Virus genome (UHGV): UHGV-1353844
Reading direction: 5' to 3' (one strand)
Length of the DNA stretch: 64,000 bases
Source of the DNA: a virus
Both the position numbers and the translations under genes were made by a program. Below are positions 1-64,000 of this stretch, in pieces. Numbering within the stretch: the stretch's first letter is position 1; every line of letters starts with the position of its first letter. The notes under the pieces were generated by a model. The model had not been told where the DNA came from. It searched no databases and was given only the letters and a program-made list of their open reading frames with translations.

Positions 1-64
1 ACTTCACATCTCTTCCCCTGATTCGGTACGTCACCATCTTGCTGATGATGTACGCTTAATTGCC

Positions 65-841
65 ATGATTCCTGGGGAATGGCCGAAAGTGCGTGGTCGT
101 CATATCGCTAATCGTGACAACTTTACGGTTGAGAATACGTTCAAAATTCGTGATATGGTTGGCGAAAGCATCGTTGTCTTTACCGGTGACAACTCACAAC
201 GCGGTAAACTTATCGACGGTAAATATTTCTTTAGCGACGGTGTGTTAAATAATACAGTTGACTTAGAACTTATGTTCACACCGTTTGAAGAACTCGATGC
301 TAAACCAATGGCCCGTCGTTGGTGGAGTCCAGACTACCTGGGTGCGTTCCCTAACTATTACGCGTTGGTTGAAAAAGATACCAAAGAGTATTTTGATACG
401 GAACCGTATATCGATATTGAAGGCTATCAAGAACTCGGAATTACGCATCTGGCCGACTTAATGGCGTACAGCTATAAGTTCGAATGGATTCGTGAACGTT
501 CGGTTTGGAAAGCCATCACTGACGAACACGTGATTACGAAACGCATTCGTAAACCGTGGATGCAGCATATGGTTCAGGTACGTTTTGGTCAGAGCCCAGC
601 TACCGAAGCGGACATTTCCAAACTCGTCAGCTTCTTGCTGTCGAAAGTTAAACTGACTGACGAAGAAGCCGAAGCAGTTAAGCCGATGCTTGACCGTGTT
701 GTGACCTTAGAAGACCTCAAACGGATGAATAGCCGCTACAACGAACTTAACCGTTTACTGGAAGCGTATAATTCGCCACTGATTTTAAAACCCGGTGTTA
801 ACTTCGACGAAGATCCTTTATTCGCCATCGATTATATTTAA
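65..841 (+). CDS. hypothetical protein; frame is open back to base 2, so possibly 5'-truncated by the window edge
   Basis: 258-aa ORF, no in-frame stop upstream of ATG at 65, no clear SD; first gene of plus-strand island. Confidence 0.6.
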   Translation: MIPGEWPKVRGRHIANRDNFTVENTFKIRDMVGESIVVFTGDNSQRGKLIDGKYFFSDGVLNNTVDLELMFTPFEELDAKPMARRWWSPDYLGAFPNYYALVEKDTKEYFDTEPYIDIEGYQELGITHLADLMAYSYKFEWIRERSVWKAITDEHVITKRIRKPWMQHMVQVRFGQSPATEADISKLVSFLLSKVKLTDEEAEAVKPMLDRVVTLEDLKRMNSRYNELNRLLEAYNSPLILKPGVNFDEDPLFAIDYI

Positions 842-861
842 AAATACTGGAGCAACCTGCA

Positions 862-1779
862 ATGATAGACAATGTGGAATCCAGGATCTCGACGAAGTTG
901 TACGATAAACCCACTATATTGTCCGTAGTTACGACGTCTAAGTGTAACCTAGACTGTAGTTTCTGCGGTGGAGCCTACTACATGAATCGTGAAGATTCGT
1001 CTCGTGCTTTTCAACGCGAACGTATCCTGGAATTACTACAAGAGAATCCAGCTATTAAGGAAATACATTGGACGGGTGGTGAACCGCTACTCGTCCAACG
1101 TAAGATTGAGGATTTCGTTAACGAACTGAAAGTGTCTCATCCGCACCTTGAGCATCACTTGTATACCAACGGCTTAAAACTGCGTAAATCGCATCTTACG
1201 CTGCTAAAAGACTTTGAGCATGTGTTTGTATCAATTGATGGCTACAAACGTTCTGAGCGCCCTTTTATGCGCTTTATTGAAGAGGATAGCCACGAAGCAC
1301 TGGAAGCGTTATACGAACTCGATAACTTCCAAACCTGGGCTGTGATTACGCGTGACCAGTTAGCCGATAAGCGCTGGTATGAAGATATTGTGGATTTACA
1401 TCGTGCGATGTACCACTATCGTCCCCGTGCGTTTTCTCTGATGTTTGATGCCCAAATGCCAAAACCGTTGTCTCCCGATCACATCATGAACTTCGTTTAT
1501 GGTTATTTAAAGATTCAGGAGAATATGGAACGGCTGAACGTCCAAACCGGAGAATCGTGCGGCGTGTCTGTCAGCAAGATTTTCGAAAACGAGTGTAATG
1601 TCTGTAGCGAAGAGTTGTATTTGAACGCAGATGGAACAGAACATCAGCTTCAGAATGCACCGGCTATCTTAAACGGTGGGTGCAATCAGCTTGCTTGCTC
1701 TATCGGGGTAGGTGCTTACGAGTACATTAAACGCGTGATTTATGCAGAGCGTAAAAGGATAAGCAAAGATGAGCAATAA
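862..1779 (+). CDS. radical SAM enzyme with C-terminal auxiliary Cys cluster
   Basis: CNLDCSFC (CX3CX2C) near N-terminus, GGEPLL SAM-binding motif, C-terminal Cys-rich region; SD tggag upstream. Confidence 0.75.
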   Translation: MIDNVESRISTKLYDKPTILSVVTTSKCNLDCSFCGGAYYMNREDSSRAFQRERILELLQENPAIKEIHWTGGEPLLVQRKIEDFVNELKVSHPHLEHHLYTNGLKLRKSHLTLLKDFEHVFVSIDGYKRSERPFMRFIEEDSHEALEALYELDNFQTWAVITRDQLADKRWYEDIVDLHRAMYHYRPRAFSLMFDAQMPKPLSPDHIMNFVYGYLKIQENMERLNVQTGESCGVSVSKIFENECNVCSEELYLNADGTEHQLQNAPAILNGGCNQLACSIGVGAYEYIKRVIYAERKRISKDEQ

Positions 1780-3103
1780 TGAAGCACCACGTTCACAACG
1801 TACTTACCAGGTGGTAACGAACCTGTCTTGTAACTTAGACTGTGAGTATTGTTACGAACGTAAGTATCCGCGTAATAACAAAGCGGCGGATATCGTGGAT
1901 TTCTTACACGCCTGTTTTGAGCGTGATAAAGATATTCCGAACATCGACGTCATTATTGATATCATCGGCGGCGAACCTTTTATGCAACCGAAACTGCTGT
2001 TAGCGGCGTTTGAAACCGCAGAACAGTTGTGTAAGGAGCATAATCGACCGTATATGTTCAGTATCTCCACGAACGGGACGTTGTTAGACCGTCCGTTAAA
2101 CCGTGAGATCGTCGAGCGTTGGAAAGACAAACTCTCCATCGGTGTGTCTATCGACGGGCTGCCAGAAGTCCATGACCGTTATCGTATCTTTACCACGACG
2201 CGTCAGGGTTCTTACGAAGCCGCTGTTCGTGGCTATAACTACTTAAAAGAAGTGGGTATTGCTGAACTGGGTATCAAGGCAACCTTTACAACCGAAACCC
2301 TCCCGCATTACGCGGCGAGTATGAAGTCGTTAATCGATATTGCGGGTGGTGGTACGATTTCGGGTAACGTGACGTACGAAGATATCCTTCCACGGAGCAT
2401 GGCAACGGATATTGCGTTGCAGATGATCGAGGTGATGGATTATTGGATTGAGAAAGGGCTGCACACCAATCCACGTAACGTGTTGTCCCACATCATTCCT
2501 GAAGGTCTGGATTTCCGTCAGATTTGGGACCCAGATTGGCGTGATAAACTGCTGTACGACGACACGCACCGTTATAACCCTGAACGTTTACGTCCGTTCT
2601 GTGGGACGTTGACGTTTATGACTTGTTTAGGTTTTGACCGTAAGGTGTATGGTTGTAACCGATTCATGTCAACGGTAACGTCACGCTCTGCGGTGTTTGA
2701 GTTAGTCGGTCGTGAGTTTGTTAGCTTAGACGGCGGGAAACTGCTGGAAGAGATTCAGACGCAATACACCAACTATCCTGAAACGTGCTTAGGTTGTCCG
2801 ATGAAACACGGTTGTGGGAGCTGTGCAGCTGCTTCCTACGAAAACGGTGAAGGGACACTGGAAGACCGTAAGGCGTACCACGCTGAACGACGTCAATGTG
2901 GTTGGACGACCGCAAAACTGATGGCGGCAGAATACTGGCGTCAACGTACAGGCACCGTCCACGCATCGTCACTGCACGATTCGTCTGTTTGTTACTGTCC
3001 GAAATGTACGCGTGAGCGTGAGCAAGCTAAACGTGCGTTAAATGCACAACCTACTGAGGCAAATAATGAAATCAATTCTGATCCACAATTTTACGAAGCG
3101 TAA
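1769..3103 (+). CDS. radical SAM enzyme with SPASM-type C-terminal domain
   Basis: CNLDCEYC motif, GGEPF motif, C-terminal CLGCPMKHGCGSCAAAS cluster; overlaps upstream gene by 11 nt. Confidence 0.75.
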   Translation: MSNNEAPRSQRTYQVVTNLSCNLDCEYCYERKYPRNNKAADIVDFLHACFERDKDIPNIDVIIDIIGGEPFMQPKLLLAAFETAEQLCKEHNRPYMFSISTNGTLLDRPLNREIVERWKDKLSIGVSIDGLPEVHDRYRIFTTTRQGSYEAAVRGYNYLKEVGIAELGIKATFTTETLPHYAASMKSLIDIAGGGTISGNVTYEDILPRSMATDIALQMIEVMDYWIEKGLHTNPRNVLSHIIPEGLDFRQIWDPDWRDKLLYDDTHRYNPERLRPFCGTLTFMTCLGFDRKVYGCNRFMSTVTSRSAVFELVGREFVSLDGGKLLEEIQTQYTNYPETCLGCPMKHGCGSCAAASYENGEGTLEDRKAYHAERRQCGWTTAKLMAAEYWRQRTGTVHASSLHDSSVCYCPKCTREREQAKRALNAQPTEANNEINSDPQFYEA

Positions 3104-3632
3104 ACTCCACCTGGTTGAGCGTTTTCTGCGCAAACACAAACTCTATAACGTTCACGCCATTATCCCTGGTGAAGACTTTACAGATGAGATTAAACCTCTG
3201 TTGATTAAGTACGGGCTAAACGTGATGATTCCCGTTTACTGTACAGAGACAGGCCATGAGTCCGTTGTGGAAATCGAAAAACGTAATCCGGGTTTCGAAC
3301 AACGCGTACTGGATTACCCACGCCACAAGATCGAATTGCTTCGTTATTCTGCGGAGAATCCGAGTAGCGCATCTATTGCTGCATTAGCGGTGTCTTTCCC
3401 GCGTCTGCCAATCCGTTGCTTGCGTTCTACGTCTATCTACGATGCTTATTACGTAGAGCATCAGACGTTCAACGAAAATGTGTTACCACAGTTAACGGAT
3501 GAAGAACGCGACATTGCAAACGTGGTGTGGTCAAACGATCTCTCTGAAACCTTCCAGTTGGTTGATTTTGGCTTGCTGCAAGAATTAGGTATGGTTGGAG
3601 AAGAAGAATGTCTGCTTCTAACAAAAGCTTAA
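3042..3632 (+). CDS. hypothetical protein, radical SAM island partner; likely true start ATG at 3066 with SD gagg
   Basis: ORF with coding codon bias; overlaps neighbours. Confidence 0.6.
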   Translation: MHNLLRQIMKSILIHNFTKRKLHLVERFLRKHKLYNVHAIIPGEDFTDEIKPLLIKYGLNVMIPVYCTETGHESVVEIEKRNPGFEQRVLDYPRHKIELLRYSAENPSSASIAALAVSFPRLPIRCLRSTSIYDAYYVEHQTFNENVLPQLTDEERDIANVVWSNDLSETFQLVDFGLLQELGMVGEEECLLLTKA

Positions 3633-4282
3633 CGAAAGAAGAGATTCGGGCGCGTTATTTCGCGCACGATCTGCCAATTGACCGCCACGGTAACTACATG
3701 GAACGTGTAGGTAACGAAGACCGTGGTCGTACGGGGTTCTGTGCATTACTGCACTATAAGTTGATTGAAGGGATGAGTGATGAAGAAGCTTTAGCTCAGA
3801 TGCAAACTTACGAAATGTCTCCTATTGAGGCGAAGTTTACACTGAACAAAGCAAAAGAATTCATTACTGACGTTCTGGAGATTAACCTGGACGAGATTCG
3901 TTCGAATATGCGCTCGACGTCTCGCTATATCTATTTAGATATCCAGAAAATCATGTTGGAAATTGAACACCGATACGAAGACCAGCGTCACGGTTATATC
4001 GAAGTTGACGGCCATCATTTCCAAGCGGATGAAACCTCTCGTCAGATGCTGGGTCAATATATCCAGTCTGAAACTGCACCGGATTATTGGCTGGACACGT
4101 CGAATACACGTATAGAACCGTTTACGCTGGAGCAATGTAAAGCGTTAATGGCGGCTATTGTGAAACGTGACCAACAGCTACACAACGCGATGTCTGCCCA
4201 GAAAAGTGAAATTCGTCAGTACGCCGAACAGCGTGACTACGACACGATCCGTGCACTTGCGCTGGAAATGGGATTAGAATAA
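3608..4282 (+). CDS. hypothetical protein, radical SAM island partner
   Basis: 224-aa ORF, SD ggag, followed by strong bidirectional terminator. Confidence 0.65.
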   Translation: MSASNKSLTKEEIRARYFAHDLPIDRHGNYMERVGNEDRGRTGFCALLHYKLIEGMSDEEALAQMQTYEMSPIEAKFTLNKAKEFITDVLEINLDEIRSNMRSTSRYIYLDIQKIMLEIEHRYEDQRHGYIEVDGHHFQADETSRQMLGQYIQSETAPDYWLDTSNTRIEPFTLEQCKALMAAIVKRDQQLHNAMSAQKSEIRQYAEQRDYDTIRALALEMGLE

Positions 4283-4332
4283 AAAATACCTACCTCCGTA
4301 AAGGAGGTAGGTAAACTTATTATTTTTTGTTA
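4280..4332. terminator. bidirectional rho-independent terminator between convergent genes
   Basis: hairpin tacctacctcc-gtaa-aggaggtaggta flanked by A-run and T-run. Confidence 0.7.
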
Positions 4333-4350
4333 TAGTAGTTGACTTAGCGG

Positions 4351-4881
4351 TTAAGCAGTAAAACCGTCCAATTCACCGTCGGTGGTGGCCAGGTCAATAC
4401 GATTATCGACTACCTTCGGTGTAATTACGAAAGTTGCCATTACACCCGGTTTATAACGGAGGTTCTGTTCAGTAACGGTGCATGTCACGGTACGCAGAGT
4501 GACGTTTTCATGTTCGTCTTTCTGGTCTTCGGTGCTGTACACAACGTCACCTGGCGCGATAGCGTCGTCAGGTTTTACTTTGTTGATGTATAGCTGTAAC
4601 CAAGCGCGGAGTTCATTTTCTTGAACCCAACGAGACAGATCGTCAGTTAGTTCAATCCGTCCTACAACACCCGGCTCCAGACGATCGTAATGCAGTTCGA
4701 TTTCGCCTTTGAAATTCTCAGAACCCGGTAGTGCGGTCATGGTAACTTTGGTATTCTTACTTTCGCCTTCCAGCGCAGTAGGGAGACCAAAGGACACTTC
4801 TTTATCTGTAATCTGATGCGGTAGCTCAGCGTTAGCAGCATTATAAAGCGCGACCAACATCATCTGGTTAGTAGCGGCCAT
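4351..4881 (-). CDS. paralog-family protein (HY.RL / ELDGFTA motifs), likely abundant virion protein
   Basis: 176-aa ORF with strong optimal codon bias; paralog of 4951-5487. Confidence 0.6.
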   Translation of the reverse strand: MAATNQMMLVALYNAANAELPHQITDKEVSFGLPTALEGESKNTKVTMTALPGSENFKGEIELHYDRLEPGVVGRIELTDDLSRWVQENELRAWLQLYINKVKPDDAIAPGDVVYSTEDQKDEHENVTLRTVTCTVTEQNLRYKPGVMATFVITPKVVDNRIDLATTDGELDGFTA

Positions 4882-4905
4882 TATCTTAGGTCCTTAATAG
4901 AACAA

Positions 4906-4930
4906 GTTAGAGAAATATCGGGGGAGGTCA
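4906..4930 (-). terminator. GC-rich hairpin with C8 homopolymer between paralog genes
   Basis: atcggggg...cccccccgat inverted repeat. Confidence 0.4.
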
Positions 4931-4950
4931 CCCCCCCCGATTTAACTTAC

Positions 4951-5487
4951 TTAGCCACCGACACCCGGTGCAGTGAAGCCATCAAGTTCACCTTCCAGAC
5001 CGCTCAGCGCTACCTTCTCAGGAGCTGGGTTGGAATAAGTGAAGGTGGCAATAGTACCAGCCAGGAATTTAATGTGTGCATCGTTTACTTTGACAGTGTA
5101 AACTTTAGCACCACTATCCCCGTCAGTTTTCTCAATGGTCAGTTCGCTTTCAGCGAAATAGTCATCGACATAACCTTTAGTAACCATTTCTTCGTTCAGT
5201 TTGGTTACAATGGCAGAGTTTTCCAGATCGAGGCTACCGGCTTTTTCGTAAGCTTTGGCACCGATCAGGTCTTGAGAAGCCAGACGAATGTAGTGGAATT
5301 CTTTCTCGCCTTTGAAGTTCTGGCTTTCTGCCTTGGCGGTCAGCGTAATTTTGGTGTTACGACCACCGGTACCGCTGTGCGCTTCGACAGCACCAAAATC
5401 GACATCATCAACCGTCAGATTAGAAGCGGTTCCTGGGTTTTTAGCAATTACAGCTTCGACGAACTGCAGTTTGAAGGTTTTAGCCAT
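4951..5487 (-). CDS. paralog-family protein (HY.RL / ELDGFTAPGVGG C-terminus), likely abundant virion protein
   Basis: 178-aa ORF, strong codon bias, SD gaggt; antisense ORFs 5074-5509 are shadows. Confidence 0.6.
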   Translation of the reverse strand: MAKTFKLQFVEAVIAKNPGTASNLTVDDVDFGAVEAHSGTGGRNTKITLTAKAESQNFKGEKEFHYIRLASQDLIGAKAYEKAGSLDLENSAIVTKLNEEMVTKGYVDDYFAESELTIEKTDGDSGAKVYTVKVNDAHIKFLAGTIATFTYSNPAPEKVALSGLEGELDGFTAPGVGG

Positions 5488-5625
5488 CTTTTTACCTCGT
5501 AAGTGGTAGGGGTGGATTGCATAAGAATGTTATTTTAGACATTTCCTAAAATATAGATATGACGGTTGGCAGTAGGCGCTAACCTGAAAAAATTAATTTT
5601 TCTTAATTTTAATAAGGGTGAGATT

Positions 5626-6105
5626 ATGCTAAAACGCATTCTCGTGGTCGTTGCTTTTGTAATGACATTGGCAAGTTGTGCTATTCAGCCGAACGCAGAA
5701 GGTCAGTTCTCCACCGTACCTGTTGACCAACACGATATGGTCATTTACACCTGTACAGCTGCTTCTCAAGAATTCGACGATTTTAAACCGGTACCGTCTA
5801 GCCTAAAACTGATGCCCCTTTCGGTGTTAGTCATGGATACAGGGGCGAATTGGGTCGCTACATGGGACGAAGGTAAAATTGAATCTCCGCAACTTTATAA
5901 AGACCTGTTAGGCAAGGTGGACGGTAACTTAAACGTTGTTACCGGTGAGCGCTATTACCGTGTAAACGGGTTACTGTCGAAAACCCCAACGTTTGCGTAT
6001 TCTACCGTCAACTACAAAACGGGTGAAGGTAAAGGTGTAACGTTCTTCAGATGTCACGAAGGCAGCATTCCGGATACCGGCACTATGTTGCACCCGGTAG
6101 AATAA
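5626..6105 (+). CDS. lipoprotein (signal peptide plus lipobox LASC); moron-like opposite-strand gene
   Basis: MLKRILVVVAFVMTLASC N-terminus; ATG at 5626 with SD; the ORF-track start at 5566 is a TTG extension. Confidence 0.65.
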   Translation: MLKRILVVVAFVMTLASCAIQPNAEGQFSTVPVDQHDMVIYTCTAASQEFDDFKPVPSSLKLMPLSVLVMDTGANWVATWDEGKIESPQLYKDLLGKVDGNLNVVTGERYYRVNGLLSKTPTFAYSTVNYKTGEGKGVTFFRCHEGSIPDTGTMLHPVE

Positions 6106-6109
6106 TAAA

Positions 6110-6145
6110 TACCCTCCTGCTTAGCAGGAGGGTAGGCTTATTTTG
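6110..6145 (+). terminator. rho-independent terminator of lipoprotein gene
   Basis: ccctcctgc-ttag-caggaggg hairpin followed by ttatttt. Confidence 0.7.
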
Positions 6146-6225
6146 TCCGTAAAACGCTCTAGAATGCGTTCTAAGACAGTTTATACAAAATAATGTACAA
6201 TCACCCTAAGTTAAGGATTATGCGC

Positions 6226-6741
6226 TTAGATTTTAACTAAGGCGCTCCAATCGATAGGGCTTTGTTTCACGACTTTCACAGTACCGCGATTCGGTGACCA
6301 GAACGTGATATTCGGTTGGTTACGAACGTCGATATGTAACCAACTGATGTCGCATTCGATAAAGTGAATGAACGGAAATTCGTCAGGATTAGCGGCGATA
6401 TAGTCGTGGACTTGTTTTACCGTTGAGTCTAACAGTGTTGCGTCAAATGCATTACCGAACTTGTGCTGACTCCCTGAATCAGAGTAGAGTTGTAACGCAC
6501 GTTGTTTATAGTTACCACCCTTAGGCTTTTCTTGGTTGATGAAAAAGTCTAAGGTTCTTAGGCCACGCTGTTGCGCAGCAGACGAGTTAATCACCATTCT
6601 GCCGAAACGGTTACGAATCTGTTGTAGCGAAATCATTAACAACGGGTTCATAAACCGAATTGCAGAATCACCGTATTTGGCGATGTACGATTGTGGTACT
6701 AACTCTTTGAGTTTAAAGTTACTCGGATTTGGATGAAACAT
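6226..6741 (-). CDS. zinc peptidase M15-like (D-Ala-D-Ala carboxypeptidase / L-Ala-D-Glu peptidase fold), cell-wall hydrolase
   Basis: SQHKFGNAFDA (SxHxxGxAxD) and HIDVR motifs. Confidence 0.55.
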   Translation of the reverse strand: MFHPNPSNFKLKELVPQSYIAKYGDSAIRFMNPLLMISLQQIRNRFGRMVINSSAAQQRGLRTLDFFINQEKPKGGNYKQRALQLYSDSGSQHKFGNAFDATLLDSTVKQVHDYIAANPDEFPFIHFIECDISWLHIDVRNQPNITFWSPNRGTVKVVKQSPIDWSALVKI

Positions 6742-7393
6742 CTTCCCTCCCAGACAGAAAAGCCCGTTTGATGTTCAAGTATTTGACATTAACGGGACAA
6801 CCTGTGGTGATATCAACACGTTCGTGGTCAGGAATAGCAGGCTCCTTAAACTCACGAACGAACAAATAGTTTCGATTGTAATCTAACGTACGGTAATCGT
6901 TAGTGGTATAAGACGGCTTCGCGTTAGGGTCTACGTAAGCATCCCAACCGAACCCCGCCACGGCTTTATAAAATGTTTGGCAGATATACGGCGAGATTTC
7001 CAACGACTGCATAATACGCAGGAATGTTAAGTCAGAGAACTCTTTATCGATAATACGCGAAACGTTACCACCCGGTGTCATGGGATAGCTACGCTCCGTG
7101 TTACATTTTTGATAGAGTAAGTCGTGAATGCAGGCCGCAGGTGCCCACGGTCCGTCAGGATGGAAAATTCCCTGTAAGTGTTCAGGAATTGACGCTAAAT
7201 CGGTAACGAACCCTTTCGGAGCGGTTAACCACAGTTGCGTGTCAGGTAATACACCGGTTAAATAAACCGCACGGTCTAAGTGTACGTGGTCGTGATAAAT
7301 CTCACGTAACGTAAACGGATAATGGTAATCCTCCGTTAATACAAACCACTTATTATCTAAACGTTTATATTGAAGCTTTTCCATTACCCACAC
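6719..7393 (-). CDS. DUF1353-like protein
   Basis: TDLASIPE and HDLLY motifs typical of DUF1353. Confidence 0.45.
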   Translation of the reverse strand: MWVMEKLQYKRLDNKWFVLTEDYHYPFTLREIYHDHVHLDRAVYLTGVLPDTQLWLTAPKGFVTDLASIPEHLQGIFHPDGPWAPAACIHDLLYQKCNTERSYPMTPGGNVSRIIDKEFSDLTFLRIMQSLEISPYICQTFYKAVAGFGWDAYVDPNAKPSYTTNDYRTLDYNRNYLFVREFKEPAIPDHERVDITTGCPVNVKYLNIKRAFLSGREDVSSKSE

Positions 7394-7500
7394 CTTTCCT
7401 TACAAAAACCAGAAGAACTCTTGTCCACGTTTTTCGTCTTTACGTTTCCGTCCAGACGTTAACGCTTTCCACAATAACGCTAAGAGTTTAGCAAACCAGT

Positions 7501-8091
7501 TCATTTTACTAACCCCGCTTTTACCGCATAATCTGCCATTTCTCTGAAGACGCGGCCGTACCAACCGTAGGTGTATTTCTCGTTTCTCTTACGTTTTTCG
7601 GAGATTTCCGTGTAGTAAGTTACTTGGTGCGAGATTAACGCAAAGATTAAAATGCTTAGCCCTTCATCTTTACGATATTTCAGGTACGCGTTCAACGCGC
7701 CCAGCGTTTTAGGCCCCATACCGCCGTCGGTATCGATGTCCGCGTAGAGTTTACCTTCGTTGTTCAACACGTTGAGAATACGCTGTAGCGATTTCACGCA
7801 GTTGGCACGACCTGCGTTAATACCAAAATCAAACATCCGGTCCGCGAGTAACGGTGAGATAGCGAAAATCTCATCAAGTTTGAGCTTCTTCCACCAACCG
7901 CGATCGTAGATATCGAATGCTTGTGCACGGGTAAGGTCTTTCATCTTCCCTGTGTAACCGTACTCACGTGCAGTCGTTACCGTGATACCGTGGTTCGTTT
8001 CTGCACCTAAGTCGTCAGGGTCGTTGACGTACCCGCCTTCCAAATCGGTTTTGGATTCAATGATACCTTCTTTAGACCAACGTTCAGCCAT
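7501..8091 (-). CDS. GH108-like lysozyme with C-terminal PG_binding_3-like domain (endolysin candidate)
   Basis: EGGYVNDPDDLGAETNHGIT N-terminal motif; C-terminal peptidoglycan-binding-like region. Confidence 0.55.
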   Translation of the reverse strand: MAERWSKEGIIESKTDLEGGYVNDPDDLGAETNHGITVTTAREYGYTGKMKDLTRAQAFDIYDRGWWKKLKLDEIFAISPLLADRMFDFGINAGRANCVKSLQRILNVLNNEGKLYADIDTDGGMGPKTLGALNAYLKYRKDEGLSILIFALISHQVTYYTEISEKRKRNEKYTYGWYGRVFREMADYAVKAGLVK

Positions 8092-8111
8092 TTTCGTTTA
8101 ACTCCTCTTTT

Positions 8112-8152
8112 ACACAAAAAAGAAAAGAGGGTGGGGATTACCCCCACCCTGT
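8112..8152 (-). terminator. rho-independent terminator
   Basis: agggtgggg-atta-ccccaccct hairpin with A-run on plus strand (T-run on minus). Confidence 0.65.
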
Positions 8153-8154
8153 AA

Positions 8155-8634
8155 TTATTTTTTCTTCTTAGCGCGTGATGGCTTAGCTGGCGGTGTTTCA
8201 ACAGCCGGTTTACGTGCAACACGCACCGTAAAACCGCCGACCCAAGTCAGACACTCAGGACGGAAGAAAATACCGTGTTCGATTGCGCTACCGTCCAACG
8301 GTAACTCACCAACCTGTTCTACCCACACGTCGTCTTCTGTAAGGGTTAGGCTGTACTGCTCGTTAATGACGGGCAGTAAGTCAGCGGTAGTCGTTGCAGA
8401 TTCTACCAACAGTTTCGGTAATACGTTCAGGAAATACAAACCTGCGTCAATGCGGTTATACTGGAACGTTTGTTCGTTAGTGTAACCGAGATTCTTAATT
8501 GACGCAACTGTGATTTCGGTATTGTAAGTACCGGTGGTCACAACCGGATCGCCCAGCGTGACTTTGGTGGTGTCGAACTCAGCGTCCGGGTTAGCCTTTT
8601 TAATAAGGTCGAAGATAGTTTCTTGATTGGTCAT
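8155..8634 (-). CDS. paralog-family protein (YNRID motif), basic C-terminal tail
   Basis: 159-aa ORF; shares Y.R[IL]...DLL..IN..Y.L motif with 8648, 16961, 26897. Confidence 0.6.
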   Translation of the reverse strand: MTNQETIFDLIKKANPDAEFDTTKVTLGDPVVTTGTYNTEITVASIKNLGYTNEQTFQYNRIDAGLYFLNVLPKLLVESATTTADLLPVINEQYSLTLTEDDVWVEQVGELPLDGSAIEHGIFFRPECLTWVGGFTVRVARKPAVETPPAKPSRAKKKK

Positions 8635-8647
8635 TACTGTAATCCTC

Positions 8648-9496
8648 TTAATCTAAGAATCCCGGTAAGACCGGATTAGTCTGTGCTAATTCAATCTTCG
8701 ACTTCGGACGATCGGTACCGTTAAAGTGAATTAACAGGTTACCGGTCAGGTTAGAACACAGCGGGCTGAGCGTTAGCACCAACACACGAGTGAACTTCGT
8801 ATTTGCGCCTTCGTAACCTGCGGTTGGACCATCGTAAATAACTTTAGCACCGTACAGGTTGTTAGCCGCGTTCTTAGGTACACTTACCCATTTCTCATCA
8901 ACGACGCCATCCAGTTTAGAGGCTAACTCTACCAAGTCTACGGTGTCGTTGATAGTAATCGGGTCAAGGTAATCTTTTTCTGCGGTGAAATCAATCGGGT
9001 GTGAATAAACCGCAGCGTTACCTTTCTTAGTGGACGGATACTCTACCAGATTCTCTAATTGAGTAACTGGTAAAAGTTCAGTCAGGTCAATAGGATCATG
9101 CAGCGTAAGCGTTACTACACCGCACCACTCGTAAGATTTCTCGTTAGCGGTAAGCTGATGGGTTTCGCCTTCAACTTTTGCGTCAACGATATCCGAGGGT
9201 AAAATATTTAGGCTGTATTTTGCGTTGATCGCATTAAGCAAATCTGATGCGGTTACCACACTGTCGTTACCGAATACCAACTCACCGGTTAAGTAGTCAG
9301 GTAAATTACGACGGTGGTAAGTCACTGTTAAAGTAGTAGACTCATCGCCTTTGAGTTTAGAGGTCAGAACCACCTGGGTATCAACCCCAGTACCGGTAGG
9401 TTCTCCGATATCAACATCACTGAAAGTCAACGGTGGACTAATATTGTTTTCAGTGTTGATGAGTTTTAGCAGTTTCTGTTTTGACGTAAGAGACAT
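8648..9496 (-). CDS. paralog-family protein (structural candidate)
   Basis: 282-aa ORF; motif similarity to 8155-8634. Confidence 0.6.
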   Translation of the reverse strand: MSLTSKQKLLKLINTENNISPPLTFSDVDIGEPTGTGVDTQVVLTSKLKGDESTTLTVTYHRRNLPDYLTGELVFGNDSVVTASDLLNAINAKYSLNILPSDIVDAKVEGETHQLTANEKSYEWCGVVTLTLHDPIDLTELLPVTQLENLVEYPSTKKGNAAVYSHPIDFTAEKDYLDPITINDTVDLVELASKLDGVVDEKWVSVPKNAANNLYGAKVIYDGPTAGYEGANTKFTRVLVLTLSPLCSNLTGNLLIHFNGTDRPKSKIELAQTNPVLPGFLD

Positions 9497-9599
9497 CGCG
9501 TTAACTCACAGTAAGTAAAAAGGTTTAAGAGGTCGTTTTACATCCCTCAGCCAGCATAGGAATAGTCGGGTAGGGTGTAAGTAAAGTAGCGTCAAAATA

Positions 9600-9656
9600 A
9601 CAAAAAAGAAAAGGGAAAGAAAATTAATTCCGCTATAGACCGAAGCCTATAGCGGA
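9600..9656 (-). terminator. rho-independent terminator
   Basis: ccgctatag-accgaagc-ctatagcgg hairpin preceded by A-rich run on plus strand. Confidence 0.6.
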
Positions 9657-9662
9657 GAGAGG

Positions 9663-10094
9663 TTAGCGAACGTTGTGTGCTAGGTACATCAGGGTCCGGG
9701 TGTCGATATCACGAGAAGTTTGCGACATCTGACTCAGTAGAGTGCTGGCAGTAGGGTCGTTGTAAACACGACTTAACCACTCGTCAACCATTTCTGGTAC
9801 AGTGTCGACTAAAAGCGGATAGTTAAGATTTTCCAGTGTGTATTCAACGAATTCGTGCATCAGATTCTGGTCACGATGCATAGAGTCGCCTAATTCACCT
9901 GCGGGATACTCTTCACGAGGACGTTTACCCCAGCTACAGATGTGCATGTAGTTAGTATTCACAATTTCCTGATATTCTTCTAACTTAACTAAATCGAAAT
10001 CAGTATTTGGACGACAGAAACCTGCTAAAACGCCCAGGGCAATCGGGTTGTTGCGAATGTAGTTACGGATATCATCTTTTAATACGAAAAACAT
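9663..10094 (-). CDS. hypothetical protein, paralog of 11352-11783
   Basis: 143-aa ORF; shared DxRxYIR and YPxGxxG motifs. Confidence 0.6.
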   Translation of the reverse strand: MFFVLKDDIRNYIRNNPIALGVLAGFCRPNTDFDLVKLEEYQEIVNTNYMHICSWGKRPREEYPAGELGDSMHRDQNLMHEFVEYTLENLNYPLLVDTVPEMVDEWLSRVYNDPTASTLLSQMSQTSRDIDTRTLMYLAHNVR

Positions 10095-10114
10095 TTTAAT
10101 GCTCCTTTAGGTAA

Positions 10115-10150
10115 ATACAATAATAGAGGGGTGGTTTACCACCCCTTGGA
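10115..10150 (-). terminator. rho-independent terminator
   Basis: aggggtgg-ttta-ccacccct hairpin. Confidence 0.55.
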
Positions 10151-10163
10151 CGATTTTAGTTAA

Positions 10164-11330
10164 TTAGCGATGCTTCTGACAGTTAGGGCAGTTGCAACCT
10201 ACGCCAGAAGATATTTCTCTAAAGTACGCGTCGAGTAAGTGCTCGTTATTATTAAGAAAACGAACTGACCACAAGTCACGCAGATGAGTTTTTAACTTTC
10301 CAATAATACCGGGTTCATAGTTGAGTAGAATGGTAAGTGTATCGTTTTTGTAAGTCCACTGACGGACTTTCTCAGGAAACCAACGAGTGATATCACGCAT
10401 AAACGTATCGGCATCTTCTTTCCCAATAGTAGTGATTGTTAGAAGACGTAGACGGTTGTCAACAATCTCATTAATGAGACTATGAATTTCTTCTTCAAAA
10501 GCAATGTTCCACCATTTCCATTTAAAGGTGAGTTTTTCGCCCTCGAGTTTGGTCTCTACCTTGGTAGAATAGAATGCTGTCAAAGTGTCATTAATCGCTT
10601 CGGCATCTGGACCAGTGTATGTAAAGGCTTTCAACACATCGGACTCTTCACGCGGTTGCTCCCCTTCTTCGAGTTGGTTAAGAAAAATTTTCTTTGTTAA
10701 CTTACGCATACAGATGTTCAGTTGATTAATAACAACAGGGTCATTATCAACAAGCACAGTTAGAGTATCGCCAGCATAATTAGACTGGCGAATTTTCTCC
10801 TTGTGTTCGTGAACAACTATACGCATGAATTCGTCCGCTTCACCTTTTCCGATACCTTGAAACGAAATAAGTCGAACGGTGTCGTTATCGATCAGCTCAG
10901 CGACAGAACGTACTTCTTCCATGAGGTTACGATCGTCATTCTTCAATCGAACGACGAGTTTGCTGTTATCCCAGTAAATGCCTAAATCATCGGGATAGAA
11001 GGTCTCTAACGCCTCTTTAATATCCTTAATCTTTTCGCCTTCGTACCAGAGGACGTGCGGTTCGTCTTTCTGCTGCTCTTCGACTTTCGGTTGCTCTGTC
11101 TCGGTTGTTTCTACCGGGTTGAGCAACTCACCGATTTCCACCGCGATAGTGTCGCAAAGGTAATCGTTGCTGTGAGTCCAGTAGAACACGATGCTTTCAT
11201 CGTTGACTTGTTCTACACGGAAATGCACACCTTTATCCAGGAATATACGATAAAGTTGATCGAGTAACTGTGCTTCAGGAACCGGACGGATTTCAGTTTT
11301 AACGAGCGGTGTAATCTCAATATTAAACAT
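10164..11330 (-). CDS. hypothetical protein with internal repeated ~60-aa domain and C-terminal CxC..C motif
   Basis: 388-aa ORF; repeats around GKGEADEFMRIVV and GKEDADTFMRDIT; antisense ORFs 10482-11267 are shadows. Confidence 0.65.
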   Translation of the reverse strand: MFNIEITPLVKTEIRPVPEAQLLDQLYRIFLDKGVHFRVEQVNDESIVFYWTHSNDYLCDTIAVEIGELLNPVETTETEQPKVEEQQKDEPHVLWYEGEKIKDIKEALETFYPDDLGIYWDNSKLVVRLKNDDRNLMEEVRSVAELIDNDTVRLISFQGIGKGEADEFMRIVVHEHKEKIRQSNYAGDTLTVLVDNDPVVINQLNICMRKLTKKIFLNQLEEGEQPREESDVLKAFTYTGPDAEAINDTLTAFYSTKVETKLEGEKLTFKWKWWNIAFEEEIHSLINEIVDNRLRLLTITTIGKEDADTFMRDITRWFPEKVRQWTYKNDTLTILLNYEPGIIGKLKTHLRDLWSVRFLNNNEHLLDAYFREISSGVGCNCPNCQKHR

Positions 11331-11351
11331 GGTACTTTTCCTTTTGGTAAA

Positions 11352-11783
11352 TTATTCGTAGTTGTGCTTAAGGAACTCTAAAGCACGTTGGTCATTGGTT
11401 AATGCTACCGCCGACATTTTCTTTAAGGCTTGACGACAGTAAGCGTCACTCACAATACGTTGCTGCCAAGCATTAACAATTTCCGTGACTGTTTCTCCTT
11501 CTACAGCCGTATTGAGTTTATCGATAAAGTGACGTCCCATCAGATACGCAACTGCGTAGTCTGTGAACATCTCTGTACCGAAATCGCCGTCTGGGTAGTC
11601 AGCACGTTTCCGCACTGACATATCGGTAACAATTTGATACGACGACTTCACCACTTCGTGGAATTTTTCTACCGTTAAGGTATTAAGGTCCATACCCGAT
11701 AAAGAGAGTGAAGCCAGTACCGGAATACTGGCTGGGTATTTACGAATGTAATCACGCAAATCAGAATTTAGGGTTTTCATCAA
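11352..11783 (-). CDS. hypothetical protein, paralog of 9663-10094
   Basis: 143-aa ORF. Confidence 0.6.
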   Translation of the reverse strand: MMKTLNSDLRDYIRKYPASIPVLASLSLSGMDLNTLTVEKFHEVVKSSYQIVTDMSVRKRADYPDGDFGTEMFTDYAVAYLMGRHFIDKLNTAVEGETVTEIVNAWQQRIVSDAYCRQALKKMSAVALTNDQRALEFLKHNYE

Positions 11784-12525
11784 TTAATCCTGCCTTTATC
11801 CAATTTAAATAGTTAACACCAACTTTTACCGGAGTAAGTTTGTCGAGTTCCTTTATTAGCAGATCGTAGACGCGACGACCGACGCGGTTGTCACAAGTGA
11901 ACGAAGTTAATCCGTTAGCTCTTACAGTCACGCAAAACATTTCGCGAGTTTGTAAGTAGTCGTCATTGATTTTGTCTACAATTCCTTTGATCTCTTCGTA
12001 ATTGTAATAAGCAATCCGATCTTTGTGTAATAAGAACCATTCCGTAGCCTCGAATCTTCCCGGTACATGCGGAATATAGTCATAACGAATAAGGTTGTTA
12101 GGATGTACTTTTCCGTCGTAAGCGAGGGTGTAAAGATCTACGCAGTATGAAGGGTTGTGTTCAAAAAACTCTCTGAGTTTAGTGAGGTTTTTCTTTGGAG
12201 AATGCTTAAAATAAACAATATAGTTATTGCTATCAACCTCAACGATACCGTATAGTTTCTCAGAAACTGCCATAAATAACTTCTCGGCAGACTTTATGTC
12301 TTCTCCAGGTTTAACAAAGTTCAGAACTAAACAGGTAGCTTCGTCGGCAATAACGTCGGTAATGAATTCGTTTGCCCTATTTAATTCAACTTCATCAAAA
12401 CCGGCAATCTTAAGTTCGTTCCCGTAGAATTGATAAGCTAAATGCGGTGTAGAATTTTTCAGGAAGCTCGTGATAATGTGTCCTTGCTCGCGTACGTTGC
12501 TGTTTTTGAATTCGATAGTTTTCAT
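11761..12525 (-). CDS. hypothetical protein
   Basis: 254-aa ORF. Confidence 0.6.
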   Translation of the reverse strand: MKTIEFKNSNVREQGHIITSFLKNSTPHLAYQFYGNELKIAGFDEVELNRANEFITDVIADEATCLVLNFVKPGEDIKSAEKLFMAVSEKLYGIVEVDSNNYIVYFKHSPKKNLTKLREFFEHNPSYCVDLYTLAYDGKVHPNNLIRYDYIPHVPGRFEATEWFLLHKDRIAYYNYEEIKGIVDKINDDYLQTREMFCVTVRANGLTSFTCDNRVGRRVYDLLIKELDKLTPVKVGVNYLNWIKAGLIDENPKF

Positions 12526-12571
12526 TTTTATTTTTCCTTTTAGATTTACAAGTCGAAGTGTTAATTTAGGT

Positions 12572-13066
12572 TTAGAGATGTTTTCCGATAACTTCCGAAA
12601 CTAATTCGTAAAGGTCATCGTCACTACACACATCCACACTAATTCCGATATCGATACTACGACTACGGAACCCTACTTTGAGCGATTTACCGAATTCGGT
12701 TTGGAGGGCTTTGTAGAGGATGTTCTTATCTTCTTCTGTGAGGTGTGCAGGTAGTCTAACGGTGAACTTGTAATGCTCTTTCGAAACAAGTTCGTTGGAA
12801 TAATTAAGACGATTAGCTCCACGCGTTCCGATAATCTGTGTTACCAGCTTAAACATTTCTTCATCGGTATACGCTGTTGCGCTGTAACCGATATCAATAG
12901 TGTTTCTGCGGAAACCTGCGCAGAACAAAGCACCGAACTGCTCACGGAATTCTTTGTGCAGAACATCTTTTTCTACGTCCAGTAATCCGTAACCCAAGTC
13001 AACGGTGAATTTGTATTTTTCTTTGTCAACTAATTCGTTAGTGTAATCAAGTCTAGTGAAGTTCAT
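12572..13066 (-). CDS. hypothetical protein made of two tandem ~80-aa repeats
   Basis: LDYTNELVDKEKYKFTV... and LNYSNELVSKEHYKFTV... halves. Confidence 0.6.
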   Translation of the reverse strand: MNFTRLDYTNELVDKEKYKFTVDLGYGLLDVEKDVLHKEFREQFGALFCAGFRRNTIDIGYSATAYTDEEMFKLVTQIIGTRGANRLNYSNELVSKEHYKFTVRLPAHLTEEDKNILYKALQTEFGKSLKVGFRSRSIDIGISVDVCSDDDLYELVSEVIGKHL

Positions 13067-13117
13067 GGTATATGCTCCTAAAATGGTTTTAGTTAAGTGA
13101 GAGTAGCTGAACTCTCA

Positions 13118-13137
13118 CCTAGGTAATATATATCTGA
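13118..13137 (-). promoter_or_regulatory. candidate phage promoter motif (minus orientation TCAGATATATATTACCTAGG), followed by hairpin 13097-13118
   Basis: conserved motif shared with 16737, 36985, 58107, 53194, 32332. Confidence 0.45.
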
Positions 13138-13148
13138 AATTATTTTTA

Positions 13149-13430
13149 TTAAAACCCCGCAATAAAGCTACCTAACGAAAGCCGCTGTAGGTATTTTGGC
13201 TTACGTGCCAGGTAACAGTTCTTAGGATTACCTATCGCCATCTGTGCAACCGCACGTTCTAAACGCGGTGCTTCTAAGATAGCACGATAGTTCCCTTCGT
13301 AATGCATTAACCATGCACACTCTTCAACAAAACGTTTTGCTTCTCGGTATTCTAACGTACGAATACGTTTCTTACCACGATACAAAACCACATCACCATT
13401 ACTACGAAATACAACCGTTTCACGCTTCAT
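13149..13430 (-). CDS. hypothetical protein
   Basis: 93-aa ORF. Confidence 0.5.
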   Translation of the reverse strand: MKRETVVFRSNGDVVLYRGKKRIRTLEYREAKRFVEECAWLMHYEGNYRAILEAPRLERAVAQMAIGNPKNCYLARKPKYLQRLSLGSFIAGF

Positions 13431-13773
13431 TAATAACCTCCCAATTCGCTCTTATAACTTCACGTTTATAATCATCAATTTCTTTACGGTAGAACTCTGT
13501 TTTTTCTTTTAATAATTTTAATATCTCTTCTTTAGGTAATTTTCCCTCACAACCCAATTCAGCAATAGCACAAACAAGGATGGTCAGATATTCCACTGAA
13601 CCGGTTTTCGCGCGGTATTCAGAGATAAGTTCTTTTTGCGTTTCAACTGTTTCTTCTAATAACTTGATATATTCTTCGTGCTTTGCACACTCTTTGCATT
13701 TTCCGAAACCTAACAATTTAAAAACCATTGTTACCACCGTTAGCAATCCAGGTTGCAACACGAACGTGTGCAT
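13420..13773 (-). CDS. hypothetical protein (start uncertain; overlaps upstream ORF)
   Basis: 117-aa ORF. Confidence 0.5.
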   Translation of the reverse strand: MHTFVLQPGLLTVVTMVFKLLGFGKCKECAKHEEYIKLLEETVETQKELISEYRAKTGSVEYLTILVCAIAELGCEGKLPKEEILKLLKEKTEFYRKEIDDYKREVIRANWEVINEA

Positions 13774-14026
13774 TGTGAAAGTTAGAGACTAAGAGTATCA
13801 CGCCACCTAACGTACGTGGAACACGTAAGGCTTCGAAACGACGACAGTAAGAACGTACGCAATACTCAGAACCCAAGATAACGACTTCGCAGTATTCTGA
13901 ACGAATCGGCAGTAGTTGAGAAACGAGTTTATCGCACGTTTCTTTATTGTCTTCTAACAATCCGCCACTGAGAATATAGTTGACAATGTTCTCAGGTGCT
14001 GATGTGTTCGTGATTTTACTTTCCAT
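13718..14026 (-). CDS. hypothetical Cys-rich protein
   Basis: 102-aa ORF. Confidence 0.45.
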   Translation of the reverse strand: MESKITNTSAPENIVNYILSGGLLEDNKETCDKLVSQLLPIRSEYCEVVILGSEYCVRSYCRRFEALRVPRTLGGVILLVSNFHNAHVRVATWIANGGNNGF

Positions 14027-14029
14027 CTT

Positions 14030-14404
14030 TTAAATCTCCACCGTAGTTCGTTCAGTTTCTTTAATAAATCTATGGACCGACTCACCTAATTTCTTTACAC
14101 TATTACTAAGTTTAATAAGCGTATCGAAATAGTGTTGCGCTGTTCGACCAAATAACATCGGTCCTGCTTTCAGTTCCAATGCAGAAACCAGATAGAGTTC
14201 GGGAAGAAAAATAGCACCGCCTTTACGACCTATCCTGACGGTGATATTGCGTACCTGAACATTAATTAGTTTACCGTCAGGGAGTACCACAATTTCGGTA
14301 TACCAGTCTGTTGCTTTAACGATCGTTCTGACATTCTCACCACAAGCCCAGGTTTTAAACGAGGTGTCTAGCCAACATCTGAATTTGTATAACAGTAATG
14401 ACAT
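14030..14404 (-). CDS. hypothetical protein
   Basis: 124-aa ORF. Confidence 0.5.
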   Translation of the reverse strand: MSLLLYKFRCWLDTSFKTWACGENVRTIVKATDWYTEIVVLPDGKLINVQVRNITVRIGRKGGAIFLPELYLVSALELKAGPMLFGRTAQHYFDTLIKLSNSVKKLGESVHRFIKETERTTVEI

Positions 14405-14446
14405 ATTGTTACTCCACCCTCTCAGGAATTCCTGAGAGGGGTTATA

Positions 14447-14728
14447 TCACAGCTTCTCTTCTATTGTGTCGATTCGAACTAACGCGTCGTGACTGACTTT
14501 CCGTGCGTGTCCAATCGTACTGCCTAAAGCTTTTGTTGTTGGGTCTAAGGTATTCAGACGGTGATACTGATAATCGATATCGCGTATACAGCGCGCCTGT
14601 TGTTTTACCATCCGAATTAACTGTCGTTTGGTTTGACGATTGTTACTAAGCTGCTGCCGTAACCGCGTGTTTTCTTTATAAAGCTCCTGTTGACGTGAGT
14701 TAATTAAACCCAACAACCAATCTAACAT
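14447..14728 (-). CDS. hypothetical coiled-coil protein
   Basis: 93-aa ORF. Confidence 0.5.
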   Translation of the reverse strand: MLDWLLGLINSRQQELYKENTRLRQQLSNNRQTKRQLIRMVKQQARCIRDIDYQYHRLNTLDPTTKALGSTIGHARKVSHDALVRIDTIEEKL

Positions 14729-14730
14729 TT

Positions 14731-15246
14731 TTACCCCCGGTGCAAGAAAATACGGTTAGTGTTTTCGAATTTCGGTTCTGTCCACTCTAGTTCCCAGTAA
14801 GCCTGGTTAATATCGCGAGACGTAAGTTTCAGATTCGAAACATTGGGGATATCGCACATTTGAAGTAAACGGATAATCGTCACCAGCTCTTTACGAGGTC
14901 GGTCCCAGATAACCTCCAGATATTCTTTTAAACGTTCTGGATAAGCGACAGGACGAATATAGACCATACCCGACGGATACTCAATCGCTGAAGGTGTTTT
15001 AGGGACTAACCAAACCCAGTCTTTTAATACTGGGCCAGGATGATAATTCGAGAGCTGGGTAAGTGCGTTGGCGACAGAACGGCAACGGAAATACATGATG
15101 TCCCAGTCTTTCTCGAAACAGTTGTGTGCGACAACGACTTTTAATGGGTCGATAGGTTTACCGTCAATCGTAGTAACACCTGGCTGATTAGCCAAGATTT
15201 GACGTTCACGTTTGGTATAAAGATTCATGTTGATTGTTACAGACAT
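14731..15246 (-). CDS. hypothetical protein
   Basis: 171-aa ORF. Confidence 0.6.
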   Translation of the reverse strand: MSVTINMNLYTKRERQILANQPGVTTIDGKPIDPLKVVVAHNCFEKDWDIMYFRCRSVANALTQLSNYHPGPVLKDWVWLVPKTPSAIEYPSGMVYIRPVAYPERLKEYLEVIWDRPRKELVTIIRLLQMCDIPNVSNLKLTSRDINQAYWELEWTEPKFENTNRIFLHRG

Positions 15247-15288
15247 TTAATGCTCCTTTAGGTAAATAGTGGGGTAATTAAGCCTTCG

Positions 15289-16131
15289 TTATTTAAGATT
15301 CCGAACTTCTCTCATCTCGTTACAAAATCTATCAAACAGCTGGGCGTATTCGCCAACGTGAGCTTCTAGCTGTCCAAAAAAGTGGCGTGAAAGTCGTTCG
15401 CTGATTTCTTTTTCGTATTTCTTGAGAACGTGTTTAAAATATTCACCATCTCTCTTAATTTTCTGCGCAAGGGGTTCCAGAACTTTAAGAACCCATGGTT
15501 TGTTTGGGATCAAGAGATTCAGGTTACCTTCAAGATATTTGCTTTGATAAATTATAAATAGATGGTGTTCGTGTTCATCTTTCACTGCGCGAATAAACTC
15601 GGCAGCATCGGCCTCGCTAATATCCTCAACTGTAAATAGCAGAATATTTTCTTTCTCTATGTCATTCAATAGGTTATTTAAAAAAGCGCGATAAGTAGCA
15701 CCTTCATAGTTCACTTTAAGCACGTTGTTTTCAACCAGATAAGTGAATTTGTCGTTGTAAAAAAGGTATAATATCGAACCGATTTTACCTGCCTGTTTGG
15801 GGGTAAGTGGAATCTCGTCTGTGAAGTAAGCGACGTCTTTCGCAGTTGGCTTGTCTTTTAGCCTACAAGTCATTTGATCCGGAATTTCTGGATCTTTAGG
15901 CGTCTCAACAGCCCGTACTAAAATATCCATAACCGCACTAATGAGCTTGTTAGGGAAATCGACCTCGCCTTCTACCCAGAAAATGTTAAACGCTTCTGAT
16001 TTAACTTTATAGTAAAACGTGTACGTGTTTTGTAGCTCAGTGATTTCTTTAATTTGATCCTCAGTAGGGATAGGGGAAATTTTAAACTTGTTGATAACCT
16101 TTTCTTCTTCGGTGAGTTCGAACTGAAACAT
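15289..16131 (-). CDS. hypothetical protein with ADxFxRxV-type domain related to 10164-11330
   Basis: 280-aa ORF; EADAAEFIRAVKDEHEHH segment. Confidence 0.6.
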   Translation of the reverse strand: MFQFELTEEEKVINKFKISPIPTEDQIKEITELQNTYTFYYKVKSEAFNIFWVEGEVDFPNKLISAVMDILVRAVETPKDPEIPDQMTCRLKDKPTAKDVAYFTDEIPLTPKQAGKIGSILYLFYNDKFTYLVENNVLKVNYEGATYRAFLNNLLNDIEKENILLFTVEDISEADAAEFIRAVKDEHEHHLFIIYQSKYLEGNLNLLIPNKPWVLKVLEPLAQKIKRDGEYFKHVLKKYEKEISERLSRHFFGQLEAHVGEYAQLFDRFCNEMREVRNLK

Positions 16132-16142
16132 GCTACTCCTCC

Positions 16143-16586
16143 TTAAATCATTGCTGGGAATTCGAAATCAATCTTATTTACGATCCCGTAATCTTCTTTT
16201 AGTTGAATGTTTAATGTTCCCTGAAATAACTCAAGAGAACCGATGAAGAACGCTGTGTAACAGTTTCCACGAACAGAAAAGGCAAGATCCAATCCCCTTA
16301 AACAGCGTTTTAAGGTATCGTGTTCTTCTTTACTACCGAACAACTGGAAATTGATAACGGTAATCCGTTTGTTAATGATTGCCATTAACCAATCTTTAAT
16401 TCTTCTCGTGGTTATACTCTCTTTAAAATCGTTAGCTTCTGGTAGCCAGGTAACGTGAACAAACGGTGCAGCATAGTCCACGCAAACCTTTTGCTGCCAA
16501 CGTACTTGCATCAAACCACGAATACGATTTGCTAACGTTTCAGAATCACAAAGTAACATAATGCCGTTAGTAGTATTTGGTTTCAT
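16143..16586 (-). CDS. hypothetical protein
   Basis: 147-aa ORF. Confidence 0.6.
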   Translation of the reverse strand: MKPNTTNGIMLLCDSETLANRIRGLMQVRWQQKVCVDYAAPFVHVTWLPEANDFKESITTRRIKDWLMAIINKRITVINFQLFGSKEEHDTLKRCLRGLDLAFSVRGNCYTAFFIGSLELFQGTLNIQLKEDYGIVNKIDFEFPAMI

Positions 16587-16736
16587 AATTGTCCCTCTTT
16601 CTTAACGTAGTCTTCAACTAATTTATCAAACACGATTTTTTATCTTCACCCAATTCACCAGAACAGATAATACGGGTGATAGAACTAATCCTCCTTTCGG
16701 CTATAACTAATAGAGCGAATGTAAATTTCGCTCTCC

Positions 16737-16756
16737 CCTAGGTAATATATATCTGA
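16737..16756 (-). promoter_or_regulatory. candidate phage promoter motif (TCAGATATATATTACCTAGG) downstream of terminator, upstream of hairpin 16712-16734
   Basis: conserved motif. Confidence 0.45.
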
Positions 16757-16802
16757 GAAAAAATAAAAAAGAAAGGTAGTAGGGGCTTAGCCCCTACTAC
16801 CT
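16757..16802 (-). terminator. rho-independent terminator
   Basis: ggtagtagggg-ctta-gcccctactacc hairpin preceded by A-run on plus strand. Confidence 0.65.
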
Positions 16803-16960
16803 AATATTTATTTCATTCCGTTCTGAGAAAGCGTTGTCCCTGTAAGATGCGTAATAACGATCTTAACAGGCAATAGACGCTAACACCACCACACCAGTGA
16901 TGTCTTCTGAAAGTGTCGGTAGCTCGCGAATGCGTACCTTTCCTACCAGTTCAGCCACTA

Positions 16961-17473
16961 TTAACCACCAAAGGTTAAGACGCGATTATCTGCGGTAACG
17001 ATTAAATCGTTGTCTTTTACTACAGCGGCTTCTTCGTCGTTACCGAAAACCAGAACGGAGAATTGGCCTTTATAACCTAACGAGTTGGGTGAAACCTGTA
17101 ACGTTACAGCGTCTTTCCCTACGGTAAATGATTCGTCGGTAAGATCGTCGGGTTGTAAATTACAACCGCAAGCCGCGTTAATTCCGTCGATTAGATCGTG
17201 TGCGGTAAAACCATTACCGGAAACCTTTACCAGAATAGGTTGCTGGTTTAACCACCGCTCTGCGGTTAAACGGTTGTAATAGATTTGTAACGTTCTGTTA
17301 CCAGGACGTTTTATCTTTACAACAGCAGTGGTGTCACGATCCATTTCGTTACTGGTCTTTACGTCGCTGACTTCAACCTCGTTCTCTTGCAGGTCGAGCT
17401 GGAGGTCATGGTTAACCAGTGAAATAACCATGTTAAGTGAAGTTAACGACAAATCAGGCGTGAATTGTTCCAC
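16961..17473 (-). CDS. paralog-family protein (PDLSLTS N-terminus, YYNRL motif); GTG start
   Basis: 170-aa ORF, SD AGGAGG 8 nt upstream of GTG; paralog of 26897-27460. Confidence 0.6.
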   Translation of the reverse strand: MEQFTPDLSLTSLNMVISLVNHDLQLDLQENEVEVSDVKTSNEMDRDTTAVVKIKRPGNRTLQIYYNRLTAERWLNQQPILVKVSGNGFTAHDLIDGINAACGCNLQPDDLTDESFTVGKDAVTLQVSPNSLGYKGQFSVLVFGNDEEAAVVKDNDLIVTADNRVLTFGG

Positions 17474-17572
17474 GTATGGTTACCTCCTATGATTGGGGAG
17501 ACATAAAATGTTGGCTAAAAACATTTCACCCCCCCCCCGATTACGTTTTCAAGCACATTCGCTTGAAAATTA

Positions 17573-18076
17573 TTAACTAATCTTCAAATCTCTTAATGTG
17601 CCGGTTGATTTCATCACGTTTTGGAAAGCAGTGCTAATGTTAGAGGTCCAGTAATAATGTTGACCATTAATAACCTGCTGATAGGCTACCGTACAAGTGT
17701 TGCCGCCTAGATTTACGGTGATGTTAGAAGCTCTCCCACCTTGTAAATAGACCGCTAAACTTGGTTTTGCATCAGCAGCCAATGTGATCAATAGTAGTTG
17801 GATACCAATAAGTGTGCCTACGCCGCAGCTACCAGGATTCTGAATAGTCCCTTTATTTTTCTGCGCTAACGGCCAGTTTGGTCCCACCGCACCCCAAAAT
17901 TTAGCCATTGAATCGCTATATGCAGCAGTTGCGATTTTACAGCCAAGAGATCGGCCCACCATTTGACTCATCATAAAAGGTCTACCCAATCCTAATTTAC
18001 TACCAGCAGCACTCATCCATTGTTCGCCCGTTTCGTTCTTGGCCGAAGAACCGACCCATCCAGATGCTACCCCCAT
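17573..18076 (-). CDS. fibre-associated protein sharing N-terminal ~45 aa with the Gly-rich protein (possible tip adhesin variant)
   Basis: GWVGSSAKNETGEQWMS N-terminus paralogous to 18137-18919. Confidence 0.55.
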   Translation of the reverse strand: MGVASGWVGSSAKNETGEQWMSAAGSKLGLGRPFMMSQMVGRSLGCKIATAAYSDSMAKFWGAVGPNWPLAQKNKGTIQNPGSCGVGTLIGIQLLLITLAADAKPSLAVYLQGGRASNITVNLGGNTCTVAYQQVINGQHYYWTSNISTAFQNVMKSTGTLRDLKIS

Positions 18077-18136
18077 TATACCCTATCCTTTTGAAAGGTG
18101 TGAGGAGGGGAGTGAGTATCCCCATACTTTTTCAAA

Positions 18137-18919
18137 TTAAACACGTGAACCATATATTGCACCTACTGCGTCCCATCTTGGCGCATTACCTCTAACGGCT
18201 GCACCAGCGGCTCCGCCGTTATATTCTGTACCGTTACCATGAGTATTACATCTTCCTCCAGCAGCACCGACATTACCACCCGAACCGCCTGTATATGCAC
18301 TAAGAGACCCCTCACCAACAGATCCTCTACCAGGAGCGGAAATAGTACCAGCAGCTGCACCGGAACTCATATGTGAGGAAGACCCACCAGCACCGAATGG
18401 GCGACCACCGCCACCACCAAATATTAGTCTACCCCTGTTACCGCCGCCACCGCCGCCACCGCCTCCGGCAATAGCGCCACGGTTGGTTATACGCAGTCTG
18501 TTTCCTATTCCGTTCTGTATTGCGGTTCCACCTGCACCGCCTGGTGAGTTAGAACCGCCGTTGCCTCCTCTGCCGTATACTGTAACCCCAGGATTGATGA
18601 TGAGTGTAATATACGAATTTGGAAGATTGCTAGGGAATTCTAAACAAGGAACCCCGCTACTATAAGACACTAAATCCCCTGTAATGGTCACAACGACAGC
18701 ATTAGAGCCTATAGAACGTAAATAGTTAATAAGCGTATCTTTATTGTAATTGTGATTAGCCCCGATCGAATACTGAACCTCTTTTGATTTTCCCGCCAAT
18801 TGCGACATCCAGCCTGGAACCGGCACACCAAGTGTGCGCATCGCGCCAGACATCCAATCGTTACCAGTTTCAGCTTTTGCTGAAGAACCAATCCAACCAC
18901 CTACGCCGACAACTGCCAT
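18137..18919 (-). CDS. glycine-rich protein immediately downstream of tail fibre (possible adhesin or tip protein)
   Basis: poly-Gly tracts (GGGGGGGGGN, GGGGRPFGAGG); start overlaps fibre stop (TAATG). Confidence 0.6.
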   Translation of the reverse strand: MAVVGVGGWIGSSAKAETGNDWMSGAMRTLGVPVPGWMSQLAGKSKEVQYSIGANHNYNKDTLINYLRSIGSNAVVVTITGDLVSYSSGVPCLEFPSNLPNSYITLIINPGVTVYGRGGNGGSNSPGGAGGTAIQNGIGNRLRITNRGAIAGGGGGGGGGNRGRLIFGGGGGRPFGAGGSSSHMSSGAAAGTISAPGRGSVGEGSLSAYTGGSGGNVGAAGGRCNTHGNGTEYNGGAAGAAVRGNAPRWDAVGAIYGSRV

Positions 18920-21900
18920 TAGGATCTTCCTTTAATTTCGTTAACCTCTTGACGCAACGCTTTCATACCCTCTACTAACAGCGCAATAACGCCATTGTAG
19001 TTTAGACGTAAACGTTTTTCGCCTGAAATGGCATCATCATCCTCAGACACAAGTTCAGGTAACGCTTCTAATGCGTCTTGAGCAATTAGACCTACCGAAG
19101 TGTTCCAACCGTCGTCTGGATGTTGAACCTCGTACAGATAGCCGGTAAGCGCTTCTAACCGATCCAAAGCCTTATCCAGCTTCACCAGATTACGTTTGTT
19201 GCGACGGTCAGAACGAATCTGTACGTCGTTAAACGAACCGTTACCGTTGCTAGAAATGTTATGACCAAAGGTTACTTGACCGTTAGAGTTATTAAAATAC
19301 AACGGACGTAGTCCGTTCCAGGAACCCGTTGCGGCTTGTCCGGAGTCGGTTACTAAGAAATAGGTATTGGCACCATCATTACGTAAAATGAAACCGCAGC
19401 TACCGTAAGCGATTCGGAAATCAGCATACTTCGTAACCAGTTTACCGTTAACCGTTAAATCGCCAGTGACAGTACCGCCGCTGTTCTTCAAAAACAGCGC
19501 ATCAATCCAGCCTGCAAATCCTGACTTATTGATGTATAAATTTCCATCATTTGCCAGAATGCCGCCACCCGGCGTCTTGAGAGGCTGACTCACATTTTGC
19601 AGCGTCAGCACACCATTCAATTGACCGCCAGATAATGGCAACGCCCCAACATCCGCAGCAGTTGGCTTGTTTTTCGTATTGTAAGCGCGACGCCAACCTG
19701 GTGAGTAAGCATCACCGTTATTTACGTAGATAAACTCCGCATTAGTGAGTGCGCCGCCGACGCTCGTCGTTGTGGGGGTCGTTATACGGATCGTGTAGTT
19801 GTTTGCGCTGTTACTAATCACTTCTATAACAGCCCCAGCTAACGGAATAACACCACAACCCGTCTCGCTGTTCGGTATGGACGCACTAGCAGCATAAGCC
19901 CATGCACAGCGAGCAACCCATGATTTTGTGGTAAACGCGCCGTTATTTTGCAATAACGTCACTAGCTGTGCTGTAGTTATTGCGCCGCCGTCTTTACCAG
20001 TCTCCAACCAACCAGTGGGCGAAGCCGGACAACCTATATCGGCAGGCCCTAACGATATATTTCTAGTACCGTCAAATGCGATACCGTTAATGGTACGCGC
20101 TGTCTGCAACTTTGTTGCCGTGGCTGCGTTTCCGGTAGTCGACTGATTACCCGTCTGGTTTACACCGGGCAGACTAATGTCTTGCGAACCGTCAAAGTTA
20201 ACACCGCCGATCTTACGTGCTGTTTGTAACTTAGTAGCGGTCGCTGCATTACCTGTCGTATTCTGGTTGCCTTGCTGGTTAACCCCCGGTAAATTGATAT
20301 CCCCAGTACCGTCAAAGGTAACGCCGCCGATTCTGCGAGCGGTTTTCAGTTTCGTCGCGGTAGCGGCATTGCCAGTAGTATCCTGATTACCGGTGGTATT
20401 TACACCAGGAATACTGTCACGGGCAGTATAAACTTGTGCCCAATCTGACCACGGCGCATCAGCCGTATCGCGTCGACTACGAATATAAACGGGTGCGTGT
20501 GCACCACTCGTGCCCGACCAACCAATTAACAACTCACCTTCGCCTAGCGCATTAGCACCACCTAAGTGCAGCAAGTTACCATAGGCGGTTGGATAACCGT
20601 TATTGTAAACTTCGTACATCTGGATACCAGGTGTACCCTTGTTCGACCCGGTCAGAGCGGTAACCCGTCCACGACCTACCAAGGTGTTGATATTGATGTC
20701 TCCAGAGCCATCGAATTTCACACCGTTAATATTTCTGGCGGTTTGAAGTTTAGTGGCTGTCGCGGCGTTACCTGTGGTGTTTTGATTACCTTGTTGGTTA
20801 ACACCTGGGAGGTTAACGTCGCCGCTGCCGTCGAAAGCGACCCCGCCAATTCTACGCGCAGTCTGGAGCTTAGTGGCGGTTGAAGCATTGCCGGTTAACT
20901 CACCTGCTAACCCTTTTGCAAAGGTCTGTTTCTCTGCCCAAGTGTGGGCTGCGTTCAACACAGGCATCTGTCGTGGCGTAATCGTACGGCTACCCTTCTC
21001 GCCAGCGATACGTACTGCAAAGAAGCGATAGTTAGCAGTAGACACTGTACCGCGCCAGACCAACATACTCCGACCAGTACCGGTGTCCTCTGACGCCCCT
21101 ACGAGAATACTGACCAAGTTACCGTCAATAACACCCCAATCCATTCCCGCAGGAATGTTTTTCATGGTATTCAACGGTGTACTTATCATCTGGCCAGGAA
21201 CGAAATCGAAGGTTTGCCAGTCTAACGGATCGACCTTGGCAGCAACCCCACCGATCCCTAAAGCCAACGGGAGTGAATAGGATGTGAAAATCTCTCGCCA
21301 TTCGCTCCAGGCGTTTCCTGTACGAATTCGTTGGAACTTGCGACCTTTCGTAGTTGCGCCTGTACCGTATGTGGTATAATTTTGTTCAACGCCTGAACCG
21401 TCTAAGCGTAAGGTAACTTCGCAAACACCTAACAAGGTTGCGCCAGCAGAGTCTGTTAACGGACCGTCAGTAGCCTCACCGGTAACACTAAAACGACCAG
21501 GTTTAGTTAAGTCATTAAAGCTACCCTTATAGTAGGCACCGTCTACCTGATACCCAACTTGAATCCAATCTTCCCACTGTGGATTAGACGCATCCCAAGT
21601 CGCAGTCAACCCACGGACATACATCGTACCACGACGAGTGGTGTAACGTTGCATACGTCCGTAGAGACCACCTTCCATTACTTCTAATACACCTTGAGCA
21701 TTACCACCTTCTTCGGGATAATGACGATCGAACGTCGCAAGAGAAGAACTGGAGTTACGCCACTGACCCATGTGTTCAACACCACCTAAAGTGTTAAGGT
21801 CAATAGTGGTGGAGAGCGGACGGTTCGCGGTAGTTGTCATTCTCCAGGGCGACCAAGGGCCGTTAGTACCGTTCCAGGTTCCTGTTAAACGACGAGTATA

Positions 21901-23385
21901 GACGTTACCGTTACGTATGGTAAAACGTTGGCTTCCGCTGTAGTTACCTGCTTTGAATACCTCTAAGTAACCAACTGCATCGTCTTCCGGGAAGTTCTTT
22001 GCAATTGTTGCATTCGTAGACGTGGCTTTAGACCAGACACCCATAAACGCTTCGACTGGGCCGAAGGTGTTGATATCCGCATCTACTGCCATTTCCCCAT
22101 TAAACTTCAAATACGTCTCTGCTGACAACCCGATGTTCTTCGCGAAGGTGACTTTATCTGGAATATCGGCACCGTTAGAACTGCGTTGCATAGCACCCGC
22201 AGCTTTATCAACAGTGGTTTTCAAACCCAGGAAGTTAATGATATCTGCCGTCGACCCTTTCGCTAACAAATCACGCGCAGTCGAGGTGAAATCCGCTAAC
22301 CCTACCTGATTACTACCGGTAAAGTAAGGGAGTTTGTTTGCAGCGGTGGTGACTGCGGCAATCGCTGTCAGTAACGGACTTAACGGCTGTTTACCCGCGA
22401 GTTGGTTCGTCATCGTTGTCGCAAAGTTAGGATCGTTTCCTAACGCAGCTGCAATTTCTGATAACGTATCTAACGTCTCGGGTGAAGAGTCCACTAATTC
22501 AGCAATCGCTTGCCGTACCCATGCGGTCGTTGAGACGCTCGTGTCGTTAGAATCCGAAGCAGGTGTTGGTGCTTTTACCACACCGGTAAAAGTTGGGTTG
22601 TGACGGTTTGCTTTTAACTGCAAATCTTCATTTAACTGCTTAACCGTTGACGGCGTAGCCGCTTCAGTAACAGAGTCACTGCTTAAGGTATTATTAAGTC
22701 TAACGATACCTTTACTGGTCGTTGTTGCATCAACGTTACCTTTTGCAGCGATTTCTTCTGCACGCTTAGCCGCTGCCTCAGAACGCGTTGCCGCATTCTC
22801 TGCGGTTTCTTTGTCTGTGGTAACTTGCGTTGCTGTAGCTTCTACAGCGGCTTTTGACGACTCTACCGACGCGACAGCTTCGTTAACTGCCGTAAGCGAC
22901 TGTTCGACTTGACCGGCTTGTGTGGCAACAGTTTCTGCTTTCTTCGTAACGGTAGTCACCGCTTGTGTGACGTTGGCCTCGCTTGCCGCTACCGCTTGCG
23001 CTTTCTCATTAACGGACACAACCTGGGTATCTACCGCCGTTTTCGCGGCTAACACTTCAGTGTGTTTTGTACCGACTTCAGTTGCTTTTTCGGTTACAGT
23101 TTGCGCTTGTTGAGCAACTGTAGCCGCAACGGTGTCAGTTTGTTGTTTTGCTGTTTCTGCTAAATTCTTTGCTTGTGTAGCCTGAGTTGCAGCTTCTTGT
23201 GATTGTGTTGCTGCTGTTTGTGCATCAGACACCGCATTACGTACGGTGTCAATATCTGCAACGATCTCACGGACAGGTAACTTATAATCTTTCTCATCCT
23301 TGGAAAAAAGTAAAACACCTTCACCTATATCCCCGGTGTATGGACGTAAATCGTGTAAACGAATTTTCTTTACCGCTTTAGCCAT
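18919..23385 (-). CDS. long tail fibre protein with N-terminal anchor, A/T/Q-rich coiled coil, five NTTGNAATATKLQTAR repeats and C-terminal intramolecular chaperone (S74-type autoproteolytic) domain
   Basis: 1488-aa ORF; C-terminal SDRRNKRNLVKLDKALDRLEALTGYLYE segment; repeat motif typical of phage fibre repeats. Confidence 0.85.
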   Translation of the reverse strand: MAKAVKKIRLHDLRPYTGDIGEGVLLFSKDEKDYKLPVREIVADIDTVRNAVSDAQTAATQSQEAATQATQAKNLAETAKQQTDTVAATVAQQAQTVTEKATEVGTKHTEVLAAKTAVDTQVVSVNEKAQAVAASEANVTQAVTTVTKKAETVATQAGQVEQSLTAVNEAVASVESSKAAVEATATQVTTDKETAENAATRSEAAAKRAEEIAAKGNVDATTTSKGIVRLNNTLSSDSVTEAATPSTVKQLNEDLQLKANRHNPTFTGVVKAPTPASDSNDTSVSTTAWVRQAIAELVDSSPETLDTLSEIAAALGNDPNFATTMTNQLAGKQPLSPLLTAIAAVTTAANKLPYFTGSNQVGLADFTSTARDLLAKGSTADIINFLGLKTTVDKAAGAMQRSSNGADIPDKVTFAKNIGLSAETYLKFNGEMAVDADINTFGPVEAFMGVWSKATSTNATIAKNFPEDDAVGYLEVFKAGNYSGSQRFTIRNGNVYTRRLTGTWNGTNGPWSPWRMTTTANRPLSTTIDLNTLGGVEHMGQWRNSSSSLATFDRHYPEEGGNAQGVLEVMEGGLYGRMQRYTTRRGTMYVRGLTATWDASNPQWEDWIQVGYQVDGAYYKGSFNDLTKPGRFSVTGEATDGPLTDSAGATLLGVCEVTLRLDGSGVEQNYTTYGTGATTKGRKFQRIRTGNAWSEWREIFTSYSLPLALGIGGVAAKVDPLDWQTFDFVPGQMISTPLNTMKNIPAGMDWGVIDGNLVSILVGASEDTGTGRSMLVWRGTVSTANYRFFAVRIAGEKGSRTITPRQMPVLNAAHTWAEKQTFAKGLAGELTGNASTATKLQTARRIGGVAFDGSGDVNLPGVNQQGNQNTTGNAATATKLQTARNINGVKFDGSGDININTLVGRGRVTALTGSNKGTPGIQMYEVYNNGYPTAYGNLLHLGGANALGEGELLIGWSGTSGAHAPVYIRSRRDTADAPWSDWAQVYTARDSIPGVNTTGNQDTTGNAATATKLKTARRIGGVTFDGTGDINLPGVNQQGNQNTTGNAATATKLQTARKIGGVNFDGSQDISLPGVNQTGNQSTTGNAATATKLQTARTINGIAFDGTRNISLGPADIGCPASPTGWLETGKDGGAITTAQLVTLLQNNGAFTTKSWVARCAWAYAASASIPNSETGCGVIPLAGAVIEVISNSANNYTIRITTPTTTSVGGALTNAEFIYVNNGDAYSPGWRRAYNTKNKPTAADVGALPLSGGQLNGVLTLQNVSQPLKTPGGGILANDGNLYINKSGFAGWIDALFLKNSGGTVTGDLTVNGKLVTKYADFRIAYGSCGFILRNDGANTYFLVTDSGQAATGSWNGLRPLYFNNSNGQVTFGHNISSNGNGSFNDVQIRSDRRNKRNLVKLDKALDRLEALTGYLYEVQHPDDGWNTSVGLIAQDALEALPELVSEDDDAISGEKRLRLNYNGVIALLVEGMKALRQEVNEIKGRS
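20040..20420 (-). repeat. imperfect ~120-bp tandem DNA repeats inside fibre gene encoding the GNAATATKL repeats
   Basis: three successive units ending ccgtcaaa(g)ttaacaccgccgat / ccgtcaaaggtaacgccgccgat. Confidence 0.6.
20693..20895 (-). repeat. second block of the same fibre repeat
   Basis: units gccatcgaatttcacaccgttaat / gccgtcgaaagcgaccccgccaat. Confidence 0.55.
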
Positions 23386-23419
23386 GATATTTAATTCTCT
23401 ATCGGGAGCTAAAAGATCT

Positions 23420-23453
23420 GGGGGAGGTAAAGCACCTCCCCCAACATTTTTAT
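23420..23453 (-). other. GC-rich hairpin between enzyme gene and fibre gene (attenuator or terminator)
   Basis: gggggaggt-aaagc-acctccccc. Confidence 0.4.
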
Positions 23454-23463
23454 AAGCGGGTTA

Positions 23464-26400
23464 TTATTGCTCCGGTTTTAATGGAACATCTTCTATCGTT
23501 AACGTAACGTCTAAGACCGCTTGACTGTGGTCAGTAATCGCTAAGTCACGATAAATATTAGCGTTGGGTCCGTAGGTTTTATAAGTAACGTAGAGACCTA
23601 ACGCACGTAGCACTTCTCCAGTGTAGAACCCATAAGCCATTCCGTTATCAGAAGACTCTCGAGCGGCTGGAGACCACGCTCCATTAATCGGCTTATTCGG
23701 AATTGAGGTAATCGTAAACCCTTCACCTAACTCCTTAATTGCCGCATTAACCACTTTTTCGTAGTTCGGATTCGTTGCACCGGCGAGTAATGCCCAGCAA
23801 CACCCTGCTAACCACAACCCACACATATGTGCGGTGAAGTCGTTTTCCACCCAAACAGCTTTATCCGGTGCTGTAGGGAACTCGTTAGGAGTGTGGCCGT
23901 TAAACCGATCCACAAACCCACCTAGCCAATTCACCCAGTTGTCAATATAGGTTGTTAACGCCTCGGGAACGTCTTTACCTCGCAGTTTCAGTTCGTACCA
24001 ACACCGACACGCAGCATGAAACGCGCGAGGCTGATACCCTGCCCAAGGATGGTCATCACCCCAATGGAACGTCGTCCAGGTATCCGCTTCTCCGTAGCTG
24101 TAGTTGTCCCAACGGTTCCAGATATAAGCTGCGCAACCAGGTCCTAATTCCCCAATTTGCTGTTGGTAAGCCAACTGCGAATCGTGCAGGAATTGAATCT
24201 GGTTATCTAACCACAACTTATACCGGTCGTCTTTGTGGATACTGTACATAAACGGATACTGATAACCTGGATAAGGCATCCCGTGCCAAGCACCTAACTG
24301 TTCTGAACCTTCTAAGTAGCTGTTCGTGAACGGTATCGTACCCGGACAGTACGCTAACGAATCCAATCGGTAATCTACAATCGTACAATCACCCACCTTT
24401 GCATCAAACTCTGCACCACCGCGTAAGGCAATACGGAAGGTTAAAATATAACCATCGTCTTTATTAAAGACCGGTGGGACATCGTTAACACAATAGTAAG
24501 CAAAGTGTGCATGGTCAACTGTGGAGTCAGGAAGAATCGTGACCTGATCCACCTTATCGAAATTCGGTGCTGAAGGTTTAGGGTCAGCGTCTGTGTGGTC
24601 TGGCTGATAACCGGAAAGTGTGGCTTCATCCGGATTCAACGTTACCTGACGCCATTCGTTGTTTGTGTTGGGTAACATCCACCACCAAAGCCAGTTATCA
24701 CTGTCGACTAAACGCAAGTTAAAATCTGCGTCTGCACGGTAAACAATAGAAACGGGTTTTACCTTCTCTTCAGCGGTTAACCAAAACCCGATAATAAACC
24801 CGGCACTGTCATCAGGAAATTCCGCTTCTACCACGGTACCCGCGCGACCATCGTAAATGCTATCCTCAAAACGTTCTTCCCACGTACAACCACCGTAGTC
24901 CGAACACGCACGGGCTTCAGCTATCAGGTAGTCTCCCCCTTCTGGGGTGGTAATACGGGAAAGTTGGCCTAAGTCAACATCGTACTGTTTAACGGTATTT
25001 ACCGTAGACCGAGGTAAGGTTAAACCGTACCAGTTTACCTCCTCGGTATCAGCTTTCGCAGGGTTAATGTTCACCATCACTTTACAGTAGACAGGATCGC
25101 CATTCTTACAAACTCCACCGTACGTGACACGTAGTTTAGAGTCTTTGTTAATCCTGAACCTAACCGCTTTTTGCTCCATAAAGTGCTGCGCCGCTTCAGG
25201 CACGTGGATGGTAATGTCTCCATTCTCATCACGGCCGTAGGTGGCACTTACGGTATCTGGGTAATCGAAATCGTACGAAATACCGTCAGTAAACGGTGTA
25301 TCCGCAGCGGTAGAACGACGGAAGAATTTATCTGTCGCATCAATATACGTGTACTCATGTGCGGTGTAGAAAGCACAGTCTAATGCTTGTTTGTATTTCT
25401 CTTCACCTGTGATTCGCCACAGCAAATAACAGGCGTCGATAAACCACAGTTCAGCATCAGCGGCGTTACCGTATTGGTTTTTCGACCCTAAGAACGGTGT
25501 GTGGACCGGACGGTTGTGCCACGGCTCATTACGTTTAAATTCGTAACCGCCGTGTTCGACAGGAAGTTTTACCGCGTAGTTAATTAAATAGACACCGTTT
25601 AACTGTGTGTCTTTTAACTGTACGGTACCTTTATCAGCGTCTGCTAATCCCGTCTCAATAATTTCACCATCCTGGATTTTGTTACCCGTCCAGGCAATTA
25701 TCCAGTCAACGTCGTGTTTAGGAGCTTTTGTTGCAGAGCCGCCCCAAAGCGGGGTGTAACCTGTAGTATTATTTAGCAGTGTTGGCCAATCGACCCAAGC
25801 TGTGCTTTCGTAAGGCTTATCAGGATTAGTAATAACGTGAGTTAAAACGTCTTCCCAATTAATCGACCCTTCTTTGTCTTCCTTGATAATCTGTACATCT
25901 GCGTTAATCGCGGCCCAGGCAGGGTGGCCACGATATGCAAACGTACAGATATCCAAATACTCTCCCCAGAAAGGTGCACCGTGCGGTATCTTACATTGGC
26001 CATTTGTAAACCTTACAGGAACACATTTATACCCGCCGTTGGTAGGTTCCGTAGGGTGAATAGGATAGTGTGCTAATACCGGTTCTTTCCCGTTTACTAA
26101 CCAGTTACAAATCCGACGCTGGGGTGTTGTCGGAATAGGCTGTCCGGCGTAGAAGTACGTGTTGTACGCATCCCAGGCGTGTTTCGCAGCATCTAACCAT
26201 CTTTCGTCTTTTGTTGCGATATACATGTGGCAATAACCGATAATGTGTAACGACTGACCCTCGGTCGTTGCGTCACCGTTCGGTTGGTATTCCGCCATGG
26301 TATCAGCGATGAAATGACGGTTATTCGACAGAACACCTTCTTCGTTTTGAATGTAATGATCGATATGTGCGTCGTTAGTCGTTCCCGTATTCCGGGTAAC

Positions 26401-26469
26401 GAAGGATTGGTGACCGTAAGCTAACGATAACGCGTAGCTAATCGCGTGACGCTGAAAATGTTTTCTCAT
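23464..26469 (-). CDS. large W/Y-rich enzyme-like tail protein (candidate polysaccharide-degrading depolymerase)
   Basis: 1001-aa ORF rich in Trp/Tyr/Asp; lies in-frame directly after anchor ORF, separated only by TAA. Confidence 0.65.
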   Translation of the reverse strand: MRKHFQRHAISYALSLAYGHQSFVTRNTGTTNDAHIDHYIQNEEGVLSNNRHFIADTMAEYQPNGDATTEGQSLHIIGYCHMYIATKDERWLDAAKHAWDAYNTYFYAGQPIPTTPQRRICNWLVNGKEPVLAHYPIHPTEPTNGGYKCVPVRFTNGQCKIPHGAPFWGEYLDICTFAYRGHPAWAAINADVQIIKEDKEGSINWEDVLTHVITNPDKPYESTAWVDWPTLLNNTTGYTPLWGGSATKAPKHDVDWIIAWTGNKIQDGEIIETGLADADKGTVQLKDTQLNGVYLINYAVKLPVEHGGYEFKRNEPWHNRPVHTPFLGSKNQYGNAADAELWFIDACYLLWRITGEEKYKQALDCAFYTAHEYTYIDATDKFFRRSTAADTPFTDGISYDFDYPDTVSATYGRDENGDITIHVPEAAQHFMEQKAVRFRINKDSKLRVTYGGVCKNGDPVYCKVMVNINPAKADTEEVNWYGLTLPRSTVNTVKQYDVDLGQLSRITTPEGGDYLIAEARACSDYGGCTWEERFEDSIYDGRAGTVVEAEFPDDSAGFIIGFWLTAEEKVKPVSIVYRADADFNLRLVDSDNWLWWWMLPNTNNEWRQVTLNPDEATLSGYQPDHTDADPKPSAPNFDKVDQVTILPDSTVDHAHFAYYCVNDVPPVFNKDDGYILTFRIALRGGAEFDAKVGDCTIVDYRLDSLAYCPGTIPFTNSYLEGSEQLGAWHGMPYPGYQYPFMYSIHKDDRYKLWLDNQIQFLHDSQLAYQQQIGELGPGCAAYIWNRWDNYSYGEADTWTTFHWGDDHPWAGYQPRAFHAACRCWYELKLRGKDVPEALTTYIDNWVNWLGGFVDRFNGHTPNEFPTAPDKAVWVENDFTAHMCGLWLAGCCWALLAGATNPNYEKVVNAAIKELGEGFTITSIPNKPINGAWSPAARESSDNGMAYGFYTGEVLRALGLYVTYKTYGPNANIYRDLAITDHSQAVLDVTLTIEDVPLKPEQ

Positions 26470-26931
26470 TTAGTAACCCGCTGCAAGAAGAGAACCTTTC
26501 CAAGTGGCACCCCCGTCAAGGGTATAAAGCGACAGAGTGTCTTCCGCATTTGCCGTGTAGGATAAAACCGGTTTTGCACCGTGAGGCCACTTAACGTTTT
26601 CAGGCCAGGTTACTTTATTCGCCCCTGTTCCCTGCTTAAACGTTAGCATTACTTCGAAACGGGTATTTTCCGCAACGTTAGTAAGGGCTGCGAACGTCAC
26701 CGTAGTAGTGGGATCGTTTAACACCAGAATAATGTCAGTGCTGGTATTGAAATCCAACGTGGCGGCATTATTCGAACCGTTAACCGTGGTGACTGTCGCA
26801 ACCGGGGCTAACTTATCAACATCAATTTTATATTCTTTATTGTCTTTGCTATACAGCAGTACCCCGCCCTGCGGTGTGCCTGCGTAGCTTTCGAGCTCAT
26901 GGAGTCTCGTCTTCTTCAGTGCTGTCGCCAT
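26470..26931 (-). CDS. tail-fibre N-terminal anchor-domain protein
   Basis: MATALKKTRLHELESYAGTPQGGVLLYSKDNKEYK aligns with fibre N-terminus MAKAVKKIRLHDLRPYTGDIGEGVLLFSKDEKDYK; ATG at 26931 with SD GAGG. Confidence 0.6.
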   Translation of the reverse strand: MATALKKTRLHELESYAGTPQGGVLLYSKDNKEYKIDVDKLAPVATVTTVNGSNNAATLDFNTSTDIILVLNDPTTTVTFAALTNVAENTRFEVMLTFKQGTGANKVTWPENVKWPHGAKPVLSYTANAEDTLSLYTLDGGATWKGSLLAAGY

Positions 26932-27460
26932 CTGTAACCTCGAATGTAAGAACGGCATTGTCACCAATACAGAAGATTGCATCTTCTTCGTTTGCTAATG
27001 CCCGTTCGGTTGTATCAAACAACGTCACCATAAACGCGTTCATCCACGCAGGAGAATCGTCGGCAACGTTAACGGAAATGGGATCGTTACCTAAAGTGAT
27101 ATCTGAAGCACGTAAATCCTCGGGTTGTAAGTTCGTTCCGCAGAATTCATTTACAACACTAAGAATGTCACGAACGTTGTCTTCAGTACCGTCTAACGAA
27201 ATCAGAATGGGTTCATACGTTAATACTTCATCTGCGTCGAGTCTGTCGTAATAAACCACAACAGACGCACCATCTGGTTTTCTGATTTTACTGATTTCGG
27301 TAATGGTGTTACGACGCGAAGTTGTTGGAGATGAGTTTGTTACGGTCCCGCTAATACGTATTTCGTTTAGCGTAAGCTGTAACCCATTATCGTGATTGAT
27401 TAAAGCGACCACTAGCTCTGCTGAGGTCAGACTCAAATCAGGTACGTATGGTGTGGCCAC
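26897..27460 (-). CDS. paralog-family protein (PDLSLTS, VYYDRL); GTG start
   Basis: 187-aa ORF; paralog of 16961-17473. Confidence 0.6.
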   Translation of the reverse strand: MATPYVPDLSLTSAELVVALINHDNGLQLTLNEIRISGTVTNSSPTTSRRNTITEISKIRKPDGASVVVYYDRLDADEVLTYEPILISLDGTEDNVRDILSVVNEFCGTNLQPEDLRASDITLGNDPISVNVADDSPAWMNAFMVTLFDTTERALANEEDAIFCIGDNAVLTFEVTDGDSTEEDETP

Positions 27461-27473
27461 TTAACCCTCCGAG

Positions 27474-27521
27474 ATCAAAAAAAAATAAAACACCTACCGC
27501 CCATAGAATCGGGCGGTAGGA
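27474..27521 (-). terminator. rho-independent terminator
   Basis: cctaccgccc-atagaatc-gggcggtagg hairpin preceded by A9 run on plus strand. Confidence 0.7.
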
Positions 27522-27586
27522 GACTATTCTGTAGTTAAAAATCAAGAATGATTAGTGATTTTTCCGGAAGATTTCGATAGAATTTT

Positions 27587-27961
27587 TTATTCGGTTAATT
27601 CTCCACACAACACAACGTCGATACCAAACATCATTCCCACTTCTTGAAGTTTGTTCGCCAGTAAGTGTCGATGACAAAACTTACCTGCGGGACAATAACA
27701 CATCAAAACCAAGTCATCGTGTCTGAGTAACGACACTAAAACTTCGGCATCAGTATCTAACAGTCGTTCGAGTTTGTACAAATACTTTATCGTGTACTCA
27801 CGTTCAGCGGCAGCGTCCTTGACAGAAGATTTATACGCCATTAGGAAATCCCAGTCGGGGGCGAGTTCCTTTCGACCTGACTTCACGGTGATATCCACCG
27901 CGTGAAATCCTTTCTGCTTAGCTAACCGCCACTTAGCGAGTTGTAGCGTCCAGATACGCAT
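27587..27961 (-). CDS. small conserved protein with CYC...C.HR motif (DUF488-like, tentative)
   Basis: LVLMCYCPAGKFCHRHLLA segment. Confidence 0.35.
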   Translation of the reverse strand: MRIWTLQLAKWRLAKQKGFHAVDITVKSGRKELAPDWDFLMAYKSSVKDAAAEREYTIKYLYKLERLLDTDAEVLVSLLRHDDLVLMCYCPAGKFCHRHLLANKLQEVGMMFGIDVVLCGELTE

Positions 27962-28158
27962 TAGGAGCGAGTCTGCGATTCAGCCATCAACGCACAACTT
28001 TTTACAGCTTGTGCATGAAGCTCTGTACCCGGTGTATAATCCTTTATACAGTCCTGGTACAATTCACGTTTCGTTTCTAAAGTACGGCTATCTAACTCAG
28101 CACTTGCGAGTGCCCCTGCAATAACGATAAAAACTAGAATCGGCAACCAAATTTTCAT
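27961..28158 (-). CDS. small secreted protein with two Cys
   Basis: signal peptide MKIWLPILVFIVIAGALASA; weak paralogy to 28155-28367. Confidence 0.45.
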   Translation of the reverse strand: MKIWLPILVFIVIAGALASAELDSRTLETKRELYQDCIKDYTPGTELHAQAVKSCALMAESQTRS

Positions 28159-28367
28159 TTCCCTCCTCCCATTCGATTAGCGTATTCCGTACACGCCATT
28201 ACTAATTCAGCGTAGCGTGGATTATCTACAGTAGTGCCTGACATACATTCACGATAAAGGGAGTCTCTACGTGATTCGTCAGACGTCTTAACGTAGAACA
28301 TCAACATCGCTACAATCAACGCAGTTGAAACGATTGCTGAAATGATATATCCGTCATTTATTTTCAT
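28155..28367 (-). CDS. small single-pass membrane protein with two Cys
   Basis: TM segment IISAIVSTALIVAMLMFYV. Confidence 0.45.
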   Translation of the reverse strand: MKINDGYIISAIVSTALIVAMLMFYVKTSDESRRDSLYRECMSGTTVDNPRYAELVMACTEYANRMGGGK

Positions 28368-28884
28368 CTATAAAACACCAAGGTTCCGGATAAAAGTCTG
28401 TAAGTAAATCAACGTAAAAACTACGTAAATTTGTTAGCCTTATAACACACCCTAACAAATCCTGATCAGTGCGATGATAAATCACCACAGAAGTTTCTGA
28501 TAATCGTTTAACATGTATAAACCCATCATCTTTTATTCTGCGATACAGCATCTTAAAATCGATTTCACCTACCGTATCAGGTTCACCTACGACGGAAAAC
28601 CGAATATGTGGCCGTTCGCTACCTTGGGTTGATAAAAATTCCTCTGTCGTCATTGCATAAACCTGCCCTAAAAAGGATAGGTGTGGAATTACTTCTTTAC
28701 GCAACTCGCTGCTCGAAATCTTAGCAAAAACCTGACGTTCCGTTAAGCGCATTAATCCACCTAATCTCTTCAAGTCTTTGTTATATCTCAAAAAAAGAGC
28801 CACTTTCTCGTCATGCGTAATAGGCGGCCATTCGACCGCCTTTGCACGACATTGCTTAAACCAACCCACAAGTCGTGCTATCAC
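28354..28884 (-). CDS. hypothetical protein
   Basis: 176-aa ORF. Confidence 0.55.
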   Translation of the reverse strand: MIARLVGWFKQCRAKAVEWPPITHDEKVALFLRYNKDLKRLGGLMRLTERQVFAKISSSELRKEVIPHLSFLGQVYAMTTEEFLSTQGSERPHIRFSVVGEPDTVGEIDFKMLYRRIKDDGFIHVKRLSETSVVIYHRTDQDLLGCVIRLTNLRSFYVDLLTDFYPEPWCFIDENK

Positions 28885-28886
28885 GT

Positions 28887-29579
28887 TTAGTAATCCTCAA
28901 TCTGGTTTACTACACTTTGAATACGTGTTGCGACTTCATTAGTGTCCAGGTCAGTTTCGTCTACTTTATCCACGAGTTTCTGTACTTTACGTACATGTGG
29001 CTCGGTGATATCAAAACGACCACGGTCGGCTAACAGCAACGTTACCATATCCTTACGCGAAACCATCAGTTCCTCTTCAGGTAAGTGTAAGGATTTGTCT
29101 AATAGTCCAGAATGCATGAAGTTTTCCAGTAAGCGTTCTTCTCCCTGGTCGAAATCATAGCGTTCATTAGGCGCAGCAACGAAAGCATAGCCGAAGTAGT
29201 TTTCTTCTGTCTCACGTAGCGACTTGATGATTTTGTCGCCGTGCTGACAGAAGTCACTTAACGTGTAGTCGTCAAGCGTGGCCACGACGGTTTCTGCTTG
29301 TACACCATTATCTGTTTCGTACAGATGCGCAACCCAGAGTTTCCAGTTACGTGGTTCGTCAAACAAACCACCGATTAACATATCAGTCGCTGCCATGCGC
29401 ATACGCGGTGACGTTGTGAACTGGAAACCACGACCTGCGTACGGACCAATAGGACGAATAGAGCTACCGACGAAAGTAATACGGTTTAGCGCATTTTCAG
29501 CAATGGTGTGCGCAGTACGGTTAGCAGCCGCTTTCGGGTTATACTTTTTGTTACGAGGTTTCTTTTGTTTGGTAGCCAT
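28887..29579 (-). CDS. hypothetical protein with basic N-terminus
   Basis: 230-aa ORF. Confidence 0.6.
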   Translation of the reverse strand: MATKQKKPRNKKYNPKAAANRTAHTIAENALNRITFVGSSIRPIGPYAGRGFQFTTSPRMRMAATDMLIGGLFDEPRNWKLWVAHLYETDNGVQAETVVATLDDYTLSDFCQHGDKIIKSLRETEENYFGYAFVAAPNERYDFDQGEERLLENFMHSGLLDKSLHLPEEELMVSRKDMVTLLLADRGRFDITEPHVRKVQKLVDKVDETDLDTNEVATRIQSVVNQIEDY

Positions 29580-30061
29580 TATTTATTCTCAACTAATACT
29601 GTGTGAAATGCTTTGTAAAGAGCTTGACGTGCTTCAATTAATACAGGCCGATTAATCAAGCACATGTATCCGATTTTCCAAGACCAGTAAGACGTGTCAT
29701 CGGTATTTAATCCATAGTCAGGTTCAAGATATACCAAATCCGTGTATGCGTCTGGTATATAAAGACGACACAAACTAAGATTCCAGAAATTCGGTAAATC
29801 TGATTTTGCAAGTTCGGTCATAACCTGCATTGGAATCTGACTTCCAATAGCGTCTGTTGCAAAAACGATATGCAGATTTCCAGGTGACTTAGAATACATA
29901 CCGTGACCTTCACAGCTCCACATTGTCGCCAGGTGCGGATGGTCGTTGATTAGTTTACAGGTATCACGAACACCTTTCTCAATGTAACCGTTTTTGATTG
30001 CAGACTGAGCACGTTCTTTAAACGACGCCAGTCTTTCTGCGCCAACAGAAAATTGAATCAT
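29579..30061 (-). CDS. hypothetical protein
   Basis: 160-aa ORF. Confidence 0.6.
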   Translation of the reverse strand: MIQFSVGAERLASFKERAQSAIKNGYIEKGVRDTCKLINDHPHLATMWSCEGHGMYSKSPGNLHIVFATDAIGSQIPMQVMTELAKSDLPNFWNLSLCRLYIPDAYTDLVYLEPDYGLNTDDTSYWSWKIGYMCLINRPVLIEARQALYKAFHTVLVENK

Positions 30062-30564
30062 GACGGACTCTTCCCTAAAATTATCTCACGCATTTCCAGG
30101 TAGGTGTCAAACGGCACCACGGTGTCTTTATAACGCAACGTTACGTAGGTTACGAAGTGTTGCGGTGCCAGGAAAGCACGTTTTGGCGACCCGTCGTGGT
30201 TGTAATACTGTTTCGGACGATAATTGTTGAAAATATCTTCCCGTGGGAACAGCGATTTCTGAATAACCACTTCCCAACGATGTGGTGTTTCCAAAAGCGC
30301 AATACGACCCAGTATGTCATCTACCCAACGTTCCTTGTTTTCAGTTAATACGAAACTGATGTGGTGATGTTGAACTTCTGCTAATGCAATTTCGGGTTCT
30401 TTATCCAGTTTCAGCAATACCGCAAACAGAGGACGGTAATCGGAATCGTACAAGTCACGGAAAGTGGTTTTCTCACGCTGTTTAAACAACTCAACAATTT
30501 CTTTAGATTCGAAGCAATTCATTTTGAAATCCCCAATTCGTAAGTAACTAAATCGAACAAACAC
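30058..30564 (-). CDS. hypothetical protein
   Basis: 168-aa ORF. Confidence 0.55.
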   Translation of the reverse strand: MFVRFSYLRIGDFKMNCFESKEIVELFKQREKTTFRDLYDSDYRPLFAVLLKLDKEPEIALAEVQHHHISFVLTENKERWVDDILGRIALLETPHRWEVVIQKSLFPREDIFNNYRPKQYYNHDGSPKRAFLAPQHFVTYVTLRYKDTVVPFDTYLEMREIILGKSPS

Positions 30565-30914
30565 ATTTCCAGCATTGCCTGATACAAGGTGTGTTCTCCA
30601 TTACCTACAAAACCGTTGGTCAACATTTTATACGTATCTTTCCCAAACATCGTCATGGTGTCAATAGGACGTTTTTCGATAATACGTAGTAGCGAAATTT
30701 CCATTACAATCCAATAAGCAGGTTCAACCCTAATTCTAAATAACGGATCAATTTTACTTATTGTTTTATCCCAAATCCTAAACCAACGAACCCATTCTGT
30801 GCTATTCTGGGGTATACGCAATCTAAGACGCGTATACGGTGAGTTGTTATATTGGTCAATAAATGTCTCAATGACATCAGCTTTTCTTGACATTATACCT
30901 AATATTGCGGTCAT
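30519..30914 (-). CDS. hypothetical protein
   Basis: 131-aa ORF. Confidence 0.5.
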   Translation of the reverse strand: MTAILGIMSRKADVIETFIDQYNNSPYTRLRLRIPQNSTEWVRWFRIWDKTISKIDPLFRIRVEPAYWIVMEISLLRIIEKRPIDTMTMFGKDTYKMLTNGFVGNGEHTLYQAMLEMCLFDLVTYELGISK

Positions 30915-30960
30915 CTCTATATTCTCCTAATCATTAAAATAGCCGCAGTTGTAAAAAAGA

Positions 30961-31482
30961 CTACGGGTTAAAAGGTAGCGGCTTGCAATCCCGCTTTTTC
31001 AACTCTTCTACTAACTCAGGTAATGTACACCAACGTTTAAATTTGTTGTTGGCTTTAAAGTGGCCGAGAATCTCCTCTACGCGTTCAATAGACCACTTCC
31101 CTTTACCCACGTTATCCAAATCTTTACGTACCGAGAGCGTCTCAATGGTAAACGCTAACTCTGAACTATCCGAGTGGTCGTACAACAATCTTACTGGTGT
31201 AGATTGGTGTAGCGTAACACGCCACCCTGACTCTTTAGCCCAGTAGACGTCTTTAATTCGACCACTGACGTCAATTACGGAACTGATATAAGTCCAGTCA
31301 TCTTCCAGTTTATTCTCTTCAGCAGTTAATGCTTCTTCTAATCGTAAAGAGTTAGGAGTCGGAATCCACCAACCGTATTTACTGTAATAGTCGTCTACTA
31401 CAGTAATACCTTCGTAATACAGATATTGTGTTTTTGTATTAACGAAAATTTCATCGCCAATTAAGACAGCGTTTATCTTCAT
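30961..31482 (-). CDS. hypothetical protein
   Basis: 173-aa ORF. Confidence 0.6.
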   Translation of the reverse strand: MKINAVLIGDEIFVNTKTQYLYYEGITVVDDYYSKYGWWIPTPNSLRLEEALTAEENKLEDDWTYISSVIDVSGRIKDVYWAKESGWRVTLHQSTPVRLLYDHSDSSELAFTIETLSVRKDLDNVGKGKWSIERVEEILGHFKANNKFKRWCTLPELVEELKKRDCKPLPFNP

Positions 31483-31967
31483 CGTAAGTGCTTCCTGTAA
31501 AATAAGTCGTACGTTTGTGATGAAGCTGTATCAATCGAACCTACTAAGGGAATGATATTCTTTTCGGTTATACCTGTTGCCCATGCTGCTCGAGCAAAAC
31601 CTTGACCCGAACCCGTTGCCCAAACCGTGTTTTTATTCAGTACACGAGATTCAAATTTACCCTCTAGCAGCCCGAGCCAGTGTGTTTCCTTAGCTGTAAA
31701 AATGATAACCTGATCGAAAAGTTGTTCTTTTTCGATAAGATCTTTAAATATCTCTTCAACCTTAGTTCGCTTTTCTTCGATCAAATATTTTTCTGCTCCG
31801 GACATTATCGTCGTTTTCCAGAGATCCGAGTCCAATACACGTTCCCCAGTGTAAACAACGAATTTGTTTTTGTATTTGTGTAATTTAGGAAGCTCTTTAA
31901 CTGTGCCGCCGTAATCAACCAACCGATCAGCTAAAATGTAATCCTTTGTTACTAATACCGTTGTCAT
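31479..31967 (-). CDS. HslV-like proteasome-type threonine peptidase (tentative); start ATG at 31967 giving Met-Thr-Thr N-terminus
   Basis: MTTVLVTKD N-terminus, ATGSGQGFARAAW resembles the HslV GSGG.YA.AAA motif; SD GAGGTG. Confidence 0.45.
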   Translation of the reverse strand: MTTVLVTKDYILADRLVDYGGTVKELPKLHKYKNKFVVYTGERVLDSDLWKTTIMSGAEKYLIEEKRTKVEEIFKDLIEKEQLFDQVIIFTAKETHWLGLLEGKFESRVLNKNTVWATGSGQGFARAAWATGITEKNIIPLVGSIDTASSQTYDLFYRKHLR

Positions 31968-31980
31968 CACACACCTCGAA

Positions 31981-32020
31981 GAAAAATAAAAGTACCCTCT
32001 CTCCATTAGGAGAGAGGGGC
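31981..32020 (-). terminator. rho-independent terminator
   Basis: ccctctctcc-atta-ggagagaggg hairpin, A-run before on plus strand. Confidence 0.65.
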
Positions 32021-32025
32021 ACTGC

Positions 32026-32295
32026 TTAAATCTTACGACTGCTACCGTAGCAGCCACGACCGGCTGTCGTTTTCGCAGCACTGACAGGTGCTAACGCAGC
32101 CATCGTACCATCGGCCTTAACAATGTGTAAGTTACCTGCGCGAACCAGACCTTTAAAGGTAATCTTCACACCCTTGCGTAAACTCTTCACTTCATACCCG
32201 TCGAGTTTGAGTGTTTTAACTTTTTCAGGTTTACCTTCTTCGTAATAGGAAAGAACATTACCCGCACGTTTCTCAACAATGTAAATCTTAGCCAT
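32026..32295 (-). CDS. small Lys-rich protein
   Basis: 89-aa ORF with own promoter-like motif upstream. Confidence 0.5.
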   Translation of the reverse strand: MAKIYIVEKRAGNVLSYYEEGKPEKVKTLKLDGYEVKSLRKGVKITFKGLVRAGNLHIVKADGTMAALAPVSAAKTTAGRGCYGSSRKI

Positions 32296-32331
32296 TTTAG
32301 ATTACTCCATTTAGTTAAGTGAGAATTCTCA

Positions 32332-32353
32332 CATAGATGAAATATATCTTAAA
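32332..32353 (-). promoter_or_regulatory. variant promoter-like motif (AGATATATTTCATC) with hairpin 32319-32332
   Basis: architecture motif-hairpin-ttaactaaa-SD-ATG shared with site 13118. Confidence 0.35.
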
Positions 32354-32396
32354 TTTTTTAGACCATTAACAACACAATGCTGAAGTTATATCGAAA

Positions 32397-32729
32397 TTAG
32401 TGTGGTTCTGGTTCGACATAAATTTCCCCAAACACGTATGCGGTTCCGGCTTCATTCGTCGGTTTAGCAACACACCACATCCATTCTTTGGTTTCAGGTT
32501 TTTGCCAGGACAACAAAAGAACACCGTCACAAATTTCAGAGGTATCCACTTCTGGATGATACAACATAAATTCGTTGTCGTTGCCATCCATTACAACAAA
32601 CTGCCCTTCTTCGATTCTTTCGAATTTCGCGACGCCTACCGCGATCGGTGCGTCATCAACAGTAAACGACACGTCACGTTTTGGCAAATCACGGTGAATA
32701 GCACTTAACCACATCAGATTGTTCCTCAA
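32397..32729 (-). CDS. hypothetical protein
   Basis: 110-aa ORF; alternative overlapping ORFs in other frames are weaker. Confidence 0.5.
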   Translation of the reverse strand: MRNNLMWLSAIHRDLPKRDVSFTVDDAPIAVGVAKFERIEEGQFVVMDGNDNEFMLYHPEVDTSEICDGVLLLSWQKPETKEWMWCVAKPTNEAGTAYVFGEIYVEPEPH

Positions 32730-32767
32730 TTAATTTTGTTTACTTGTGCATAACTACGGCTATACGC

Positions 32768-32808
32768 GTAAAATAAATACACCCTCTCTCCAAACGGAGA
32801 GAGGGGCA
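32768..32808 (-). terminator. rho-independent terminator, stem nearly identical to 31981-32020
   Basis: ccctctctcc-aaac-ggagagaggg. Confidence 0.65.
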
Positions 32809-32810
32809 GC

Positions 32811-33317
32811 TTACAGCAGATTCTCTTCGCGATCATCTACCAAGATAGACGTAATGACATAACGCGCTAAGCGACTACGCGCTTCTTCAGTTTCTTCGTC
32901 GGACGGTAATGGCTCACCTGCTGGCGCACACAACGTCAGTCCTGATTCACGAAGCTGTTCCGTGTACTCTTCTACGGCAGTTTCAAACGTACCACGAATA
33001 CCTGCGACAGTGTCCATAATCTCATCAGTTGGGATGATGGATTCTTTCAACACAGCATGGGCATCAGTAGGTTCGACGGAGTCTAAGTTCAGTTCGACCA
33101 GCAACGCTTTCTTCGCCAGACAGTCAGTGATAAAACACGACAGAGCTTTTTCAAACTCATCTAAACTGAATTCGGTGTCGTCAGAGGCACCGGTGATGAG
33201 CTGACCGTAACGGTTAAACAGCTCTTTACAACGTGTTTCATAATCAGCATCGATATCACGAACACCGAGGTCGAAATCGTGTTGTTCGAGCTGATTAAAA
33301 TCCAGAGTCTCACTCAT
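32811..33317 (-). CDS. highly acidic protein (candidate DNA mimic, speculative)
   Basis: 168-aa ORF with very high Asp/Glu content. Confidence 0.6.
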   Translation of the reverse strand: MSETLDFNQLEQHDFDLGVRDIDADYETRCKELFNRYGQLITGASDDTEFSLDEFEKALSCFITDCLAKKALLVELNLDSVEPTDAHAVLKESIIPTDEIMDTVAGIRGTFETAVEEYTEQLRESGLTLCAPAGEPLPSDEETEEARSRLARYVITSILVDDREENLL

Positions 33318-33356
33318 TATTAAAGTCTCCAGTTAAGAGGTCATATTACCTGCTGA

Positions 33357-33584
33357 CTAGAGGGCCAGCGTTAACCCCGTGTGGGTTTGTACTGAACCAA
33401 CACCGTCACGCGCTTTCGCTTTTGCGATAAGTTTGTCAATCACACGTTGGTGACTGCGCGTAATAACTTTACCCGGATAACCGATAATGAGCGCATTTTC
33501 GCTGTTGATTACCGCCGAGAATTCGTTATCACCTGCGACGTAAACAATCTGTTTGTTTTTGGTTACAATACGTTTGATTTCCAT
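33357..33584 (-). CDS. hypothetical small protein
   Basis: 75-aa ORF. Confidence 0.45.
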   Translation of the reverse strand: MEIKRIVTKNKQIVYVAGDNEFSAVINSENALIIGYPGKVITRSHQRVIDKLIAKAKARDGVGSVQTHTGLTLAL

Positions 33585-33593
33585 TCATCATCC

Positions 33594-34367
33594 TTAAAAG
33601 ATAAAGTGGCCGGTTAATGGTTCTACCTCAACTCCACCCATAGACGGTGGGGCTGTGTATGGAAACGTGAGGCGAACAGTTGCGCCTTTCAGATAAGCAA
33701 TACGGAAATACGTGGTTAGCAGTGCGTTTCCGTAAGTACAGTCGTTATAGAAAAAACCTTCGGTGGCAAACGTCTTTTCATTGATTTTCGAATAGACTAA
33801 GATACCTTCAACCTTACCGTCTTTACGACAACACAGCCCTTCTGCCGCACCTACGGCTAACAACCCTAAACAGTGCGTGTCGAGGCTGACATTAACAACC
33901 TTAGGAATCGTAAACGTCTCTTCTAACGTTAGGGATTCAACGTCGACCACGTCAGGTAAGTCAGTACGTACTTCTGGCTTCTCAGTAATCGTAAGGTCAT
34001 AATCGATAGACGTTGGTTGCATACCCAAAAACGTCATTAACTGATCACGACGTTTTAGGTCATTAGCAGGGTAGGTAACGTCAAACATCTTCACGTTTAA
34101 CAGACGTTTGAGTTGGGCGAAGTTGATGTTCTTCTTCGCAAACACAACGATTGCGGACATATAGAAAATCTTACCGTCTGCACGCCCTGAAAAGATGCCC
34201 TGTAATTGGTTAGTATTCGAAAGGATGATAAAGGTAGGGTCTTCAGATTCCCGAATGATTTCCTTTTCCATTAACCCTTTGCGTACACGGGTTAACGAAA
34301 CCATTTTACCTTCTACACCAATCGCTAAATGGTCATTACGATAATCGTGGATATCCACTATACGCAT
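33594..34367 (-). CDS. hypothetical protein translationally coupled to dam
   Basis: 257-aa ORF; start overlaps dam stop by 1 nt. Confidence 0.6.
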   Translation of the reverse strand: MRIVDIHDYRNDHLAIGVEGKMVSLTRVRKGLMEKEIIRESEDPTFIILSNTNQLQGIFSGRADGKIFYMSAIVVFAKKNINFAQLKRLLNVKMFDVTYPANDLKRRDQLMTFLGMQPTSIDYDLTITEKPEVRTDLPDVVDVESLTLEETFTIPKVVNVSLDTHCLGLLAVGAAEGLCCRKDGKVEGILVYSKINEKTFATEGFFYNDCTYGNALLTTYFRIAYLKGATVRLTFPYTAPPSMGGVEVEPLTGHFIF

Positions 34368-35182
34368 TAGAGCACTCCTAACAATTCCGTTACCGTTTTA
34401 CGAGCAGCACCTGACGCACCCATGTATCGCCCTACTTCTACAGAACGCCATTCGAACCCGTAATAAATCTCACGCGTTAGTAACGTATCTGCATTGGACA
34501 ACACAACGCTATTCCCCTTCTCAACCTGCTTAAACAGCGCTCTGGCGAGTTCTCGATGGTCAGCCTGGGAAAACTCCTTCCGATGGTATTGGGCGTGTTT
34601 AGCGGTCTCTGAGAGCGGTATATAAGGTGGGTCTGCGTAAATCACGCTGTCTTCCGGTGTACGCTCTAAAACTGTTCGGAAATCTTCACAAACAATTTCT
34701 AAGTATTCCGGTTCTTGACAACGTTTAGCCCAACCACGAATCTCTTCTAACGGGTAATACACACCGTTAGGATAGCGACCAAACGGAACGTTAAAACCAC
34801 CGCTGCCGTTGTAACGACACATCCCGTTAAAACCGTGACGCATTAAATACAGAAACATTGCAGCACGGTCTAACGGAGCCATATCCGTTTCGCGATTAAA
34901 CAGTTCTCGTCTCTCCATATACTTAATACAATCGTTACCGTCTTCGAATAGCGGTTTCGACTTTAAGATAAGTTCTTCAGGTTGGTCTTTCGCCACGTTC
35001 AGCAACTGAATTAAGTCAGGGTTAGAGTCAGCAAGAATGTAACGTTTATAACGTGTGTTCAAAAACACCGACCCTGCACCAACAAACGGTTCAACGAATG
35101 TTGTACGTTCAGGTAAGACTTGTAATAAGGTGTCGATAATCCGCGATTTGCCACCCATCCACTTTATAATTGGTTTATGCAT
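34367..35182 (-). CDS. dam: DNA adenine methyltransferase (Dam, GATC N6-A)
   Basis: near full-length similarity to E. coli Dam: KWMGGKSR, VEPFVGAGSVFLN, FLYLMRHGFNGMCRYN, DPPY motif. Confidence 0.9.
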   Translation of the reverse strand: MHKPIIKWMGGKSRIIDTLLQVLPERTTFVEPFVGAGSVFLNTRYKRYILADSNPDLIQLLNVAKDQPEELILKSKPLFEDGNDCIKYMERRELFNRETDMAPLDRAAMFLYLMRHGFNGMCRYNGSGGFNVPFGRYPNGVYYPLEEIRGWAKRCQEPEYLEIVCEDFRTVLERTPEDSVIYADPPYIPLSETAKHAQYHRKEFSQADHRELARALFKQVEKGNSVVLSNADTLLTREIYYGFEWRSVEVGRYMGASGAARKTVTELLGVL

Positions 35183-36161
35183 TAATTCCGCCTTGTAACG
35201 ATGACATTTCGTCGCCTAACACTAACTCGACGCGGTTTTTCCGACGCTCCCAACTGACGACATCGTCGTCGCGCACTAAAACAAATTCGTACTCGTAGGG
35301 ACGGAATTTAAACAAATCTACAGCCAGGTGTCTAAATGCTGGGTTGTTATTGTAACACCCTATTTCTAATGGTGCTGCTGTTGTCGATGCAATCTGTAAA
35401 GCACGGTACAACAACGCACGCCCAATCCCACGGCCCCGGTGTGATTCACTTACCGCAATGGCTTTTAGTTCGCACTCGCTAAGATTGCGTGATTTAACTT
35501 GCACCACACCCACAATGTCGTTACCGTCCATCCAAACGTAAGTGTAGTGATTGACGTGACGCACTAACTCCACCAGCGTTTCAACTTGCGGCATTATTTG
35601 TCGAGAACGCGTCACAGGGTCAGCATTGATGTTTTCAACAACGCTAGTGCCAAACAACGTCATGAGCTGTTCACGTTGTGCTCTGGTTAAGTCTTTATAG
35701 AAGTCGCCGGAGACGTTCTTCACGTTCGTCGGTAAAGTGACATCCAGTAGCTTACGCGTACCTAAACGATATGCTGTGTGGGTATGTCTAAACCCTAAAT
35801 CGTTAAGCTCAGCAATTTCTTCCACACCTCTGGCAATTCGGTTAAGGTACGTAAACCCAGTATAGTCAAGTACCAATAGAAGGCTCAGTTTGTTCAAACA
35901 CCCAGGTACAATTTCATGCATATACAAGCAGTGTAACGTTGGGTCACCGTAAATGTGTTTTGTGATGATAAACCCTTGGATTGTTTTTCCTTTTTGTAAA
36001 GAGAACGTATTCAGCTCAGTATTGCACAGTGCTTCACGAATCGCCGCACCGTTAGGCCCCGTTAAACATGCCTGAAGCTGAGGATTGCGAATATCTCTAC
36101 GGGTTAAGCGTCCTACGGTTAAATCAGAAGAGGTTCTTTCTATCGTTTTACGATATACCAT
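35175..36161 (-). CDS. protein with C-terminal GNAT acetyltransferase domain
   Basis: HRGRGIGRALLYRALQ acetyl-CoA binding motif. Confidence 0.6.
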   Translation of the reverse strand: MVYRKTIERTSSDLTVGRLTRRDIRNPQLQACLTGPNGAAIREALCNTELNTFSLQKGKTIQGFIITKHIYGDPTLHCLYMHEIVPGCLNKLSLLLVLDYTGFTYLNRIARGVEEIAELNDLGFRHTHTAYRLGTRKLLDVTLPTNVKNVSGDFYKDLTRAQREQLMTLFGTSVVENINADPVTRSRQIMPQVETLVELVRHVNHYTYVWMDGNDIVGVVQVKSRNLSECELKAIAVSESHRGRGIGRALLYRALQIASTTAAPLEIGCYNNNPAFRHLAVDLFKFRPYEYEFVLVRDDDVVSWERRKNRVELVLGDEMSSLQGGINA

Positions 36162-36204
36162 TTTAATACTCCTTATCGGCTTTCCTCACAACAAAAGAAA
36201 AAGT

Positions 36205-36236
36205 TGTAAAAAGAAAAAGGGAGCCGAAGCTCCCTG
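36205..36236 (-). terminator. rho-independent terminator
   Basis: gggagc-cgaa-gctccc hairpin, A-run before on plus strand. Confidence 0.6.
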
Positions 36237-36247
36237 TTTGTTACAAA

Positions 36248-36931
36248 CTACCAAAGCTTAGAACTAGTGAATGCTGCACTAGAATCTGGAACTTTGCCTC
36301 TTAATTTATCACGCAGAAGTTCAAAGAACATGCGATGATAAGCGTAATATTTTTCCAACCGATTGTATTCAATCAGGTTTTCTAACGCCGGATGAAAGCG
36401 AAGATGTTTGTTAGGACTGGTAAGGGAAAACGGAACGACTTCTTCATTAAGCAAGATAGGATACTTAACACTATCGCCCATTTCAGCATACAACATTTTG
36501 GTGTCGAAAACGAAATAAGCCGTTGGGTGAAAGCCTAACCACGTTGAAGCCTCAACAAAGAAGTCAGTCAATTTACTAGCAATCTGGCTGATCATCTTAT
36601 CGTCTGATTTAAACATCAGGCGCAGGAAAATCTCGCTAATGACTGAACCCGTAAGCAGTTTTTCTTTGTGGATACCTGGCACGACTGCCAGTACCTCATC
36701 GTCGAGTCGACAGACAAGCGTGTACAGGTCGAATACCGGGTAATGGTAAATATCGATCGTTAAACTCGCACGCGGAGTGTAACTTAAGATTTTATCCCCG
36801 TGTATTTCTGTGGCGGGCGGCATAAGCGCAAGCTTCTTGCTAGGCCCACCCTGTTTAACTTCTGCTTCCTTAGTATCAATCGGTTTTTCTACAGTTTCTT
36901 TAACTTCAGTTTTCTTAGTTCTCGGTGCCAT
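36248..36931 (-). CDS. hypothetical protein
   Basis: 227-aa ORF. Confidence 0.6.
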   Translation of the reverse strand: MAPRTKKTEVKETVEKPIDTKEAEVKQGGPSKKLALMPPATEIHGDKILSYTPRASLTIDIYHYPVFDLYTLVCRLDDEVLAVVPGIHKEKLLTGSVISEIFLRLMFKSDDKMISQIASKLTDFFVEASTWLGFHPTAYFVFDTKMLYAEMGDSVKYPILLNEEVVPFSLTSPNKHLRFHPALENLIEYNRLEKYYAYHRMFFELLRDKLRGKVPDSSAAFTSSKLW

Positions 36932-36984
36932 GATATTTAATCCTCATCTGTAGAACAAGTCGTAAAGAGATTACGATGTAATCT

Positions 36985-37006
36985 CACTAAGGTAATATCT
37001 ATCTGA
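36985..37006 (-). promoter_or_regulatory. candidate phage promoter motif (TCAGATAGATATTACCTTAG) with hairpin 36966-36984
   Basis: conserved motif. Confidence 0.45.
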
Positions 37007-37042
37007 GAAAAAATTAAATAACCCCCTACCCGAAGGTAGGGG
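37005..37042 (-). terminator. rho-independent terminator
   Basis: cccctacc-cgaa-ggtagggg. Confidence 0.65.
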
Positions 37043-37049
37043 TATGTGA

Positions 37050-37694
37050 TTAATTCTCTAAAATACAAGCAACGATTTCAGCCGCTTTTAACCGGTAATC
37101 GTCGTCTTGCTTCACGGGTAATAAATGGTGCAGACAACCACCTTCAGTGAGGATGTGGTGGGCAAAGCGGTAGTGGTCACGTAACGCTTCCCAGCTTTGG
37201 TTATCTTTTAAATACTTAACGGTAAGGACTTCATCGTCCCAATTCTTACCTTGTTCTTCTACCCGTTTCTTAAAGCGTGCTACTGCGCCGTCGTAATCCA
37301 CATCTGTCCAAACGTACAAATCTGGTGCGTGGAAATGACGCGTTAGCTTACGTCGGAAAACTTCGTCTTTACCGTCGACGCCCTGGTAAACGACTGTAGA
37401 GGGACAGAACCTGTCGAAAATAACAACATCGTAATCGTCAACAACATGGTCTAACGTGTGAAGGAAATCGTCGCACATCGCTTCGGCAATTTTTGCTTTT
37501 GCTGCGGACTGAATGACTAAACTGCGTGCACGGATACCCGCCTCGGTCTCCGTCGTAGGGTGATTACGGATGCAGACCTTTAACCCCGCAGATTCCAGCA
37601 TACCTTTTACTATTTTGCACAACGTCGATTTCCCAGAAAAGTCAGGGCCATCAATAGACACTGTCTTAAGCATTATCGTTTTACCTTTACGCAC
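37050..37694 (-). CDS. tmk: thymidylate (dNMP) kinase; likely start at ATG 37673
   Basis: P-loop GPDFSGKST and DRF...VYQG (DRY/AYQ-like) motifs. Confidence 0.6.
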   Translation of the reverse strand: MRKGKTIMLKTVSIDGPDFSGKSTLCKIVKGMLESAGLKVCIRNHPTTETEAGIRARSLVIQSAAKAKIAEAMCDDFLHTLDHVVDDYDVVIFDRFCPSTVVYQGVDGKDEVFRRKLTRHFHAPDLYVWTDVDYDGAVARFKKRVEEQGKNWDDEVLTVKYLKDNQSWEALRDHYRFAHHILTEGGCLHHLLPVKQDDDYRLKAAEIVACILEN

Positions 37695-37769
37695 AAAAAT
37701 TTAAACCGATACTTCTTTATTCCATACCGGCGTTCACATAATAGCTATTGGTTGTAATAAATTTTAGGA

Positions 37770-37806
37770 TAAAAAAGAAACCCGCCCCTACCGATTGGTA
37801 GGGGTA
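37770..37806 (-). terminator. rho-independent terminator
   Basis: cccctacc-gatt-ggtagggg. Confidence 0.6.
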
Positions 37807-37811
37807 AGGTT

Positions 37812-38420
37812 TTATTGATGGTCAACAATCGGACCACTCCACACTTCTGACGTTTCCGGTGCGGTAAGATTAGCCGCCTGTGCTGACGGTACACACAGTA
37901 AAACTAACCCTTGCTTAGCAAGATAGTGCTGCATTCTTGCGGCCTGTACTGCGGTGTCCACAATAACGAGCTCAGCGCCACGTAGAAGCGCTAAAGCCGC
38001 TTGGCCTTCTTGCGGTGTGGTAAACGCGTCTGAGTCGTCCAGAATGCGTTTGAGGCGGTTATACGCAAGTCCTGTAACGTTACAGTGTTCGGTACGTAAA
38101 TCAACAACCATTTCGTTATAGACCCCCACAACCTGTTGCGTAGAGTTTGGATAAAAGCGAAACGAGGCACGACGACGCGCACGACGGACTTCAGAAATCG
38201 CACGTTGGAGTACCACTAATACGTACTTCGGTGCTGCGTCTGACGTCGGTCTACGCATCTTCGCTAACCGCGCTGCCAAATCGAGAACTTTCGTTAACGG
38301 GTAGCGGTGCTTAAACCCCTCCCGTTCAATCGTCACCCCACGCTTTGGTAGCTTACCGGTTTTGTTGATATACGCCACCGTAATCAGCAGTAATGAGTCG
38401 AGAATCATCTCTGACATCAC
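37812..38420 (-). CDS. hypothetical protein
   Basis: 202-aa ORF. Confidence 0.55.
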   Translation of the reverse strand: MMSEMILDSLLLITVAYINKTGKLPKRGVTIEREGFKHRYPLTKVLDLAARLAKMRRPTSDAAPKYVLVVLQRAISEVRRARRRASFRFYPNSTQQVVGVYNEMVVDLRTEHCNVTGLAYNRLKRILDDSDAFTTPQEGQAALALLRGAELVIVDTAVQAARMQHYLAKQGLVLLCVPSAQAANLTAPETSEVWSGPIVDHQ

Positions 38421-38430
38421 AATACCCTCT

Positions 38431-38802
38431 TTAGAACCCCTCGAGAACAGCTTTCACAAATTCATAAACCGTGCGTCGGTGTTCTTCAAGTGGATAAACA
38501 AACTTAGAATAATCGTTGTTCCAGACAACCGGATAGAGGTCACCGTCACAACTTAAATAGCTCTTACGAACCATGTAATAATCTAAACCTACACGGAAGT
38601 TTAACGACAAACTGCCGTGTTTACTACAAACGTGTAGCTGGAGCGATTTCACACCGTCACGGGTTGGCGTTTCAATCGTTTCCGCATACAATACATCCGA
38701 ACACTGTTCTATAACGCTAACGACATCTCTGAGGTTGTTGTGAGCATCAATGGTCGCTTTTCGGAGAGCGTCGGTGTATTGCTGAAGTTCTCGATAGAAC
38801 AT
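38431..38802 (-). CDS. hypothetical protein; overlaps upstream gene by 94 nt but has strong SD AGGAG
   Basis: 123-aa ORF. Confidence 0.5.
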   Translation of the reverse strand: MFYRELQQYTDALRKATIDAHNNLRDVVSVIEQCSDVLYAETIETPTRDGVKSLQLHVCSKHGSLSLNFRVGLDYYMVRKSYLSCDGDLYPVVWNNDYSKFVYPLEEHRRTVYEFVKAVLEGF

Positions 38803-39341
38803 CCTGCTAATCTCCTGTCTCTACCATAAGGCAGAGGAAATGCTTTGTGTTCGTATTCTGCAACGACGTAGGCAGGATAGAACAAAAGGTATTTATAGAA
38901 CGTGGCTAATGTAACGTCTTTCGGGGTAGCCAGAAAGTAATTAAGGTCAGGGTTATCTGGGAATGCAAAATGTATTCCGGTATACACCTGACCGTGATAT
39001 TCACCGTTAAAGGGCGTGACGGCACAACGGGGATGTGTTGGCTCAACGTGTAACCAACGACTCCCTACGTGATAAACACCACGTACCGTCGCGTTTCGTG
39101 TTTTACCCAAATAACGGCAACGAATATTCTTTTCCCACGCAGCACGTTGCGTGGGAGAACCCAGAGAAACAAACCGCGTTAAAGCTTCAGGTGTAAAGTA
39201 ATCAAAAATGCCGGTCGGTAAACACCAACACGCTTTATCGATTCGCACCACTCTCCAACCAGGACGAAAACCCACAGCGTAACGCTCTACACCAAAAGTA
39301 TATCTAGACCCGTCGTGAAACGGTACGAATCTTGCAGCCAT
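38709..39341 (-). CDS. hypothetical protein
   Basis: 210-aa ORF. Confidence 0.55.
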   Translation of the reverse strand: MAARFVPFHDGSRYTFGVERYAVGFRPGWRVVRIDKACWCLPTGIFDYFTPEALTRFVSLGSPTQRAAWEKNIRCRYLGKTRNATVRGVYHVGSRWLHVEPTHPRCAVTPFNGEYHGQVYTGIHFAFPDNPDLNYFLATPKDVTLATFYKYLLFYPAYVVAEYEHKAFPLPYGRDRRLAGCSIENFSNTPTLSEKRPLMLTTTSEMSLAL

Positions 39342-39342
39342 T

Positions 39343-39810
39343 TTAGATTTCCTTTATCATTTCCCTGCATTCGGTACGGAATCCCATTTTCTCATACAAG
39401 GAGATAGCTTTAACGTTGTTGTCTAACACATCCAGACTCATCCAACCACAACCTTTGGACTTTCCGTATTCACGGACTTTGTCCATAAGCGCACGCCCTA
39501 CCCCTTGAGAACGTGCTTCAGGAACCACATAGTAATTCCCGATGTAAACGAACGTGTCTTTTGAGCAAGAACCCAATGAGAACGTCATAAAGCCCAGAAG
39601 CTGTTCGTTATCATCCACCGCACACGCACAGAGATAATCTTGAGGCCAAATCTCTTCTAAACGTTCGATGGGGTTGAACGTGTCACGTCCAGTTAACTGA
39701 CTAATACGCACTTTCTCTTCTGCGAACAACATGTTGTGCAGTTTGAGTACCTGGTCGCCGTATAACTTTCCGTATTTACTGTCGGGTTTGAGAATAATAG
39801 TAATACGCAT
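39343..39810 (-). CDS. GNAT family N-acetyltransferase
   Basis: QGVGRALMDKVREYGKSKGC motif. Confidence 0.65.
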   Translation of the reverse strand: MRITIILKPDSKYGKLYGDQVLKLHNMLFAEEKVRISQLTGRDTFNPIERLEEIWPQDYLCACAVDDNEQLLGFMTFSLGSCSKDTFVYIGNYYVVPEARSQGVGRALMDKVREYGKSKGCGWMSLDVLDNNVKAISLYEKMGFRTECREMIKEI

Positions 39811-40943
39811 TATTTAACCTCAATCAGCGACAACCTGCACCATTCCAGTAAGCCTTCCGCAACACGCACTAACGAGGTAGTAAACGCATCTTCTAAACGC
39901 AGTGCGTTCTTATACCGAACGGTAGCATCGCGTAACTCACGACCGTCTAACGACTTCAGCTCTTTTTTCATTCGCTGAACTTCATCGTAAATACCGGTAT
40001 AACCAACGCTACGTCGCTTCGTACCACGCTGACGTAAAGCTCGGATAATTTTTTCAACGGCTTCGAGAGCTGAACCGATTTCGTGTAAGTTCAGAGATTT
40101 GATTGTGTGGCCAAAATCACCATCACGGGCAATCGCCCACTCAATCTTACCGTTGTCGTGTTCAACGACCACCACGTTACCTGGCCACGGATACGCTTTC
40201 ACCGTTTTAAACGGATCGATAATACCGAACAACCCTGCACTACGTTTAATCGCCCAGTTCGTTGAGCGGCCTACTTTCTCCAAGCCACTCTCAGTAACTT
40301 TCTTGCTCTTACCGATAATGGTGCGCGTTTTAACGGTATACTCGTTGACCATCGCATCCATTGCGTTCAGGTTCTTACTGAACTCAATACACGCTTTTAC
40401 GTTAGGTTTGTCTTCTAAACAAACTTTGGTCGTCCAGCTTCCCGTGTCGCAGTCAACCGGTTTTAAGGTGTCTTTGTCACCGATTAAACTTAGACGAGCA
40501 TTTAACTTTTGCAGTTTGCGCTCTAAGGTCGTTGCTTTAGACGTCGCTTCTTTTAATTCCTTAATGACTTCTTTACCCGCAACTTCGGCAAAATCCACAA
40601 AACGTAAAGCAAGTTGTTTGGAATGTTTACCTGCGAAATTCGCTGATGCTTTTGCACCTGCACTGGCAGCACGCCCTGCTACCCGACTTACGCCACGAAC
40701 CGCACGTCCGGTGAGTCGTGCAGCCGCTTTGCCTATCCCTTTATCAGGTTCCGTGTCTGACAAAAACTGCGCACGGTGCATCATGGCCGCAGACTCTGAC
40801 GCAACAACCACATCATCCAAAAGCCAACGTTTACGGATAGCAACGATAGCCGGATAATTGTCTTTTACTCCAATGGATTCTAACGCTACGAGTCGGTCGT
40901 AATCGTCACAAAGCACTTCTAAGTCGCTATCTAACGTTGACAT
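39810..40943 (-). CDS. hypothetical protein, tandem paralog of 40950-41834
   Basis: shared C-terminal block AYPxxGNVxVV...YKNxxxLEDAxTTxLxRVAxGLLxW; antisense ORF 40099-40857 is a shadow. Confidence 0.6.
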   Translation of the reverse strand: MSTLDSDLEVLCDDYDRLVALESIGVKDNYPAIVAIRKRWLLDDVVVASESAAMMHRAQFLSDTEPDKGIGKAAARLTGRAVRGVSRVAGRAASAGAKASANFAGKHSKQLALRFVDFAEVAGKEVIKELKEATSKATTLERKLQKLNARLSLIGDKDTLKPVDCDTGSWTTKVCLEDKPNVKACIEFSKNLNAMDAMVNEYTVKTRTIIGKSKKVTESGLEKVGRSTNWAIKRSAGLFGIIDPFKTVKAYPWPGNVVVVEHDNGKIEWAIARDGDFGHTIKSLNLHEIGSALEAVEKIIRALRQRGTKRRSVGYTGIYDEVQRMKKELKSLDGRELRDATVRYKNALRLEDAFTTSLVRVAEGLLEWCRLSLIEVK

Positions 40944-40949
40944 GATAAT

Positions 40950-41834
40950 TTACTCGTTTGCTTTGATCGTCGCTTTCACCCAGGCTAACAACCCATCCGC
41001 TACTCGGTCGAGTGCAGTGGTCACCGCGTCTTCCAACTTAATAACGTTTTTGTAAGCGCGTTTAACCTCGGAGATTTCATCCCGATCGACTTTGTACATT
41101 TTATCTTTAATCTTTTCAGCTTCTTGGTAAATACCGCTGTAGCCAAAAAGTCCGTTTTTCGCGTTGCGGGATTCCATGATGTCTGCAATCTTACGCACCG
41201 CTTTTAATGCCTGGTGACATTCACGCTCGGTGAGTGCGGCAATAGTGTCTTTATACATCCCGCCGTTACCGATACCGAACGTAGTCTTACTTTTACCCAG
41301 TTCACCCTGCGTAACGACGTAGACGTTTCCTGCTAACGGATACGCAGTAACTTCCGTGCCCATCAAATTAGGGATATACCCCATCGCACGATGAATCGCT
41401 GAACTACTGGAGTAGCTCAATTCTTTTAACATCCCGTCTTCAACTTTACGGTGAACTTCTTTAGGACCGATAGCCATCGGGTTAGTCACAACCAGGAATT
41501 TCTTCGCAGCCGCCTCGAACCCGTTTACGGAATCGACTAACTTAAGACATTCTTTTAAATCAGGGACGTCTTCGTAACACACACGCGCACACCAGGTGCC
41601 CGCAGGAACCACTTTGGCAGAAAACGTTTTGACGTCTTTCAACCGATCTTCTAATCGGTCAGCGTCTTCTTTCATCGTTTTCATTTTGCCGGTGACGACA
41701 CGCTTAGCATCGTGTAATCGGTTGTTCACTAAACCGATAATTTCCAAATAGACCTGGTGGCCATACGAGGCAGAAGAGTCGGTGCGATCGCGAGACTCCT
41801 GTCCCACCTGTTGGCCAATCCAACTACGACGCAT
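40950..41834 (-). CDS. hypothetical protein, tandem paralog of 39810-40943
   Basis: 294-aa ORF. Confidence 0.6.
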   Translation of the reverse strand: MRRSWIGQQVGQESRDRTDSSASYGHQVYLEIIGLVNNRLHDAKRVVTGKMKTMKEDADRLEDRLKDVKTFSAKVVPAGTWCARVCYEDVPDLKECLKLVDSVNGFEAAAKKFLVVTNPMAIGPKEVHRKVEDGMLKELSYSSSSAIHRAMGYIPNLMGTEVTAYPLAGNVYVVTQGELGKSKTTFGIGNGGMYKDTIAALTERECHQALKAVRKIADIMESRNAKNGLFGYSGIYQEAEKIKDKMYKVDRDEISEVKRAYKNVIKLEDAVTTALDRVADGLLAWVKATIKANE

Positions 41835-41870
41835 ATCAAGATTTCCTTTGTAAAACGGTTAAAGTCAAGT

Positions 41871-42437
41871 TCATAATAAACGAAGACTTTCCAACCACTT
41901 ATCCCGATCGGCGGTATGATAATAACAAGGAACATCGATTGACTTCGCGTATTTTACACCCATTGCGGTGCCACCTTTTGCGTTCCCGTGTTTGTCGTGG
42001 TCGCTAAAGTAATATACTGCGTCTACCGGTTCGTCTAAGCGGTCACCTGCGATGATGTTCAGATTACGACCGTGTAACGCCCAGGCAATCGGTGAGAGAT
42101 TATCTGGGTTTGGGTGGAGTGAAGCAACAACTGCTCGGTACTGCACGTCTTGTGGGATATAACGAAACTCTACCTTAGGGTGTATTTTCCCTAACCACAT
42201 TTTCTTTTCATCCGGCAGGTAACAAACGCTCTTAACGTCCTCGGTGCGTGCTAACATGAACTGAAGTTGGTCTGGGCCTTTATAACACCCTCCAGAACGG
42301 GTGGTAATCGTGTAGCCTTTCTTTCGTAAGATTCGAAACCCTTCCCGTAACGTGTCTAACATTTCCTGCATAACGTCTTCCGGTGTTTCTCGAGACCCGA
42401 TGATCGCGATTTTGTATTCTTTCATGGTCACCTCCAT
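41871..42437 (-). CDS. SLOG/DprA-like Rossmann-fold protein (tentative)
   Basis: KIAIIGSRE N-terminal motif and GTAMGVKYAKSIDVP. Confidence 0.4.
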   Translation of the reverse strand: MEVTMKEYKIAIIGSRETPEDVMQEMLDTLREGFRILRKKGYTITTRSGGCYKGPDQLQFMLARTEDVKSVCYLPDEKKMWLGKIHPKVEFRYIPQDVQYRAVVASLHPNPDNLSPIAWALHGRNLNIIAGDRLDEPVDAVYYFSDHDKHGNAKGGTAMGVKYAKSIDVPCYYHTADRDKWLESLRLL

Positions 42438-42452
42438 AAAGACCGTCGATAA

Positions 42453-42496
42453 TGAAAAAAAAGAAAAGTAGAGAGAGCCCGAAAGCTCTCTCTACC
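42453..42496 (-). terminator. rho-independent terminator
   Basis: gtagagagagc-ccgaaa-gctctctctac. Confidence 0.65.
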
Positions 42497-42507
42497 CACC
42501 GTTACTA

Positions 42508-43170
42508 TTACATCTCCAGGCCGCTTAAGACGACTGTCTCAACCAACGCCTGGCCCATCCACACTTCTAACTCACCGTCCAAATCCGCCAATGGTTTCTT
42601 GTTCAGTTCGTTATTGTAATTAAGACCGTCTAATGTCGTGTCGTTAATCACCTGCCCTAAGTGTAGAGGTAAGATGAATCGGTTTCTCGCACTATAAATA
42701 AAAGAGTCGCACTCGTAAACAACCACATAGCGTTCGATAGACTCGTCAAACTCAACGTGACACTGTGAACCGGTGTCCCAAGCGCGCGACAACACCATAC
42801 CTCGGTCTTGGCACATTTTCTCTACGGCGACTTTAGCGGAAGCTGCCCACGTATCGTAGTTCTTAGGTTGACCGTTTTCGAAATCAAACCAATCCAGATA
42901 CTTGGCAGGAATCTCAAGGAAGTCGTTCAGTTGAAGCTTTGTGTAGGTAATCAGTACCGCATCGTTTATGTCGTTACGGTTCGTTAACTTTACCTTATAG
43001 CGCCCTTCAGGTGTTGGGGCACCGACAAGCGTAACGTCTACCTTTTCAGCCGAAAGCTTTTTCCGTACACTGTCGCTGTTACAATAACTAACGAGATTAA
43101 GTAAGTTCTGTCTGTGGCCAACGTCGAAATCAATTACAAAAGACATACGAACTCCGTGGGGGCTAATCAC
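42508..43170 (-). CDS. hypothetical protein
   Basis: 220-aa ORF. Confidence 0.55.
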   Translation of the reverse strand: MISPHGVRMSFVIDFDVGHRQNLLNLVSYCNSDSVRKKLSAEKVDVTLVGAPTPEGRYKVKLTNRNDINDAVLITYTKLQLNDFLEIPAKYLDWFDFENGQPKNYDTWAASAKVAVEKMCQDRGMVLSRAWDTGSQCHVEFDESIERYVVVYECDSFIYSARNRFILPLHLGQVINDTTLDGLNYNNELNKKPLADLDGELEVWMGQALVETVVLSGLEM

Positions 43171-43559
43171 TAATACCCGTATAACGGATAACGTGCTGTG
43201 ATTTCATCACCCGCATAAAAGGTTAAACGTTGTATATTAATGTTTTTATTCGTATAAGGTACGGTTTCTAACGTCACCTTAACCATTGCAGAGCAGCTAC
43301 CCGGATCAACAAACTGATAAGTTCGACGTTTGATGTTCACCAGATAAAATCCACCCGCAGGGCATAAGTCCGTTTTGCCGTAATTCACCACCGCAAACTC
43401 ATCGTTTTGAACCACAGTGACGGGTTGGTCATCTGCTTTAAACACAACCGGTTTATCGCCAGGGACAGCGGGTTCGTAACGACTGATATCGTAAGGTTTA
43501 AAATCCGCTAATACAGAAAACGAAAGTAACATTAGAAATGGGGTAATAAAACGTTTCAT
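43170..43559 (-). CDS. secreted protein with signal peptide
   Basis: MKRFITPFLMLLSFSVLA N-terminus. Confidence 0.55.
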   Translation of the reverse strand: MKRFITPFLMLLSFSVLADFKPYDISRYEPAVPGDKPVVFKADDQPVTVVQNDEFAVVNYGKTDLCPAGGFYLVNIKRRTYQFVDPGSCSAMVKVTLETVPYTNKNINIQRLTFYAGDEITARYPLYGY

Positions 43560-44035
43560 CAGTTTACCTCATCGAGATAAACACGAAGCCAAGGCATTGA
43601 CTCTAAACGTGGCATCATATTCCGTGTGTTCGGAGACCAACGCAATGACTCGTGGTATTTCTTTTTGAAACGTTCCCAGTGATACGAGAACGGTTTGGGT
43701 TGAAAACCACGCTCTTTAAGCACTTCTTCCCAAACCAGGTCTTTAATGAAATCGTCAACTAACATTAACACCAGCACTTTCCATTTACTCCGGCGGTAGT
43801 GTCGTTGAAAACACTTACGGAGTTCTGAAAAGTCTTCTCGTTTACTGGAACGTACTACTGGGACAGCTTTCTCTTTATATTGCGAACAATGGCTGTGTTG
43901 TACGATCTTAACCGGAACGCCCCGAACCTTACCAGCATGAATATCCAGTTCGTGTTCGGGAACGATTTCAACACAACGTAATGCTTTTGCTCGATTGTCT
44001 TCTAAGCACCGCGTCTCATATTCGACACGTATCAT
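43559..44035 (-). CDS. hypothetical protein
   Basis: 158-aa ORF. Confidence 0.55.
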   Translation of the reverse strand: MIRVEYETRCLEDNRAKALRCVEIVPEHELDIHAGKVRGVPVKIVQHSHCSQYKEKAVPVVRSSKREDFSELRKCFQRHYRRSKWKVLVLMLVDDFIKDLVWEEVLKERGFQPKPFSYHWERFKKKYHESLRWSPNTRNMMPRLESMPWLRVYLDEVN

Positions 44036-44051
44036 TTTAGACTCTCAACGG

Positions 44052-44528
44052 TTAATAAATTTTATCCGCAACAGAGAGAAAGATGGGCGTGTTTTCGATA
44101 AAATCCACCAAATATCCTTCTTCCGGCGGGGCGTATGACGAAACAACGTTACCGTTCGTCATACGAAAATACCGACGAGAGTCGCTGGCGATATACCAAC
44201 GGTCAATCTGGTAGCCTTTTTTCGAAAAGAAACACAGGCCGTCAATGTTCGAAGGGTGGACACGACACGTCACCATTTGACGATCGGAATTCAGTTGAAC
44301 GTACTGCAATAAGAACGAACCCACACCGAAACGTCGAGAACCTTCTGCTACCACCAGATAGATAAGATTGCCCGGTTCCCAAATCGCGATACCGTGCGTA
44401 ATGTCGTCTTCTATCGCTAACGTAATACGAACAGGTGTTTCGCGTATCGAGTTTAAGTCCTTGATGTATTCGCGTAATTGTGGAAATTTAGCGGAGATTT
44501 TGTCTTCAGTAATATCTAACTGCTGCAT
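44052..44528 (-). CDS. hypothetical protein
   Basis: 158-aa ORF. Confidence 0.55.
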   Translation of the reverse strand: MQQLDITEDKISAKFPQLREYIKDLNSIRETPVRITLAIEDDITHGIAIWEPGNLIYLVVAEGSRRFGVGSFLLQYVQLNSDRQMVTCRVHPSNIDGLCFFSKKGYQIDRWYIASDSRRYFRMTNGNVVSSYAPPEEGYLVDFIENTPIFLSVADKIY

Positions 44529-45181
44529 TATTGTTCCCCAATTGACATAACGTTATTAACGAATTCAGCCCACGTAGTGTTCTCGCCGGAAGTAAATAAA
44601 CTGCTAAGCGGAACATTTCGGTGTTTTGGAATAACCGCATCGAGTTTATTTACTGGAACTTCGCTCCATAGCGCCCAGCCGTACAACCCCTCCACCGTTT
44701 TTCTCTCACCACGCAATACTGGTACCCACCAAGCAAACTGTACGAATCTTTTACCGCGACAAATTTTGAGGGTGGTGGTAAAACCGTGGTCTAACATCCG
44801 TACGTCATCAAATTTACAGTTAATTGAGAAAAGGCCGTAGCGGGTGAGTAATTTTCTTATCTGAAACGTCAGCTCAATCTGATAACTCTTCAGTTTATCG
44901 ACGTCCACATAAACCCGACCTTTCCCAACCCCGATTCCTTTCTGTTCTAAATACTCTGCGATTAACGCAGACGTACTCCCTTCTACACCAGGGCAATCTA
45001 ATCCGCCAGATAAAGGTACTGCATTATAATAACGATGCAGCGTCTCCTGGAAAGCCGTCAGCACAAATTCCTCGTCTTTAATAAAATCGATGACCTCCCC
45101 ATTAGAGGCGGACAACGGGGCAAGCTTCAATTCCCAGATAGGAATCAGTAGCGTTCTGGTCATTAAACGTAGTGGTTCCAT
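44528..45181 (-). CDS. hypothetical protein
   Basis: 217-aa ORF. Confidence 0.55.
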   Translation of the reverse strand: MEPLRLMTRTLLIPIWELKLAPLSASNGEVIDFIKDEEFVLTAFQETLHRYYNAVPLSGGLDCPGVEGSTSALIAEYLEQKGIGVGKGRVYVDVDKLKSYQIELTFQIRKLLTRYGLFSINCKFDDVRMLDHGFTTTLKICRGKRFVQFAWWVPVLRGERKTVEGLYGWALWSEVPVNKLDAVIPKHRNVPLSSLFTSGENTTWAEFVNNVMSIGEQ

Positions 45182-45224
45182 GATAAGTCTCCATGTTCAA
45201 GTCTCACAGTATGATCAAAAATTG

Positions 45225-45263
45225 TAAAATAAAAAGAAGAAAACCTCTACCCGAAGGTAGAGG
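45225..45263 (-). terminator. rho-independent terminator
   Basis: cctctacc-cgaa-ggtagagg. Confidence 0.65.
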
Positions 45264-45269
45264 TTGGTT

Positions 45270-45848
45270 TTATTTCGTTGTCTTTGTTTCCGTCTTCGCG
45301 ACGACCTGACCTGATTTCTCAAGTTTCTTCTCGACAACTTTGGTAGCAATCTCCAACGACTTGTAAGCCAATGTTTTAATCGGCCACGTTGCGAATACTA
45401 CCAGTCCAAACAGCGGAAGTAAGGATACAAACAACACTTCCATGCTGTCTTTTGGAAAGTTCTGATGCGTGTCGTACGCTAAGAAGCCTGTCACGACCAC
45501 AGTGGCGAGTGCAAGCAGAACAATAATGAACTTCTGTGCACCGGCAAGTTTTGGCCACAGCGTCAACATCGTTTCTTTGCTTACTTCGTCACCTAAACTC
45601 TCTACAGCATTTGTGGCTTGCTGCTGAAAGTTTTCCGCCATCTTTCCAATGTTCTCAAGAAGCGTTGGACGTAGCTCCGACAGAATCTTTGTACCTGACC
45701 GCGTTACGTCTACAGAGACGTCGTCACCGAAGTTGTCTTTGAGAATCTTAGACAGTTCTTCGGACTGCTCTTTACTTAACTTTCTGTTTCCTGCTTGGAT
45801 AAGAATGTCAAGAATTGCGGCTGACACGTCTTGTGTTGGTTGCGACAT
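45270..45848 (-). CDS. membrane protein with two C-terminal TM helices
   Basis: FIIVLLALATVVVTGFLAY and VLFVSLLPLFGLVVFATWPI. Confidence 0.55.
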   Translation of the reverse strand: MSQPTQDVSAAILDILIQAGNRKLSKEQSEELSKILKDNFGDDVSVDVTRSGTKILSELRPTLLENIGKMAENFQQQATNAVESLGDEVSKETMLTLWPKLAGAQKFIIVLLALATVVVTGFLAYDTHQNFPKDSMEVLFVSLLPLFGLVVFATWPIKTLAYKSLEIATKVVEKKLEKSGQVVAKTETKTTK

Positions 45849-45850
45849 CG

Positions 45851-46495
45851 CTATTTCCTCCGACGTCTTCTCCGCCGTTTTGCTGCCTTAGCAGACTTTT
45901 GTTTTGGCGGTAGGAGACTATTCAAGTTTAACAGGTTTACCCTGACAAAGATATTCCCCACCGCCACGGCATCGATACTGTGCTCATCCAACGTTGTAAT
46001 ATCAAACAACGCGTGGTCGCGATACAACTTCGTTACGGCACGAAACATATCTGTTTTGTCCGTTCCTTTCGCTTCCACACCGACGAATGATTTTACAATA
46101 ATCGGATTGAACCCGTGTAAGACTTTCTCTGGAAACACGTCCCATAACGCTCGTCTTAACATCAGCTGTAACTCTACGCCAGACTCATACGCGGAGAGTT
46201 TTGCTCGCCGCATAAACGGCGTTTCTGTTGCAACAAACGTCGGACGCGCAATCCGAAGAAACTCACGGTAGCACGCTTCGAGTTTTACTAAGCGATCGTC
46301 GCGTTTACCGACACACTCTGCAAACGCACTTGGATGTGTTGGGTCTAATACGTGCATGGTATCAGCCCACACCACTTCGGCTTGGTCGCTGCCATATTCC
46401 CAATCCAGCACCGCCATCCCGAGATGGCTCGTACCGGGGTCTATCGCCGCGATCCTGACCATTTTATCGGGAAGTCTCGGCTCAGGAATCAACAT
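45851..46495 (-). CDS. RuvC-like Holliday junction resolvase with poly-Arg C-terminal tail; likely start ATG 46462
   Basis: RIAAIDPGTSHLG, ATETPFM and DEHSIDAVAVG align with RuvC catalytic motifs. Confidence 0.6.
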   Translation of the reverse strand: MLIPEPRLPDKMVRIAAIDPGTSHLGMAVLDWEYGSDQAEVVWADTMHVLDPTHPSAFAECVGKRDDRLVKLEACYREFLRIARPTFVATETPFMRRAKLSAYESGVELQLMLRRALWDVFPEKVLHGFNPIIVKSFVGVEAKGTDKTDMFRAVTKLYRDHALFDITTLDEHSIDAVAVGNIFVRVNLLNLNSLLPPKQKSAKAAKRRRRRRRK

Positions 46496-47382
46496 TAATT
46501 CGCTGTCCCTAAGAAGAACGGTGCAGGTTGACCGATACGGATTGTCAGTGACAGTTTATCGTTCGTCTGCGCCAGGTTAGTAAACATCGAAATGTAATAC
46601 AGGGCTTGTACACCGATAGCTTCAGTGTAGCTGAACTTCGAACCTGTGGCAGAGTCACCAGACGTTACCTGGTCTAAACCGGAGCACAGTGCCAGTTCAG
46701 AGATAATCGAACTACGAGGGCTACCGCGCATAATGCTGGTTACGTTCATGTACTCCTGAACGTCGAAGTCCGTCCACGGGATAACCAGGTCTGCACCTGA
46801 CTCCACATAACGGCCATCAGGGATTGCAACGGTACCGTCATCGTCGTAATCGTAATCCGGCAGCACTTTCGGTACCGGGTTCAGTTCAGTATCCGTATAA
46901 ACAAAGTCTTCTACAGTTTCAACACCGTTCTCACGCTTAATGTCGTAGTCGGTGGTTTTTACTGCACGCATGTCAATGCGTTTTAAGTAGTACGCCCAAT
47001 ACTCACGTTTGTTGATGGTTTCCAGAGTACGGAAAGCGTAGTTCTTACGCTGCTCATCAGACAAATCGTTGTCTTTAGTACGCAGGACAAACGGAACGCG
47101 TGAAAACATCCCGGACGCGATAGGTTCTTTAGCTACAGGAACAACATCAGCAACAACATCTGATGTGTCGACCATGTGGCCACGGTTACCAATCGCCATG
47201 TACTGCAAATGGGGACGTGCTTTACCATCCGGCACTGGGGTTTGCATGAGCTTATAAAACTCATTCAGTGTGGACTTCTGTGGGTATTGCACATCGGCAC
47301 CGGTAATTAATGCGGTAGCCAGACGCATCGCATTAAGTGTTACCGTCGAGAGTTTACCGTCGTAAACTTTGACATTAGACAT
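46495..47382 (-). CDS. hypothetical protein (head/structural block)
   Basis: 295-aa ORF. Confidence 0.6.
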   Translation of the reverse strand: MSNVKVYDGKLSTVTLNAMRLATALITGADVQYPQKSTLNEFYKLMQTPVPDGKARPHLQYMAIGNRGHMVDTSDVVADVVPVAKEPIASGMFSRVPFVLRTKDNDLSDEQRKNYAFRTLETINKREYWAYYLKRIDMRAVKTTDYDIKRENGVETVEDFVYTDTELNPVPKVLPDYDYDDDGTVAIPDGRYVESGADLVIPWTDFDVQEYMNVTSIMRGSPRSSIISELALCSGLDQVTSGDSATGSKFSYTEAIGVQALYYISMFTNLAQTNDKLSLTIRIGQPAPFFLGTAN

Positions 47383-47929
47383 TGATTAATTCTCCAGGGC
47401 GGAACCCGTCCAACGCAAGTTTCGTCACAAGAGACGCCAACGTACGTGGTGTGGGGTCAGTAAATACGACCGGAATCGTTCCTTTAAAAGATAAGTGATT
47501 CGGGACTAAGCGAACATCATAAGAATCGAGTTCCTCACTGATAGGCTCGATCATAATGTCGTCTTGGGTCAAATCAATACCGGTCTGAGCAACGATATAG
47601 TCTGCCAGTTCTTGGCTGCTGGTTACTTCGCCTTTCGGTACTGTAACCGGTTCGTCAGCTAAGAACGTTGCCAGGTCAACACGGGTTAAGATGAATTCCT
47701 GGTTCCCTGTAACACCGTTTTTAAAGTCGGCCGCCACTTTCGATTCCAGTCCGTAACGACGGGCTTCGTCTTTCGTCAGTGGTTGCACACCTTTATCGTT
47801 AAAATCGATGTTGTCAGTGGTATAGGATACCCCGAAAACGTAGTTAATACGATCTACCAGAATTTGTTTCGGAGTTTTCGTTAAGTCGACGCGATATGCC
47901 ATGGTTTTCTCACTTAGGTAGCTGGTCAA
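47375..47929 (-). CDS. hypothetical protein
   Basis: 184-aa ORF. Confidence 0.6.
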   Translation of the reverse strand: MTSYLSEKTMAYRVDLTKTPKQILVDRINYVFGVSYTTDNIDFNDKGVQPLTKDEARRYGLESKVAADFKNGVTGNQEFILTRVDLATFLADEPVTVPKGEVTSSQELADYIVAQTGIDLTQDDIMIEPISEELDSYDVRLVPNHLSFKGTIPVVFTDPTPRTLASLVTKLALDGFRPGELINV

Positions 47930-50105
47930 GCGTGAAGCCGTCCAGATCGTTAATTTTCACCTGTTCGTTTAACGTCCAATCGTCAAGCGAAGATTTCACT
48001 TTAACAACCCCGGTAGTCGGCTCGTTAATATCCACCACAACCTGCTGTGTTACTTTCACTCGGATACCCATGTAAATGTTCATCCTGAGTTTGATGTGCT
48101 GTGGCATCGACAGTTCTTTAATAACAGGCGCTGCCGGTAACACAGTGTCGGTGGACATATACTGGTGACGCGTAACTTGCTGTACGCCTAAGAGGGGTTC
48201 AATAATGGTAATCGACCCCTCCCCACTCATAGGGATATCCCCTAAGATAGGACAGAGCGGGTCCATAACGTCGTAAGAATCTGACCCCATTCGTGCAGCA
48301 AAATGTACGGTGTAGGATGACAACTTCGTCATCAGTCGTACCATTGCACGCTGAATCTCAGACTGTGAAATCGTTGCGCGGGTTTCCAGGTTAGTTGCGG
48401 TGTTAAATGCGTCAATAGCAATGTCTTGCCACGTCTCCGCCGAAACCAACGTATAGTCTAACCCAAACGTTTTAAAGAACTCATCGTAGTTACGATAGTT
48501 CAGTTTTAAATCGCAACGATAATCACGGTAATGGTAGTTAAACAGCATCATACCCGCTGCACGGTCAGGAATCTTCCGACGGTTTTGGCTATAACGCCAA
48601 CGACGTCGTTTCTGGGTAATGATTTCATTAACCGTGTCGTAAAGTTCATCAGCACTAAGAATCGTTCCGACGACTTCTGTGTGCGTATCGGTATAATAGT
48701 TAATCAACGCATCGAAACGGTTTTCCCAGCTCGGGATTAAATGTTGTTCCATTTCATCGAATGAAACCCAGCGTTTGATTAACACCCCGAACACGTTGAA
48801 CACAGGAATCTTTTCTAACGCAACGTCAGAATACCCTTTATACGCCGCGTACAAGAACAGCGCCAATAACTCTTTTGAGCTAAGCTTTAAGGTATCCCCG
48901 TTTGTTGGGTTAAGAATCTCGTGGTAAATGTTGTATTTCCCTTTCGCGACGAGATGTACCCATTCGTTAAAGAGGTTATGCAGATACTCGAAGCGCTCAA
49001 TCGCTTCTGGGTCGACTGCTGTAACTTCAATGAGTTTGGTTTTCAGGTTAGGGTATTGCGTTAAACTTAAACGGGTATCTAAGTCTTCCTGATACTCCGG
49101 TTCGTACGCCGGGTTATTGTACGCTAACGCGACTTCCTTCTGGATGATGTCCGTCGTTGTTACAATGTCAAGGTCTCGACCAGAGTCCTTTTCCGTATAG
49201 TTAAGCGATTGCTGATAACCGATCGGTAACGGCGTTAACGTGGAATCGTCATCATCCTTCGGTTCGTGTATTTGCTGCGCAACATTATACCCAACCGCAG
49301 GCATCCCCCAACCTGTCAGTAGCGCATCAATCTGCCAGTCGAAAATCTCCTCTTTCCCTGAGTTACGTTCCCAGTAACGAATATTCCGATAAAGAATGAA
49401 TTTCTGTTTCTGGGTCAAATACGGCATAAACTCGTGAAGTTCTTGGTGTGATGCTAAGAACTCTGTCACGTAAAACGAATGCGTTTCCGTGGTATGCTGT
49501 AAAGAAGAACGAATATACCCGATGATGCCGGGTAACTGCGGATACAGAATACAGTAGAATGCTAACACGAACGCATCGTTGTGAACTTTCCACCCTTCTG
49601 ACATATAGCGAACGTGAGCTGCCCTTATTCTGTCTTCCAATCTCGACATCAGTGACGTCTCTTGCGACTCCACTAATGAACTGTCGTAATAGAGGATAGA
49701 GCAGTCAGCCACACGGATGGCGTAGTTTATATCCACCGGATTAAACACACCCCGGATATAAATCGCGTAGTCAGGATACGTTCTGATCAGCTCCTCAATG
49801 TACCCGCCGTTCGAACGAAATACGTTTGAGGTCTTTTTATGACGGGACAGGTTGGCTGTCGTTAATTCTATCTGCTCTTGCGTGTCGAGCGACGTTATGT
49901 AAATGGGCTTATCCCATTCGTGACGTTGTCCTGCTAAATGCAGGTAGTATCGCCACGTACTTCGGTTATCGGAAACGAAACCGCCGTTCTCGGTTATTGC
50001 CAGATTCATCTGTTGTGCGATTGATTCTGATTTAATAATCAGTGATTTCGCCAACGCGATGTTCTGTTCACGAAATATGTTAAATCTCTGCATCGGAGAC
50101 CCCAA
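47910..50105 (-). CDS. large hypothetical protein; ORF-track start is TTG, probable ATG start at 50093
   Basis: 731-aa ORF, no Walker A. Confidence 0.65.
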   Translation of the reverse strand: MGSPMQRFNIFREQNIALAKSLIIKSESIAQQMNLAITENGGFVSDNRSTWRYYLHLAGQRHEWDKPIYITSLDTQEQIELTTANLSRHKKTSNVFRSNGGYIEELIRTYPDYAIYIRGVFNPVDINYAIRVADCSILYYDSSLVESQETSLMSRLEDRIRAAHVRYMSEGWKVHNDAFVLAFYCILYPQLPGIIGYIRSSLQHTTETHSFYVTEFLASHQELHEFMPYLTQKQKFILYRNIRYWERNSGKEEIFDWQIDALLTGWGMPAVGYNVAQQIHEPKDDDDSTLTPLPIGYQQSLNYTEKDSGRDLDIVTTTDIIQKEVALAYNNPAYEPEYQEDLDTRLSLTQYPNLKTKLIEVTAVDPEAIERFEYLHNLFNEWVHLVAKGKYNIYHEILNPTNGDTLKLSSKELLALFLYAAYKGYSDVALEKIPVFNVFGVLIKRWVSFDEMEQHLIPSWENRFDALINYYTDTHTEVVGTILSADELYDTVNEIITQKRRRWRYSQNRRKIPDRAAGMMLFNYHYRDYRCDLKLNYRNYDEFFKTFGLDYTLVSAETWQDIAIDAFNTATNLETRATISQSEIQRAMVRLMTKLSSYTVHFAARMGSDSYDVMDPLCPILGDIPMSGEGSITIIEPLLGVQQVTRHQYMSTDTVLPAAPVIKELSMPQHIKLRMNIYMGIRVKVTQQVVVDINEPTTGVVKVKSSLDDWTLNEQVKINDLDGFTLDQLPK

Positions 50106-52822
50106 TGGACGATATTAGTAAATTAACGGGCGACCCCGCCGTAGCTGCAATTCTTCGTAAAACTACGGGCCCAGCACCTCAGCAACAACGCGGTACGCGT
50201 AGCGAGGGTGGTTCTACGCCAACACGTCAAGAACTCACGGCAATTGCGAGTTCACGTATTCGTACTATCAAAAATGCGGAACGTATCTTTGATGCGTTAC
50301 CTGAACTCGAAACAATCGTTACTATTGCAACTTCGAGCCTGCTATCAACAAAAGACTTAATCAACACGACGTTGATTTACGACAACATCGCGGACATCCC
50401 CATTGATCTGCGTAACGCACTACTGACACCGACCCGTGATTATCACGATAACATTCGTCAGCTACCTAAGAAATTATATCAGTGGATTTACGATGCGTTA
50501 AAAACCAAAGGCGCAAGTCCAGTGATGATAATCTCGGATACCGGCTTCGACCAATTATTCGGTCTGAATACAAAGGTCGCTACTGAATCTGTTCGTCGTT
50601 CCCAAACGGCGTTCTTCGAACAACAGCTTGGTATTCTCGGGCCTATTAATGCGCCGAAAGAAGGGCAGCGAGTTGGTGTAGAATCAATTCTCAACCGTTT
50701 ACACGGAGCCGTTACTGGTCCTCAAACGTTGAAAATCGATTTCGGTAAACACGATTCGATGTTCTCGGATAAATTCCAGATGGAAATCACGATTACCGAT
50801 AACCCGCGCATTACCATGCTACCGGATTTGTATCGTCGTATTGCGCATGAGAACGCACGTACGGGATTGTACGGGCAATTAGAGCAAGCCGCATATGAAA
50901 AGCCGTCTACACCAAACGGTGGCAGTCCGTTCGACCCTAACCAATCTTTCGATGACCGTCAGCGTGACGCTGCTGAAAAAGGGTTCATTAACTTGGGTGA
51001 TTTAAACGAGGCGTATAAGTCAACACCGAAAACACAAACGTACGGTGATATTCCTATTATCTCAATGGATGAGAATAACAAAATCGAATACATCGAACGT
51101 TTACTGCCCGCAGAGTCAACGCTGCCACTGGTAATTGGCGATGACGTTCGTAACCCTATCGGTTATCTGACCATCGTAGATGACATGGGTAACTTCATCA
51201 ATGCTCGCTCCTCGCTGTACGGCGATGCGAACTTTATGAACTACCTGAATAACGACGGGATGACGGACAGCATCATTAACCGTTCTAATCTGGGCTTAGG
51301 GAACACTTCTCGTATTACCCCGGAAATCGCCAACCGTTTAAGTGCACGTTGTGGTGAAATCGCTGAAAACGAATTTGCCCGCGCATTAAGTCAGGCACTA
51401 GGTGGCGCAGAAATCAGCATGAATATTACCGAAACTTTCGGTCGTATTCTGTTAGCGCGTCATCTCGCAAAACGTCATACTCAGGTGGTTTACATTCCGG
51501 TTAATAACCTTTGCTATTTTGCAACCGACTTTAACGAAGATGGTATCGGGGTTTCTATTACTGAGCGCTCCTTTATTATCTCTACTGTCAGGATGGCGCT
51601 GCTGTTCGCAACGATGAACTCATCTGTACTGAACTCGGCACGTCACATGCAGTACGACATTGAGCTGTCACCAGATGATGCAAACGGTCAAAAAACCGTT
51701 GACCAAGTTAAATCAGATATCCTTAATTCCTACAATCGACGCCTGCCGATGTGGGGCGATATCAACGACGCCTGGTCAATGGGGGCTAACGCGGGGATTG
51801 CCTTTAACGTAACGGGTAACGATTACTACGCCAGCCACAAAGTGTCTGTGTCTGATACCACGCCGGAGTATAAAGTTCCTGATCAACAAATCGACGAGAA
51901 CCTGTTACGCCGTACATGTCACATCGCGTGTGTTGATCCTGACCTTGTACTTACCCCGGAGAACCTGGAGTTTGCTTCTCAGATTTATTCTAAATCGCTG
52001 TTGGTCACTCAACAGATTGTGAAGAAACAGGAAATCCTCTCAACCCCGCTTACGCGCTACGTTACAAACAGTCTGCAAGCTTCACCGAAACTGCAAGCAG
52101 AACTCATCCGTATTATCGTTGAGTATATCCGTGAGCAGAATCCGGATGTATCTAGCGAAGAGATGACAAAACAAACGTCAGAGTATATGGCGAAGTTTAT
52201 CAACGGTATGAAGGTCACCTTGCCACCGCCTGATACTTCTGCAACAGCATCTCAAGCTGATCTCTTCGATAAACGCTATGAATTTATCGAGAAACTTGCA
52301 GATCTGGTGGTCACGGATGACATTGCTAATATGCTTCAGAACGAAGGTATTGAAATGTCACCTGATGACCTCAAGACGATGGTTAAGACCTTCTACGCGC
52401 GCAACTGGCTACGTAATCAGGGCATCGAAACCGATCTGTTTGATTTGATCTACGATGAAGATAAACGTGGTGAAAACGTCAAGATGATTTCTGATGAGAT
52501 TGCAGCGGCATCGAAGACGCTGATTCAGTTAGCAAAACGTGCGACAGGTAAAGTTCAGACGTTAGCAAAAGCAGCCGATCTGAATCCTGAAGACGCCAAT
52601 AACTTCGGCGGTGGCGGCGACTTCGGTGGCGGCACTGAAGACGATGGTGGCTTAGGAGGCGATGAGGACTTAGGTGGTGACGATCTGGGCGGTGATGAAG
52701 ACTTGGACATGACCGATGATGAAACGACGGAAACCGATACGACGACGGAAGAAGACGTTTCAACTGAAGGCACGGACGAGACGGATACCGGCGCAGATGA
52801 CAACACCGATGAAACTCTCTAA
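50105..52822 (+). CDS. large protein with acidic Gly/Asp/Thr-rich C-terminal tail (portal candidate, speculative)
   Basis: 905-aa ORF, SD ggag; antisense ORFs 52479-52829 are shadows of the acidic repeat region. Confidence 0.7.
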   Translation: MDDISKLTGDPAVAAILRKTTGPAPQQQRGTRSEGGSTPTRQELTAIASSRIRTIKNAERIFDALPELETIVTIATSSLLSTKDLINTTLIYDNIADIPIDLRNALLTPTRDYHDNIRQLPKKLYQWIYDALKTKGASPVMIISDTGFDQLFGLNTKVATESVRRSQTAFFEQQLGILGPINAPKEGQRVGVESILNRLHGAVTGPQTLKIDFGKHDSMFSDKFQMEITITDNPRITMLPDLYRRIAHENARTGLYGQLEQAAYEKPSTPNGGSPFDPNQSFDDRQRDAAEKGFINLGDLNEAYKSTPKTQTYGDIPIISMDENNKIEYIERLLPAESTLPLVIGDDVRNPIGYLTIVDDMGNFINARSSLYGDANFMNYLNNDGMTDSIINRSNLGLGNTSRITPEIANRLSARCGEIAENEFARALSQALGGAEISMNITETFGRILLARHLAKRHTQVVYIPVNNLCYFATDFNEDGIGVSITERSFIISTVRMALLFATMNSSVLNSARHMQYDIELSPDDANGQKTVDQVKSDILNSYNRRLPMWGDINDAWSMGANAGIAFNVTGNDYYASHKVSVSDTTPEYKVPDQQIDENLLRRTCHIACVDPDLVLTPENLEFASQIYSKSLLVTQQIVKKQEILSTPLTRYVTNSLQASPKLQAELIRIIVEYIREQNPDVSSEEMTKQTSEYMAKFINGMKVTLPPPDTSATASQADLFDKRYEFIEKLADLVVTDDIANMLQNEGIEMSPDDLKTMVKTFYARNWLRNQGIETDLFDLIYDEDKRGENVKMISDEIAAASKTLIQLAKRATGKVQTLAKAADLNPEDANNFGGGGDFGGGTEDDGGLGGDEDLGGDDLGGDEDLDMTDDETTETDTTTEEDVSTEGTDETDTGADDNTDETL

Positions 52823-52847
52823 ATAGCAAAAAAAATAATTCGAGCTT

Positions 52848-52888
52848 ACTCCGACCCTTCTGGGGTCGGGGTAGCTTTCTTTTTTCAC
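52848..52888. terminator. bidirectional terminator
   Basis: ccgacccc-ttct-ggggtcgg with A-run before and T-run after. Confidence 0.65.
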
Positions 52889-53184
52889 CATGCTATTTCG
52901 TCTTTATTGATAGCAAGGTCTAACATAATTCCTATTGCTAAAGGATCGTTATCGTACGCCATCAGTTTCGCTAACAGTTCTGGCTGACCTGATTTCTTAA
53001 CGGCTTTCAGTAGTTCGTTACGGGCATTATAGTAGATAAGCCAGTATCTACCGTGATTGACTTTGGTGTTTGAGTGTTCTAATAAATAGCGATTAAACTC
53101 CATGGTTGCTTCGGTTTCAGGTAATTCGAAGCGAAAACGTGGACTACGTTCGTAGTTTACATTAATAACAACATATTTAATCAT
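52885..53184 (-). CDS. hypothetical protein
   Basis: 99-aa ORF. Confidence 0.55.
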   Translation of the reverse strand: MIKYVVINVNYERSPRFRFELPETEATMEFNRYLLEHSNTKVNHGRYWLIYYNARNELLKAVKKSGQPELLAKLMAYDNDPLAIGIMLDLAINKDEIAW

Positions 53185-53193
53185 TTCCTCATT

Positions 53194-53221
53194 CCCTCAC
53201 TATAGTGGGCGGCTATAATAA
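53194..53221 (-). promoter_or_regulatory. promoter-like motif variant (ACTATAGTGAGGG in minus orientation)
   Basis: matches the TAG-GxGAG end of the other sites. Confidence 0.3.
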
Positions 53222-53227
53222 ATTGGG

Positions 53228-53262
53228 GAATAAAAAAGAAGGAGGAGAGCCGAAGCTCTCCT
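53228..53262 (-). terminator. rho-independent terminator
   Basis: ggagagc-cgaa-gctctcc. Confidence 0.6.
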
Positions 53263-53272
53263 TGTGTGGTGA

Positions 53273-53527
53273 TTAACCAATAGCAGCGATACGTTCTTCG
53301 AGTAACAGTTTCTCTGCGGTCATAACTTCTAACTCCGCAGTGATAAGTTTTACCTGCTTCTCGTCGATAAATAATGGACGTTTCTCAATAAGTTGTTCAC
53401 GCTCGTGAATACGGACGCGAAGTTGATATAACTCCAAAGAAAGTTGTTGCTTTAAACGCTCCACGGTATCAATTACGTTTAGCTCTATCTTGGCTTTACT
53501 GTAATCAACATAAGCGGCCATACGCAC
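53273..53527 (-). CDS. small coiled-coil protein
   Basis: 84-aa ORF. Confidence 0.5.
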   Translation of the reverse strand: MRMAAYVDYSKAKIELNVIDTVERLKQQLSLELYQLRVRIHEREQLIEKRPLFIDEKQVKLITAELEVMTAEKLLLEERIAAIG

Positions 53528-53565
53528 TCCTTAAAAATGGGGATGTTTCCACCCCCAATCCAAAC

Positions 53566-55176
53566 TTAATAACGAACTGGTGCAGTCACGTCACCTGTGC
53601 TCAGCAGCGAATAAACATGAGACGGGGTCTTAAGTTTAATGAACGCTTCTGGTGCTTTCTGGTTAATGACTTCGTAGATTGAAACAATCGGTTCGAAGCT
53701 GTTACCAAACGATGAGATTTCCACGATATGGCGATCGTTAGCGGATTGATAATCTGCTTGCAGAGAAATCGTGTACGTTACCTGAGACAGTTCAATAGCT
53801 TTATTATCGCAGGTCAGACGAATGTGCAGCTTACGCAGAGAACGCGCGATCAGCAGGAACATTTCACGAAAATAATCCGCAGACTTGCTCACACCATTTT
53901 CACCGATGGTACGACCATACACTGTCTCTTTAAAGTAGGTCATGTCATCCAGGCAGCATTCCAACTGTACGAATTTCGTACCCGGAACGTCTTTACCGTA
54001 AGCAGATGCCACGGAGATGGCGTTGTGAACCAGCACGGTTAATGTTGCAATGAAACGACGAGTAAACGCTGAACATTCGCTACGATACGTTTCATTCTCA
54101 TCAGATTTGGTGAGGAAGTACATTAACAAACGTTGTGCAAGGTCACGCAGTCTGAAGACGTCATTAGAAACACGCTCCATCAGCTTTTCAATATCGTCAA
54201 TATCACGTACGGTATCGAGATCGTCGATAATCTGGCGAACCGAACTATAAAACTCCTGGAGATACACCGCAGAAGTTTCAGTCTGTGCCATCGGATACAG
54301 ACGGTATTCGCTTTCGACTTTCACCATGATACCCGCATCGTCATACGAGCAATATTGTTTGTCGTTATCTTCAACCAGTTCACTAACCTTATCACCCCAG
54401 TCACGATGTTCTGCATACACAGAATTCTTGACGCGTGTGTTAGCTTCTTTCGGCGAAACAACGTTTTGCTGAATCTTTTCTTTCAGCTCGTGATCTAAAT
54501 AGTCTTCCACAATTTCTACCCGCAAAATGTCATGGTGAGGACGGTTAGCACGTTGAATGATATCATCCATCGTTTCCTTATTCATATCCACAGGCTTGCT
54601 TTTGTTCATCACTTCCTGCGGAACAGTCGGCTGAATAATAGCAGGCTGTGTTTGCGTTTGCGGTTGAGTTTGCGGAGTACCACCGAATACCGGAGCGGAT
54701 TGTACAGGTTGCACTGTTACACCGGCCGGAGTATAGCTGGCCATCGGTACAGAAGAACCCTGAATCGGTGCAGTTGGTTGCGCATTCTGCGAATTCTGAA
54801 TACCGAAGTTAACCGGTTCAGTACGCACACCGAATCCACCCTGCCCAGCACGACGTGCTTCTTCTGCAAGCTGATTCGCCAGCACAAACGCTTTCTCTAA
54901 CGCGCTATGAATGTCCGGCTGCAACGGAGTCAGACCTAAACCTAACAGACGGCTATAGAGCGTTGCCTTAAAGGTTTCGATAACCGCAACGTTAGTTTGG
55001 TCACTAGGGCGACGGTTTTGCAGATACCAGTTACCCACAATACACGCTGCATTAACAAACGGATCTTCTTTTATCCCCTTCGCGTTCATCGCGTCGACGA
55101 GATAGTTCAAAAGCTGATCCTGTTTAGCCATAAAAACTTTCAAGATAAATTCACGAGTTTCGCTGTAGCTTGCCAT
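53566..55176 (-). CDS. hypothetical protein with Q/P/T-rich linker (structural candidate)
   Basis: 536-aa ORF; antisense ORFs 53728-55182 are shadows. Confidence 0.65.
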   Translation of the reverse strand: MASYSETREFILKVFMAKQDQLLNYLVDAMNAKGIKEDPFVNAACIVGNWYLQNRRPSDQTNVAVIETFKATLYSRLLGLGLTPLQPDIHSALEKAFVLANQLAEEARRAGQGGFGVRTEPVNFGIQNSQNAQPTAPIQGSSVPMASYTPAGVTVQPVQSAPVFGGTPQTQPQTQTQPAIIQPTVPQEVMNKSKPVDMNKETMDDIIQRANRPHHDILRVEIVEDYLDHELKEKIQQNVVSPKEANTRVKNSVYAEHRDWGDKVSELVEDNDKQYCSYDDAGIMVKVESEYRLYPMAQTETSAVYLQEFYSSVRQIIDDLDTVRDIDDIEKLMERVSNDVFRLRDLAQRLLMYFLTKSDENETYRSECSAFTRRFIATLTVLVHNAISVASAYGKDVPGTKFVQLECCLDDMTYFKETVYGRTIGENGVSKSADYFREMFLLIARSLRKLHIRLTCDNKAIELSQVTYTISLQADYQSANDRHIVEISSFGNSFEPIVSIYEVINQKAPEAFIKLKTPSHVYSLLSTGDVTAPVRY

Positions 55177-55215
55177 TCTTAATTCTCCTAATAGGTCTTA
55201 ATACGTCTTTCGTGG

Positions 55216-56991
55216 TTAACGGCCAATCTTCGCAATATCTTCTTCGGTTGCTTGGATTAACTCGTCAAGTTTTGGATTACGAACCATCACTAACTGACGG
55301 CTAGTTTTCATGTACGGGTTAAGGATACCCCATTTGAACGGGGACGATTTCGGAATGTAATAAACGTTACCGCACTCCAGATGCGATGCAGAAGCGTGTT
55401 TCGTACGGTCATTAAGGTTAACCGTTTTACCGCCTTTGCTGTTACGTTTAGATTCCGTTTCAGTTTGACTAATCGCGTGTGTGGATACTCCTAGTACCAT
55501 GGACTCTGTTGATGCGTTGAAATAACTTACACCGCCGTTACCAGTGATATTACGCAACACCAGACTCGTGACAATTTCTTTATTGAGTGCGCTACGAATC
55601 ATATTCGCGCAGGATTCTGGCGAACGATTCTCCGTTTGTCCCAGATGGAAACGAATAGCCGCTACCGTTGGTGTAAACCCACGGTCACCTAACAGTAAGT
55701 AGTCAGTTACGGTTAAACGTTTTCCGTACATCGACGGAATGTCACCCTGTTTAGTCAAACGGGTACGTACCATCAGTTTCGTTGCATACCAGAAGAAATC
55801 AAACATATCCATGTCGTCTGGAATGTCAGGATCGGTCATCTTCAGTTCTGCACGGAACGTTGAGTTAACGTAGCGATCGCATTCAGTATAGTGTTTCGCC
55901 ATACTGTGCGCTAACTCAATATCGGAAGGTTTCAGTCCTACGATACTTCTTCCCAGAATCTCACGCCAAATCGGAGCAGAGTTCAGGTTAGCAATATCGT
56001 CTTCCATCGCTAACTCGTTAATTGCGGTAAACAGCGGCGGGAGCGGCGTGACGTTACCGTTCTTAATGGATTGTTTACTGCAATAGTAGTGAGCGGCTTT
56101 GAAGAACGCAGCAATTGCGGCCAGCAACAAATGCTCGTTTTGATCCCAACCAACTTTATCCACGTTCGGCAATGCTTCTGCGGGTACGACAACCGCGTAC
56201 ATTATCGAACGGTTATATTTCGATTCACCGGAACTGATTACAACTTTCTCGTTGAGATCGAGTTCTGGGATCTTAAACGATGGATAAATTTCTACGTCAA
56301 CACCAGTATAGCGTTTAATCGCTTCTTTAAATCCGTAACGTCCGAACAACCAATACATTAACGGTTTCTCGTCAGTATCAGGATGTGTTGCGTTCTTCGC
56401 TTTGAACAGGTTTTTGGTTCCTGGTAAGAATAGCTCCTCTTTTTTACCGTTGACTAACACACGGACAGGTTGCTTACAGAATTTCAACGAGGCTTTACGT
56501 TTAAAGTCAAAGTTAACAAATACCCCACCGTGTTCGCGACAGATACCTGGCTGGTGAATAACCGGTGCAACGTGATACGTCGTACCGTAATAGTTCATTA
56601 AACCACCACGACGGATAAAGGGTAAGTTAATCGGTCTTGAGATCGGTCGAGAATCTCCTGGAATACGGAATGTTGACATGACCATATACGCATCAGTATT
56701 CGCAATGGACATCACACCACGACGTCTATCCATTCTGCTGCTCTCAGAACGAGACAGCTTATAGATGAACGTTTCAAACGGTGACATTAACCGTACACCT
56801 AATACAGCCAGCCCTTCAGGAACACGCGGATTATCAACAGGATGATAATCCAGCTCACGTTTCAAGATAATCTGAACACGCTCGTGTATACCGTCTTTGG
56901 CCTGTGTATAACCGACACCTTCCGCAATCGCTCGGTTAAAGGGTACTATTTTGCCATCCTCTTTAAGCTTTCTGATTGCATCTTTAAACAC
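55216..56991 (-). CDS. hypothetical protein (structural/morphogenesis candidate)
   Basis: 591-aa ORF. Confidence 0.65.
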   Translation of the reverse strand: MFKDAIRKLKEDGKIVPFNRAIAEGVGYTQAKDGIHERVQIILKRELDYHPVDNPRVPEGLAVLGVRLMSPFETFIYKLSRSESSRMDRRRGVMSIANTDAYMVMSTFRIPGDSRPISRPINLPFIRRGGLMNYYGTTYHVAPVIHQPGICREHGGVFVNFDFKRKASLKFCKQPVRVLVNGKKEELFLPGTKNLFKAKNATHPDTDEKPLMYWLFGRYGFKEAIKRYTGVDVEIYPSFKIPELDLNEKVVISSGESKYNRSIMYAVVVPAEALPNVDKVGWDQNEHLLLAAIAAFFKAAHYYCSKQSIKNGNVTPLPPLFTAINELAMEDDIANLNSAPIWREILGRSIVGLKPSDIELAHSMAKHYTECDRYVNSTFRAELKMTDPDIPDDMDMFDFFWYATKLMVRTRLTKQGDIPSMYGKRLTVTDYLLLGDRGFTPTVAAIRFHLGQTENRSPESCANMIRSALNKEIVTSLVLRNITGNGGVSYFNASTESMVLGVSTHAISQTETESKRNSKGGKTVNLNDRTKHASASHLECGNVYYIPKSSPFKWGILNPYMKTSRQLVMVRNPKLDELIQATEEDIAKIGR

Positions 56992-57001
56992 GCCACGCTC
57001 C

Positions 57002-58012
57002 TTATTTTAGCATCCCTATAAATGCGACACCCGCCGCCAGATACGCAGGGACTGATTTAAATAGGTCTGACCCATCTTTACGAATGTAAGAACGAGTCTC
57101 GTAGAATTCTTTTCGTGCCTCTGCCCGAGACTTTGCTTCTAGTTCTTGTTGTTTATACGCTAGAGTCAAACGCTCCTTTTCCAAAGCCAAATTCTGTAGT
57201 TGTTTTTTGTGTTCTAATTCCAGTTTGTCTTTTGCCGAATCCAAACTTTCTAATTTTTCTCTGTATTGACTTTCCAGCTTTTCCTTTATCTCGTGAATAT
57301 CCGGTAACGTTTCTTGCCATCGAAACGCGGTGGCTGTTTCTTTATCTTTAAAAACACGGAACGGTGACAATAAGTCATCGAACTCGAAGTGAATCATCCT
57401 GCTCCCTTCTACTTTGTCTCCACCTCCGATTACCATATACACACCCGGTTCGTAATACCGTGATAGTATCGGTTGTACTTCCATGCGCGTTCCGTAGAAT
57501 CTAATCCAACGATATAGTTCGGGATCGTCGTAACGCTGCACAACAATAACACCTAATGTAAATTCAGTTCTCTCACCTCCTGGTCTTACGCTCGGTGGCG
57601 TACTTTCTAATCGAACTGGTGTAATTGAAAAAGCGAATCCTAGCTGCTTCAATACAACCAAGTCCCCACGTAATAAAGCACCGATATCGTCAACCACGTA
57701 TCGGAGTGTGACCTCTCCTTTCTCCTTTAAATCTGCACAAAATTTAGTGAATTGTTTTTCTGGTAAGACTTCTGCAAAGCCGTTCAGGTTAGCCAGATTT
57801 CCGAACGATTGATACGTTACATAAACAACAACCCCATGCTCATCAGCCGGGCTTTTGGACGGAGTTAAAATAAAGCTACCGCCACTGGTTTCAGTGACGT
57901 AAATTGGCACACCAGTATTATTCTCAAAAGTGATGAGTTTTTGTAGTCCTGACCTTTGATACAACGAACGGTCAGTAATACTGGGTACCACATCAATATC
58001 AAGACGGTTCAT
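57002..58012 (-). CDS. hypothetical protein with C-terminal coiled coil and hydrophobic anchor
   Basis: 336-aa ORF. Confidence 0.6.
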   Translation of the reverse strand: MNRLDIDVVPSITDRSLYQRSGLQKLITFENNTGVPIYVTETSGGSFILTPSKSPADEHGVVVYVTYQSFGNLANLNGFAEVLPEKQFTKFCADLKEKGEVTLRYVVDDIGALLRGDLVVLKQLGFAFSITPVRLESTPPSVRPGGERTEFTLGVIVVQRYDDPELYRWIRFYGTRMEVQPILSRYYEPGVYMVIGGGDKVEGSRMIHFEFDDLLSPFRVFKDKETATAFRWQETLPDIHEIKEKLESQYREKLESLDSAKDKLELEHKKQLQNLALEKERLTLAYKQQELEAKSRAEARKEFYETRSYIRKDGSDLFKSVPAYLAAGVAFIGMLK

Positions 58013-58106
58013 GTAAGGGCCAGATTAAGTTTTAATAATGGTACATATCTTTAGTCTTAAATGTATTTTTTCCATAAAGTCTCCTTTAAACCAACTGACA
58101 GTCTCC

Positions 58107-58124
58107 CATTGATAATATCTATCC
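58107..58124 (-). promoter_or_regulatory. promoter-like motif variant (GGATAGATATTATCAATGG)
   Basis: downstream of terminator 58138-58180. Confidence 0.35.
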
Positions 58125-58137
58125 AAAAAATAATAGA

Positions 58138-58180
58138 AAGAAAAAAAAATAAAAGGTCTAAGCCCCGAAGGGCTTAGACA
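58138..58180 (-). terminator. terminator of capsid-like gene (bidirectional)
   Basis: gtctaagcccc-gaag-gggcttagac with A-run and T-run. Confidence 0.7.
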
Positions 58181-58194
58181 CTTTTTATTCGGTA

Positions 58195-60480
58195 TTATTT
58201 ACCAGCTTTGTCTTTACCGTCGCCAGCAACATTACCTGCTACACCACCTTCGGTTTGTTTCTGACCGTTCTGTTCTACAGAAACGTTGTAAGCCAGTTTT
58301 TCTTCAACCAGTTTGGTGATGCCTTTAACCCAAATCAGACCAGTGATCGGGCAGTGGCAGATATGCGCGTTACGCGGCTGTACAGCCAGTTCTTTAGAAG
58401 TAGAACCGTTACGCTGGATGTTGATGTTGGTAACCATGATCGGAGACCAGAAGTGGTTACCCCAGTTCAGTACGCAGTAGGAACCATCGTCCGCAGTCGG
58501 AACTTTCAGGAACCATTGCAGACGACGAGTCCAGGAATCGTCAGCTGCGTTGTAGATACGCCAGCGGTCATCGTTGGTGGTAACGACTTCGTATTCATAA
58601 CGGTCGCCCAGCAGACGTTGGTCGCCCTGAACCAGCAGCAGCATAGATGCAGTCGGTTCGTCAGTTGCGATAATAACTTTCGGCAGAATGTCCGGATCAG
58701 CGGTCAGCAGGCGCAGTGCAGGAATGAAACGAGAATCCTGGATAGCCTGAGTTACCTGGCTACCGATACGCTGCAACAGACCCTGACGAGCGTTGATCAG
58801 CGCTTCTTTGGTATCCAGAGACTGAACAACTTCATCGACTTTGTAGTCAGACTCTTTGAACCACGGAGCAACCCAGTGACGGCCCAGACCACGGATGGCC
58901 GGTTTGTCCCACGGAGTGATCATCGCAGCGGCTGCGTTACGTACTGCTTCGGTGTAAGACAGCGTCTGAGTAATCGCCAGCTGTTCGTTACGGATGTTCA
59001 CCGCAGAGATCAGGTCGTCCAGACGTTCAGTGTCGTCGTATTCAACACCAACTGGAGACTTGGTCAGAATCGGAGAACCGTATTGCAGTTTGTAGTTTTC
59101 CTGTTCCCAAATTGGGTCAAGCAGCAGACCCTGGGTACGACGGTTTTCGTTGGTACGAGTACCATCGAAGCGCCAGCCCATCAGTTCGAGCTTCAGGCCG
59201 TCCAGGATAACTTTACCGGTGCCAGACTTGGTATCAACTTTGTTACCAGTTGCATCGTACAGACCTTCGATTTCCAGTTTGTGGCCGGAAATGTCTACTT
59301 TACCACCGAACTGGCCGCTGGTGAACAGGGACATGGTGATGGTGATAACGTAGCGCAGGGTGTAGGAGTTCTGACCCAGTGCTTGCAGAGCCGGAATAGC
59401 TGCACCAGTCCAGTCGGTGGTTTTCGCATTCAGAGAGAACGCGGTACGACGGAATTGCAGAACCAGTTCACGGCCGTCACCTTCAGCAGGACGCTGGAAG
59501 GTTGCGAACTGCATGTCACGAACGTGCAGTTTGATGAATTTACCCGCTCTCGCTTCTTCGGTCGGTTTACGTACAGAAATCAGCAGGCTGCCCAGAGCAC
59601 AACCCGGTGCGATTTCATCAGTTTCATCGTAACCTTCCTGAACGATACCCGGATGCGCAGACAGCTGGAACAGGTTCAGCGTGTCGTTTGCAAAGCTCAG
59701 GTAGTTAGTCGGATACGGAGGTACACGACCCAGGCGAACGGTTTCGTTCGGAACCAGTTCTTCGCTTACGAAGTATTCCTGGTTTTCACCGGTTTCCATT
59801 ACGTAAGGAACGATGTTGATCGCTTCGTCCTGGAGAACGGTGTGGTCAGTCAGTGCGTTGTGCAGCGGACGACGATGGTCTTCAACCACGTCTTTGCTCA
59901 GCAGCGCGTTCATGATACCGCGAGAAACGGTAGTCACTTTAGTACGTACGGTAATACCAACATCGTTGGTGTCAACGGTAATGGTCGGGAACAGTGTTTC
60001 AGCAAACTTGGACTGAGTTTCCAGAGCACGTACGTTCAGGGTCCAGGTCAGGCCCAGGTTTTTGTCGTAGTCTTTGTTGCTATAGTATTCCTGAGCAACA
60101 ACCATGCGCTCACGACCCCAGTCACCACCTTGCGCACCAGGGATACCAATATCCAGGTTATACTTGCTGTGGAATTCCGGCTTAGCGTATTCCTGGGCAA
60201 CACGTTCTTGCAGGTCTTTACCGTGGTTAGCTGCGCCCAGAATCATTGCGGAGGCGACAGTCGCAGCATGAGACATTTTCTTGCCGCCAAAAGCGTTGGC
60301 ATAGTGCTGTGATGCTTCGTCACGCAGAGCGCCAAATACTTTTGCGTTGCTACGTACGGACTCGCCTGCAACAATCGTATTCCACATTTCGCTGGCGGTG
60401 TTGTTGCCGATGACGTTTTGGGCCAGACTAGTACCGGCTTCTACGAGTTTCTCTAAATTAGAGATTCGGGTATCTTTCAT
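58195..60480 (-). CDS. major capsid protein candidate (jumbo-phage-sized) or other very abundant virion protein
   Basis: 761-aa ORF with extreme optimal codon bias (CTG, CGT, GGT, AAC) that generates a 685-aa antisense shadow ORF. Confidence 0.75.
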   Translation of the reverse strand: MKDTRISNLEKLVEAGTSLAQNVIGNNTASEMWNTIVAGESVRSNAKVFGALRDEASQHYANAFGGKKMSHAATVASAMILGAANHGKDLQERVAQEYAKPEFHSKYNLDIGIPGAQGGDWGRERMVVAQEYYSNKDYDKNLGLTWTLNVRALETQSKFAETLFPTITVDTNDVGITVRTKVTTVSRGIMNALLSKDVVEDHRRPLHNALTDHTVLQDEAINIVPYVMETGENQEYFVSEELVPNETVRLGRVPPYPTNYLSFANDTLNLFQLSAHPGIVQEGYDETDEIAPGCALGSLLISVRKPTEEARAGKFIKLHVRDMQFATFQRPAEGDGRELVLQFRRTAFSLNAKTTDWTGAAIPALQALGQNSYTLRYVITITMSLFTSGQFGGKVDISGHKLEIEGLYDATGNKVDTKSGTGKVILDGLKLELMGWRFDGTRTNENRRTQGLLLDPIWEQENYKLQYGSPILTKSPVGVEYDDTERLDDLISAVNIRNEQLAITQTLSYTEAVRNAAAAMITPWDKPAIRGLGRHWVAPWFKESDYKVDEVVQSLDTKEALINARQGLLQRIGSQVTQAIQDSRFIPALRLLTADPDILPKVIIATDEPTASMLLLVQGDQRLLGDRYEYEVVTTNDDRWRIYNAADDSWTRRLQWFLKVPTADDGSYCVLNWGNHFWSPIMVTNINIQRNGSTSKELAVQPRNAHICHCPITGLIWVKGITKLVEEKLAYNVSVEQNGQKQTEGGVAGNVAGDGKDKAGK

Positions 60481-60492
60481 TTGTTTAATACC

Positions 60493-61017
60493 TTAATGAG
60501 ATAAATGACATGCGTATAATTGCGTCAGCACTTCGTTAGCGGCAAACTGCGTTGAGGTACTGAAGCAGTCATCCACGACGCGAGTCTTGGTACGCATATA
60601 TTTAAAAAGTTCTGCGCAGAACATCTTTTTCGCAGCGTGGTCTTCACCCGAAGAAAAACCCGAACCGGACTTCGCTTCTGCAAATGACGCCACAATCGTA
60701 TCACCACGTTGGGTAAAGACCCAGCGTAAGCGACAAGGAATTGTTTCCCCATATAAATCGTCAAGGGAAACCTTTTCGCCTGATTCGACCAGACGTAACA
60801 CCTGATCATAATATTTACCTGGAAGTACAGGCGGAGCCATTAACGCTTTATAAATAGCAGAACGACTTACTTCAGGTATAATGATAGAACTGAAACCATT
60901 CGGACAGTCATATAACCAGTTAAAGAACCCTGCCTGGAGCAATTCTACACTTTTAACGGCAGCGCCTTTATCTATGTTAGGCTGAACTTCCCACGGTGGA
61001 CTAAAACGAATTTGCAT
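60493..61017 (-). CDS. hypothetical protein upstream of capsid-like gene
   Basis: 174-aa ORF, ATG start with SD GGAG. Confidence 0.6.
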   Translation of the reverse strand: MQIRFSPPWEVQPNIDKGAAVKSVELLQAGFFNWLYDCPNGFSSIIIPEVSRSAIYKALMAPPVLPGKYYDQVLRLVESGEKVSLDDLYGETIPCRLRWVFTQRGDTIVASFAEAKSGSGFSSGEDHAAKKMFCAELFKYMRTKTRVVDDCFSTSTQFAANEVLTQLYACHLSH

Positions 61018-61030
61018 TTAAGGATGCTCC

Positions 61031-62593
61031 ATGAATAACAAAATGATGTTGATAACCGCATTAGCCACACTATACACTGAAAGTCTGCTGACCGACCCTG
61101 AGAAGGATCACGAGGTCATAAGAAAAGTGCTGTTAGAGGCTAAGCTTCCTGATTACGTAGAGGAAGGTGACGAACGTGCCGCCCTCGTCGAAATCAAGGA
61201 TATCATCACATCCATCATAGACGGCGGTATGCCTTACGACCACACAAACGTCATGAAACGTTTGAAGTTGGCCACTACGCAAATACGTCCTCTATACGAT
61301 ACGATTACCAAATTCCTGGAAGATGATATTCCAGAAGAACCAGAAGCACGCATCGAGCATCTTAACCGTCAAGTAGCACAATACTACTTCCAATTACGTC
61401 AAGCTATTCAAGGCGTACAACTGAAACAAAAATTAGGTCGTACGTTAGGCGCACTGAACGGAACAGAAACGCGCGTTGATTTACAAACGGCGCTCAACGA
61501 CCTCAGAGATAGTCTCTCTACGTTCAGTGAACGCTCTCATAATAAGATTCCCTCACTAGTTGGTGAGCTTATTACGGATAACCGTGCACCGTTCGTACAT
61601 GTGTTCGACTCAATCAGTAAGAAAGCAGCGGGTAACGGTTTACGTACCGGATGGAAAGCCATTAACCAGATGCTGGGTTGTAACAAAGGGATTACCGAAG
61701 AACTTTGGCTGATGCCTGCACTGCCTTTTAACTGTAAATCACTTTTTAGTCTGTTGTTGTCTATCAGTATTCCGGTATTCAATACACCTGAAAAAGTAAT
61801 GGAAAACGTTAAAGGGGATTTGCAGCCGGTTATTCTCGATTTAAGTTTAGAGAACGAACTGGACGTTAACTTGGCGTATGCGTACCAAGCGCTCTACGGT
61901 CATTTTGAAGGTGAAGCGCCGGTTATGGTTGCTTCTGAAAACGCTACCGACGAAGAGAAAGCTTTGCACAACACAAAAATGTCGGACTACCTCTGTAGTA
62001 AAATGCGGGCTAACGGTTGGGAGTACATCTTTCAGAAACACACAAACTCAGATTTTAAAATACACTACTTAAACGACTTAATACTGGACTTAAAGCGTCG
62101 AGGTTATCATGTAGCTGGGATTCGCGGAGACTATTTCGGGACTATCAGTAAAGCAGGTCACGGTAACGGGATTGCCGGTAGCGACATTAAAGAAATTTAT
62201 CGTATCGCTCGAAACATCCAGGTAGTACGTAACCGTGGTTTCTTGTTAGCACCACACCAAATCTCACCAGAAGGCAAAAAATTAAAAGCGTTAGACCCAG
62301 CAAGTTTCTGTAAGAACTTGCCAGGTCGCGGTCTTTACGATAACTGCTCCAGCTTGGATAACGAAGCTGACGGTGAGATGTATTTTAACAAACGTGTTGT
62401 CAATGGGCATAGTTACTTAGAAGTACAACGTGGTAAACACCGTACAATTATCGATACTAAAGAAGCTTACCATTATACAGTAATACCTTTCCGTGAAGTT
62501 GGCATTCTGCCATGGGATTGCGATAAAGAAGAAACAGTAACTGCATCGTCGATAAACGTCTTTACAGGCGGTATGGGTGACGAACTCTTTTGA
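61031..62593 (+). CDS. hypothetical protein (divergent from 60493-61017)
   Basis: 520-aa ORF, SD aagga. Confidence 0.65.
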   Translation: MNNKMMLITALATLYTESLLTDPEKDHEVIRKVLLEAKLPDYVEEGDERAALVEIKDIITSIIDGGMPYDHTNVMKRLKLATTQIRPLYDTITKFLEDDIPEEPEARIEHLNRQVAQYYFQLRQAIQGVQLKQKLGRTLGALNGTETRVDLQTALNDLRDSLSTFSERSHNKIPSLVGELITDNRAPFVHVFDSISKKAAGNGLRTGWKAINQMLGCNKGITEELWLMPALPFNCKSLFSLLLSISIPVFNTPEKVMENVKGDLQPVILDLSLENELDVNLAYAYQALYGHFEGEAPVMVASENATDEEKALHNTKMSDYLCSKMRANGWEYIFQKHTNSDFKIHYLNDLILDLKRRGYHVAGIRGDYFGTISKAGHGNGIAGSDIKEIYRIARNIQVVRNRGFLLAPHQISPEGKKLKALDPASFCKNLPGRGLYDNCSSLDNEADGEMYFNKRVVNGHSYLEVQRGKHRTIIDTKEAYHYTVIPFREVGILPWDCDKEETVTASSINVFTGGMGDELF

Positions 62594-62697
62594 GTCTGGG
62601 GAGCTTCGGCTCCCCCTACGACCCCTTATGCGTCCCGAAAAGCAAAAAAAAACAAGACATCTAATATTTATGAACGAAAGTCAACTACTGAACTAAG

Positions 62698-62726
62698 TAG
62701 GGGGTGGTAGCACACCCCCTTTTATT
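62698..62726 (+). terminator. rho-independent terminator
   Basis: gggggtg-gtagca-caccccc followed by ttttatt. Confidence 0.6.
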
Positions 62727-62728
62727 AG

Positions 62729-62941
62729 TTAGTAGCGTTCACTCCTTTTTTCAGTGATTATCTGTGTGAAACGGTTGGTTGATGGTTTTAATCGTTTATT
62801 CGCACCGAGTTGACTATACTCGTAGATACGTTGCTGTAAATTGGTTTTTGCTGCATATTGTTCTGCAAGCATTTTGTCAGTAAAGTAGTAACCATTGTTC
62901 ATGGTATAAGCCCTCTTTGTAGGGTGATTAAAGAAATCCAT
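62729..62941 (-). CDS. small hypothetical protein
   Basis: 70-aa ORF. Confidence 0.4.
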   Translation of the reverse strand: MDFFNHPTKRAYTMNNGYYFTDKMLAEQYAAKTNLQQRIYEYSQLGANKRLKPSTNRFTQIITEKRSERY

Positions 62942-63023
62942 TACGTTTCCGTAATGGTGCTGTAAAAGGTACGCTGCACCAACAGCGTACCTTGCTTTAA
63001 CTTCTCTTTGGAAAAGTTAAAGC

Positions 63024-63056
63024 GTAAAAAGGGGTGTGACAGCACCCCTTTTTATT
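63024..63056. terminator. bidirectional terminator
   Basis: aaaaaggggtg-tgacag-cacccctttttat. Confidence 0.65.
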
Positions 63057-63060
63057 ACAC

Positions 63061-63246
63061 CTACGACCACCAACTCGGCAGGTTACTGTACGAAGCTTTA
63101 CGCTTCACAGTCCCACAGCTGGGCTGTGGTCCAGGGGCAGTAATCAGACCACGCATGGCGTAGTCGTTCATGTGTGCCTTGAACCTACTTTCCCTAAACT
63201 GTGTTAATTTCGTTTGTTTTAAAACTTCCTTACGTAAATCAGGCAT
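63061..63246 (-). CDS. small hypothetical protein
   Basis: 61-aa ORF with SD gaggt. Confidence 0.4.
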   Translation of the reverse strand: MPDLRKEVLKQTKLTQFRESRFKAHMNDYAMRGLITAPGPQPSCGTVKRKASYSNLPSWWS

Positions 63247-63362
63247 TTTGATACCTCACTTAGTGTCTTAATGTTAGGCTAACAGTTCGTTAGCCGCCTA
63301 AGTAGGGACTGCCTATACAGTCCCTACTGCTTTATCTTCTCTTTCGAAAAGATAAAGCTATG

Positions 63363-63396
63363 ATAAGGGGTGTGTCACCACCCCTTGTTTTTTTAT
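63363..63396. terminator. terminator-like hairpin
   Basis: aaggggtg-tgtcac-caccccttg followed by T7 run. Confidence 0.5.
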
Positions 63397-63554
63397 CAGT
63401 TACTTCTCCTTTCAACTATCAACTGGGTGTTTCTTGGATAAGCAACTTTGGGCTGAGTTAACGTTGGTTGCGCTATTTCACTAACCCTACGTTGAAATTC
63501 GAGCTGTTTTACGGACAACTCGTTTAACCTTTGAAACAACTGTTCATGTTTCAT
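63396..63554 (-). CDS. small ORF of 52 aa not in the ORF track (MKHEQLFQRLNELSVKQLEFQRRVSEIAQPTLTQPKVAYPRNTQLIVERRSN)
   Basis: ATG at 63554 preceded by SD AGGAG; stop abuts terminator hairpin. Confidence 0.3.
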   Translation of the reverse strand: MKHEQLFQRLNELSVKQLEFQRRVSEIAQPTLTQPKVAYPRNTQLIVERRSN

Positions 63555-63581
63555 GAACTTTTCTCCTATGTTGAAGTTGCG

Positions 63582-63636
63582 AAAATAAATAAAGTGTACC
63601 CCTAATCCCGAAAAGGATTAGGGGTTGCTTTTATTT
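63582..63636. terminator. bidirectional terminator
   Basis: cccctaatcc-cgaaaa-ggattagggg with flanking A and T runs. Confidence 0.65.
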
Positions 63637-63969
63637 AATCGCTACGTATTGAACATGACCACATTCCTTACATTGCACGTTGGCTTGCGGGAATGTTAGG
63701 CCGGTTAAAGGAACACGGATTCGATACTGTGCACCACATTCTTCACAAACAAAATCGTGTTCTGGATAAACACGACCTTTCAATTTCTCATCCTTCCTTA
63801 ACGTTTCAGCCAGGAAATGCATGGCTCCTAACGCTTCATTAATCTGCTGTTCCCATTCACCGTCTAACGGATATGCGAACGCTCGAATCAACGTTTCCAC
63901 CATCTCCGGTTTATTGCTCACGTAGACGTGTTTCAATTCAAACTCTACGCGTTGTAGACCGAACAGCAC
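63631..63969 (-). CDS. protein with C-terminal zinc-ribbon (CxxC...CxxC); reading frame stays open to window end so likely 5'-truncated here
   Basis: CEECGAQY...CKECGHVQY; listed start is GTG and no stop upstream to 64000. Confidence 0.5.
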   Translation of the reverse strand: MLFGLQRVEFELKHVYVSNKPEMVETLIRAFAYPLDGEWEQQINEALGAMHFLAETLRKDEKLKGRVYPEHDFVCEECGAQYRIRVPLTGLTFPQANVQCKECGHVQYVAIK

Positions 63970-64000
63970 ACGTGCAGTTACCGTTACATTATCTAACGTT

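Follow-up and report, generated by a model that had tools for sequence, protein, structure and literature searches.

The described systems closest to the locus analysed here are centred on radical SAM maturases. In the CXXX-repeat system, a radical SAM/SPASM enzyme without an RRE is encoded beside a gene with a long Cys-X3 repeat, the maturase being described by model TIGR04115 and the target by TIGR04114/PF27846. To our knowledge, this family has been defined by bioinformatics alone, and we found no characterised product for it in the literature. PapB, the freyrasin ranthipeptide maturase (NF047865), is a radical SAM/SPASM enzyme that forms one thioether per short Cys-X3 unit, giving six Cys-X3-Asp links in its tandem-repeat substrate (PMC9413430). 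The SCIFF/thermocellin thioether synthase CteB (PDB 5wgg) carries an N-terminal RRE of ~100 residues and acts on a six-Cys peptide of ~45 residues. QhpD (TIGR03906), which matures quinohemoprotein amine dehydrogenase, also belongs to the radical SAM/SPASM enzymes and cross-links Cys to Asp/Glu within a subunit kept in a larger assembly. The logic of QhpD resembles the stapling of a structural protein, but its cross-links are few, are located in an enzyme subunit, and involve neither repeats nor a phage context. In the searchable literature, we found no paper tying radical SAM enzymes, Cys-X3 repeats and phage fibres together.

The window, i.e. the whole 64,000-nt stretch of viral DNA that was analysed, is by sequence comparison an SPN3US-like jumbo phage, and a gene cluster at its beginning is the counterpart of SPN3US gp165-gp161. 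The cluster and its surroundings include the following features:

1-841, plus strand: gp165-like accessory protein, 279 of 295 codons inside the window, true start 47 nt before base 1
862-1779, plus strand: small radical SAM enzyme, 305 aa, SPN3US gp164; PF04055, short C-terminal Cys motif, possibly of twitch or half-SPASM type
1769-3103, plus strand: large radical SAM/SPASM enzyme, 444 aa, SPN3US gp163; PF04055, seven conserved SPASM-type Cys
3042-3632, plus strand: gp162-like protein, 196 aa, phrog_7988; start at 3042, or at 3066 as in related contigs
3608-4282, plus strand: gp161-like protein, 224 aa, with a C-terminal DUF4376 domain (PF14301)
4287-4313, no strand assigned: terminator-like hairpin that ends the plus-strand operon and the convergent minus-strand gene
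6719-7393, minus strand: DUF1353 protein (PF07087, 54.7 bits), a tentative cluster member tied to it by synteny only

Successive plus-strand ORFs at 862-4282 overlap, and the operon of enzymes and uncharacterised partners proposed in the earlier note is supported. The gene that the note had placed at 65-841 as a possible further member does belong to the operon, but not as a complete gene: its frame is open from base 2 of the window and aligns from residue 17 of a 295-aa protein, so that the beginning of the gene lies beyond the window edge. The description of the cluster as a plus-strand island is likewise accurate only for the downstream side, where the strand switch is located. The plus-strand block of SPN3US and of 95%-identical contigs extends upstream via the tail/baseplate genes gp168 and gp167, and the island is therefore partly an effect of the window edge. 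The proposed bidirectional terminator was recovered as a hairpin between the convergent genes (11-bp stem with 6 G-C pairs, 5-nt loop), which is terminator-like on both strands and has a strong T-run on the minus strand. In CR5-like phages, a DUF1353 gene is the next gene after gp161 and has the same orientation; in a Campylobacter prophage, such a gene comes immediately after the small radical SAM gene.

The assignment of both enzymes to the radical SAM superfamily is supported by the Pfam model PF04055 (cutoff 29.5 bits), which matches the 305-aa and 444-aa proteins with 55.8 and 53.3 bits, and by the motifs CNLDCSFC, CNLDCEYC and, in both proteins, GGEP, as had been noticed earlier. In the small enzyme, alignment of homologues reveals C28/C32/C35, GGEP, C245 and C274 as invariant, whereas C248 is kept only among the jumbo-phage set and the third C-terminal Cys shifts between subtypes. 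The looser C-terminal Cys cluster of the earlier note is thus reduced to two invariant and one semi-conserved Cys, and the protein carries at most one auxiliary-cluster motif. A twitch enzyme with a single auxiliary cluster would have at least three conserved C-terminal Cys on a beta-hairpin plus helix and a fold resembling SkfB or BtrN. Its C-terminal 81 aa have no match in domain HMM searches. The AF2 model (pLDDT 88.7), a structure prediction as suggested in the note, places a beta-hairpin and a helix between the C-terminal Cys, and Foldseek ranks CteB (2e-12) and SkfB (1.4e-11) as the closest folds, followed by SuiB and anSME.

In the large enzyme, C21/C25/C28 are invariant, and C278-x9-G288-x7-C296, C340-x2-C343-x5-C349-x2-C352 and C377 are conserved across 24 homologues. 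The cluster CLGCPMKHGCGSCAAAS pointed out earlier is present, and the SPASM-type reading of the enzyme holds. The seven-Cys pattern departs in two spacings, and only slightly, from the canonical motif C-x9-15-G-x4-C ... C-x2-C-x5-C-x3-C ... C, whose Cys bind two auxiliary 4Fe-4S clusters. The C-terminal segment scores 25.0 bits (cutoff 27; E 1.9e-5) with the SPASM model TIGR04085 over profile positions 1-86 of 93, and no SPASM domain was matched in Pfam. The family profile aligns via the SPASM Cys to CteB residues 104-428 (E 1.1e-38) and to anSME (E 3e-20), CteB being the best solved-structure match for both phage enzymes. The alignment begins at CteB residue 104, and the RRE of CteB is absent from the phage enzymes; no RRE (a PqqD-like peptide-recognition domain of ~90-100 aa) was found either at the N-terminus or as a separate protein.

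Among the NCBIfam models, TIGR04115 is the top match for the large enzyme (5.6e-36) and PapB the second best (7.5e-32). The TIGR04115 match amounts to 124.8 bits in two stretches against a full-length cutoff of 350, which by sequence makes this enzyme a divergent sister of the CXXX-repeat-target maturases; its distant phage relatives score 391, 309 and 308 bits against the same cutoff and are true or near members of the family. The PapB match remains at 110.8 bits (cutoff 340), and the weak QhpD match at 55 bits (cutoff 453). The single-enzyme loci of TIGR04115 type lack the second radical SAM enzyme and the gp165-like protein, whereas the window-type enzyme always has both. The two enzymes are coupled, as indicated by their overlapping genes, by their fusion in P0102/L006 with the small enzyme N-terminal, and by the duplication of the small-enzyme gene in L020, where the second copy is inserted between substrate genes A and B. 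They are not recent paralogues, since their BLASTP similarity is limited to the cluster motif.

Several other leads on the function of the enzymes were followed and dropped. A cytidylyltransferase or nucleotide-sugar substrate was suggested by a precomputed PF02348 tag on P0101 and P0102 and by a weak match of the window enzyme (E 0.2), but the tag is marked 'faint' and P0102 is the fusion of both radical SAM domains. In searches for a defence or anti-defence role, PADLOC yields only generic viperin-core matches. The curated QueE, NrdG, MoaA and viperin models score 33-51 bits (cutoffs 131-380) and cover only the shared core, and no queuosine, ribonucleotide reductase or molybdopterin genes were found nearby; the enzymes are thus not ordinary members of these families with canonical neighbours, the outcome that the earlier note had named as decisive against its proposal.

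The gp165-like protein accompanies the two radical SAM enzymes as a conserved third component. It is a rare protein without recognisable fold relatives, and a relationship to gp161/DUF4376 was rejected (hhalign probability 0.5%). The gp162-like protein matches phrog_7988 (9.8e-78) and has no Pfam, NCBIfam or PADLOC match. The gp161-like protein contains DUF4376 (PF14301, 43.3 bits, cutoff 25) and resembles, more weakly, PHROGs with a tail or tail-fibre annotation; it may be a fibre-assembly factor. Among the loci compared, the gp162-like and gp161-like genes are confined to 16 jumbo-phage loci.

The earlier note saw no obvious substrate and recommended a search for short unannotated ORFs. Within the window its statement holds: six-frame scans detect no Cys-repeat ORF there, and a regular-expression match at 22744-22833, considered as a precursor, is an artefact lying antisense inside a 1488-aa tail-fibre gene. 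Past the edge it does not, and the recommended search was productive. In contigs 95-96% identical to the window, from which the presence of these genes in this exact genome is inferred, three tandem genes encoding 130, 131 and 70 aa are located 0.5-1.6 kb upstream of the cluster. Each protein starts with a region of ~50 aa that closes with a tail-fibre-like ...LGG.....Y motif; after it come Cys-X3 repeats with units of Cys-Ser-Gly-Ser/Gly/Thr and up to 21 Cys per protein. In the jumbo phages these are free small proteins, not fused to fibres. ORFs A and B occur upstream of the gp165 homologue in the 95-96% identical contigs, SPN3US, phiEaH2-like, CR5-like and Erwinia phages; ORF C is present in the same contigs and in SPN3US, and its position in CR5 is occupied by an annotated CDS of 69 aa. 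In the SPN3US and CR5 records, the Cys-repeat genes are unannotated or mis-framed. They are real genes: their substitutions are concentrated at third codon positions (e.g. 27/17/75) and a Shine-Dalgarno sequence precedes each ORF. The TIGR04114 target model matches ORFs A and B of L007 with 19.5 and 17.6 bits (E 1e-3 and 4e-3; cutoff 20), and no Pfam match was obtained for the upstream small proteins as TIGR04114/PF27846-type targets.

The link between the enzymes and the Cys-repeat proteins as their substrates is strong. With a Cys-repeat ORF defined by at least five consecutive C-x(2-4) units, a same-strand Cys-repeat gene was found within 3 kb in 77 of the 80 viral loci that have a relative of the large enzyme (median distance 876 nt). 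Cys-repeat stretches number 112 in the 670 kb within 3.5 kb of an enzyme and 0 in the 785 kb farther off. A Cys-X3 repeat gene adjoins the enzyme in every close relative including the 95-96% identical contigs, 0.5-1.6 kb upstream; the window begins downstream of these genes. In prophages, the repeat is fused to true tail-fibre proteins. The fibre protein of a Campylobacter P2-like prophage (PF12571, 1.8e-40) has a C-terminal Cys-X3 tail and adjoins radical SAM genes, and such tails also end a Deferribacter fibre-like protein, the collar-domain protein of L006 and a 568-aa fibre-like protein of L021, all encoded next to radical SAM genes. The single-enzyme loci are located between baseplate-wedge and tail-fibre genes. 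The genes just upstream of the cluster in SPN3US, gp167-gp173, encode tail or baseplate/fibre-candidate virion proteins, and gp161-gp166 are absent from the virion protein list (PMC5105663, PMC5694885). An exception to the fibre context is L023, where the enzyme trio lies beside a helicase gene and a gene for a 97-aa protein with just three C-terminal Cys.

Taken together, these observations make it fairly likely, in our judgement, that the enzyme pair and its partners are the enzyme half of a phage system for maturation of Cys-repeat proteins by thioether-type cross-links in fibre-like proteins. The operon would run upstream beyond the window into the three tandem Cys-repeat genes, and late in infection the large and small enzymes would act jointly on the Cys-X3 repeats. 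The gp165-like protein probably assists and, as the large enzyme has no built-in peptide-recognition domain, may present the substrate. The most likely chemistry would be the formation of many thioether cross-links from the Cys sulfurs, so that a flexible repeat becomes a rod held by covalent staples. Once matured, the proteins would be incorporated into the baseplate/tail-fibre apparatus encoded by the adjacent upstream genes, with gp162 and gp161 (DUF4376) as putative lineage-specific assembly helpers. From the broad list of targets considered in the earlier note, this proposal retains a phage protein or peptide and thioether-type chemistry, and the nucleic-acid option has gained no support.

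The thioether assignment is suggested by the closest characterised relatives, PapB and CteB, which all form thioethers, and by the conserved seven-Cys SPASM pattern. In the repeats themselves, Cys is the sole invariant feature, and 85% of the Cys-Cys spacings are x3 by direct count. However, PapB uses Asp/Glu acceptors, and acidic residues are scarce in the phage units, which read C-S-G-[S/G/T]: Asp makes up ~5% of inter-Cys residues overall and, in the jumbo-phage repeats, falls outside the six commonest residues at all three unit positions. Since Asp/Glu are rare in these mostly Ser/Gly/Thr repeats, the acceptor and even the reaction type may differ from PapB. The Cys-repeat proteins could instead be matured without thioethers, as metal or Fe-S scaffolds or through formylglycine-type oxidation, C-C/C-O links, methylation or epimerisation. 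SPASM enzymes catalyse many reactions including the oxidation of anSME type, anSME is the second-best PDB match, and the presence of two distinct radical SAM enzymes points to two distinct reactions. We nevertheless regard this alternative as unlikely, given that the nearest characterised relatives by profile score (PapB, the CteB/SCIFF maturases and QhpD) are thioether formers and that nothing in the repeat but Cys is invariant.

The other alternatives concern the fate or the identity of the product. The Cys-repeat proteins could act on their own in the manner of RiPPs, for instance as a toxin, a signal or a factor in host takeover that is set free inside the infected cell or upon lysis, in which case the enzymes would be ordinary RiPP maturases carried as phage cargo outside virion assembly. 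The jumbo-phage proteins are indeed small, at 70-134 aa, and their N-terminal region resembles a leader; free peptides are the products of the most closely related characterised enzymes (PapA itself is short and free, not a protein linked to fibres), the L023 trio does not adjoin fibre genes, and the proteins are missing from the SPN3US virion list. The last point is uninformative, since the unannotated or mis-framed ORFs were outside the proteomics search database. Moreover, true tail-fibre or fibre-like proteins of other phages end in this repeat and have the same junction motif, the genes lie within baseplate/tail-fibre modules in the sampled lineages apart from L023, and profile searches reveal no protease, exporter or immunity gene in the operon; we therefore assign this explanation a low probability, comparable to that of a non-thioether reaction. 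Much less probable is a different target, either a nucleotide or nucleic acid, as for viperin-, QueE- or MoaA-like enzymes, or another protein of the virion, for example one of the abundant head proteins with DUF7941, whose paralogues are encoded immediately downstream and have a common C-terminal ...GELDGFTA motif. The generic N-terminal core matches to the viperin, MoaA, QueE and NrdG models do not extend beyond the shared core and stay far under the curated cutoffs, and both enzymes are closest by sequence and fold to peptide-modifying maturases. The Cys-repeat linkage spans unrelated phage types, while DUF7941 is limited to SPN3US-like phages.

Maturation of fibre-linked Cys-repeat proteins thus remains the preferred reading, and it allows a broader and more tentative proposal, to which we give somewhat less than an even chance: phages of several lineages may build a hitherto unrecognised, enzymatically stapled Cys-X3 fibre element, a rigid, reduction-proof rod made during virion assembly by dedicated radical SAM enzymes. 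The element would take the form of a repeat tail, except in SPN3US-like jumbo phages, where it would consist of three individual small proteins, and the jumbo-phage version would comprise two enzymes and a gp165-like partner replacing the leader-recognition domain. If so, we know of no earlier case in which a virus particle protein is cross-linked by RiPP-type enzymes.

This analysis gives a proposed function and substrate to genes listed only as 'radical SAM protein 1/2' in SPN3US-type genomes, and reveals three conserved genes missed or read out of frame in the reference annotations. The two-enzyme, RRE-less layout with its gp165-like partner may reveal a new mode of substrate recognition, and the tractable Salmonella phage SPN3US, for which amber mutants and virion proteomics are available, provides a route into the CXXX-repeat maturase family. 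Finally, should the matured proteins form a virion fibre, their covalent stapling through radical chemistry would add a new principle to phage assembly, alongside the HK97 isopeptide chainmail, and would bear on fibre stiffness, on stability in reducing or protease-rich settings such as the gut, and on host recognition.

Four plus-strand genes that the earlier note had delimited were recovered at the same coordinates, with neighbours overlapping each other, and the row is followed by a terminator-like hairpin:

862-1779, plus strand: small radical SAM gene (305 aa)
1769-3103, plus strand: large radical SAM gene (444 aa)
3042-3632, plus strand: gp162-like gene (196 aa)
3608-4282, plus strand: gp161-like gene (224 aa)
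4287-4313, both strands: hairpin with an 11-bp stem, terminator-like in either direction

The motifs CNLDCSFC and CNLDCEYC, the GGEP motif of both proteins, and CLGCPMKHGCGSCAAAS were all found as quoted. An upstream gene at 65-841, proposed as a possible operon member, is indeed part of the operon but is not complete: its reading frame is open already at window base 2, and the window edge cuts off the 5' end of this 295-codon gene. The five genes match gp165, gp164 ('radical SAM 2'), gp163 ('radical SAM 1'), gp162 and gp161 of Salmonella phage SPN3US, and the cluster region has ~73% DNA identity to this phage and its Erwinia, Escherichia, Proteus and Cronobacter relatives. The plus-strand island does not stand alone: the plus-strand block of the relatives runs on upstream through tail genes. 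Homologues of the 444-aa protein were found in 71 phage records, all from this jumbo-phage clade except a few gut-virome contigs; contigs encoding an identical 444-aa protein have 95-96% DNA identity to the window, whose base 1 falls at position 8233 in them.

Both enzymes match the Pfam Radical_SAM model (53.3 bits for the large and 55.8 bits for the small one, cutoff 29.5). The top curated matches of the large enzyme are the CXXX-repeat-target maturase model TIGR04115 (5.6e-36) and then PapB (7.5e-32), with scores far under both family cutoffs. Assignment to QueE, NrdG, MoaA or viperin was rejected, since those models match the shared core alone. Among 24 homologues, down to 27% identity, the radical SAM triad is kept and the pattern C278..G288..C296 / C340-x2-C343-x5-C349-x2-C352 / C377 is conserved. 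An alignment of the family profile with CteB (E 1.1e-38) and with anSME (E 3e-20) runs through the SPASM cysteines of both, which upholds the proposal that the larger enzyme is of SPASM type; its C-terminal segment alone scores 25.0 bits with the SPASM model TIGR04085 (cutoff 27). Because the alignment begins only at CteB residue 104, the large enzyme lacks an N-terminal peptide-recognition domain. The small enzyme has the triad and two invariant C-terminal cysteines (C245 and C274), the position of a third cysteine varying by subtype, and its confident predicted model (pLDDT 88.7) has CteB, SkfB, SuiB and anSME as nearest folds. By their matches in sequence and fold, both enzymes look like peptide or protein modifiers.

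Candidate substrates are encoded immediately upstream. SPN3US (JN641803) has three tandem ORFs between gp167 and gp165, given here by their coordinates in locus L001 and in the genome record:

4097-4489, plus strand: first Cys-repeat ORF (130 aa; JN641803 complement, about 143,828-144,220)
4500-4904, plus strand: second Cys-repeat ORF (134 aa; JN641803 complement, about 143,413-143,817)
4920-5126, plus strand: third Cys-repeat ORF (68 aa; JN641803 complement, about 143,191-143,397)

Each comprises an N-terminal region of ~50 aa and then ...DCGGTCSWTCSNGCSHGC... repeats, the jumbo-phage unit being C-S-G-[S/G/T]. The first ORF is without annotation, and the second appears as 'gp166' (SPN3US_0166 / ACQ60_gp100) in a wrong reading frame in GenBank and RefSeq alike. 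In phage CR5 the wrong-strand CDS CR5_157 extends across the Cys-repeat genes (about 1640-2450 of locus L091), two wrong-strand CDSs do so in Erwinia phage pEa_SNUABM_29, and NC_027402 (locus L090) is among the reference annotations that miss them. We consider these ORFs real genes because substitutions between orthologues are concentrated at the third codon position (e.g. 27/17/75) and a Shine-Dalgarno sequence is present at each. On the curated Cys-repeat target model TIGR04114 (cutoff 20), two of the small jumbo-phage proteins (ORFs A and B of locus L007) reach 19.5 and 17.6 bits. Three such genes (130, 131 and 70 aa) also occur in the 95-96% identical relatives, 540-1560 nt before the first base of the window, and none was found inside the 64-kb window. 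The sole match in the window is false, falling in an antisense frame of the minus-strand tail-fibre gene 18919-23385.

When viral contigs were scanned with the enzyme family, 80 loci were obtained. A same-strand ORF of five or more C-x(2-4) units is present in 77 of them, and 112 Cys-repeat stretches lie within 3.5 kb of the enzyme versus 0 in 785 kb of farther flank. In 85% of units three residues separate successive cysteines (x3 spacing), and the residues in between are chiefly Gly, Ser and Thr. Two subtypes were distinguished: a paired subtype with gp165-like protein, large and small enzymes, found in the jumbo phages, two prophages and loci L022 and L023, and a single-enzyme subtype, placed between baseplate-wedge and tail-fibre genes, with enzymes that are true or near TIGR04115 members (391 and ~308 bits). 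In one close relative, a 225-kb IMG/VR contig (L020), a second small radical SAM copy (6552-7475), 63% identical to the first, interrupts the row of Cys-repeat genes between A and B, and in the metagenomic protein P0102 the small and large enzymes are fused into one polypeptide; these duplication and fusion events tie both enzymes to the substrates. In the 279-kb jumbo phage of L023 (8883-12074) the trio has as neighbours a helicase-like gene and an ORF of 97 aa terminating in GCESCAMGCHGPQ, a minimal three-Cys candidate substrate with no fibre context.

Large-enzyme homologues at 32-39% identity are labelled bacterial, yet they are located in prophages directly after tail-fibre genes, always accompanied by an adjacent second small radical SAM gene. 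The gene orders are:

Campylobacter pinnipediorum, P2-like prophage: baseplate J, tail I, fibre, 250-aa protein, large enzyme, small enzyme, DUF1353, sheath
Deferribacter abyssi, lambda-like prophage: J, four ORFs, small enzyme, large enzyme

Long Cys-X3 repeats make up the ends of the adjoining fibre proteins. The Campylobacter fibre combines the tail-collar fibre domain PF12571 (1.8e-40) with the C-terminal end ...GCNGCSGSCSGSCSSGCTACSGCSGSCSG..., the Deferribacter protein has 29 cysteines and that of viral locus L006 has 30, and the junction motif ...LGG.....YxCGGSCSWSC is common to a 568-aa fibre-like protein of locus L021 and the small jumbo-phage proteins.

In its C-terminal half the gp165-like protein is homologous to the 250-aa proteins that the two prophages encode. 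This protein co-occurs with the paired subtype and is rare (42 clusters among 1.84 billion representatives); its predicted model is confident, yet the structural search gave no significant relative. We infer that it is a substrate-presenting factor only because the enzyme lacks a recognition domain. The gp162 and gp161 proteins, the latter with a DUF4376 domain, are restricted to jumbo phages. By published proteomics, SPN3US gp167-gp173 were detected as tail or baseplate/fibre-candidate proteins, gp168 being a tail protein related to phiKZ gp131, and none of gp161-gp166 was detected (PMC5105663; PMC5694885). This absence is consistent with gp161-gp166 acting as non-structural maturation factors; on the Cys-repeat proteins it is uninformative, as they were absent from the search database. 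The remaining genes considered in the window are:

4351-4881, minus strand: DUF7941 paralogue
4951-5487, minus strand: DUF7941 paralogue
5566-6105, plus strand: lone ORF among minus-strand genes, with a signal-peptide-like start and a lipobox-like LASC motif
6719-7393, minus strand: DUF1353 gene
7501-8091, minus strand: lysin-type gene (Glyco_hydro_108 and PG_binding_3)
8155-8634, minus strand: DUF7941 paralogue
8648-9496, minus strand: DUF7941 paralogue
18919-23385, minus strand: tail-fibre gene (1488 aa) with tandem ~40-aa 'GNQNTTGNAATATKLQTAR.IGGV.FDGSGDINLPGVN' units

A DUF1353 gene comes next after the radical SAM cluster in both the CR5-like phages and the Campylobacter prophage, and its protein recurs beside the cluster across unrelated phage types (L003, 12068-12433; L017, 12505-13275); a functional link is possible. 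Its SPN3US homologue is gp157, a low-abundance virion protein. The lysin-type gene sits amid virion genes, at a distance of two genes from that for the DUF1353 protein. The first two DUF7941 paralogues end in a common ...GELDGFTA motif, and the first is the counterpart of SPN3US gp160, a paralogue family B head protein with a reported >300 copies per capsid (PMC5694885). The ORF at 5566-6105 has no family match and may encode a phage lipoprotein. The tail-fibre protein carries a trimerisation domain of the Gp34 type and, at its C-terminus, a Peptidase_S74 intramolecular chaperone.

Altogether, the Cys-repeat proteins are very probably the substrate of these enzymes. Sulfur-to-carbon thioethers would be formed within them, a chemistry suggested by the nearest characterised relatives, PapB and the thioether synthase CteB, with QhpD also among the matches; on this analogy we give thioether links an even chance. 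PapB forms six Cys-X3-Asp thioethers (PMC9413430), and the acceptor must differ here because acidic residues are scarce in the phage repeats. The matured product would join the baseplate and fibre apparatus, and we lean slightly towards the jumbo-phage Cys-repeat proteins being virion components. The system works like the CXXX-repeat maturases, a kind already known and bioinformatically defined, and like PapB, although the window enzyme falls below both curated cutoffs and the layout is set apart by the gp165-like partner and a second enzyme. Our literature search found no paper that connects phage fibres with both these enzymes and Cys-X3 repeats, the nearest remark being that radical SAM cassettes distinguish pelagimyophage host-recognition clusters (PMC7029224). 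The consequence for virion assembly is testable and potentially surprising.

Follow-up and report, generated by a model that had tools for sequence, protein, structure and literature searches.

Small DUF7941 genes of the window and their neighbours

The window, which is the whole 64,000-nucleotide stretch analysed here from the virus genome UHGV-1353844, carries on its minus strand six small genes that the first-pass annotation had grouped into one family of paralogs. We recover all six open reading frames with the same coordinates and label them A to F. The first two are neighbours: A (4351-4881) encodes a single-module DUF7941 protein of 176 amino acids, of the gp23/gp160 subtype and ending in GELDGFTA, and B (4951-5487) a single-module DUF7941 protein of 178 amino acids. 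An intrinsic-terminator-like hairpin between them (4917-4941, minus strand; 11-bp stem with 8 GC pairs and a T-rich tail) would give B a terminator of its own, and a bidirectional terminator-like hairpin follows A (4287-4313). Genes D (8648-9496; a full-length DUF7941 protein of 282 amino acids) and C (8155-8634; 159 amino acids) appear to form another unit, with terminator-like hairpins upstream of D (9629-9656, minus strand) and downstream of C, where the unit ends (8128-8150). The product of C consists of the N-terminal domain alone, is without the LDGF-type linker motif and ends in a Pro/Lys-rich tail (…PAKPSRAKKKK).

The DUF7941 proteins encoded by E (16961-17473; 170 amino acids) and F (26897-27460; 187 amino acids) stand at opposite ends of their respective predicted units. 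E is the last gene of a long-tail-fibre/adhesin transcription unit and is followed by a terminator-like hairpin (16774-16802); F is the first gene of a unit that continues with a tail fibre protein and a 1001-aa tail protein, with a terminator-like hairpin directly upstream of F (27493-27520, minus strand) and a terminator at its end (23444-23418). The hairpins that bound these units suggest that both genes are co-transcribed with tail-fibre and adhesin genes. The GTG starts proposed for E and F are credible: Shine-Dalgarno sequences (AGGAGG in E, GGAGGG in F) lie 5-8 nt upstream, an in-frame stop occurs just 5' of each GTG, and the conserved PDLSLTS block precedes the next possible start.

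Two local HMMs, together with Pfam run on 10 neighbouring proteins, brought up as additional members only a seventh gene and one weak candidate. The seventh, G (47375-47902, minus strand; 175 amino acids from ATG, the longest open reading frame starting at TTG 47929), is recovered by the local HMM at 6e-8 and by PHROG 2935 at 1.7e-50. Directly upstream of it lies the gene for a baseplate wedge protein homologous to phiKZ gp128 (47910-50105, minus strand; PDB 9xqs_C, PHIKZ128, E 6e-82), the role of which has been described (PMC13250141), and directly downstream the gene for a baseplate spoke protein homologous to phiKZ gp139 and Goslar gp32 (46495-47382, minus strand; PDB 9xpg_A, PHIKZ139, E 2.9e-34; Pfam DUF7208). 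By its placement G is the positional counterpart of SPN3US gp83, phiKZ gp127 and Goslar gp34. The candidate eighth member is divergent and resembles SPN3US gp91 (42508-43146, minus strand). It has a TYTKL motif and a TTLDGLNY linker motif, the family HMM matches it at E 0.065, and hhalign of its ortholog profile against the family N-terminal-domain profile gives 88.8% (E 2.5e-6); a Pfam search returned no match.

Seven residues from its C-terminus the wedge protein carries the peptide DLDGF (47934-47948, minus strand), the same motif as in the tails of A, B and G. The corresponding peptide is DMDGF in SPN3US gp82 and is absent from phiKZ gp128 and Goslar gp35. Hypothetically, it may serve as a docking peptide. 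We also considered the wedge C-terminal region as a cryptic DUF7941 module and rejected this, the family HMM finding no match beyond the five-residue motif.

The source is an SPN3US/Asesino-like jumbo phage of the Chimalliviridae: a tail protein in the window is 76% identical to that of Asesino and 71% to that of SPN3US, and wedge, spoke and portal homologs are encoded with the synteny conserved among chimalliviruses. Megablast of positions 4351-9496 against the phage collection gave no match, so the phage was placed by protein search, and no close relative of the clade was present among the isolated phages of the collection searched; in sequencing data of Salmonella and E. coli the clade occurs widely. 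The window contains no tRNAs and shows no enrichment of sigma-70 promoter-like sites, as would be expected where a phage has RNA polymerases of its own.

Membership in the DUF7941 family

The six small genes are real paralogs belonging to the jumbo-phage virion family DUF7941, which is the same as the SPN3US 'paralog family B' and the DUF7941 proteins of Goslar and phiKZ. All exceed the gathering score of Pfam DUF7941 (PF25613; 27 bits), with 35.8 for A, 31.5 for B, 99.1 for C, 174.2 for D, 61.7 for E and 72.0 for F, as does G with 52.7. HMMs of PHROGs 1037, 2935, 3589 and 4862 ('virion structural protein') match A to G with best-family E-values from 1e-21 to 5.5e-62; for PHROG 4862 they are 8.6e-34 in A and 1e-41 in B. 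The proposed paralogy is thus upheld by Pfam, PHROG and hhalign alike, and the proposed count of six is too low, the window holding seven or eight members.

The shared motifs on which the grouping had been based are borne out in part. The strict form [HY]Y.R[LI], said to be common to the six, occurs in four of them (A, B, E and F, at residues 64-70) and elsewhere in none of 411 window ORFs of at least 50 amino acids, with a chance expectation of ~0.004 per protein. C has QYNRI and D has TYHRR, which leaves Y.R as the element common to all. Among the blocks described for pairs, ELDGFTA is exact in A and B and PDLSLTS in E and F; the block of C and D does not fit as written, with a gap of three residues, and fits only with five (DLL..IN..Y.L.....D[IV]). 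Pairwise BLASTP agrees with A-B (4e-14) and E-F (1e-33; 35.5% identity) as pairs and also links D to E (5e-5) and to F (6e-4). C and D, at 0.05, are not recent duplicates, since they match different members of the SPN3US array: C is 37% identical to the N-terminal domain of gp141, and D 46% identical to gp138.

Could the six genes, then, not be one family at all, with A and B having folds unrelated to the others and sharing short motifs by chance? Pairwise comparisons lend this some colour: neither BLASTP of A or B against the remaining members nor hhalign of either against C, E, F or G is significant, the sequence likeness of A and B to other members is confined to the N-terminal ~70 residues, and the Pfam match covers only residues ~4-76 of both. 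Taken alone, BLASTP would give four groups, A/B, C, D/E/F and G, a division that we dropped in view of the Pfam and PHROG profiles and the structure matches. The profile comparison proposed earlier, made with hhalign on within-clade ortholog profiles, joins all six by single linkage (A-B 99.6%, E-F 99.7%, D-F 94.8%, D-E 85.5%, B-D 81.9%, C-D 67%). Against the separation of A and B also stand their scores above the curated Pfam cut-off, a B-centred profile whose top PDB match is PHIKZ127 (E 0.0055), and the PSI-BLAST grouping of gp160 with gp138-154 by the SPN3US authors (PMC5694885). Together with the structural evidence below, this makes unrelated origins very improbable.

Domain architecture and fold were checked by AlphaFold2 models of D and B, structure prediction also having been proposed. 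In the model of D, an N-terminal domain (residues 1-137) and a C-terminal domain (156-266) are joined by a disordered linker (138-155; pLDDT <50). Its sole significant match among solved structures is phiKZ gp127 (Foldseek 9xqd_0, E 3.6e-6, probability 1.0), on the N-terminal domain of which that of D superposes with a TM score of 0.64 normalised to the target; the C-terminal domains are alignable by sequence. Sequence searches agree, matching D to PHIKZ127 at 2.6e-5 (phmmer) and 2.1e-14 (D-type profile). For B (pLDDT 93.8) the model shows one module of high confidence, the tail being predicted less surely. Against the PDB, Foldseek gave it no significant match, gp127 included, and the fold family was then settled by a BFVD search, which returned 57 full-length matches to chimallivirus DUF7941-type models (150-190 columns, E down to 2e-14). 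The matching parts are N-terminal modules of chimallivirus tail and tail-fibre proteins, among them an 870-aa tail protein of Goslar. The order of secondary-structure elements is the same in the B and D models.

Elsewhere, single polypeptides combine two or three DUF7941 modules separated by LDGF-type linkers, and N-terminal modules are fused to lectin/glycosidase domains (LamG, BNR, arabinofuranosidase). Repeat proteins apparently of the Mollicutes type, with DUF285 or multiple DUF7941 stretches, also match the family, which is not in full agreement with a preprint that describes it as exclusive to chimalliviruses.

Counterparts, expression and variation

In SPN3US, where paralog family B comprises gp83, gp122, gp138-154, gp160/161 and gp237 (PMC5105663, PMC5694885), the local family HMM matches 14 ORFs, including the array, gp122 and gp160, with best BLASTP identities of 36-46%. 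Sequence and synteny relate A and B to gp160 (36% and 44% identity), D to gp138, C to the N-terminal domain of gp141, F to gp122 (45% identity) and G to the position of gp83; E has no counterpart in the SPN3US regions examined. The two phages differ in copy number: a tandem array of 17 genes (gp138-154) corresponds to D and C, and gp160 is duplicated here as A and B, with three copies in the relative L014. Goslar has ten members (gp22, gp23, gp31, gp33, gp34, gp86, gp91-93 and gp161) of the same Pfam family (bioRxiv 10.64898/2026.04.21.720040); three are fusions with carbohydrate-binding, hydrolase or LRR domains, whereas the window members are all small and single-module. Identity to the window members is only 22-35%. 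Goslar gp23 (180 amino acids; N-terminal domain and linker, tail ...ADGF...) matches A and B best, A being its best match within the window, and gp22, gp33 and gp34 match D, C and F. In both phages the abundant pair adjoins the endolysin gene and the order portal, wedge, DUF7941, spoke is kept; the Goslar wedge gp35 differs in being without the C-terminal LDGF motif. About three members are known in phiKZ (gp126, gp127 and gp143; PMC13250141), at about 17-27% identity. The phiKZ order of portal gp129, wedge gp128, gp127 and gp126 corresponds to portal, wedge and G here, although the wedge-adjacent phiKZ member is full length (290 amino acids) and G is short.

Codon usage, calculated with E. 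coli weights over 72 genes, sets B apart (CAI 0.555, ENC 36), second only to the major capsid gene. A (CAI 0.431, rank 4) and C (0.426, rank 5) are merely moderately biased and the other members average, so that of the two genes credited with extreme optimal codons only B qualifies. B is likely the bulk, highly expressed subunit. The abundant members of SPN3US are the counterparts of these codon-biased genes: gp141 and gp160 are present in more than 300 copies each (PMC5694885). Goslar virions contain ~2140 copies of gp23 and ~580 of gp22 (bioRxiv 10.64898/2026.04.21.720040). No DUF7941 virion proteins are more abundant than gp160 and gp23, to which A and B correspond.

B is also the most variable structural gene, its product being only 54-91% identical in close relatives whose neighbouring genes are at 92-100%. 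Across its alleles the LDGF linker motif is conserved while surface loops vary. Gene-wide dN/dS (pairwise Nei-Gojobori) lies between 0.06 and 0.41, below 1 for every member, and therefore does not demonstrate gene-wide diversifying selection. It exceeds that of neighbouring genes only for A and B, C and D falling inside the neighbours' range. The raised dS of B points to allele exchange. The family may be called diversifying, as had been suggested, in the sense of copy-number variation among relatives and allele replacement, chiefly of B, and not in that of gene-wide dN/dS above 1.

Possible position in the virion and assembly

[quoted passage not shown] Family membership, fold, synteny, codon bias and variability are observed here; polymerisation, baseplate location and adsorption role would carry over by analogy from Goslar and phiKZ. 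Each protein has an alpha/beta N-terminal module of ~140-150 residues bearing Y.R, followed by a flexible linker. A hydrophobic/aromatic peptide is conserved in this linker in all but C, namely LDGF in A, B and G, VLTF in E and F and LENLVEY in D; D adds its C-terminal domain of ~110 residues. The linker or tail of one protomer might dock on the N-terminal module of the next and so generate flexible chains on the outer baseplate, with B, together with A, as the abundant bulk subunit of gp23/gp160 type, D and C as subunits of gp22/gp138/gp141 type, and G as the unit nearest the baseplate, where the gp139-like spoke ends. To this network E and F would probably couple the fibre and adhesin proteins co-expressed with them, and the resulting fibre 'cloud' could enable the phage to capture hosts over a wider radius during adsorption. 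The turnover of B alleles would be explained if the protein is exposed at the surface.

The earlier proposal of small virion proteins with a fibre-accessory or receptor-binding role finds support in the DUF7941 membership itself, in orthologs confirmed as virion proteins by mass spectrometry in SPN3US and Goslar (PMC5694885; bioRxiv 10.64898/2026.04.21.720040), in the phiKZ gp127 model, in the operons of E and F and in the lectin/glycosidase fusions. The phiKZ model puts gp127 in the outer peripheral baseplate (PDB 9xqd; PMC13250141), where a band of gp139 spans from wedge gp128 to gp127 (PMC13250141). The gene order of wedge, G and spoke mirrors this arrangement, which we count in favour of a baseplate position. 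DUF7941 proteins are thought to form flexible fibres on the tail baseplate, and purified Goslar gp22 assembles into filaments. It speaks against relying on this fibre-cloud model that its source is a preprint, the basis of which is AlphaFold prediction, one protein seen in negative stain and a single phiKZ subunit modelled in part (bioRxiv 10.64898/2026.04.21.720040). For oligomers, the conserved linker motif and the natural fusions of two or three modules offer indirect support.

The decoration role that had also been proposed, with its location on the head, remains a live alternative: the proteins might be head components, whether external decoration, attached to the neck or collar, or internal, with the phiKZ gp127 position special to the G type. 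For the SPN3US authors these are head proteins, with 21 of paralog family B still classed as such (PMC5105663, PMC10052503), and the proteomics is on their side, since gp138-154 and other members are kept with DNA-filled heads in two tailless amber mutants, of gp64 and of gp255 (PMC5105663, PMC10052503), and the abundance of gp141 and gp160 is confirmed in tailless particles (PMC5694885). Self-assembling filaments, however, would co-purify with any particle type and could explain this signal. The only solved example lies in the outer baseplate, E, F and G sit within tail and baseplate operons, the Goslar capsid and neck maps give those positions to other proteins, the fusions elsewhere are to lectin and glycosidase domains, and the BFVD matches include tail or tail-fibre proteins; we therefore regard a head location as rather unlikely, at roughly one chance in several. 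Against the preferred fibre reading also count the SPN3US ortholog of F, gp122, which was not detected in wild-type virions (PMC5694885), the lack of a significant PDB match to the B model by Foldseek, and the gene-wide dN/dS below 1. Short stoichiometric connectors, acting as adaptors or assembly factors through which receptor-binding proteins attach to the baseplate and neither forming long polymers nor capturing the host directly, would agree with the single gp127 per phiKZ star lobe (PMC13250141), with the co-transcription of E and F with fibre genes and with N-terminal DUF7941 modules that precede receptor-binding-type domains in large proteins. Such connectors are hard to reconcile with the very high copy numbers of gp23/gp160-type proteins in Goslar and SPN3US, the extreme codon bias of B, the gp22 filaments in vitro and the multi-module fusions, and we think them improbable.

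Starting from the preferred fibre reading, one may speculate, with only a slim expectation of being right, that DUF7941 works as a peptide-in-module 'Lego', in which any protein with an LDGF-type ending donates its peptide to a DUF7941 N-terminal module. The wedge, ending in D[LM]DGF.LDQLPK in this clade and SPN3US, could then start chains right at the inner baseplate; C, an acceptor module with a poly-lysine tail and without a donor peptide, would cap them; and B would be the exposed, highly expressed, allele-swapping bulk subunit under host-driven selection. If chains also nucleate off the baseplate or form freely, the head proteomics of SPN3US would be reconciled with the baseplate placement in phiKZ and Goslar.

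The initial observation of a paralog family is correct, and the family has largely been described already. DUF7941 proteins are among the most abundant components of chimallivirus virions, and their location and role are disputed between the SPN3US head and the baseplate fibres of phiKZ and Goslar. The window presents a compact natural variant of this system, in which seven or eight small single-module genes take the place of a 17-gene array, the abundant subunit occurs in duplicate with variable alleles, and the wedge protein has a possible anchor peptide. If the fibre model is true, these genes would be determinants of adsorption efficiency, relevant to the engineering of jumbo-phage host range.

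Membership of the paralog family

The first-pass annotation, which proposed paralogous small virion proteins near the host-recognition genes, was essentially right, and its observation is here confirmed and extended. All six open reading frames are found on the minus strand, at 4351-4881 (A), 4951-5487 (B), 8155-8634 (C), 8648-9496 (D), 16961-17473 (E) and 26897-27460 (F). Support from pairwise BLASTP is limited to A-B, E-F, D-E and D-F; all six proteins score above the curated Pfam cut-off for DUF7941 (PF25613) and match PHROGs 1037, 2935, 3589 and 4862, annotated as virion structural protein. By single linkage, hhalign comparisons of ortholog profiles from the clade (the window phage and its close relatives) join all six: A-B 99.6%, E-F 99.7%, D-F 94.8%, D-E 85.5%, B-D 81.9% and C-D 67%. 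They thus form one family, whose proposed count of six has to be raised, since a local HMM recovered a seventh member, G (47375-47902, minus strand; PHROG 2935 1.7e-50, Pfam 52.7 bits), and a broader family HMM sets exactly seven window ORFs apart from the rest. The next-ranked ORF, at 42508-43146 (minus strand), is a weak match to that HMM (E 0.065); its ortholog profile aligns with the family N-terminal-domain profile at 88.8% hhalign probability (E 2.5e-6), and we regard it as a candidate eighth member on profile similarity. It is SPN3US gp91-like (PHROG 10571) and carries a linker-like motif, TTLDGLNY; in the orthologs from SPN3US and Asesino another such motif, xxGF[KR]Y, lies at the C-terminus.

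The central [HY]Y.R[LI] motif ascribed to all six holds in its strict form for A, B, E and F (residues 64-70), while C (QYNRI) and D (TYHRR) retain Y.R only; the strict form occurs in no other window ORF of at least 50 aa, against an expectation of ~0.004 per protein. ELDGFTA is matched exactly in A and B and PDLSLTS in E and F, whereas the block shared by C and D matches with a five-residue gap and not with the three-residue gap originally given. For E and F, the GTG start is supported by a Shine-Dalgarno sequence (AGGAGG and GGAGGG, respectively) and by in-frame stops just upstream. With E. coli codon weights, the CAI of B (0.555) is exceeded only by that of the major capsid gene (0.704), with A in fourth and C in fifth place of 72 for codon bias. 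The tail-fibre gene downstream of F, whose longest ORF is 26470-26982 (minus strand), overlaps the F 3' end by 86 nt (26897-26982); its true start is probably internal, because its PHROG alignment begins at residue 17, and the overlap between the Asesino counterparts is shorter.

In the AF2 model of D (mean pLDDT 75.9), residues 1-137 form an N-terminal domain and residues 156-266 a C-terminal domain, whereas the linker between them (138-155) and the tail are disordered; Goslar gp22 is reported to have the same architecture. The sole significant PDB match of the D model is phiKZ gp127 of the outer peripheral baseplate (9xqd_0; E 3.6e-6, probability 1.0, TM 0.64 normalised to target), in agreement with sequence comparison (phmmer 2.6e-5; D-type profile 2.1e-14). 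The very confident model of B (pLDDT 93.8, pTM 0.81) shows the order of secondary-structure elements predicted for the D N-terminal domain. It had no significant match in the PDB, and the best PDB match of a B-centred profile was PHIKZ127 (E 0.0055). In BFVD it matched 57 models at E <=1e-3, many of them N-terminal modules of tail or tail-fibre proteins; all named matches belong to phiKZ-like jumbo phages or an unclassified myovirus.

Relatives and genomic setting

The 1001-aa tail protein shares 76% identity with its counterpart in Erwinia phage Asesino and 71% with that in SPN3US, and the window therefore derives from an SPN3US-like chimallivirus; no homolog of this protein was detectable in the related contig L018. 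The clade has no close isolated relative in the collection searched (tail protein <=76% aa identity, no isolated phage >60% identical to D). Contigs of 215-227 kb whose D gene is 96-99% identical nevertheless turn up in numerous NCBI isolate assemblies of Salmonella enterica and E. coli, and also in metagenomes, ENA and Logan assemblies and IMG/VR (loci L004-L011, L014-L022); a carrier state or contamination of cultures might account for this recurrence.

The family itself is already known: it is DUF7941 in Pfam and "paralog family B" in SPN3US (PMC5105663, PMC5694885), and has been described through phiKZ and Goslar structures. Sequence and synteny make A and B joint orthologs of SPN3US gp160; the counterparts of D, C and F are gp138, the gp141 N-terminal domain and gp122, and G corresponds in position to gp83. 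For Goslar gp23 the best matches are A and B, while gp22 matches D, gp33 matches C and gp34 matches F. Of the 17-gene array found in SPN3US and Asesino, only D and C are left in the window, whereas the gp160-type gene is duplicated in the window and triplicated in relative L014. There, three genes lie in tandem (L014:2691-4422), one of them 85% identical to B and the other two 56% and 92% identical to A, compared with a single gene of this type in SPN3US and two in the SPN3US-like contigs L012 and L013.

G is flanked by a baseplate wedge gene of the phiKZ gp128 type (47910-50105, minus strand; 9xqs_C, 6e-82) and a gp139-type spoke gene (46495-47382, minus strand; 9xpg_A, 2.9e-34), in a gene order common to phiKZ, SPN3US and Goslar. 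Upstream, a gene annotated only as virion structural protein occupies the portal position of the phiKZ/SPN3US order. In phiKZ, the gp139 band starts at wedge gp128, extends outward and terminates at gp127 (PMC13250141). Terminator-like hairpins are more numerous than expected (15 versus 6.3±2.6; 26 versus 12.2±3.5) and bound five units: D-C; B on its own; A on its own; F with a tail fibre protein and a tail protein; and the long tail fibre, two gp38-like adhesins and E. The T4-like long-tail-fibre distal subunit (1488 aa) and both adhesins span 17573-23385 (minus strand), a place taken in SPN3US and Asesino by small hypothetical genes; identity in the clade is 70-82% for the fibre subunit and 62-84% for one adhesin. 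Two adjoining radical-SAM genes at 862-3103 (plus strand), assigned through 99% identity to Pfam-annotated L006 genes, are kept in SPN3US beside the DUF4376 gene (3608-4282 in the window).

Turnover of genes and alleles

The family had been described as diversifying. Among clade members, B is 54-91% identical while flanking structural genes are 92-100% identical, and F and G also diverge somewhat more than the genes beside them. Pairwise dN/dS values span 0.13-0.41 for B and 0.11-0.17 for A, compared with 0.01-0.10 for neighbouring genes, and all are below 1. B has a raised dS as well, a sign of allele exchange at this locus, and family copy number varies between lineages. The term therefore stands for gene and allele turnover, whereas positive selection is not demonstrated.

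The opposite-strand gene adjoining B (5566-6105, plus strand; SPN3US gp159 position) shows an allele switch (67% versus 94-97% identity) partly in step with B, the two forming a short variable island with the conserved tail-chaperone and A genes on either side. Allele replacement at 39-51% aa identity was seen at five small genes (11761-12525, 13420-13773, 14030-14404, 36248-36931 and 3042-3632) between clade members otherwise ~90-99% identical, and the genome backbone is thus mosaic.

Linker peptides, assembly and spread of the module

For Goslar, a preprint reports ~2140 gp23 and ~580 gp22 copies per virion, AlphaFold head-to-tail dimers formed via the linker and filaments of purified gp22, and proposes a "fibre cloud" anchored at the peripheral baseplate (bioRxiv 10.64898/2026.04.21.720040). 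SPN3US proteomics of two tailless mutants instead assigned the family to the head; this assignment could, however, reflect co-purifying self-assembled filaments, and we consider a head location unlikely. Our analysis of the window fits the fibre-cloud model, in which B, highly codon-biased and with its own terminator downstream, is likely to be the bulk subunit.

As linker or tail peptide, A, B and G carry LDGF, E and F carry VLTF and D carries LENLVEY; C has none, and SPN3US gp141 has KLDGLVYP. Across 49 B alleles the LDGF peptide is relatively conserved, and the 35-42 loop and extreme C-terminus are variable. The wedge protein (phiKZ gp128 homolog) ends in ...KINDLDGFTLDQLPK (47934-47948, minus strand), with the LDGF motif of the A, B and G tails; its C-terminus reads D[LM]DGF.LDQLPK in the clade and SPN3US. 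SPN3US gp82 keeps the motif as DMDGF, whereas the phiKZ and Goslar wedge proteins lack it. As a new lead, this peptide could serve as donor for a DUF7941 module.

A profile of the seven paralogs matched 2122 50%-identity clusters at E <=1e-3, with single modules, chains of two to three modules joined by LDGF-type linkers, and N-terminal modules fused to LamG (×6), BNR or arabinofuranosidase domains. Apparently Mollicutes-type repeat proteins are also among the matches, in line with a Spiroplasma report. Two long repeat proteins, P0190 and P0220, carry 8-15 copies of a ~85-residue unit matching the DUF7941 N-terminal part, one of them together with Mycoplasma-type DUF285 repeats. Judging from these repeat units, the DUF7941 module or its N-terminal subdomain is not restricted to chimalliviruses.

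Follow-up and report, generated by a model that had tools for sequence, protein, structure and literature searches.

A small gene on the plus strand of the 64,000-nucleotide stretch of viral DNA analysed here (the window) belongs to an SPN3US-like giant phage; it is real, probably transcribed separately, and encodes a lipoprotein. Judging from the sequence, the product is very probably exported to the outer membrane, and it is homologous to gp159 of SPN3US and gp174 of Asesino. The reading favoured here, to which we give a probability of roughly one in three, is that it is a non-virion accessory protein of a nucleus-forming, SPN3US-like jumbo phage, whose role resembles that of T5 Llp and Cor in logic, not in ancestry.

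Very little has so far been described of how chimalliviruses, the phiKZ-like nucleus-forming phages, deal with the host envelope, be it in lysis, in superinfection or in the loss of progeny on debris. The gp159/gp088 family is conserved, non-virion and, by its predicted signals, exported; two of the phages that carry it, SPN3US and Goslar, are genetic models. Should the family act in exclusion, this would matter for the design of cocktails of jumbo phages and account for the mosaicism of alleles at this locus. If not, it would add to the conserved hypothetical proteins whose fold and location are predicted.

Gene structure and lipoprotein signal

The features of the locus are collected in Table 1. 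The plus-strand open reading frame spans positions 5566-6105, where the TTG at 5566 is only a mechanical ORF start. The real start is the ATG at 5626: all homologues align from its methionine, a Shine-Dalgarno-like site lies directly upstream, and the same product is given by independent gene callers. The gene so defined occupies 5626-6105 and encodes 159 amino acids; the independent calls of this product were made on near-identical contigs.

Table 1. Features of the lipoprotein gene and of the genes on both sides of it (window coordinates; the dot marks a feature common to both strands).
Feature	Coordinates	Strand	Evidence
Divergent neighbour, small DUF7941 protein, homologue of SPN3US gp160	4951..5487	-	Pfam DUF7941, phrog_4862
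Promoter-like motif TATGAC, putative transcription start G5561	5558..5563	+	conserved upstream motif
Shine-Dalgarno-like site AAGGGTGAG	5614..5622	+	sequence itself; 3 nt before ATG 5626
Predicted lipoprotein signal peptide, residues 1-17, MLKRILVVVAFVMTLAS	5626..5676	+	PS51257-type rule
Cys18 codon, predicted lipid-attachment residue; +2 residue Ala	5677..5679	+	alignments
Predicted mature protein: tether of ~20 residues, 8-stranded beta-barrel (~39-145), disordered C-terminal tail (149-159)	5680..6102	+	AlphaFold2
Tandem stop codons TAA TAA	6103..6108	+	sequence itself
Intrinsic-terminator hairpin (6110-6134) and T-rich tail, common to the convergent genes	6110..6144	.	folding energy
Convergent cell-wall block	6226..8091	-	domain and PHROG matches, synteny
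M15/LAS-like peptidase	6226-6741	-	phrog_894 (endolysin), motifs
DUF1353 gene	6719-7393	-	domain match
Cationic 34-aa ORF	7400-7504	-	gene callers, conservation
GH108 muramidase with PG_binding_3 domain	7501-8091	-	domain match

The upstream region contains the motif TATGAC, found 38-71 nt 5' of the start codon in 21 of 21 SPN3US-like loci, the spacers of which have otherwise diverged. The background rate of this motif is 0.017 per 130 nt. In the Goslar-type loci, TATGGAA is present at -37 to -40. The late-promoter consensus of phiKZ has the core TATG, with the G as position +1 (PMC4666361). As TATGAC matches this core, it may, by analogy, be a promoter of the non-virion RNA polymerase. The divergent gp160-type gene is preceded by TTATGCAA, 36 nt 5' of its own start on the minus strand. 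The two genes would then be transcribed from back-to-back promoters of the non-virion RNA polymerase, with middle or late expression, again by analogy with phiKZ.

The strong terminator downstream of the gene has a G+C-rich stem of 11 bp followed by CTTATTTT. The hairpin has a folding energy of -22.1 kcal/mol (z = -4.1), and none of 200 shuffled sequences folds as well. Situated between convergent genes, it can act in both directions.

The N-terminus of the protein, MLKRILVVVAFVMTLASC, conforms to the PROSITE PS51257-type rule (K or R in the first 7 residues, an uncharged h-region, a lipobox [LVI][ASTVI][GAS]C, and the cysteine at position 15-35), with K3 and R4, the h-region ILVVVAFVMT, the lipobox LASC and Cys18. 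The rule is passed by 32 of the 34 family members; of the other two, one has a mis-called N-terminal extension and one a short signal. Of the 1123 start/ORF combinations in the window that are 50 aa or longer, only this one has a convincing lipobox; the other four matches are short TTG or GTG ORFs. The maximum of the Kyte-Doolittle profile (19 residues) is 2.10, at residue 2. Cys18 is invariant in the family alignments A2, A3 and A5. At +2 the protein has Ala; A, V, T, Q or S occupies this position in all other members, and none of the 34 has Asp. According to the established +2 rule, lipoproteins without Asp at this position are sorted by Lol to the outer membrane, so that this location is to be expected of the protein. 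Lipidation at Cys18 is predicted.

From position 4351 to about 50000, all other sizeable ORFs are on the minus strand, except a 57-aa ORF at 27078-27251, so that the lipoprotein gene is essentially the sole plus-strand gene in a minus-strand array of ~45 kb. The sequence-only reading had described a single plus-strand gene at 5566-6145, with a classical lipoprotein signal and lipobox and with a terminator of its own. This observation is confirmed: the signal, the lipobox and the terminator agree with the data given above, as does the orientation opposite to the neighbours. The start is moved from the TTG to the ATG at 5626.

Distribution and genomic context

A megablast search of INPHARED with region 4300-8200 yielded no match, and relatives were recovered at the protein level only. 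Tblastn against 50,697 phage records (E <= 0.01) identified 56 records with 53-60% identity, all of them jumbo phages of ~240-250 kb with Salmonella, Erwinia, E. coli or Proteus as hosts, including SPN3US, Asesino and phiEaH2. The protein matches phrog_9559 (E = 9.7e-70 over residues 2-150), a group of unknown function; no family was found for it in Pfam, NCBIfam or PADLOC. The family forms 26 clusters in a set of 5.8 billion proteins, with 14 representatives in a set of 1.84 billion, and is confined to jumbo phages of Enterobacterales. All members retain the lipobox and two further cysteines, C43 and C143.

Identity is 54% with SPN3US gp159 (SPN3US_0159, YP_009153453), 59% with Asesino gp174 and ~30% with Goslar gp088 (YP_009820773), the most distant cultured member. 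These three and the present protein have in common the lipobox, both further cysteines, the conserved motifs and a small DUF7941 gene as partner; the three are annotated as 'hypothetical protein' or, automatically, as 'Lipoprotein'. Unlike these cultured phages, the allele described here belongs to an uncultured lineage with genomes of ~224-227 kb. No loci were found in IMG/VR for the most distant homologues (P0029, P0030), and the literature searched yielded nothing pertinent on gp159, or on a lipoprotein, a spanin or exclusion in these phages.

Near-identical phage genomes of ~224-227 kb are present in several metagenome assemblies (loci L033-L038). The assembly GCA_008917135.1 of a Salmonella enterica serovar Agona isolate contains a near-identical contig of 224.8 kb (SKEP01000003.1), which suggests that the phage was co-sequenced with isolates, as a carrier state or as contamination.

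One could suppose that the gene is a non-functional chance ORF whose beginning resembles a signal peptide; the lack of a known function is all that would speak for this. However, the proteins are 30-99% identical over dozens of phages, the invariant residues fit the predicted fold, the substitutions suggest purifying selection, and the start, the promoter-like motif and the terminator are conserved. This conservation effectively refutes a chance ORF, the probability of which is practically nil.

The gene is flanked on one side by DUF7941 virion genes (4351-5487, minus strand). The lipoprotein gene and the small DUF7941 gene are situated head-to-head, ~140 bp apart, in each of the 15 loci from IMG/VR and likewise in the relatives from GenBank. 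The SPN3US homologue of the latter, gp160, is a head protein and the fourth most abundant protein of the virion (PMC5694885), with more than 300 copies. SPN3US gp159 is not in the table of virion proteins identified by mass spectrometry, whereas the products of its neighbours, gp160, gp157 and gp155, are. In Goslar the order is the small DUF7941 gene (gp091), a P1 S-like tail fibre (gp090), a Tfa chaperone (gp089) and the lipoprotein gene (gp088), all co-directional.

The cell-wall block is convergent and downstream of the lipoprotein gene both here and in SPN3US, and the M15-like peptidase is present in some of the phages only. In four Erwinia-type loci (L012-14, L017) the block is on the opposite side. 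The Asesino-type phages have the lipoprotein gene without an M15 gene, and no lysis gene was found within 8-9 kb of gp088 in Goslar. As the lysis block switches sides or is absent near gp088, the constant partner of the lipoprotein gene is the DUF7941 gene and not the lysis genes.

The gene occupies the syntenic site in every relative examined, and its base composition is ordinary (G+C content 0.41-0.45, compared with 0.43-0.48 in the flanks). Therefore it is ancestral to this phage lineage, and recent horizontal acquisition can be rejected on both synteny and composition. It had been proposed from the sequence alone that the gene is a moron situated between virion-structural and cell-wall-hydrolase genes, in an arrangement like that of T5 llp beside receptor-binding genes. 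The position holds, with DUF7941 genes on one side and the M15, DUF1353 and GH108 genes on the other. Of the attributes of a moron, the terminator, the opposite strand and, by analogy, a promoter (the TATGAC motif) are present; a sporadic origin is contradicted by the normal G+C content and by occurrence at the same site, with at least 56 phage records and a distant relative in Goslar. The comparison with the llp arrangement is unsupported in the window, where the divergent neighbour is the homologue of gp160, a head protein; the tblastn search retrieved jumbo phages only and no T5-like phage.

Two genes of the cell-wall block deserve separate mention. The peptidase (171 aa) has no Pfam match; its motifs SQHKFGNAFD and WLHID are of the kind usual in LAS/M15 metallopeptidases. 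The homologue in SPN3US, gp158, is found in virions but not in tailless particles, and the Erwinia relatives lack the gene. The 34-aa ORF, MNWFAKLLALLWKALTSGRKRKDEKRGQEFFWFL, directly follows the GH108 endolysin gene. The encoded peptide is cationic and amphipathic, and its conservation in close relatives is 94-100%. Independent callers also predict it as a gene, and the annotations of Asesino, phage 1252 and EC001 have small ORFs in the same place. A membrane-active peptide with a function in lysis is one possibility.

Predicted fold, and possible roles in lysis and hydrolase inhibition

The AlphaFold2 model, built from 26 sequences, has a mean pLDDT of 82.5, with values above 90 in the core. 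It consists of the signal helix, the tether and eight strands over residues 39-145. The invariant cysteines C43 and C143 fall in the first and the last strand, respectively, and in the model a disulfide between them could plausibly close the barrel. All members also keep the motifs GQF(S/G)TVPV, DxGANWVA, ESPQLYKDLLGK(I/V)DG and RYYR. The mature part has 141 residues, 6.4% of them proline. It lacks a C-terminal transmembrane domain, and the C-terminus, ...GSIPDTGTMLHPVE, is hydrophilic. A Foldseek search of PDB with the predicted model found nothing at E <= 1e-3, and a profile search of PDB sequences gave chance matches only (E >= 0.09). In BFVD, the fold search retrieved family members and other uncharacterised small phage proteins. 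These matches are generic, and the fold class is that of an unspecialised barrel for binding ligands or proteins.

Among the outer-membrane lipoproteins encoded by phages, o-spanins are much the most frequent. One possibility is therefore that the protein is a lysis accessory at the outer membrane, either o-spanin-like or a factor that breaks this membrane, or times its breakage, at the end of infection. The gene indeed adjoins the endolysin block, as do genes of o-spanins of the lambda Rz1 type, and has a late-type promoter motif. However, there is no gene for a transmembrane partner that would be adjacent, embedded or overlapping: among the ORFs within 5 kb on each side, a hydrophobic segment of 19 residues occurs only in the signal of the lipoprotein itself. 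The mature part is a confidently predicted globular barrel and not a short, extended, Pro-rich chain as in Rz1, and in the absence of a C-terminal transmembrane domain the protein is not a u-spanin of the T1 gp11 type either. The linkage to the lysis block is not conserved, as described above for loci L012-14 and L017 and for Goslar, and SPN3US has a separate candidate spanin pair. Membership among o-spanins and u-spanins is thus rejected, and a role in lysis in the wider sense is very unlikely.

The candidate pair of SPN3US (NC_027402.1, 180017-180976; locus L030, 33017-33976) lies outside the window. It consists of adjacent, co-directional genes for a 156-aa protein with one N-terminal transmembrane segment and a 159-aa Pro-rich protein with the lipobox LLTGC. 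This is a candidate for an i-/o-spanin pair; the SPN3US record names neither a spanin nor a holin. The lipoprotein of this pair was found in 73 phage records, some of them without the gp159 family.

Another possibility is inhibition of a peptidoglycan hydrolase, in the manner of MliC/PliC or T4 Spackle. Tethered to the outer membrane, the barrel would act by binding to a muramidase or peptidase, which would protect the sacculus of the infected cell. The target may be the tail-associated lysin of a superinfecting phage or the phage's own GH108 and M15 enzymes. Such an inhibitor is a mechanistic variant of exclusion. In most relatives the gene is convergent with the M15/LAS peptidase and the GH108 muramidase genes, at a distance of 0.1-2 kb, and the SPN3US peptidase gp158 is virion-associated. 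The lipobox, the predicted eight-stranded barrel, the Y-x-C in the first strand and the cysteine in the last strand resemble features of MliC, and one BFVD match (E = 1.3e-3) is to a protein of RB49 whose annotation includes a lysozyme-inhibitor domain of the LprI type.

On the other hand, the Pfam family of MliC/PliC (PF09864, which includes Brucella PhiA) is matched by none of the 26 members, even at E <= 10. The hhalign match to MliC, a hit of 86%, covers only the signal peptide and Y-x-C, and mature regions alone give P = 0.21; the E. coli MliC query agrees with 2F09, and the MliC alignment used is low in diversity, all its homologues being at least 75% identical. The MliC motifs SxSGAxY and YxxxTKG, which form the inhibitory loop, are missing. 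A tblastn search of phages with MliC found no bridging homologues. Moreover, the lipoprotein is kept in the Asesino-type phages despite the missing M15 gene, and Goslar has no lysis gene within 8-9 kb of gp088. Membership in the MliC family is rejected on both the HMM and the profile-profile tests, which leaves a weak lead at the level of the fold, and inhibition of hydrolases is unlikely.

Local diversity and possible roles at the host envelope

The lipoprotein gene is a hotspot of diversity. Between SPN3US and SEGD1, 1252 and EC001 the flanking proteins are 99-100% identical and the lipoproteins 94-95%. In the comparison with SEGD1 the density of single-nucleotide differences is highest on the lipoprotein gene, with 13 and 11 mismatches in its two 300-nt windows and 0-4 in most others. 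The DNA of the window and that of loci L007 and L008 is 59-71% identical from ~4950 to 6300, that is, over the DUF7941 and lipoprotein genes, and 88-97% identical in the flanks. The differences between the Seoulvirus alleles are mostly synonymous and patchy, and a rough count gives dN/dS near 0.2 among close relatives. Since the substitutions are of this kind, the hotspot suggests exchange of alleles by recombination; positive selection as its cause is unsupported, by the same rough count.

The known outer-membrane lipoproteins of phages other than spanins, T5 Llp and Cor, are exclusion factors. A role in superinfection exclusion or receptor masking is plausible for the gp159 family as well, as the protein is not a virion component, membership among spanins and MliC proteins has failed, the locus is a diversity hotspot, and the Goslar gene is adjacent to those of a tail fibre and its chaperone.

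Like Llp of T5 and BF23, the present protein is, by prediction, a small outer-membrane lipoprotein of a virulent phage, is not part of the virion, and is encoded in a unit of its own divergent from a late structural gene; by analogy, it could work as T5 Llp does. However, the sequences have no detectable similarity, Llp is not among the fold matches, and mature T5 Llp has less than half the length of the present mature protein. The promoter motif is of the late type, whereas llp of T5 is an early gene. In place of the receptor-binding protein encoded beside T5 llp, the divergent neighbour in the window is a head protein, which counts against exclusion. Adjacency to receptor-binding genes is found neither here nor in the SPN3US-like phages, and in Goslar gp088 directly follows the tail fibre and Tfa. 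Cor of T1, phi80 and N15 is likewise an outer-membrane lipoprotein of phages, inactivates an outer-membrane receptor from within, and is encoded near tail genes, as is Goslar gp088; again, no similarity was found by tblastn or PHROG. The absence of any link to Llp or Cor in sequence or fold, by tblastn, PHROG and fold searches, is a further point against exclusion.

We infer the late timing and the whole of the exclusion mechanism, including its target, as follows. The gene would be transcribed alone, from the TATG-type promoter to the hairpin terminator, and the product exported by Sec. Cys18 would be lipidated and the signal peptide removed, and Lol would deliver the lipoprotein to the inner leaflet of the host outer membrane. 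There the tether of ~20 residues would hold the disulfide-closed eight-stranded barrel in the periplasm. The barrel might bind a conserved component of the envelope that an incoming phage needs after adsorption, or else some part of the incoming tail. Neither the infected cell nor its debris would then support productive or irreversible attachment any longer, so that superinfecting relatives would be excluded and progeny spared.

The reported receptor of SPN3US is the flagellum (PMC11428620), which is not obviously a structure that could be masked from the periplasm. From phages of Salmonella to those of Erwinia, E. coli and Proteus, the core of the barrel shows 45-60% conservation, which sets it apart from the receptor-specific Llp proteins and argues for a conserved target. 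The same conservation across hosts, which suggests a conserved bacterial target, would also fit some other role directed at the envelope, without exclusion of the phage's own kind, for instance in altering the function of the flagella, in the signalling of envelope stress, in vesiculation, or in resistance against unrelated phages or colicins. The flagellar receptor of SPN3US, the generic binding barrel and the lack of a family in Pfam, NCBIfam, PADLOC or PDB are compatible with such a role. However, this is a residual category, in which nothing specific favours any one role, and we regard it as possible, if doubtful.

To return to exclusion, one may speculate that the gp159/gp088 proteins represent a class of exclusion lipoproteins that is new, stands apart in structure, and is specific to the nucleus-forming jumbo phages of Enterobacterales. 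An MliC-like barrel tethered to the outer membrane would neutralise the peptidoglycan-degrading apparatus of the superinfecting tail, or another conserved entry component, and exchangeable alleles would set the specificity between co-circulating lineages. In this elaborate form the proposal is quite unlikely.

Some further observations concern other genes of the region. The DUF7941 genes of the window (4351-5487 and 8155-9496, minus strand) are the counterparts of 'paralog family B', the large family of head proteins in SPN3US. Goslar gp086 (locus L022, 10343-12955) has DUF7941 fused to domains of the N4 gp65 type, that is, of a non-contractile sheath with receptor-binding function, a hint that DUF7941 serves as a module that anchors variable distal domains. 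At 862-4282 on the plus strand there are two adjacent radical-SAM genes and genes for a 196-aa protein and a DUF4376 protein. These form one block that moves relative to the lipoprotein gene between genera, and the block is mosaic in close relatives: the first radical-SAM protein is 66-99% identical, compared with 97-99% for its neighbours. Finally, two 143-aa ORFs at 9663-10094 and 11352-11783 (minus strand) have clearly similar N-termini (…DIRNYIRNNPIALGVLAGF… and …DLRDYIRKYPASIPVLASL…), and behind each comes a larger ORF; the arrangement resembles a two-gene unit duplicated in tandem.
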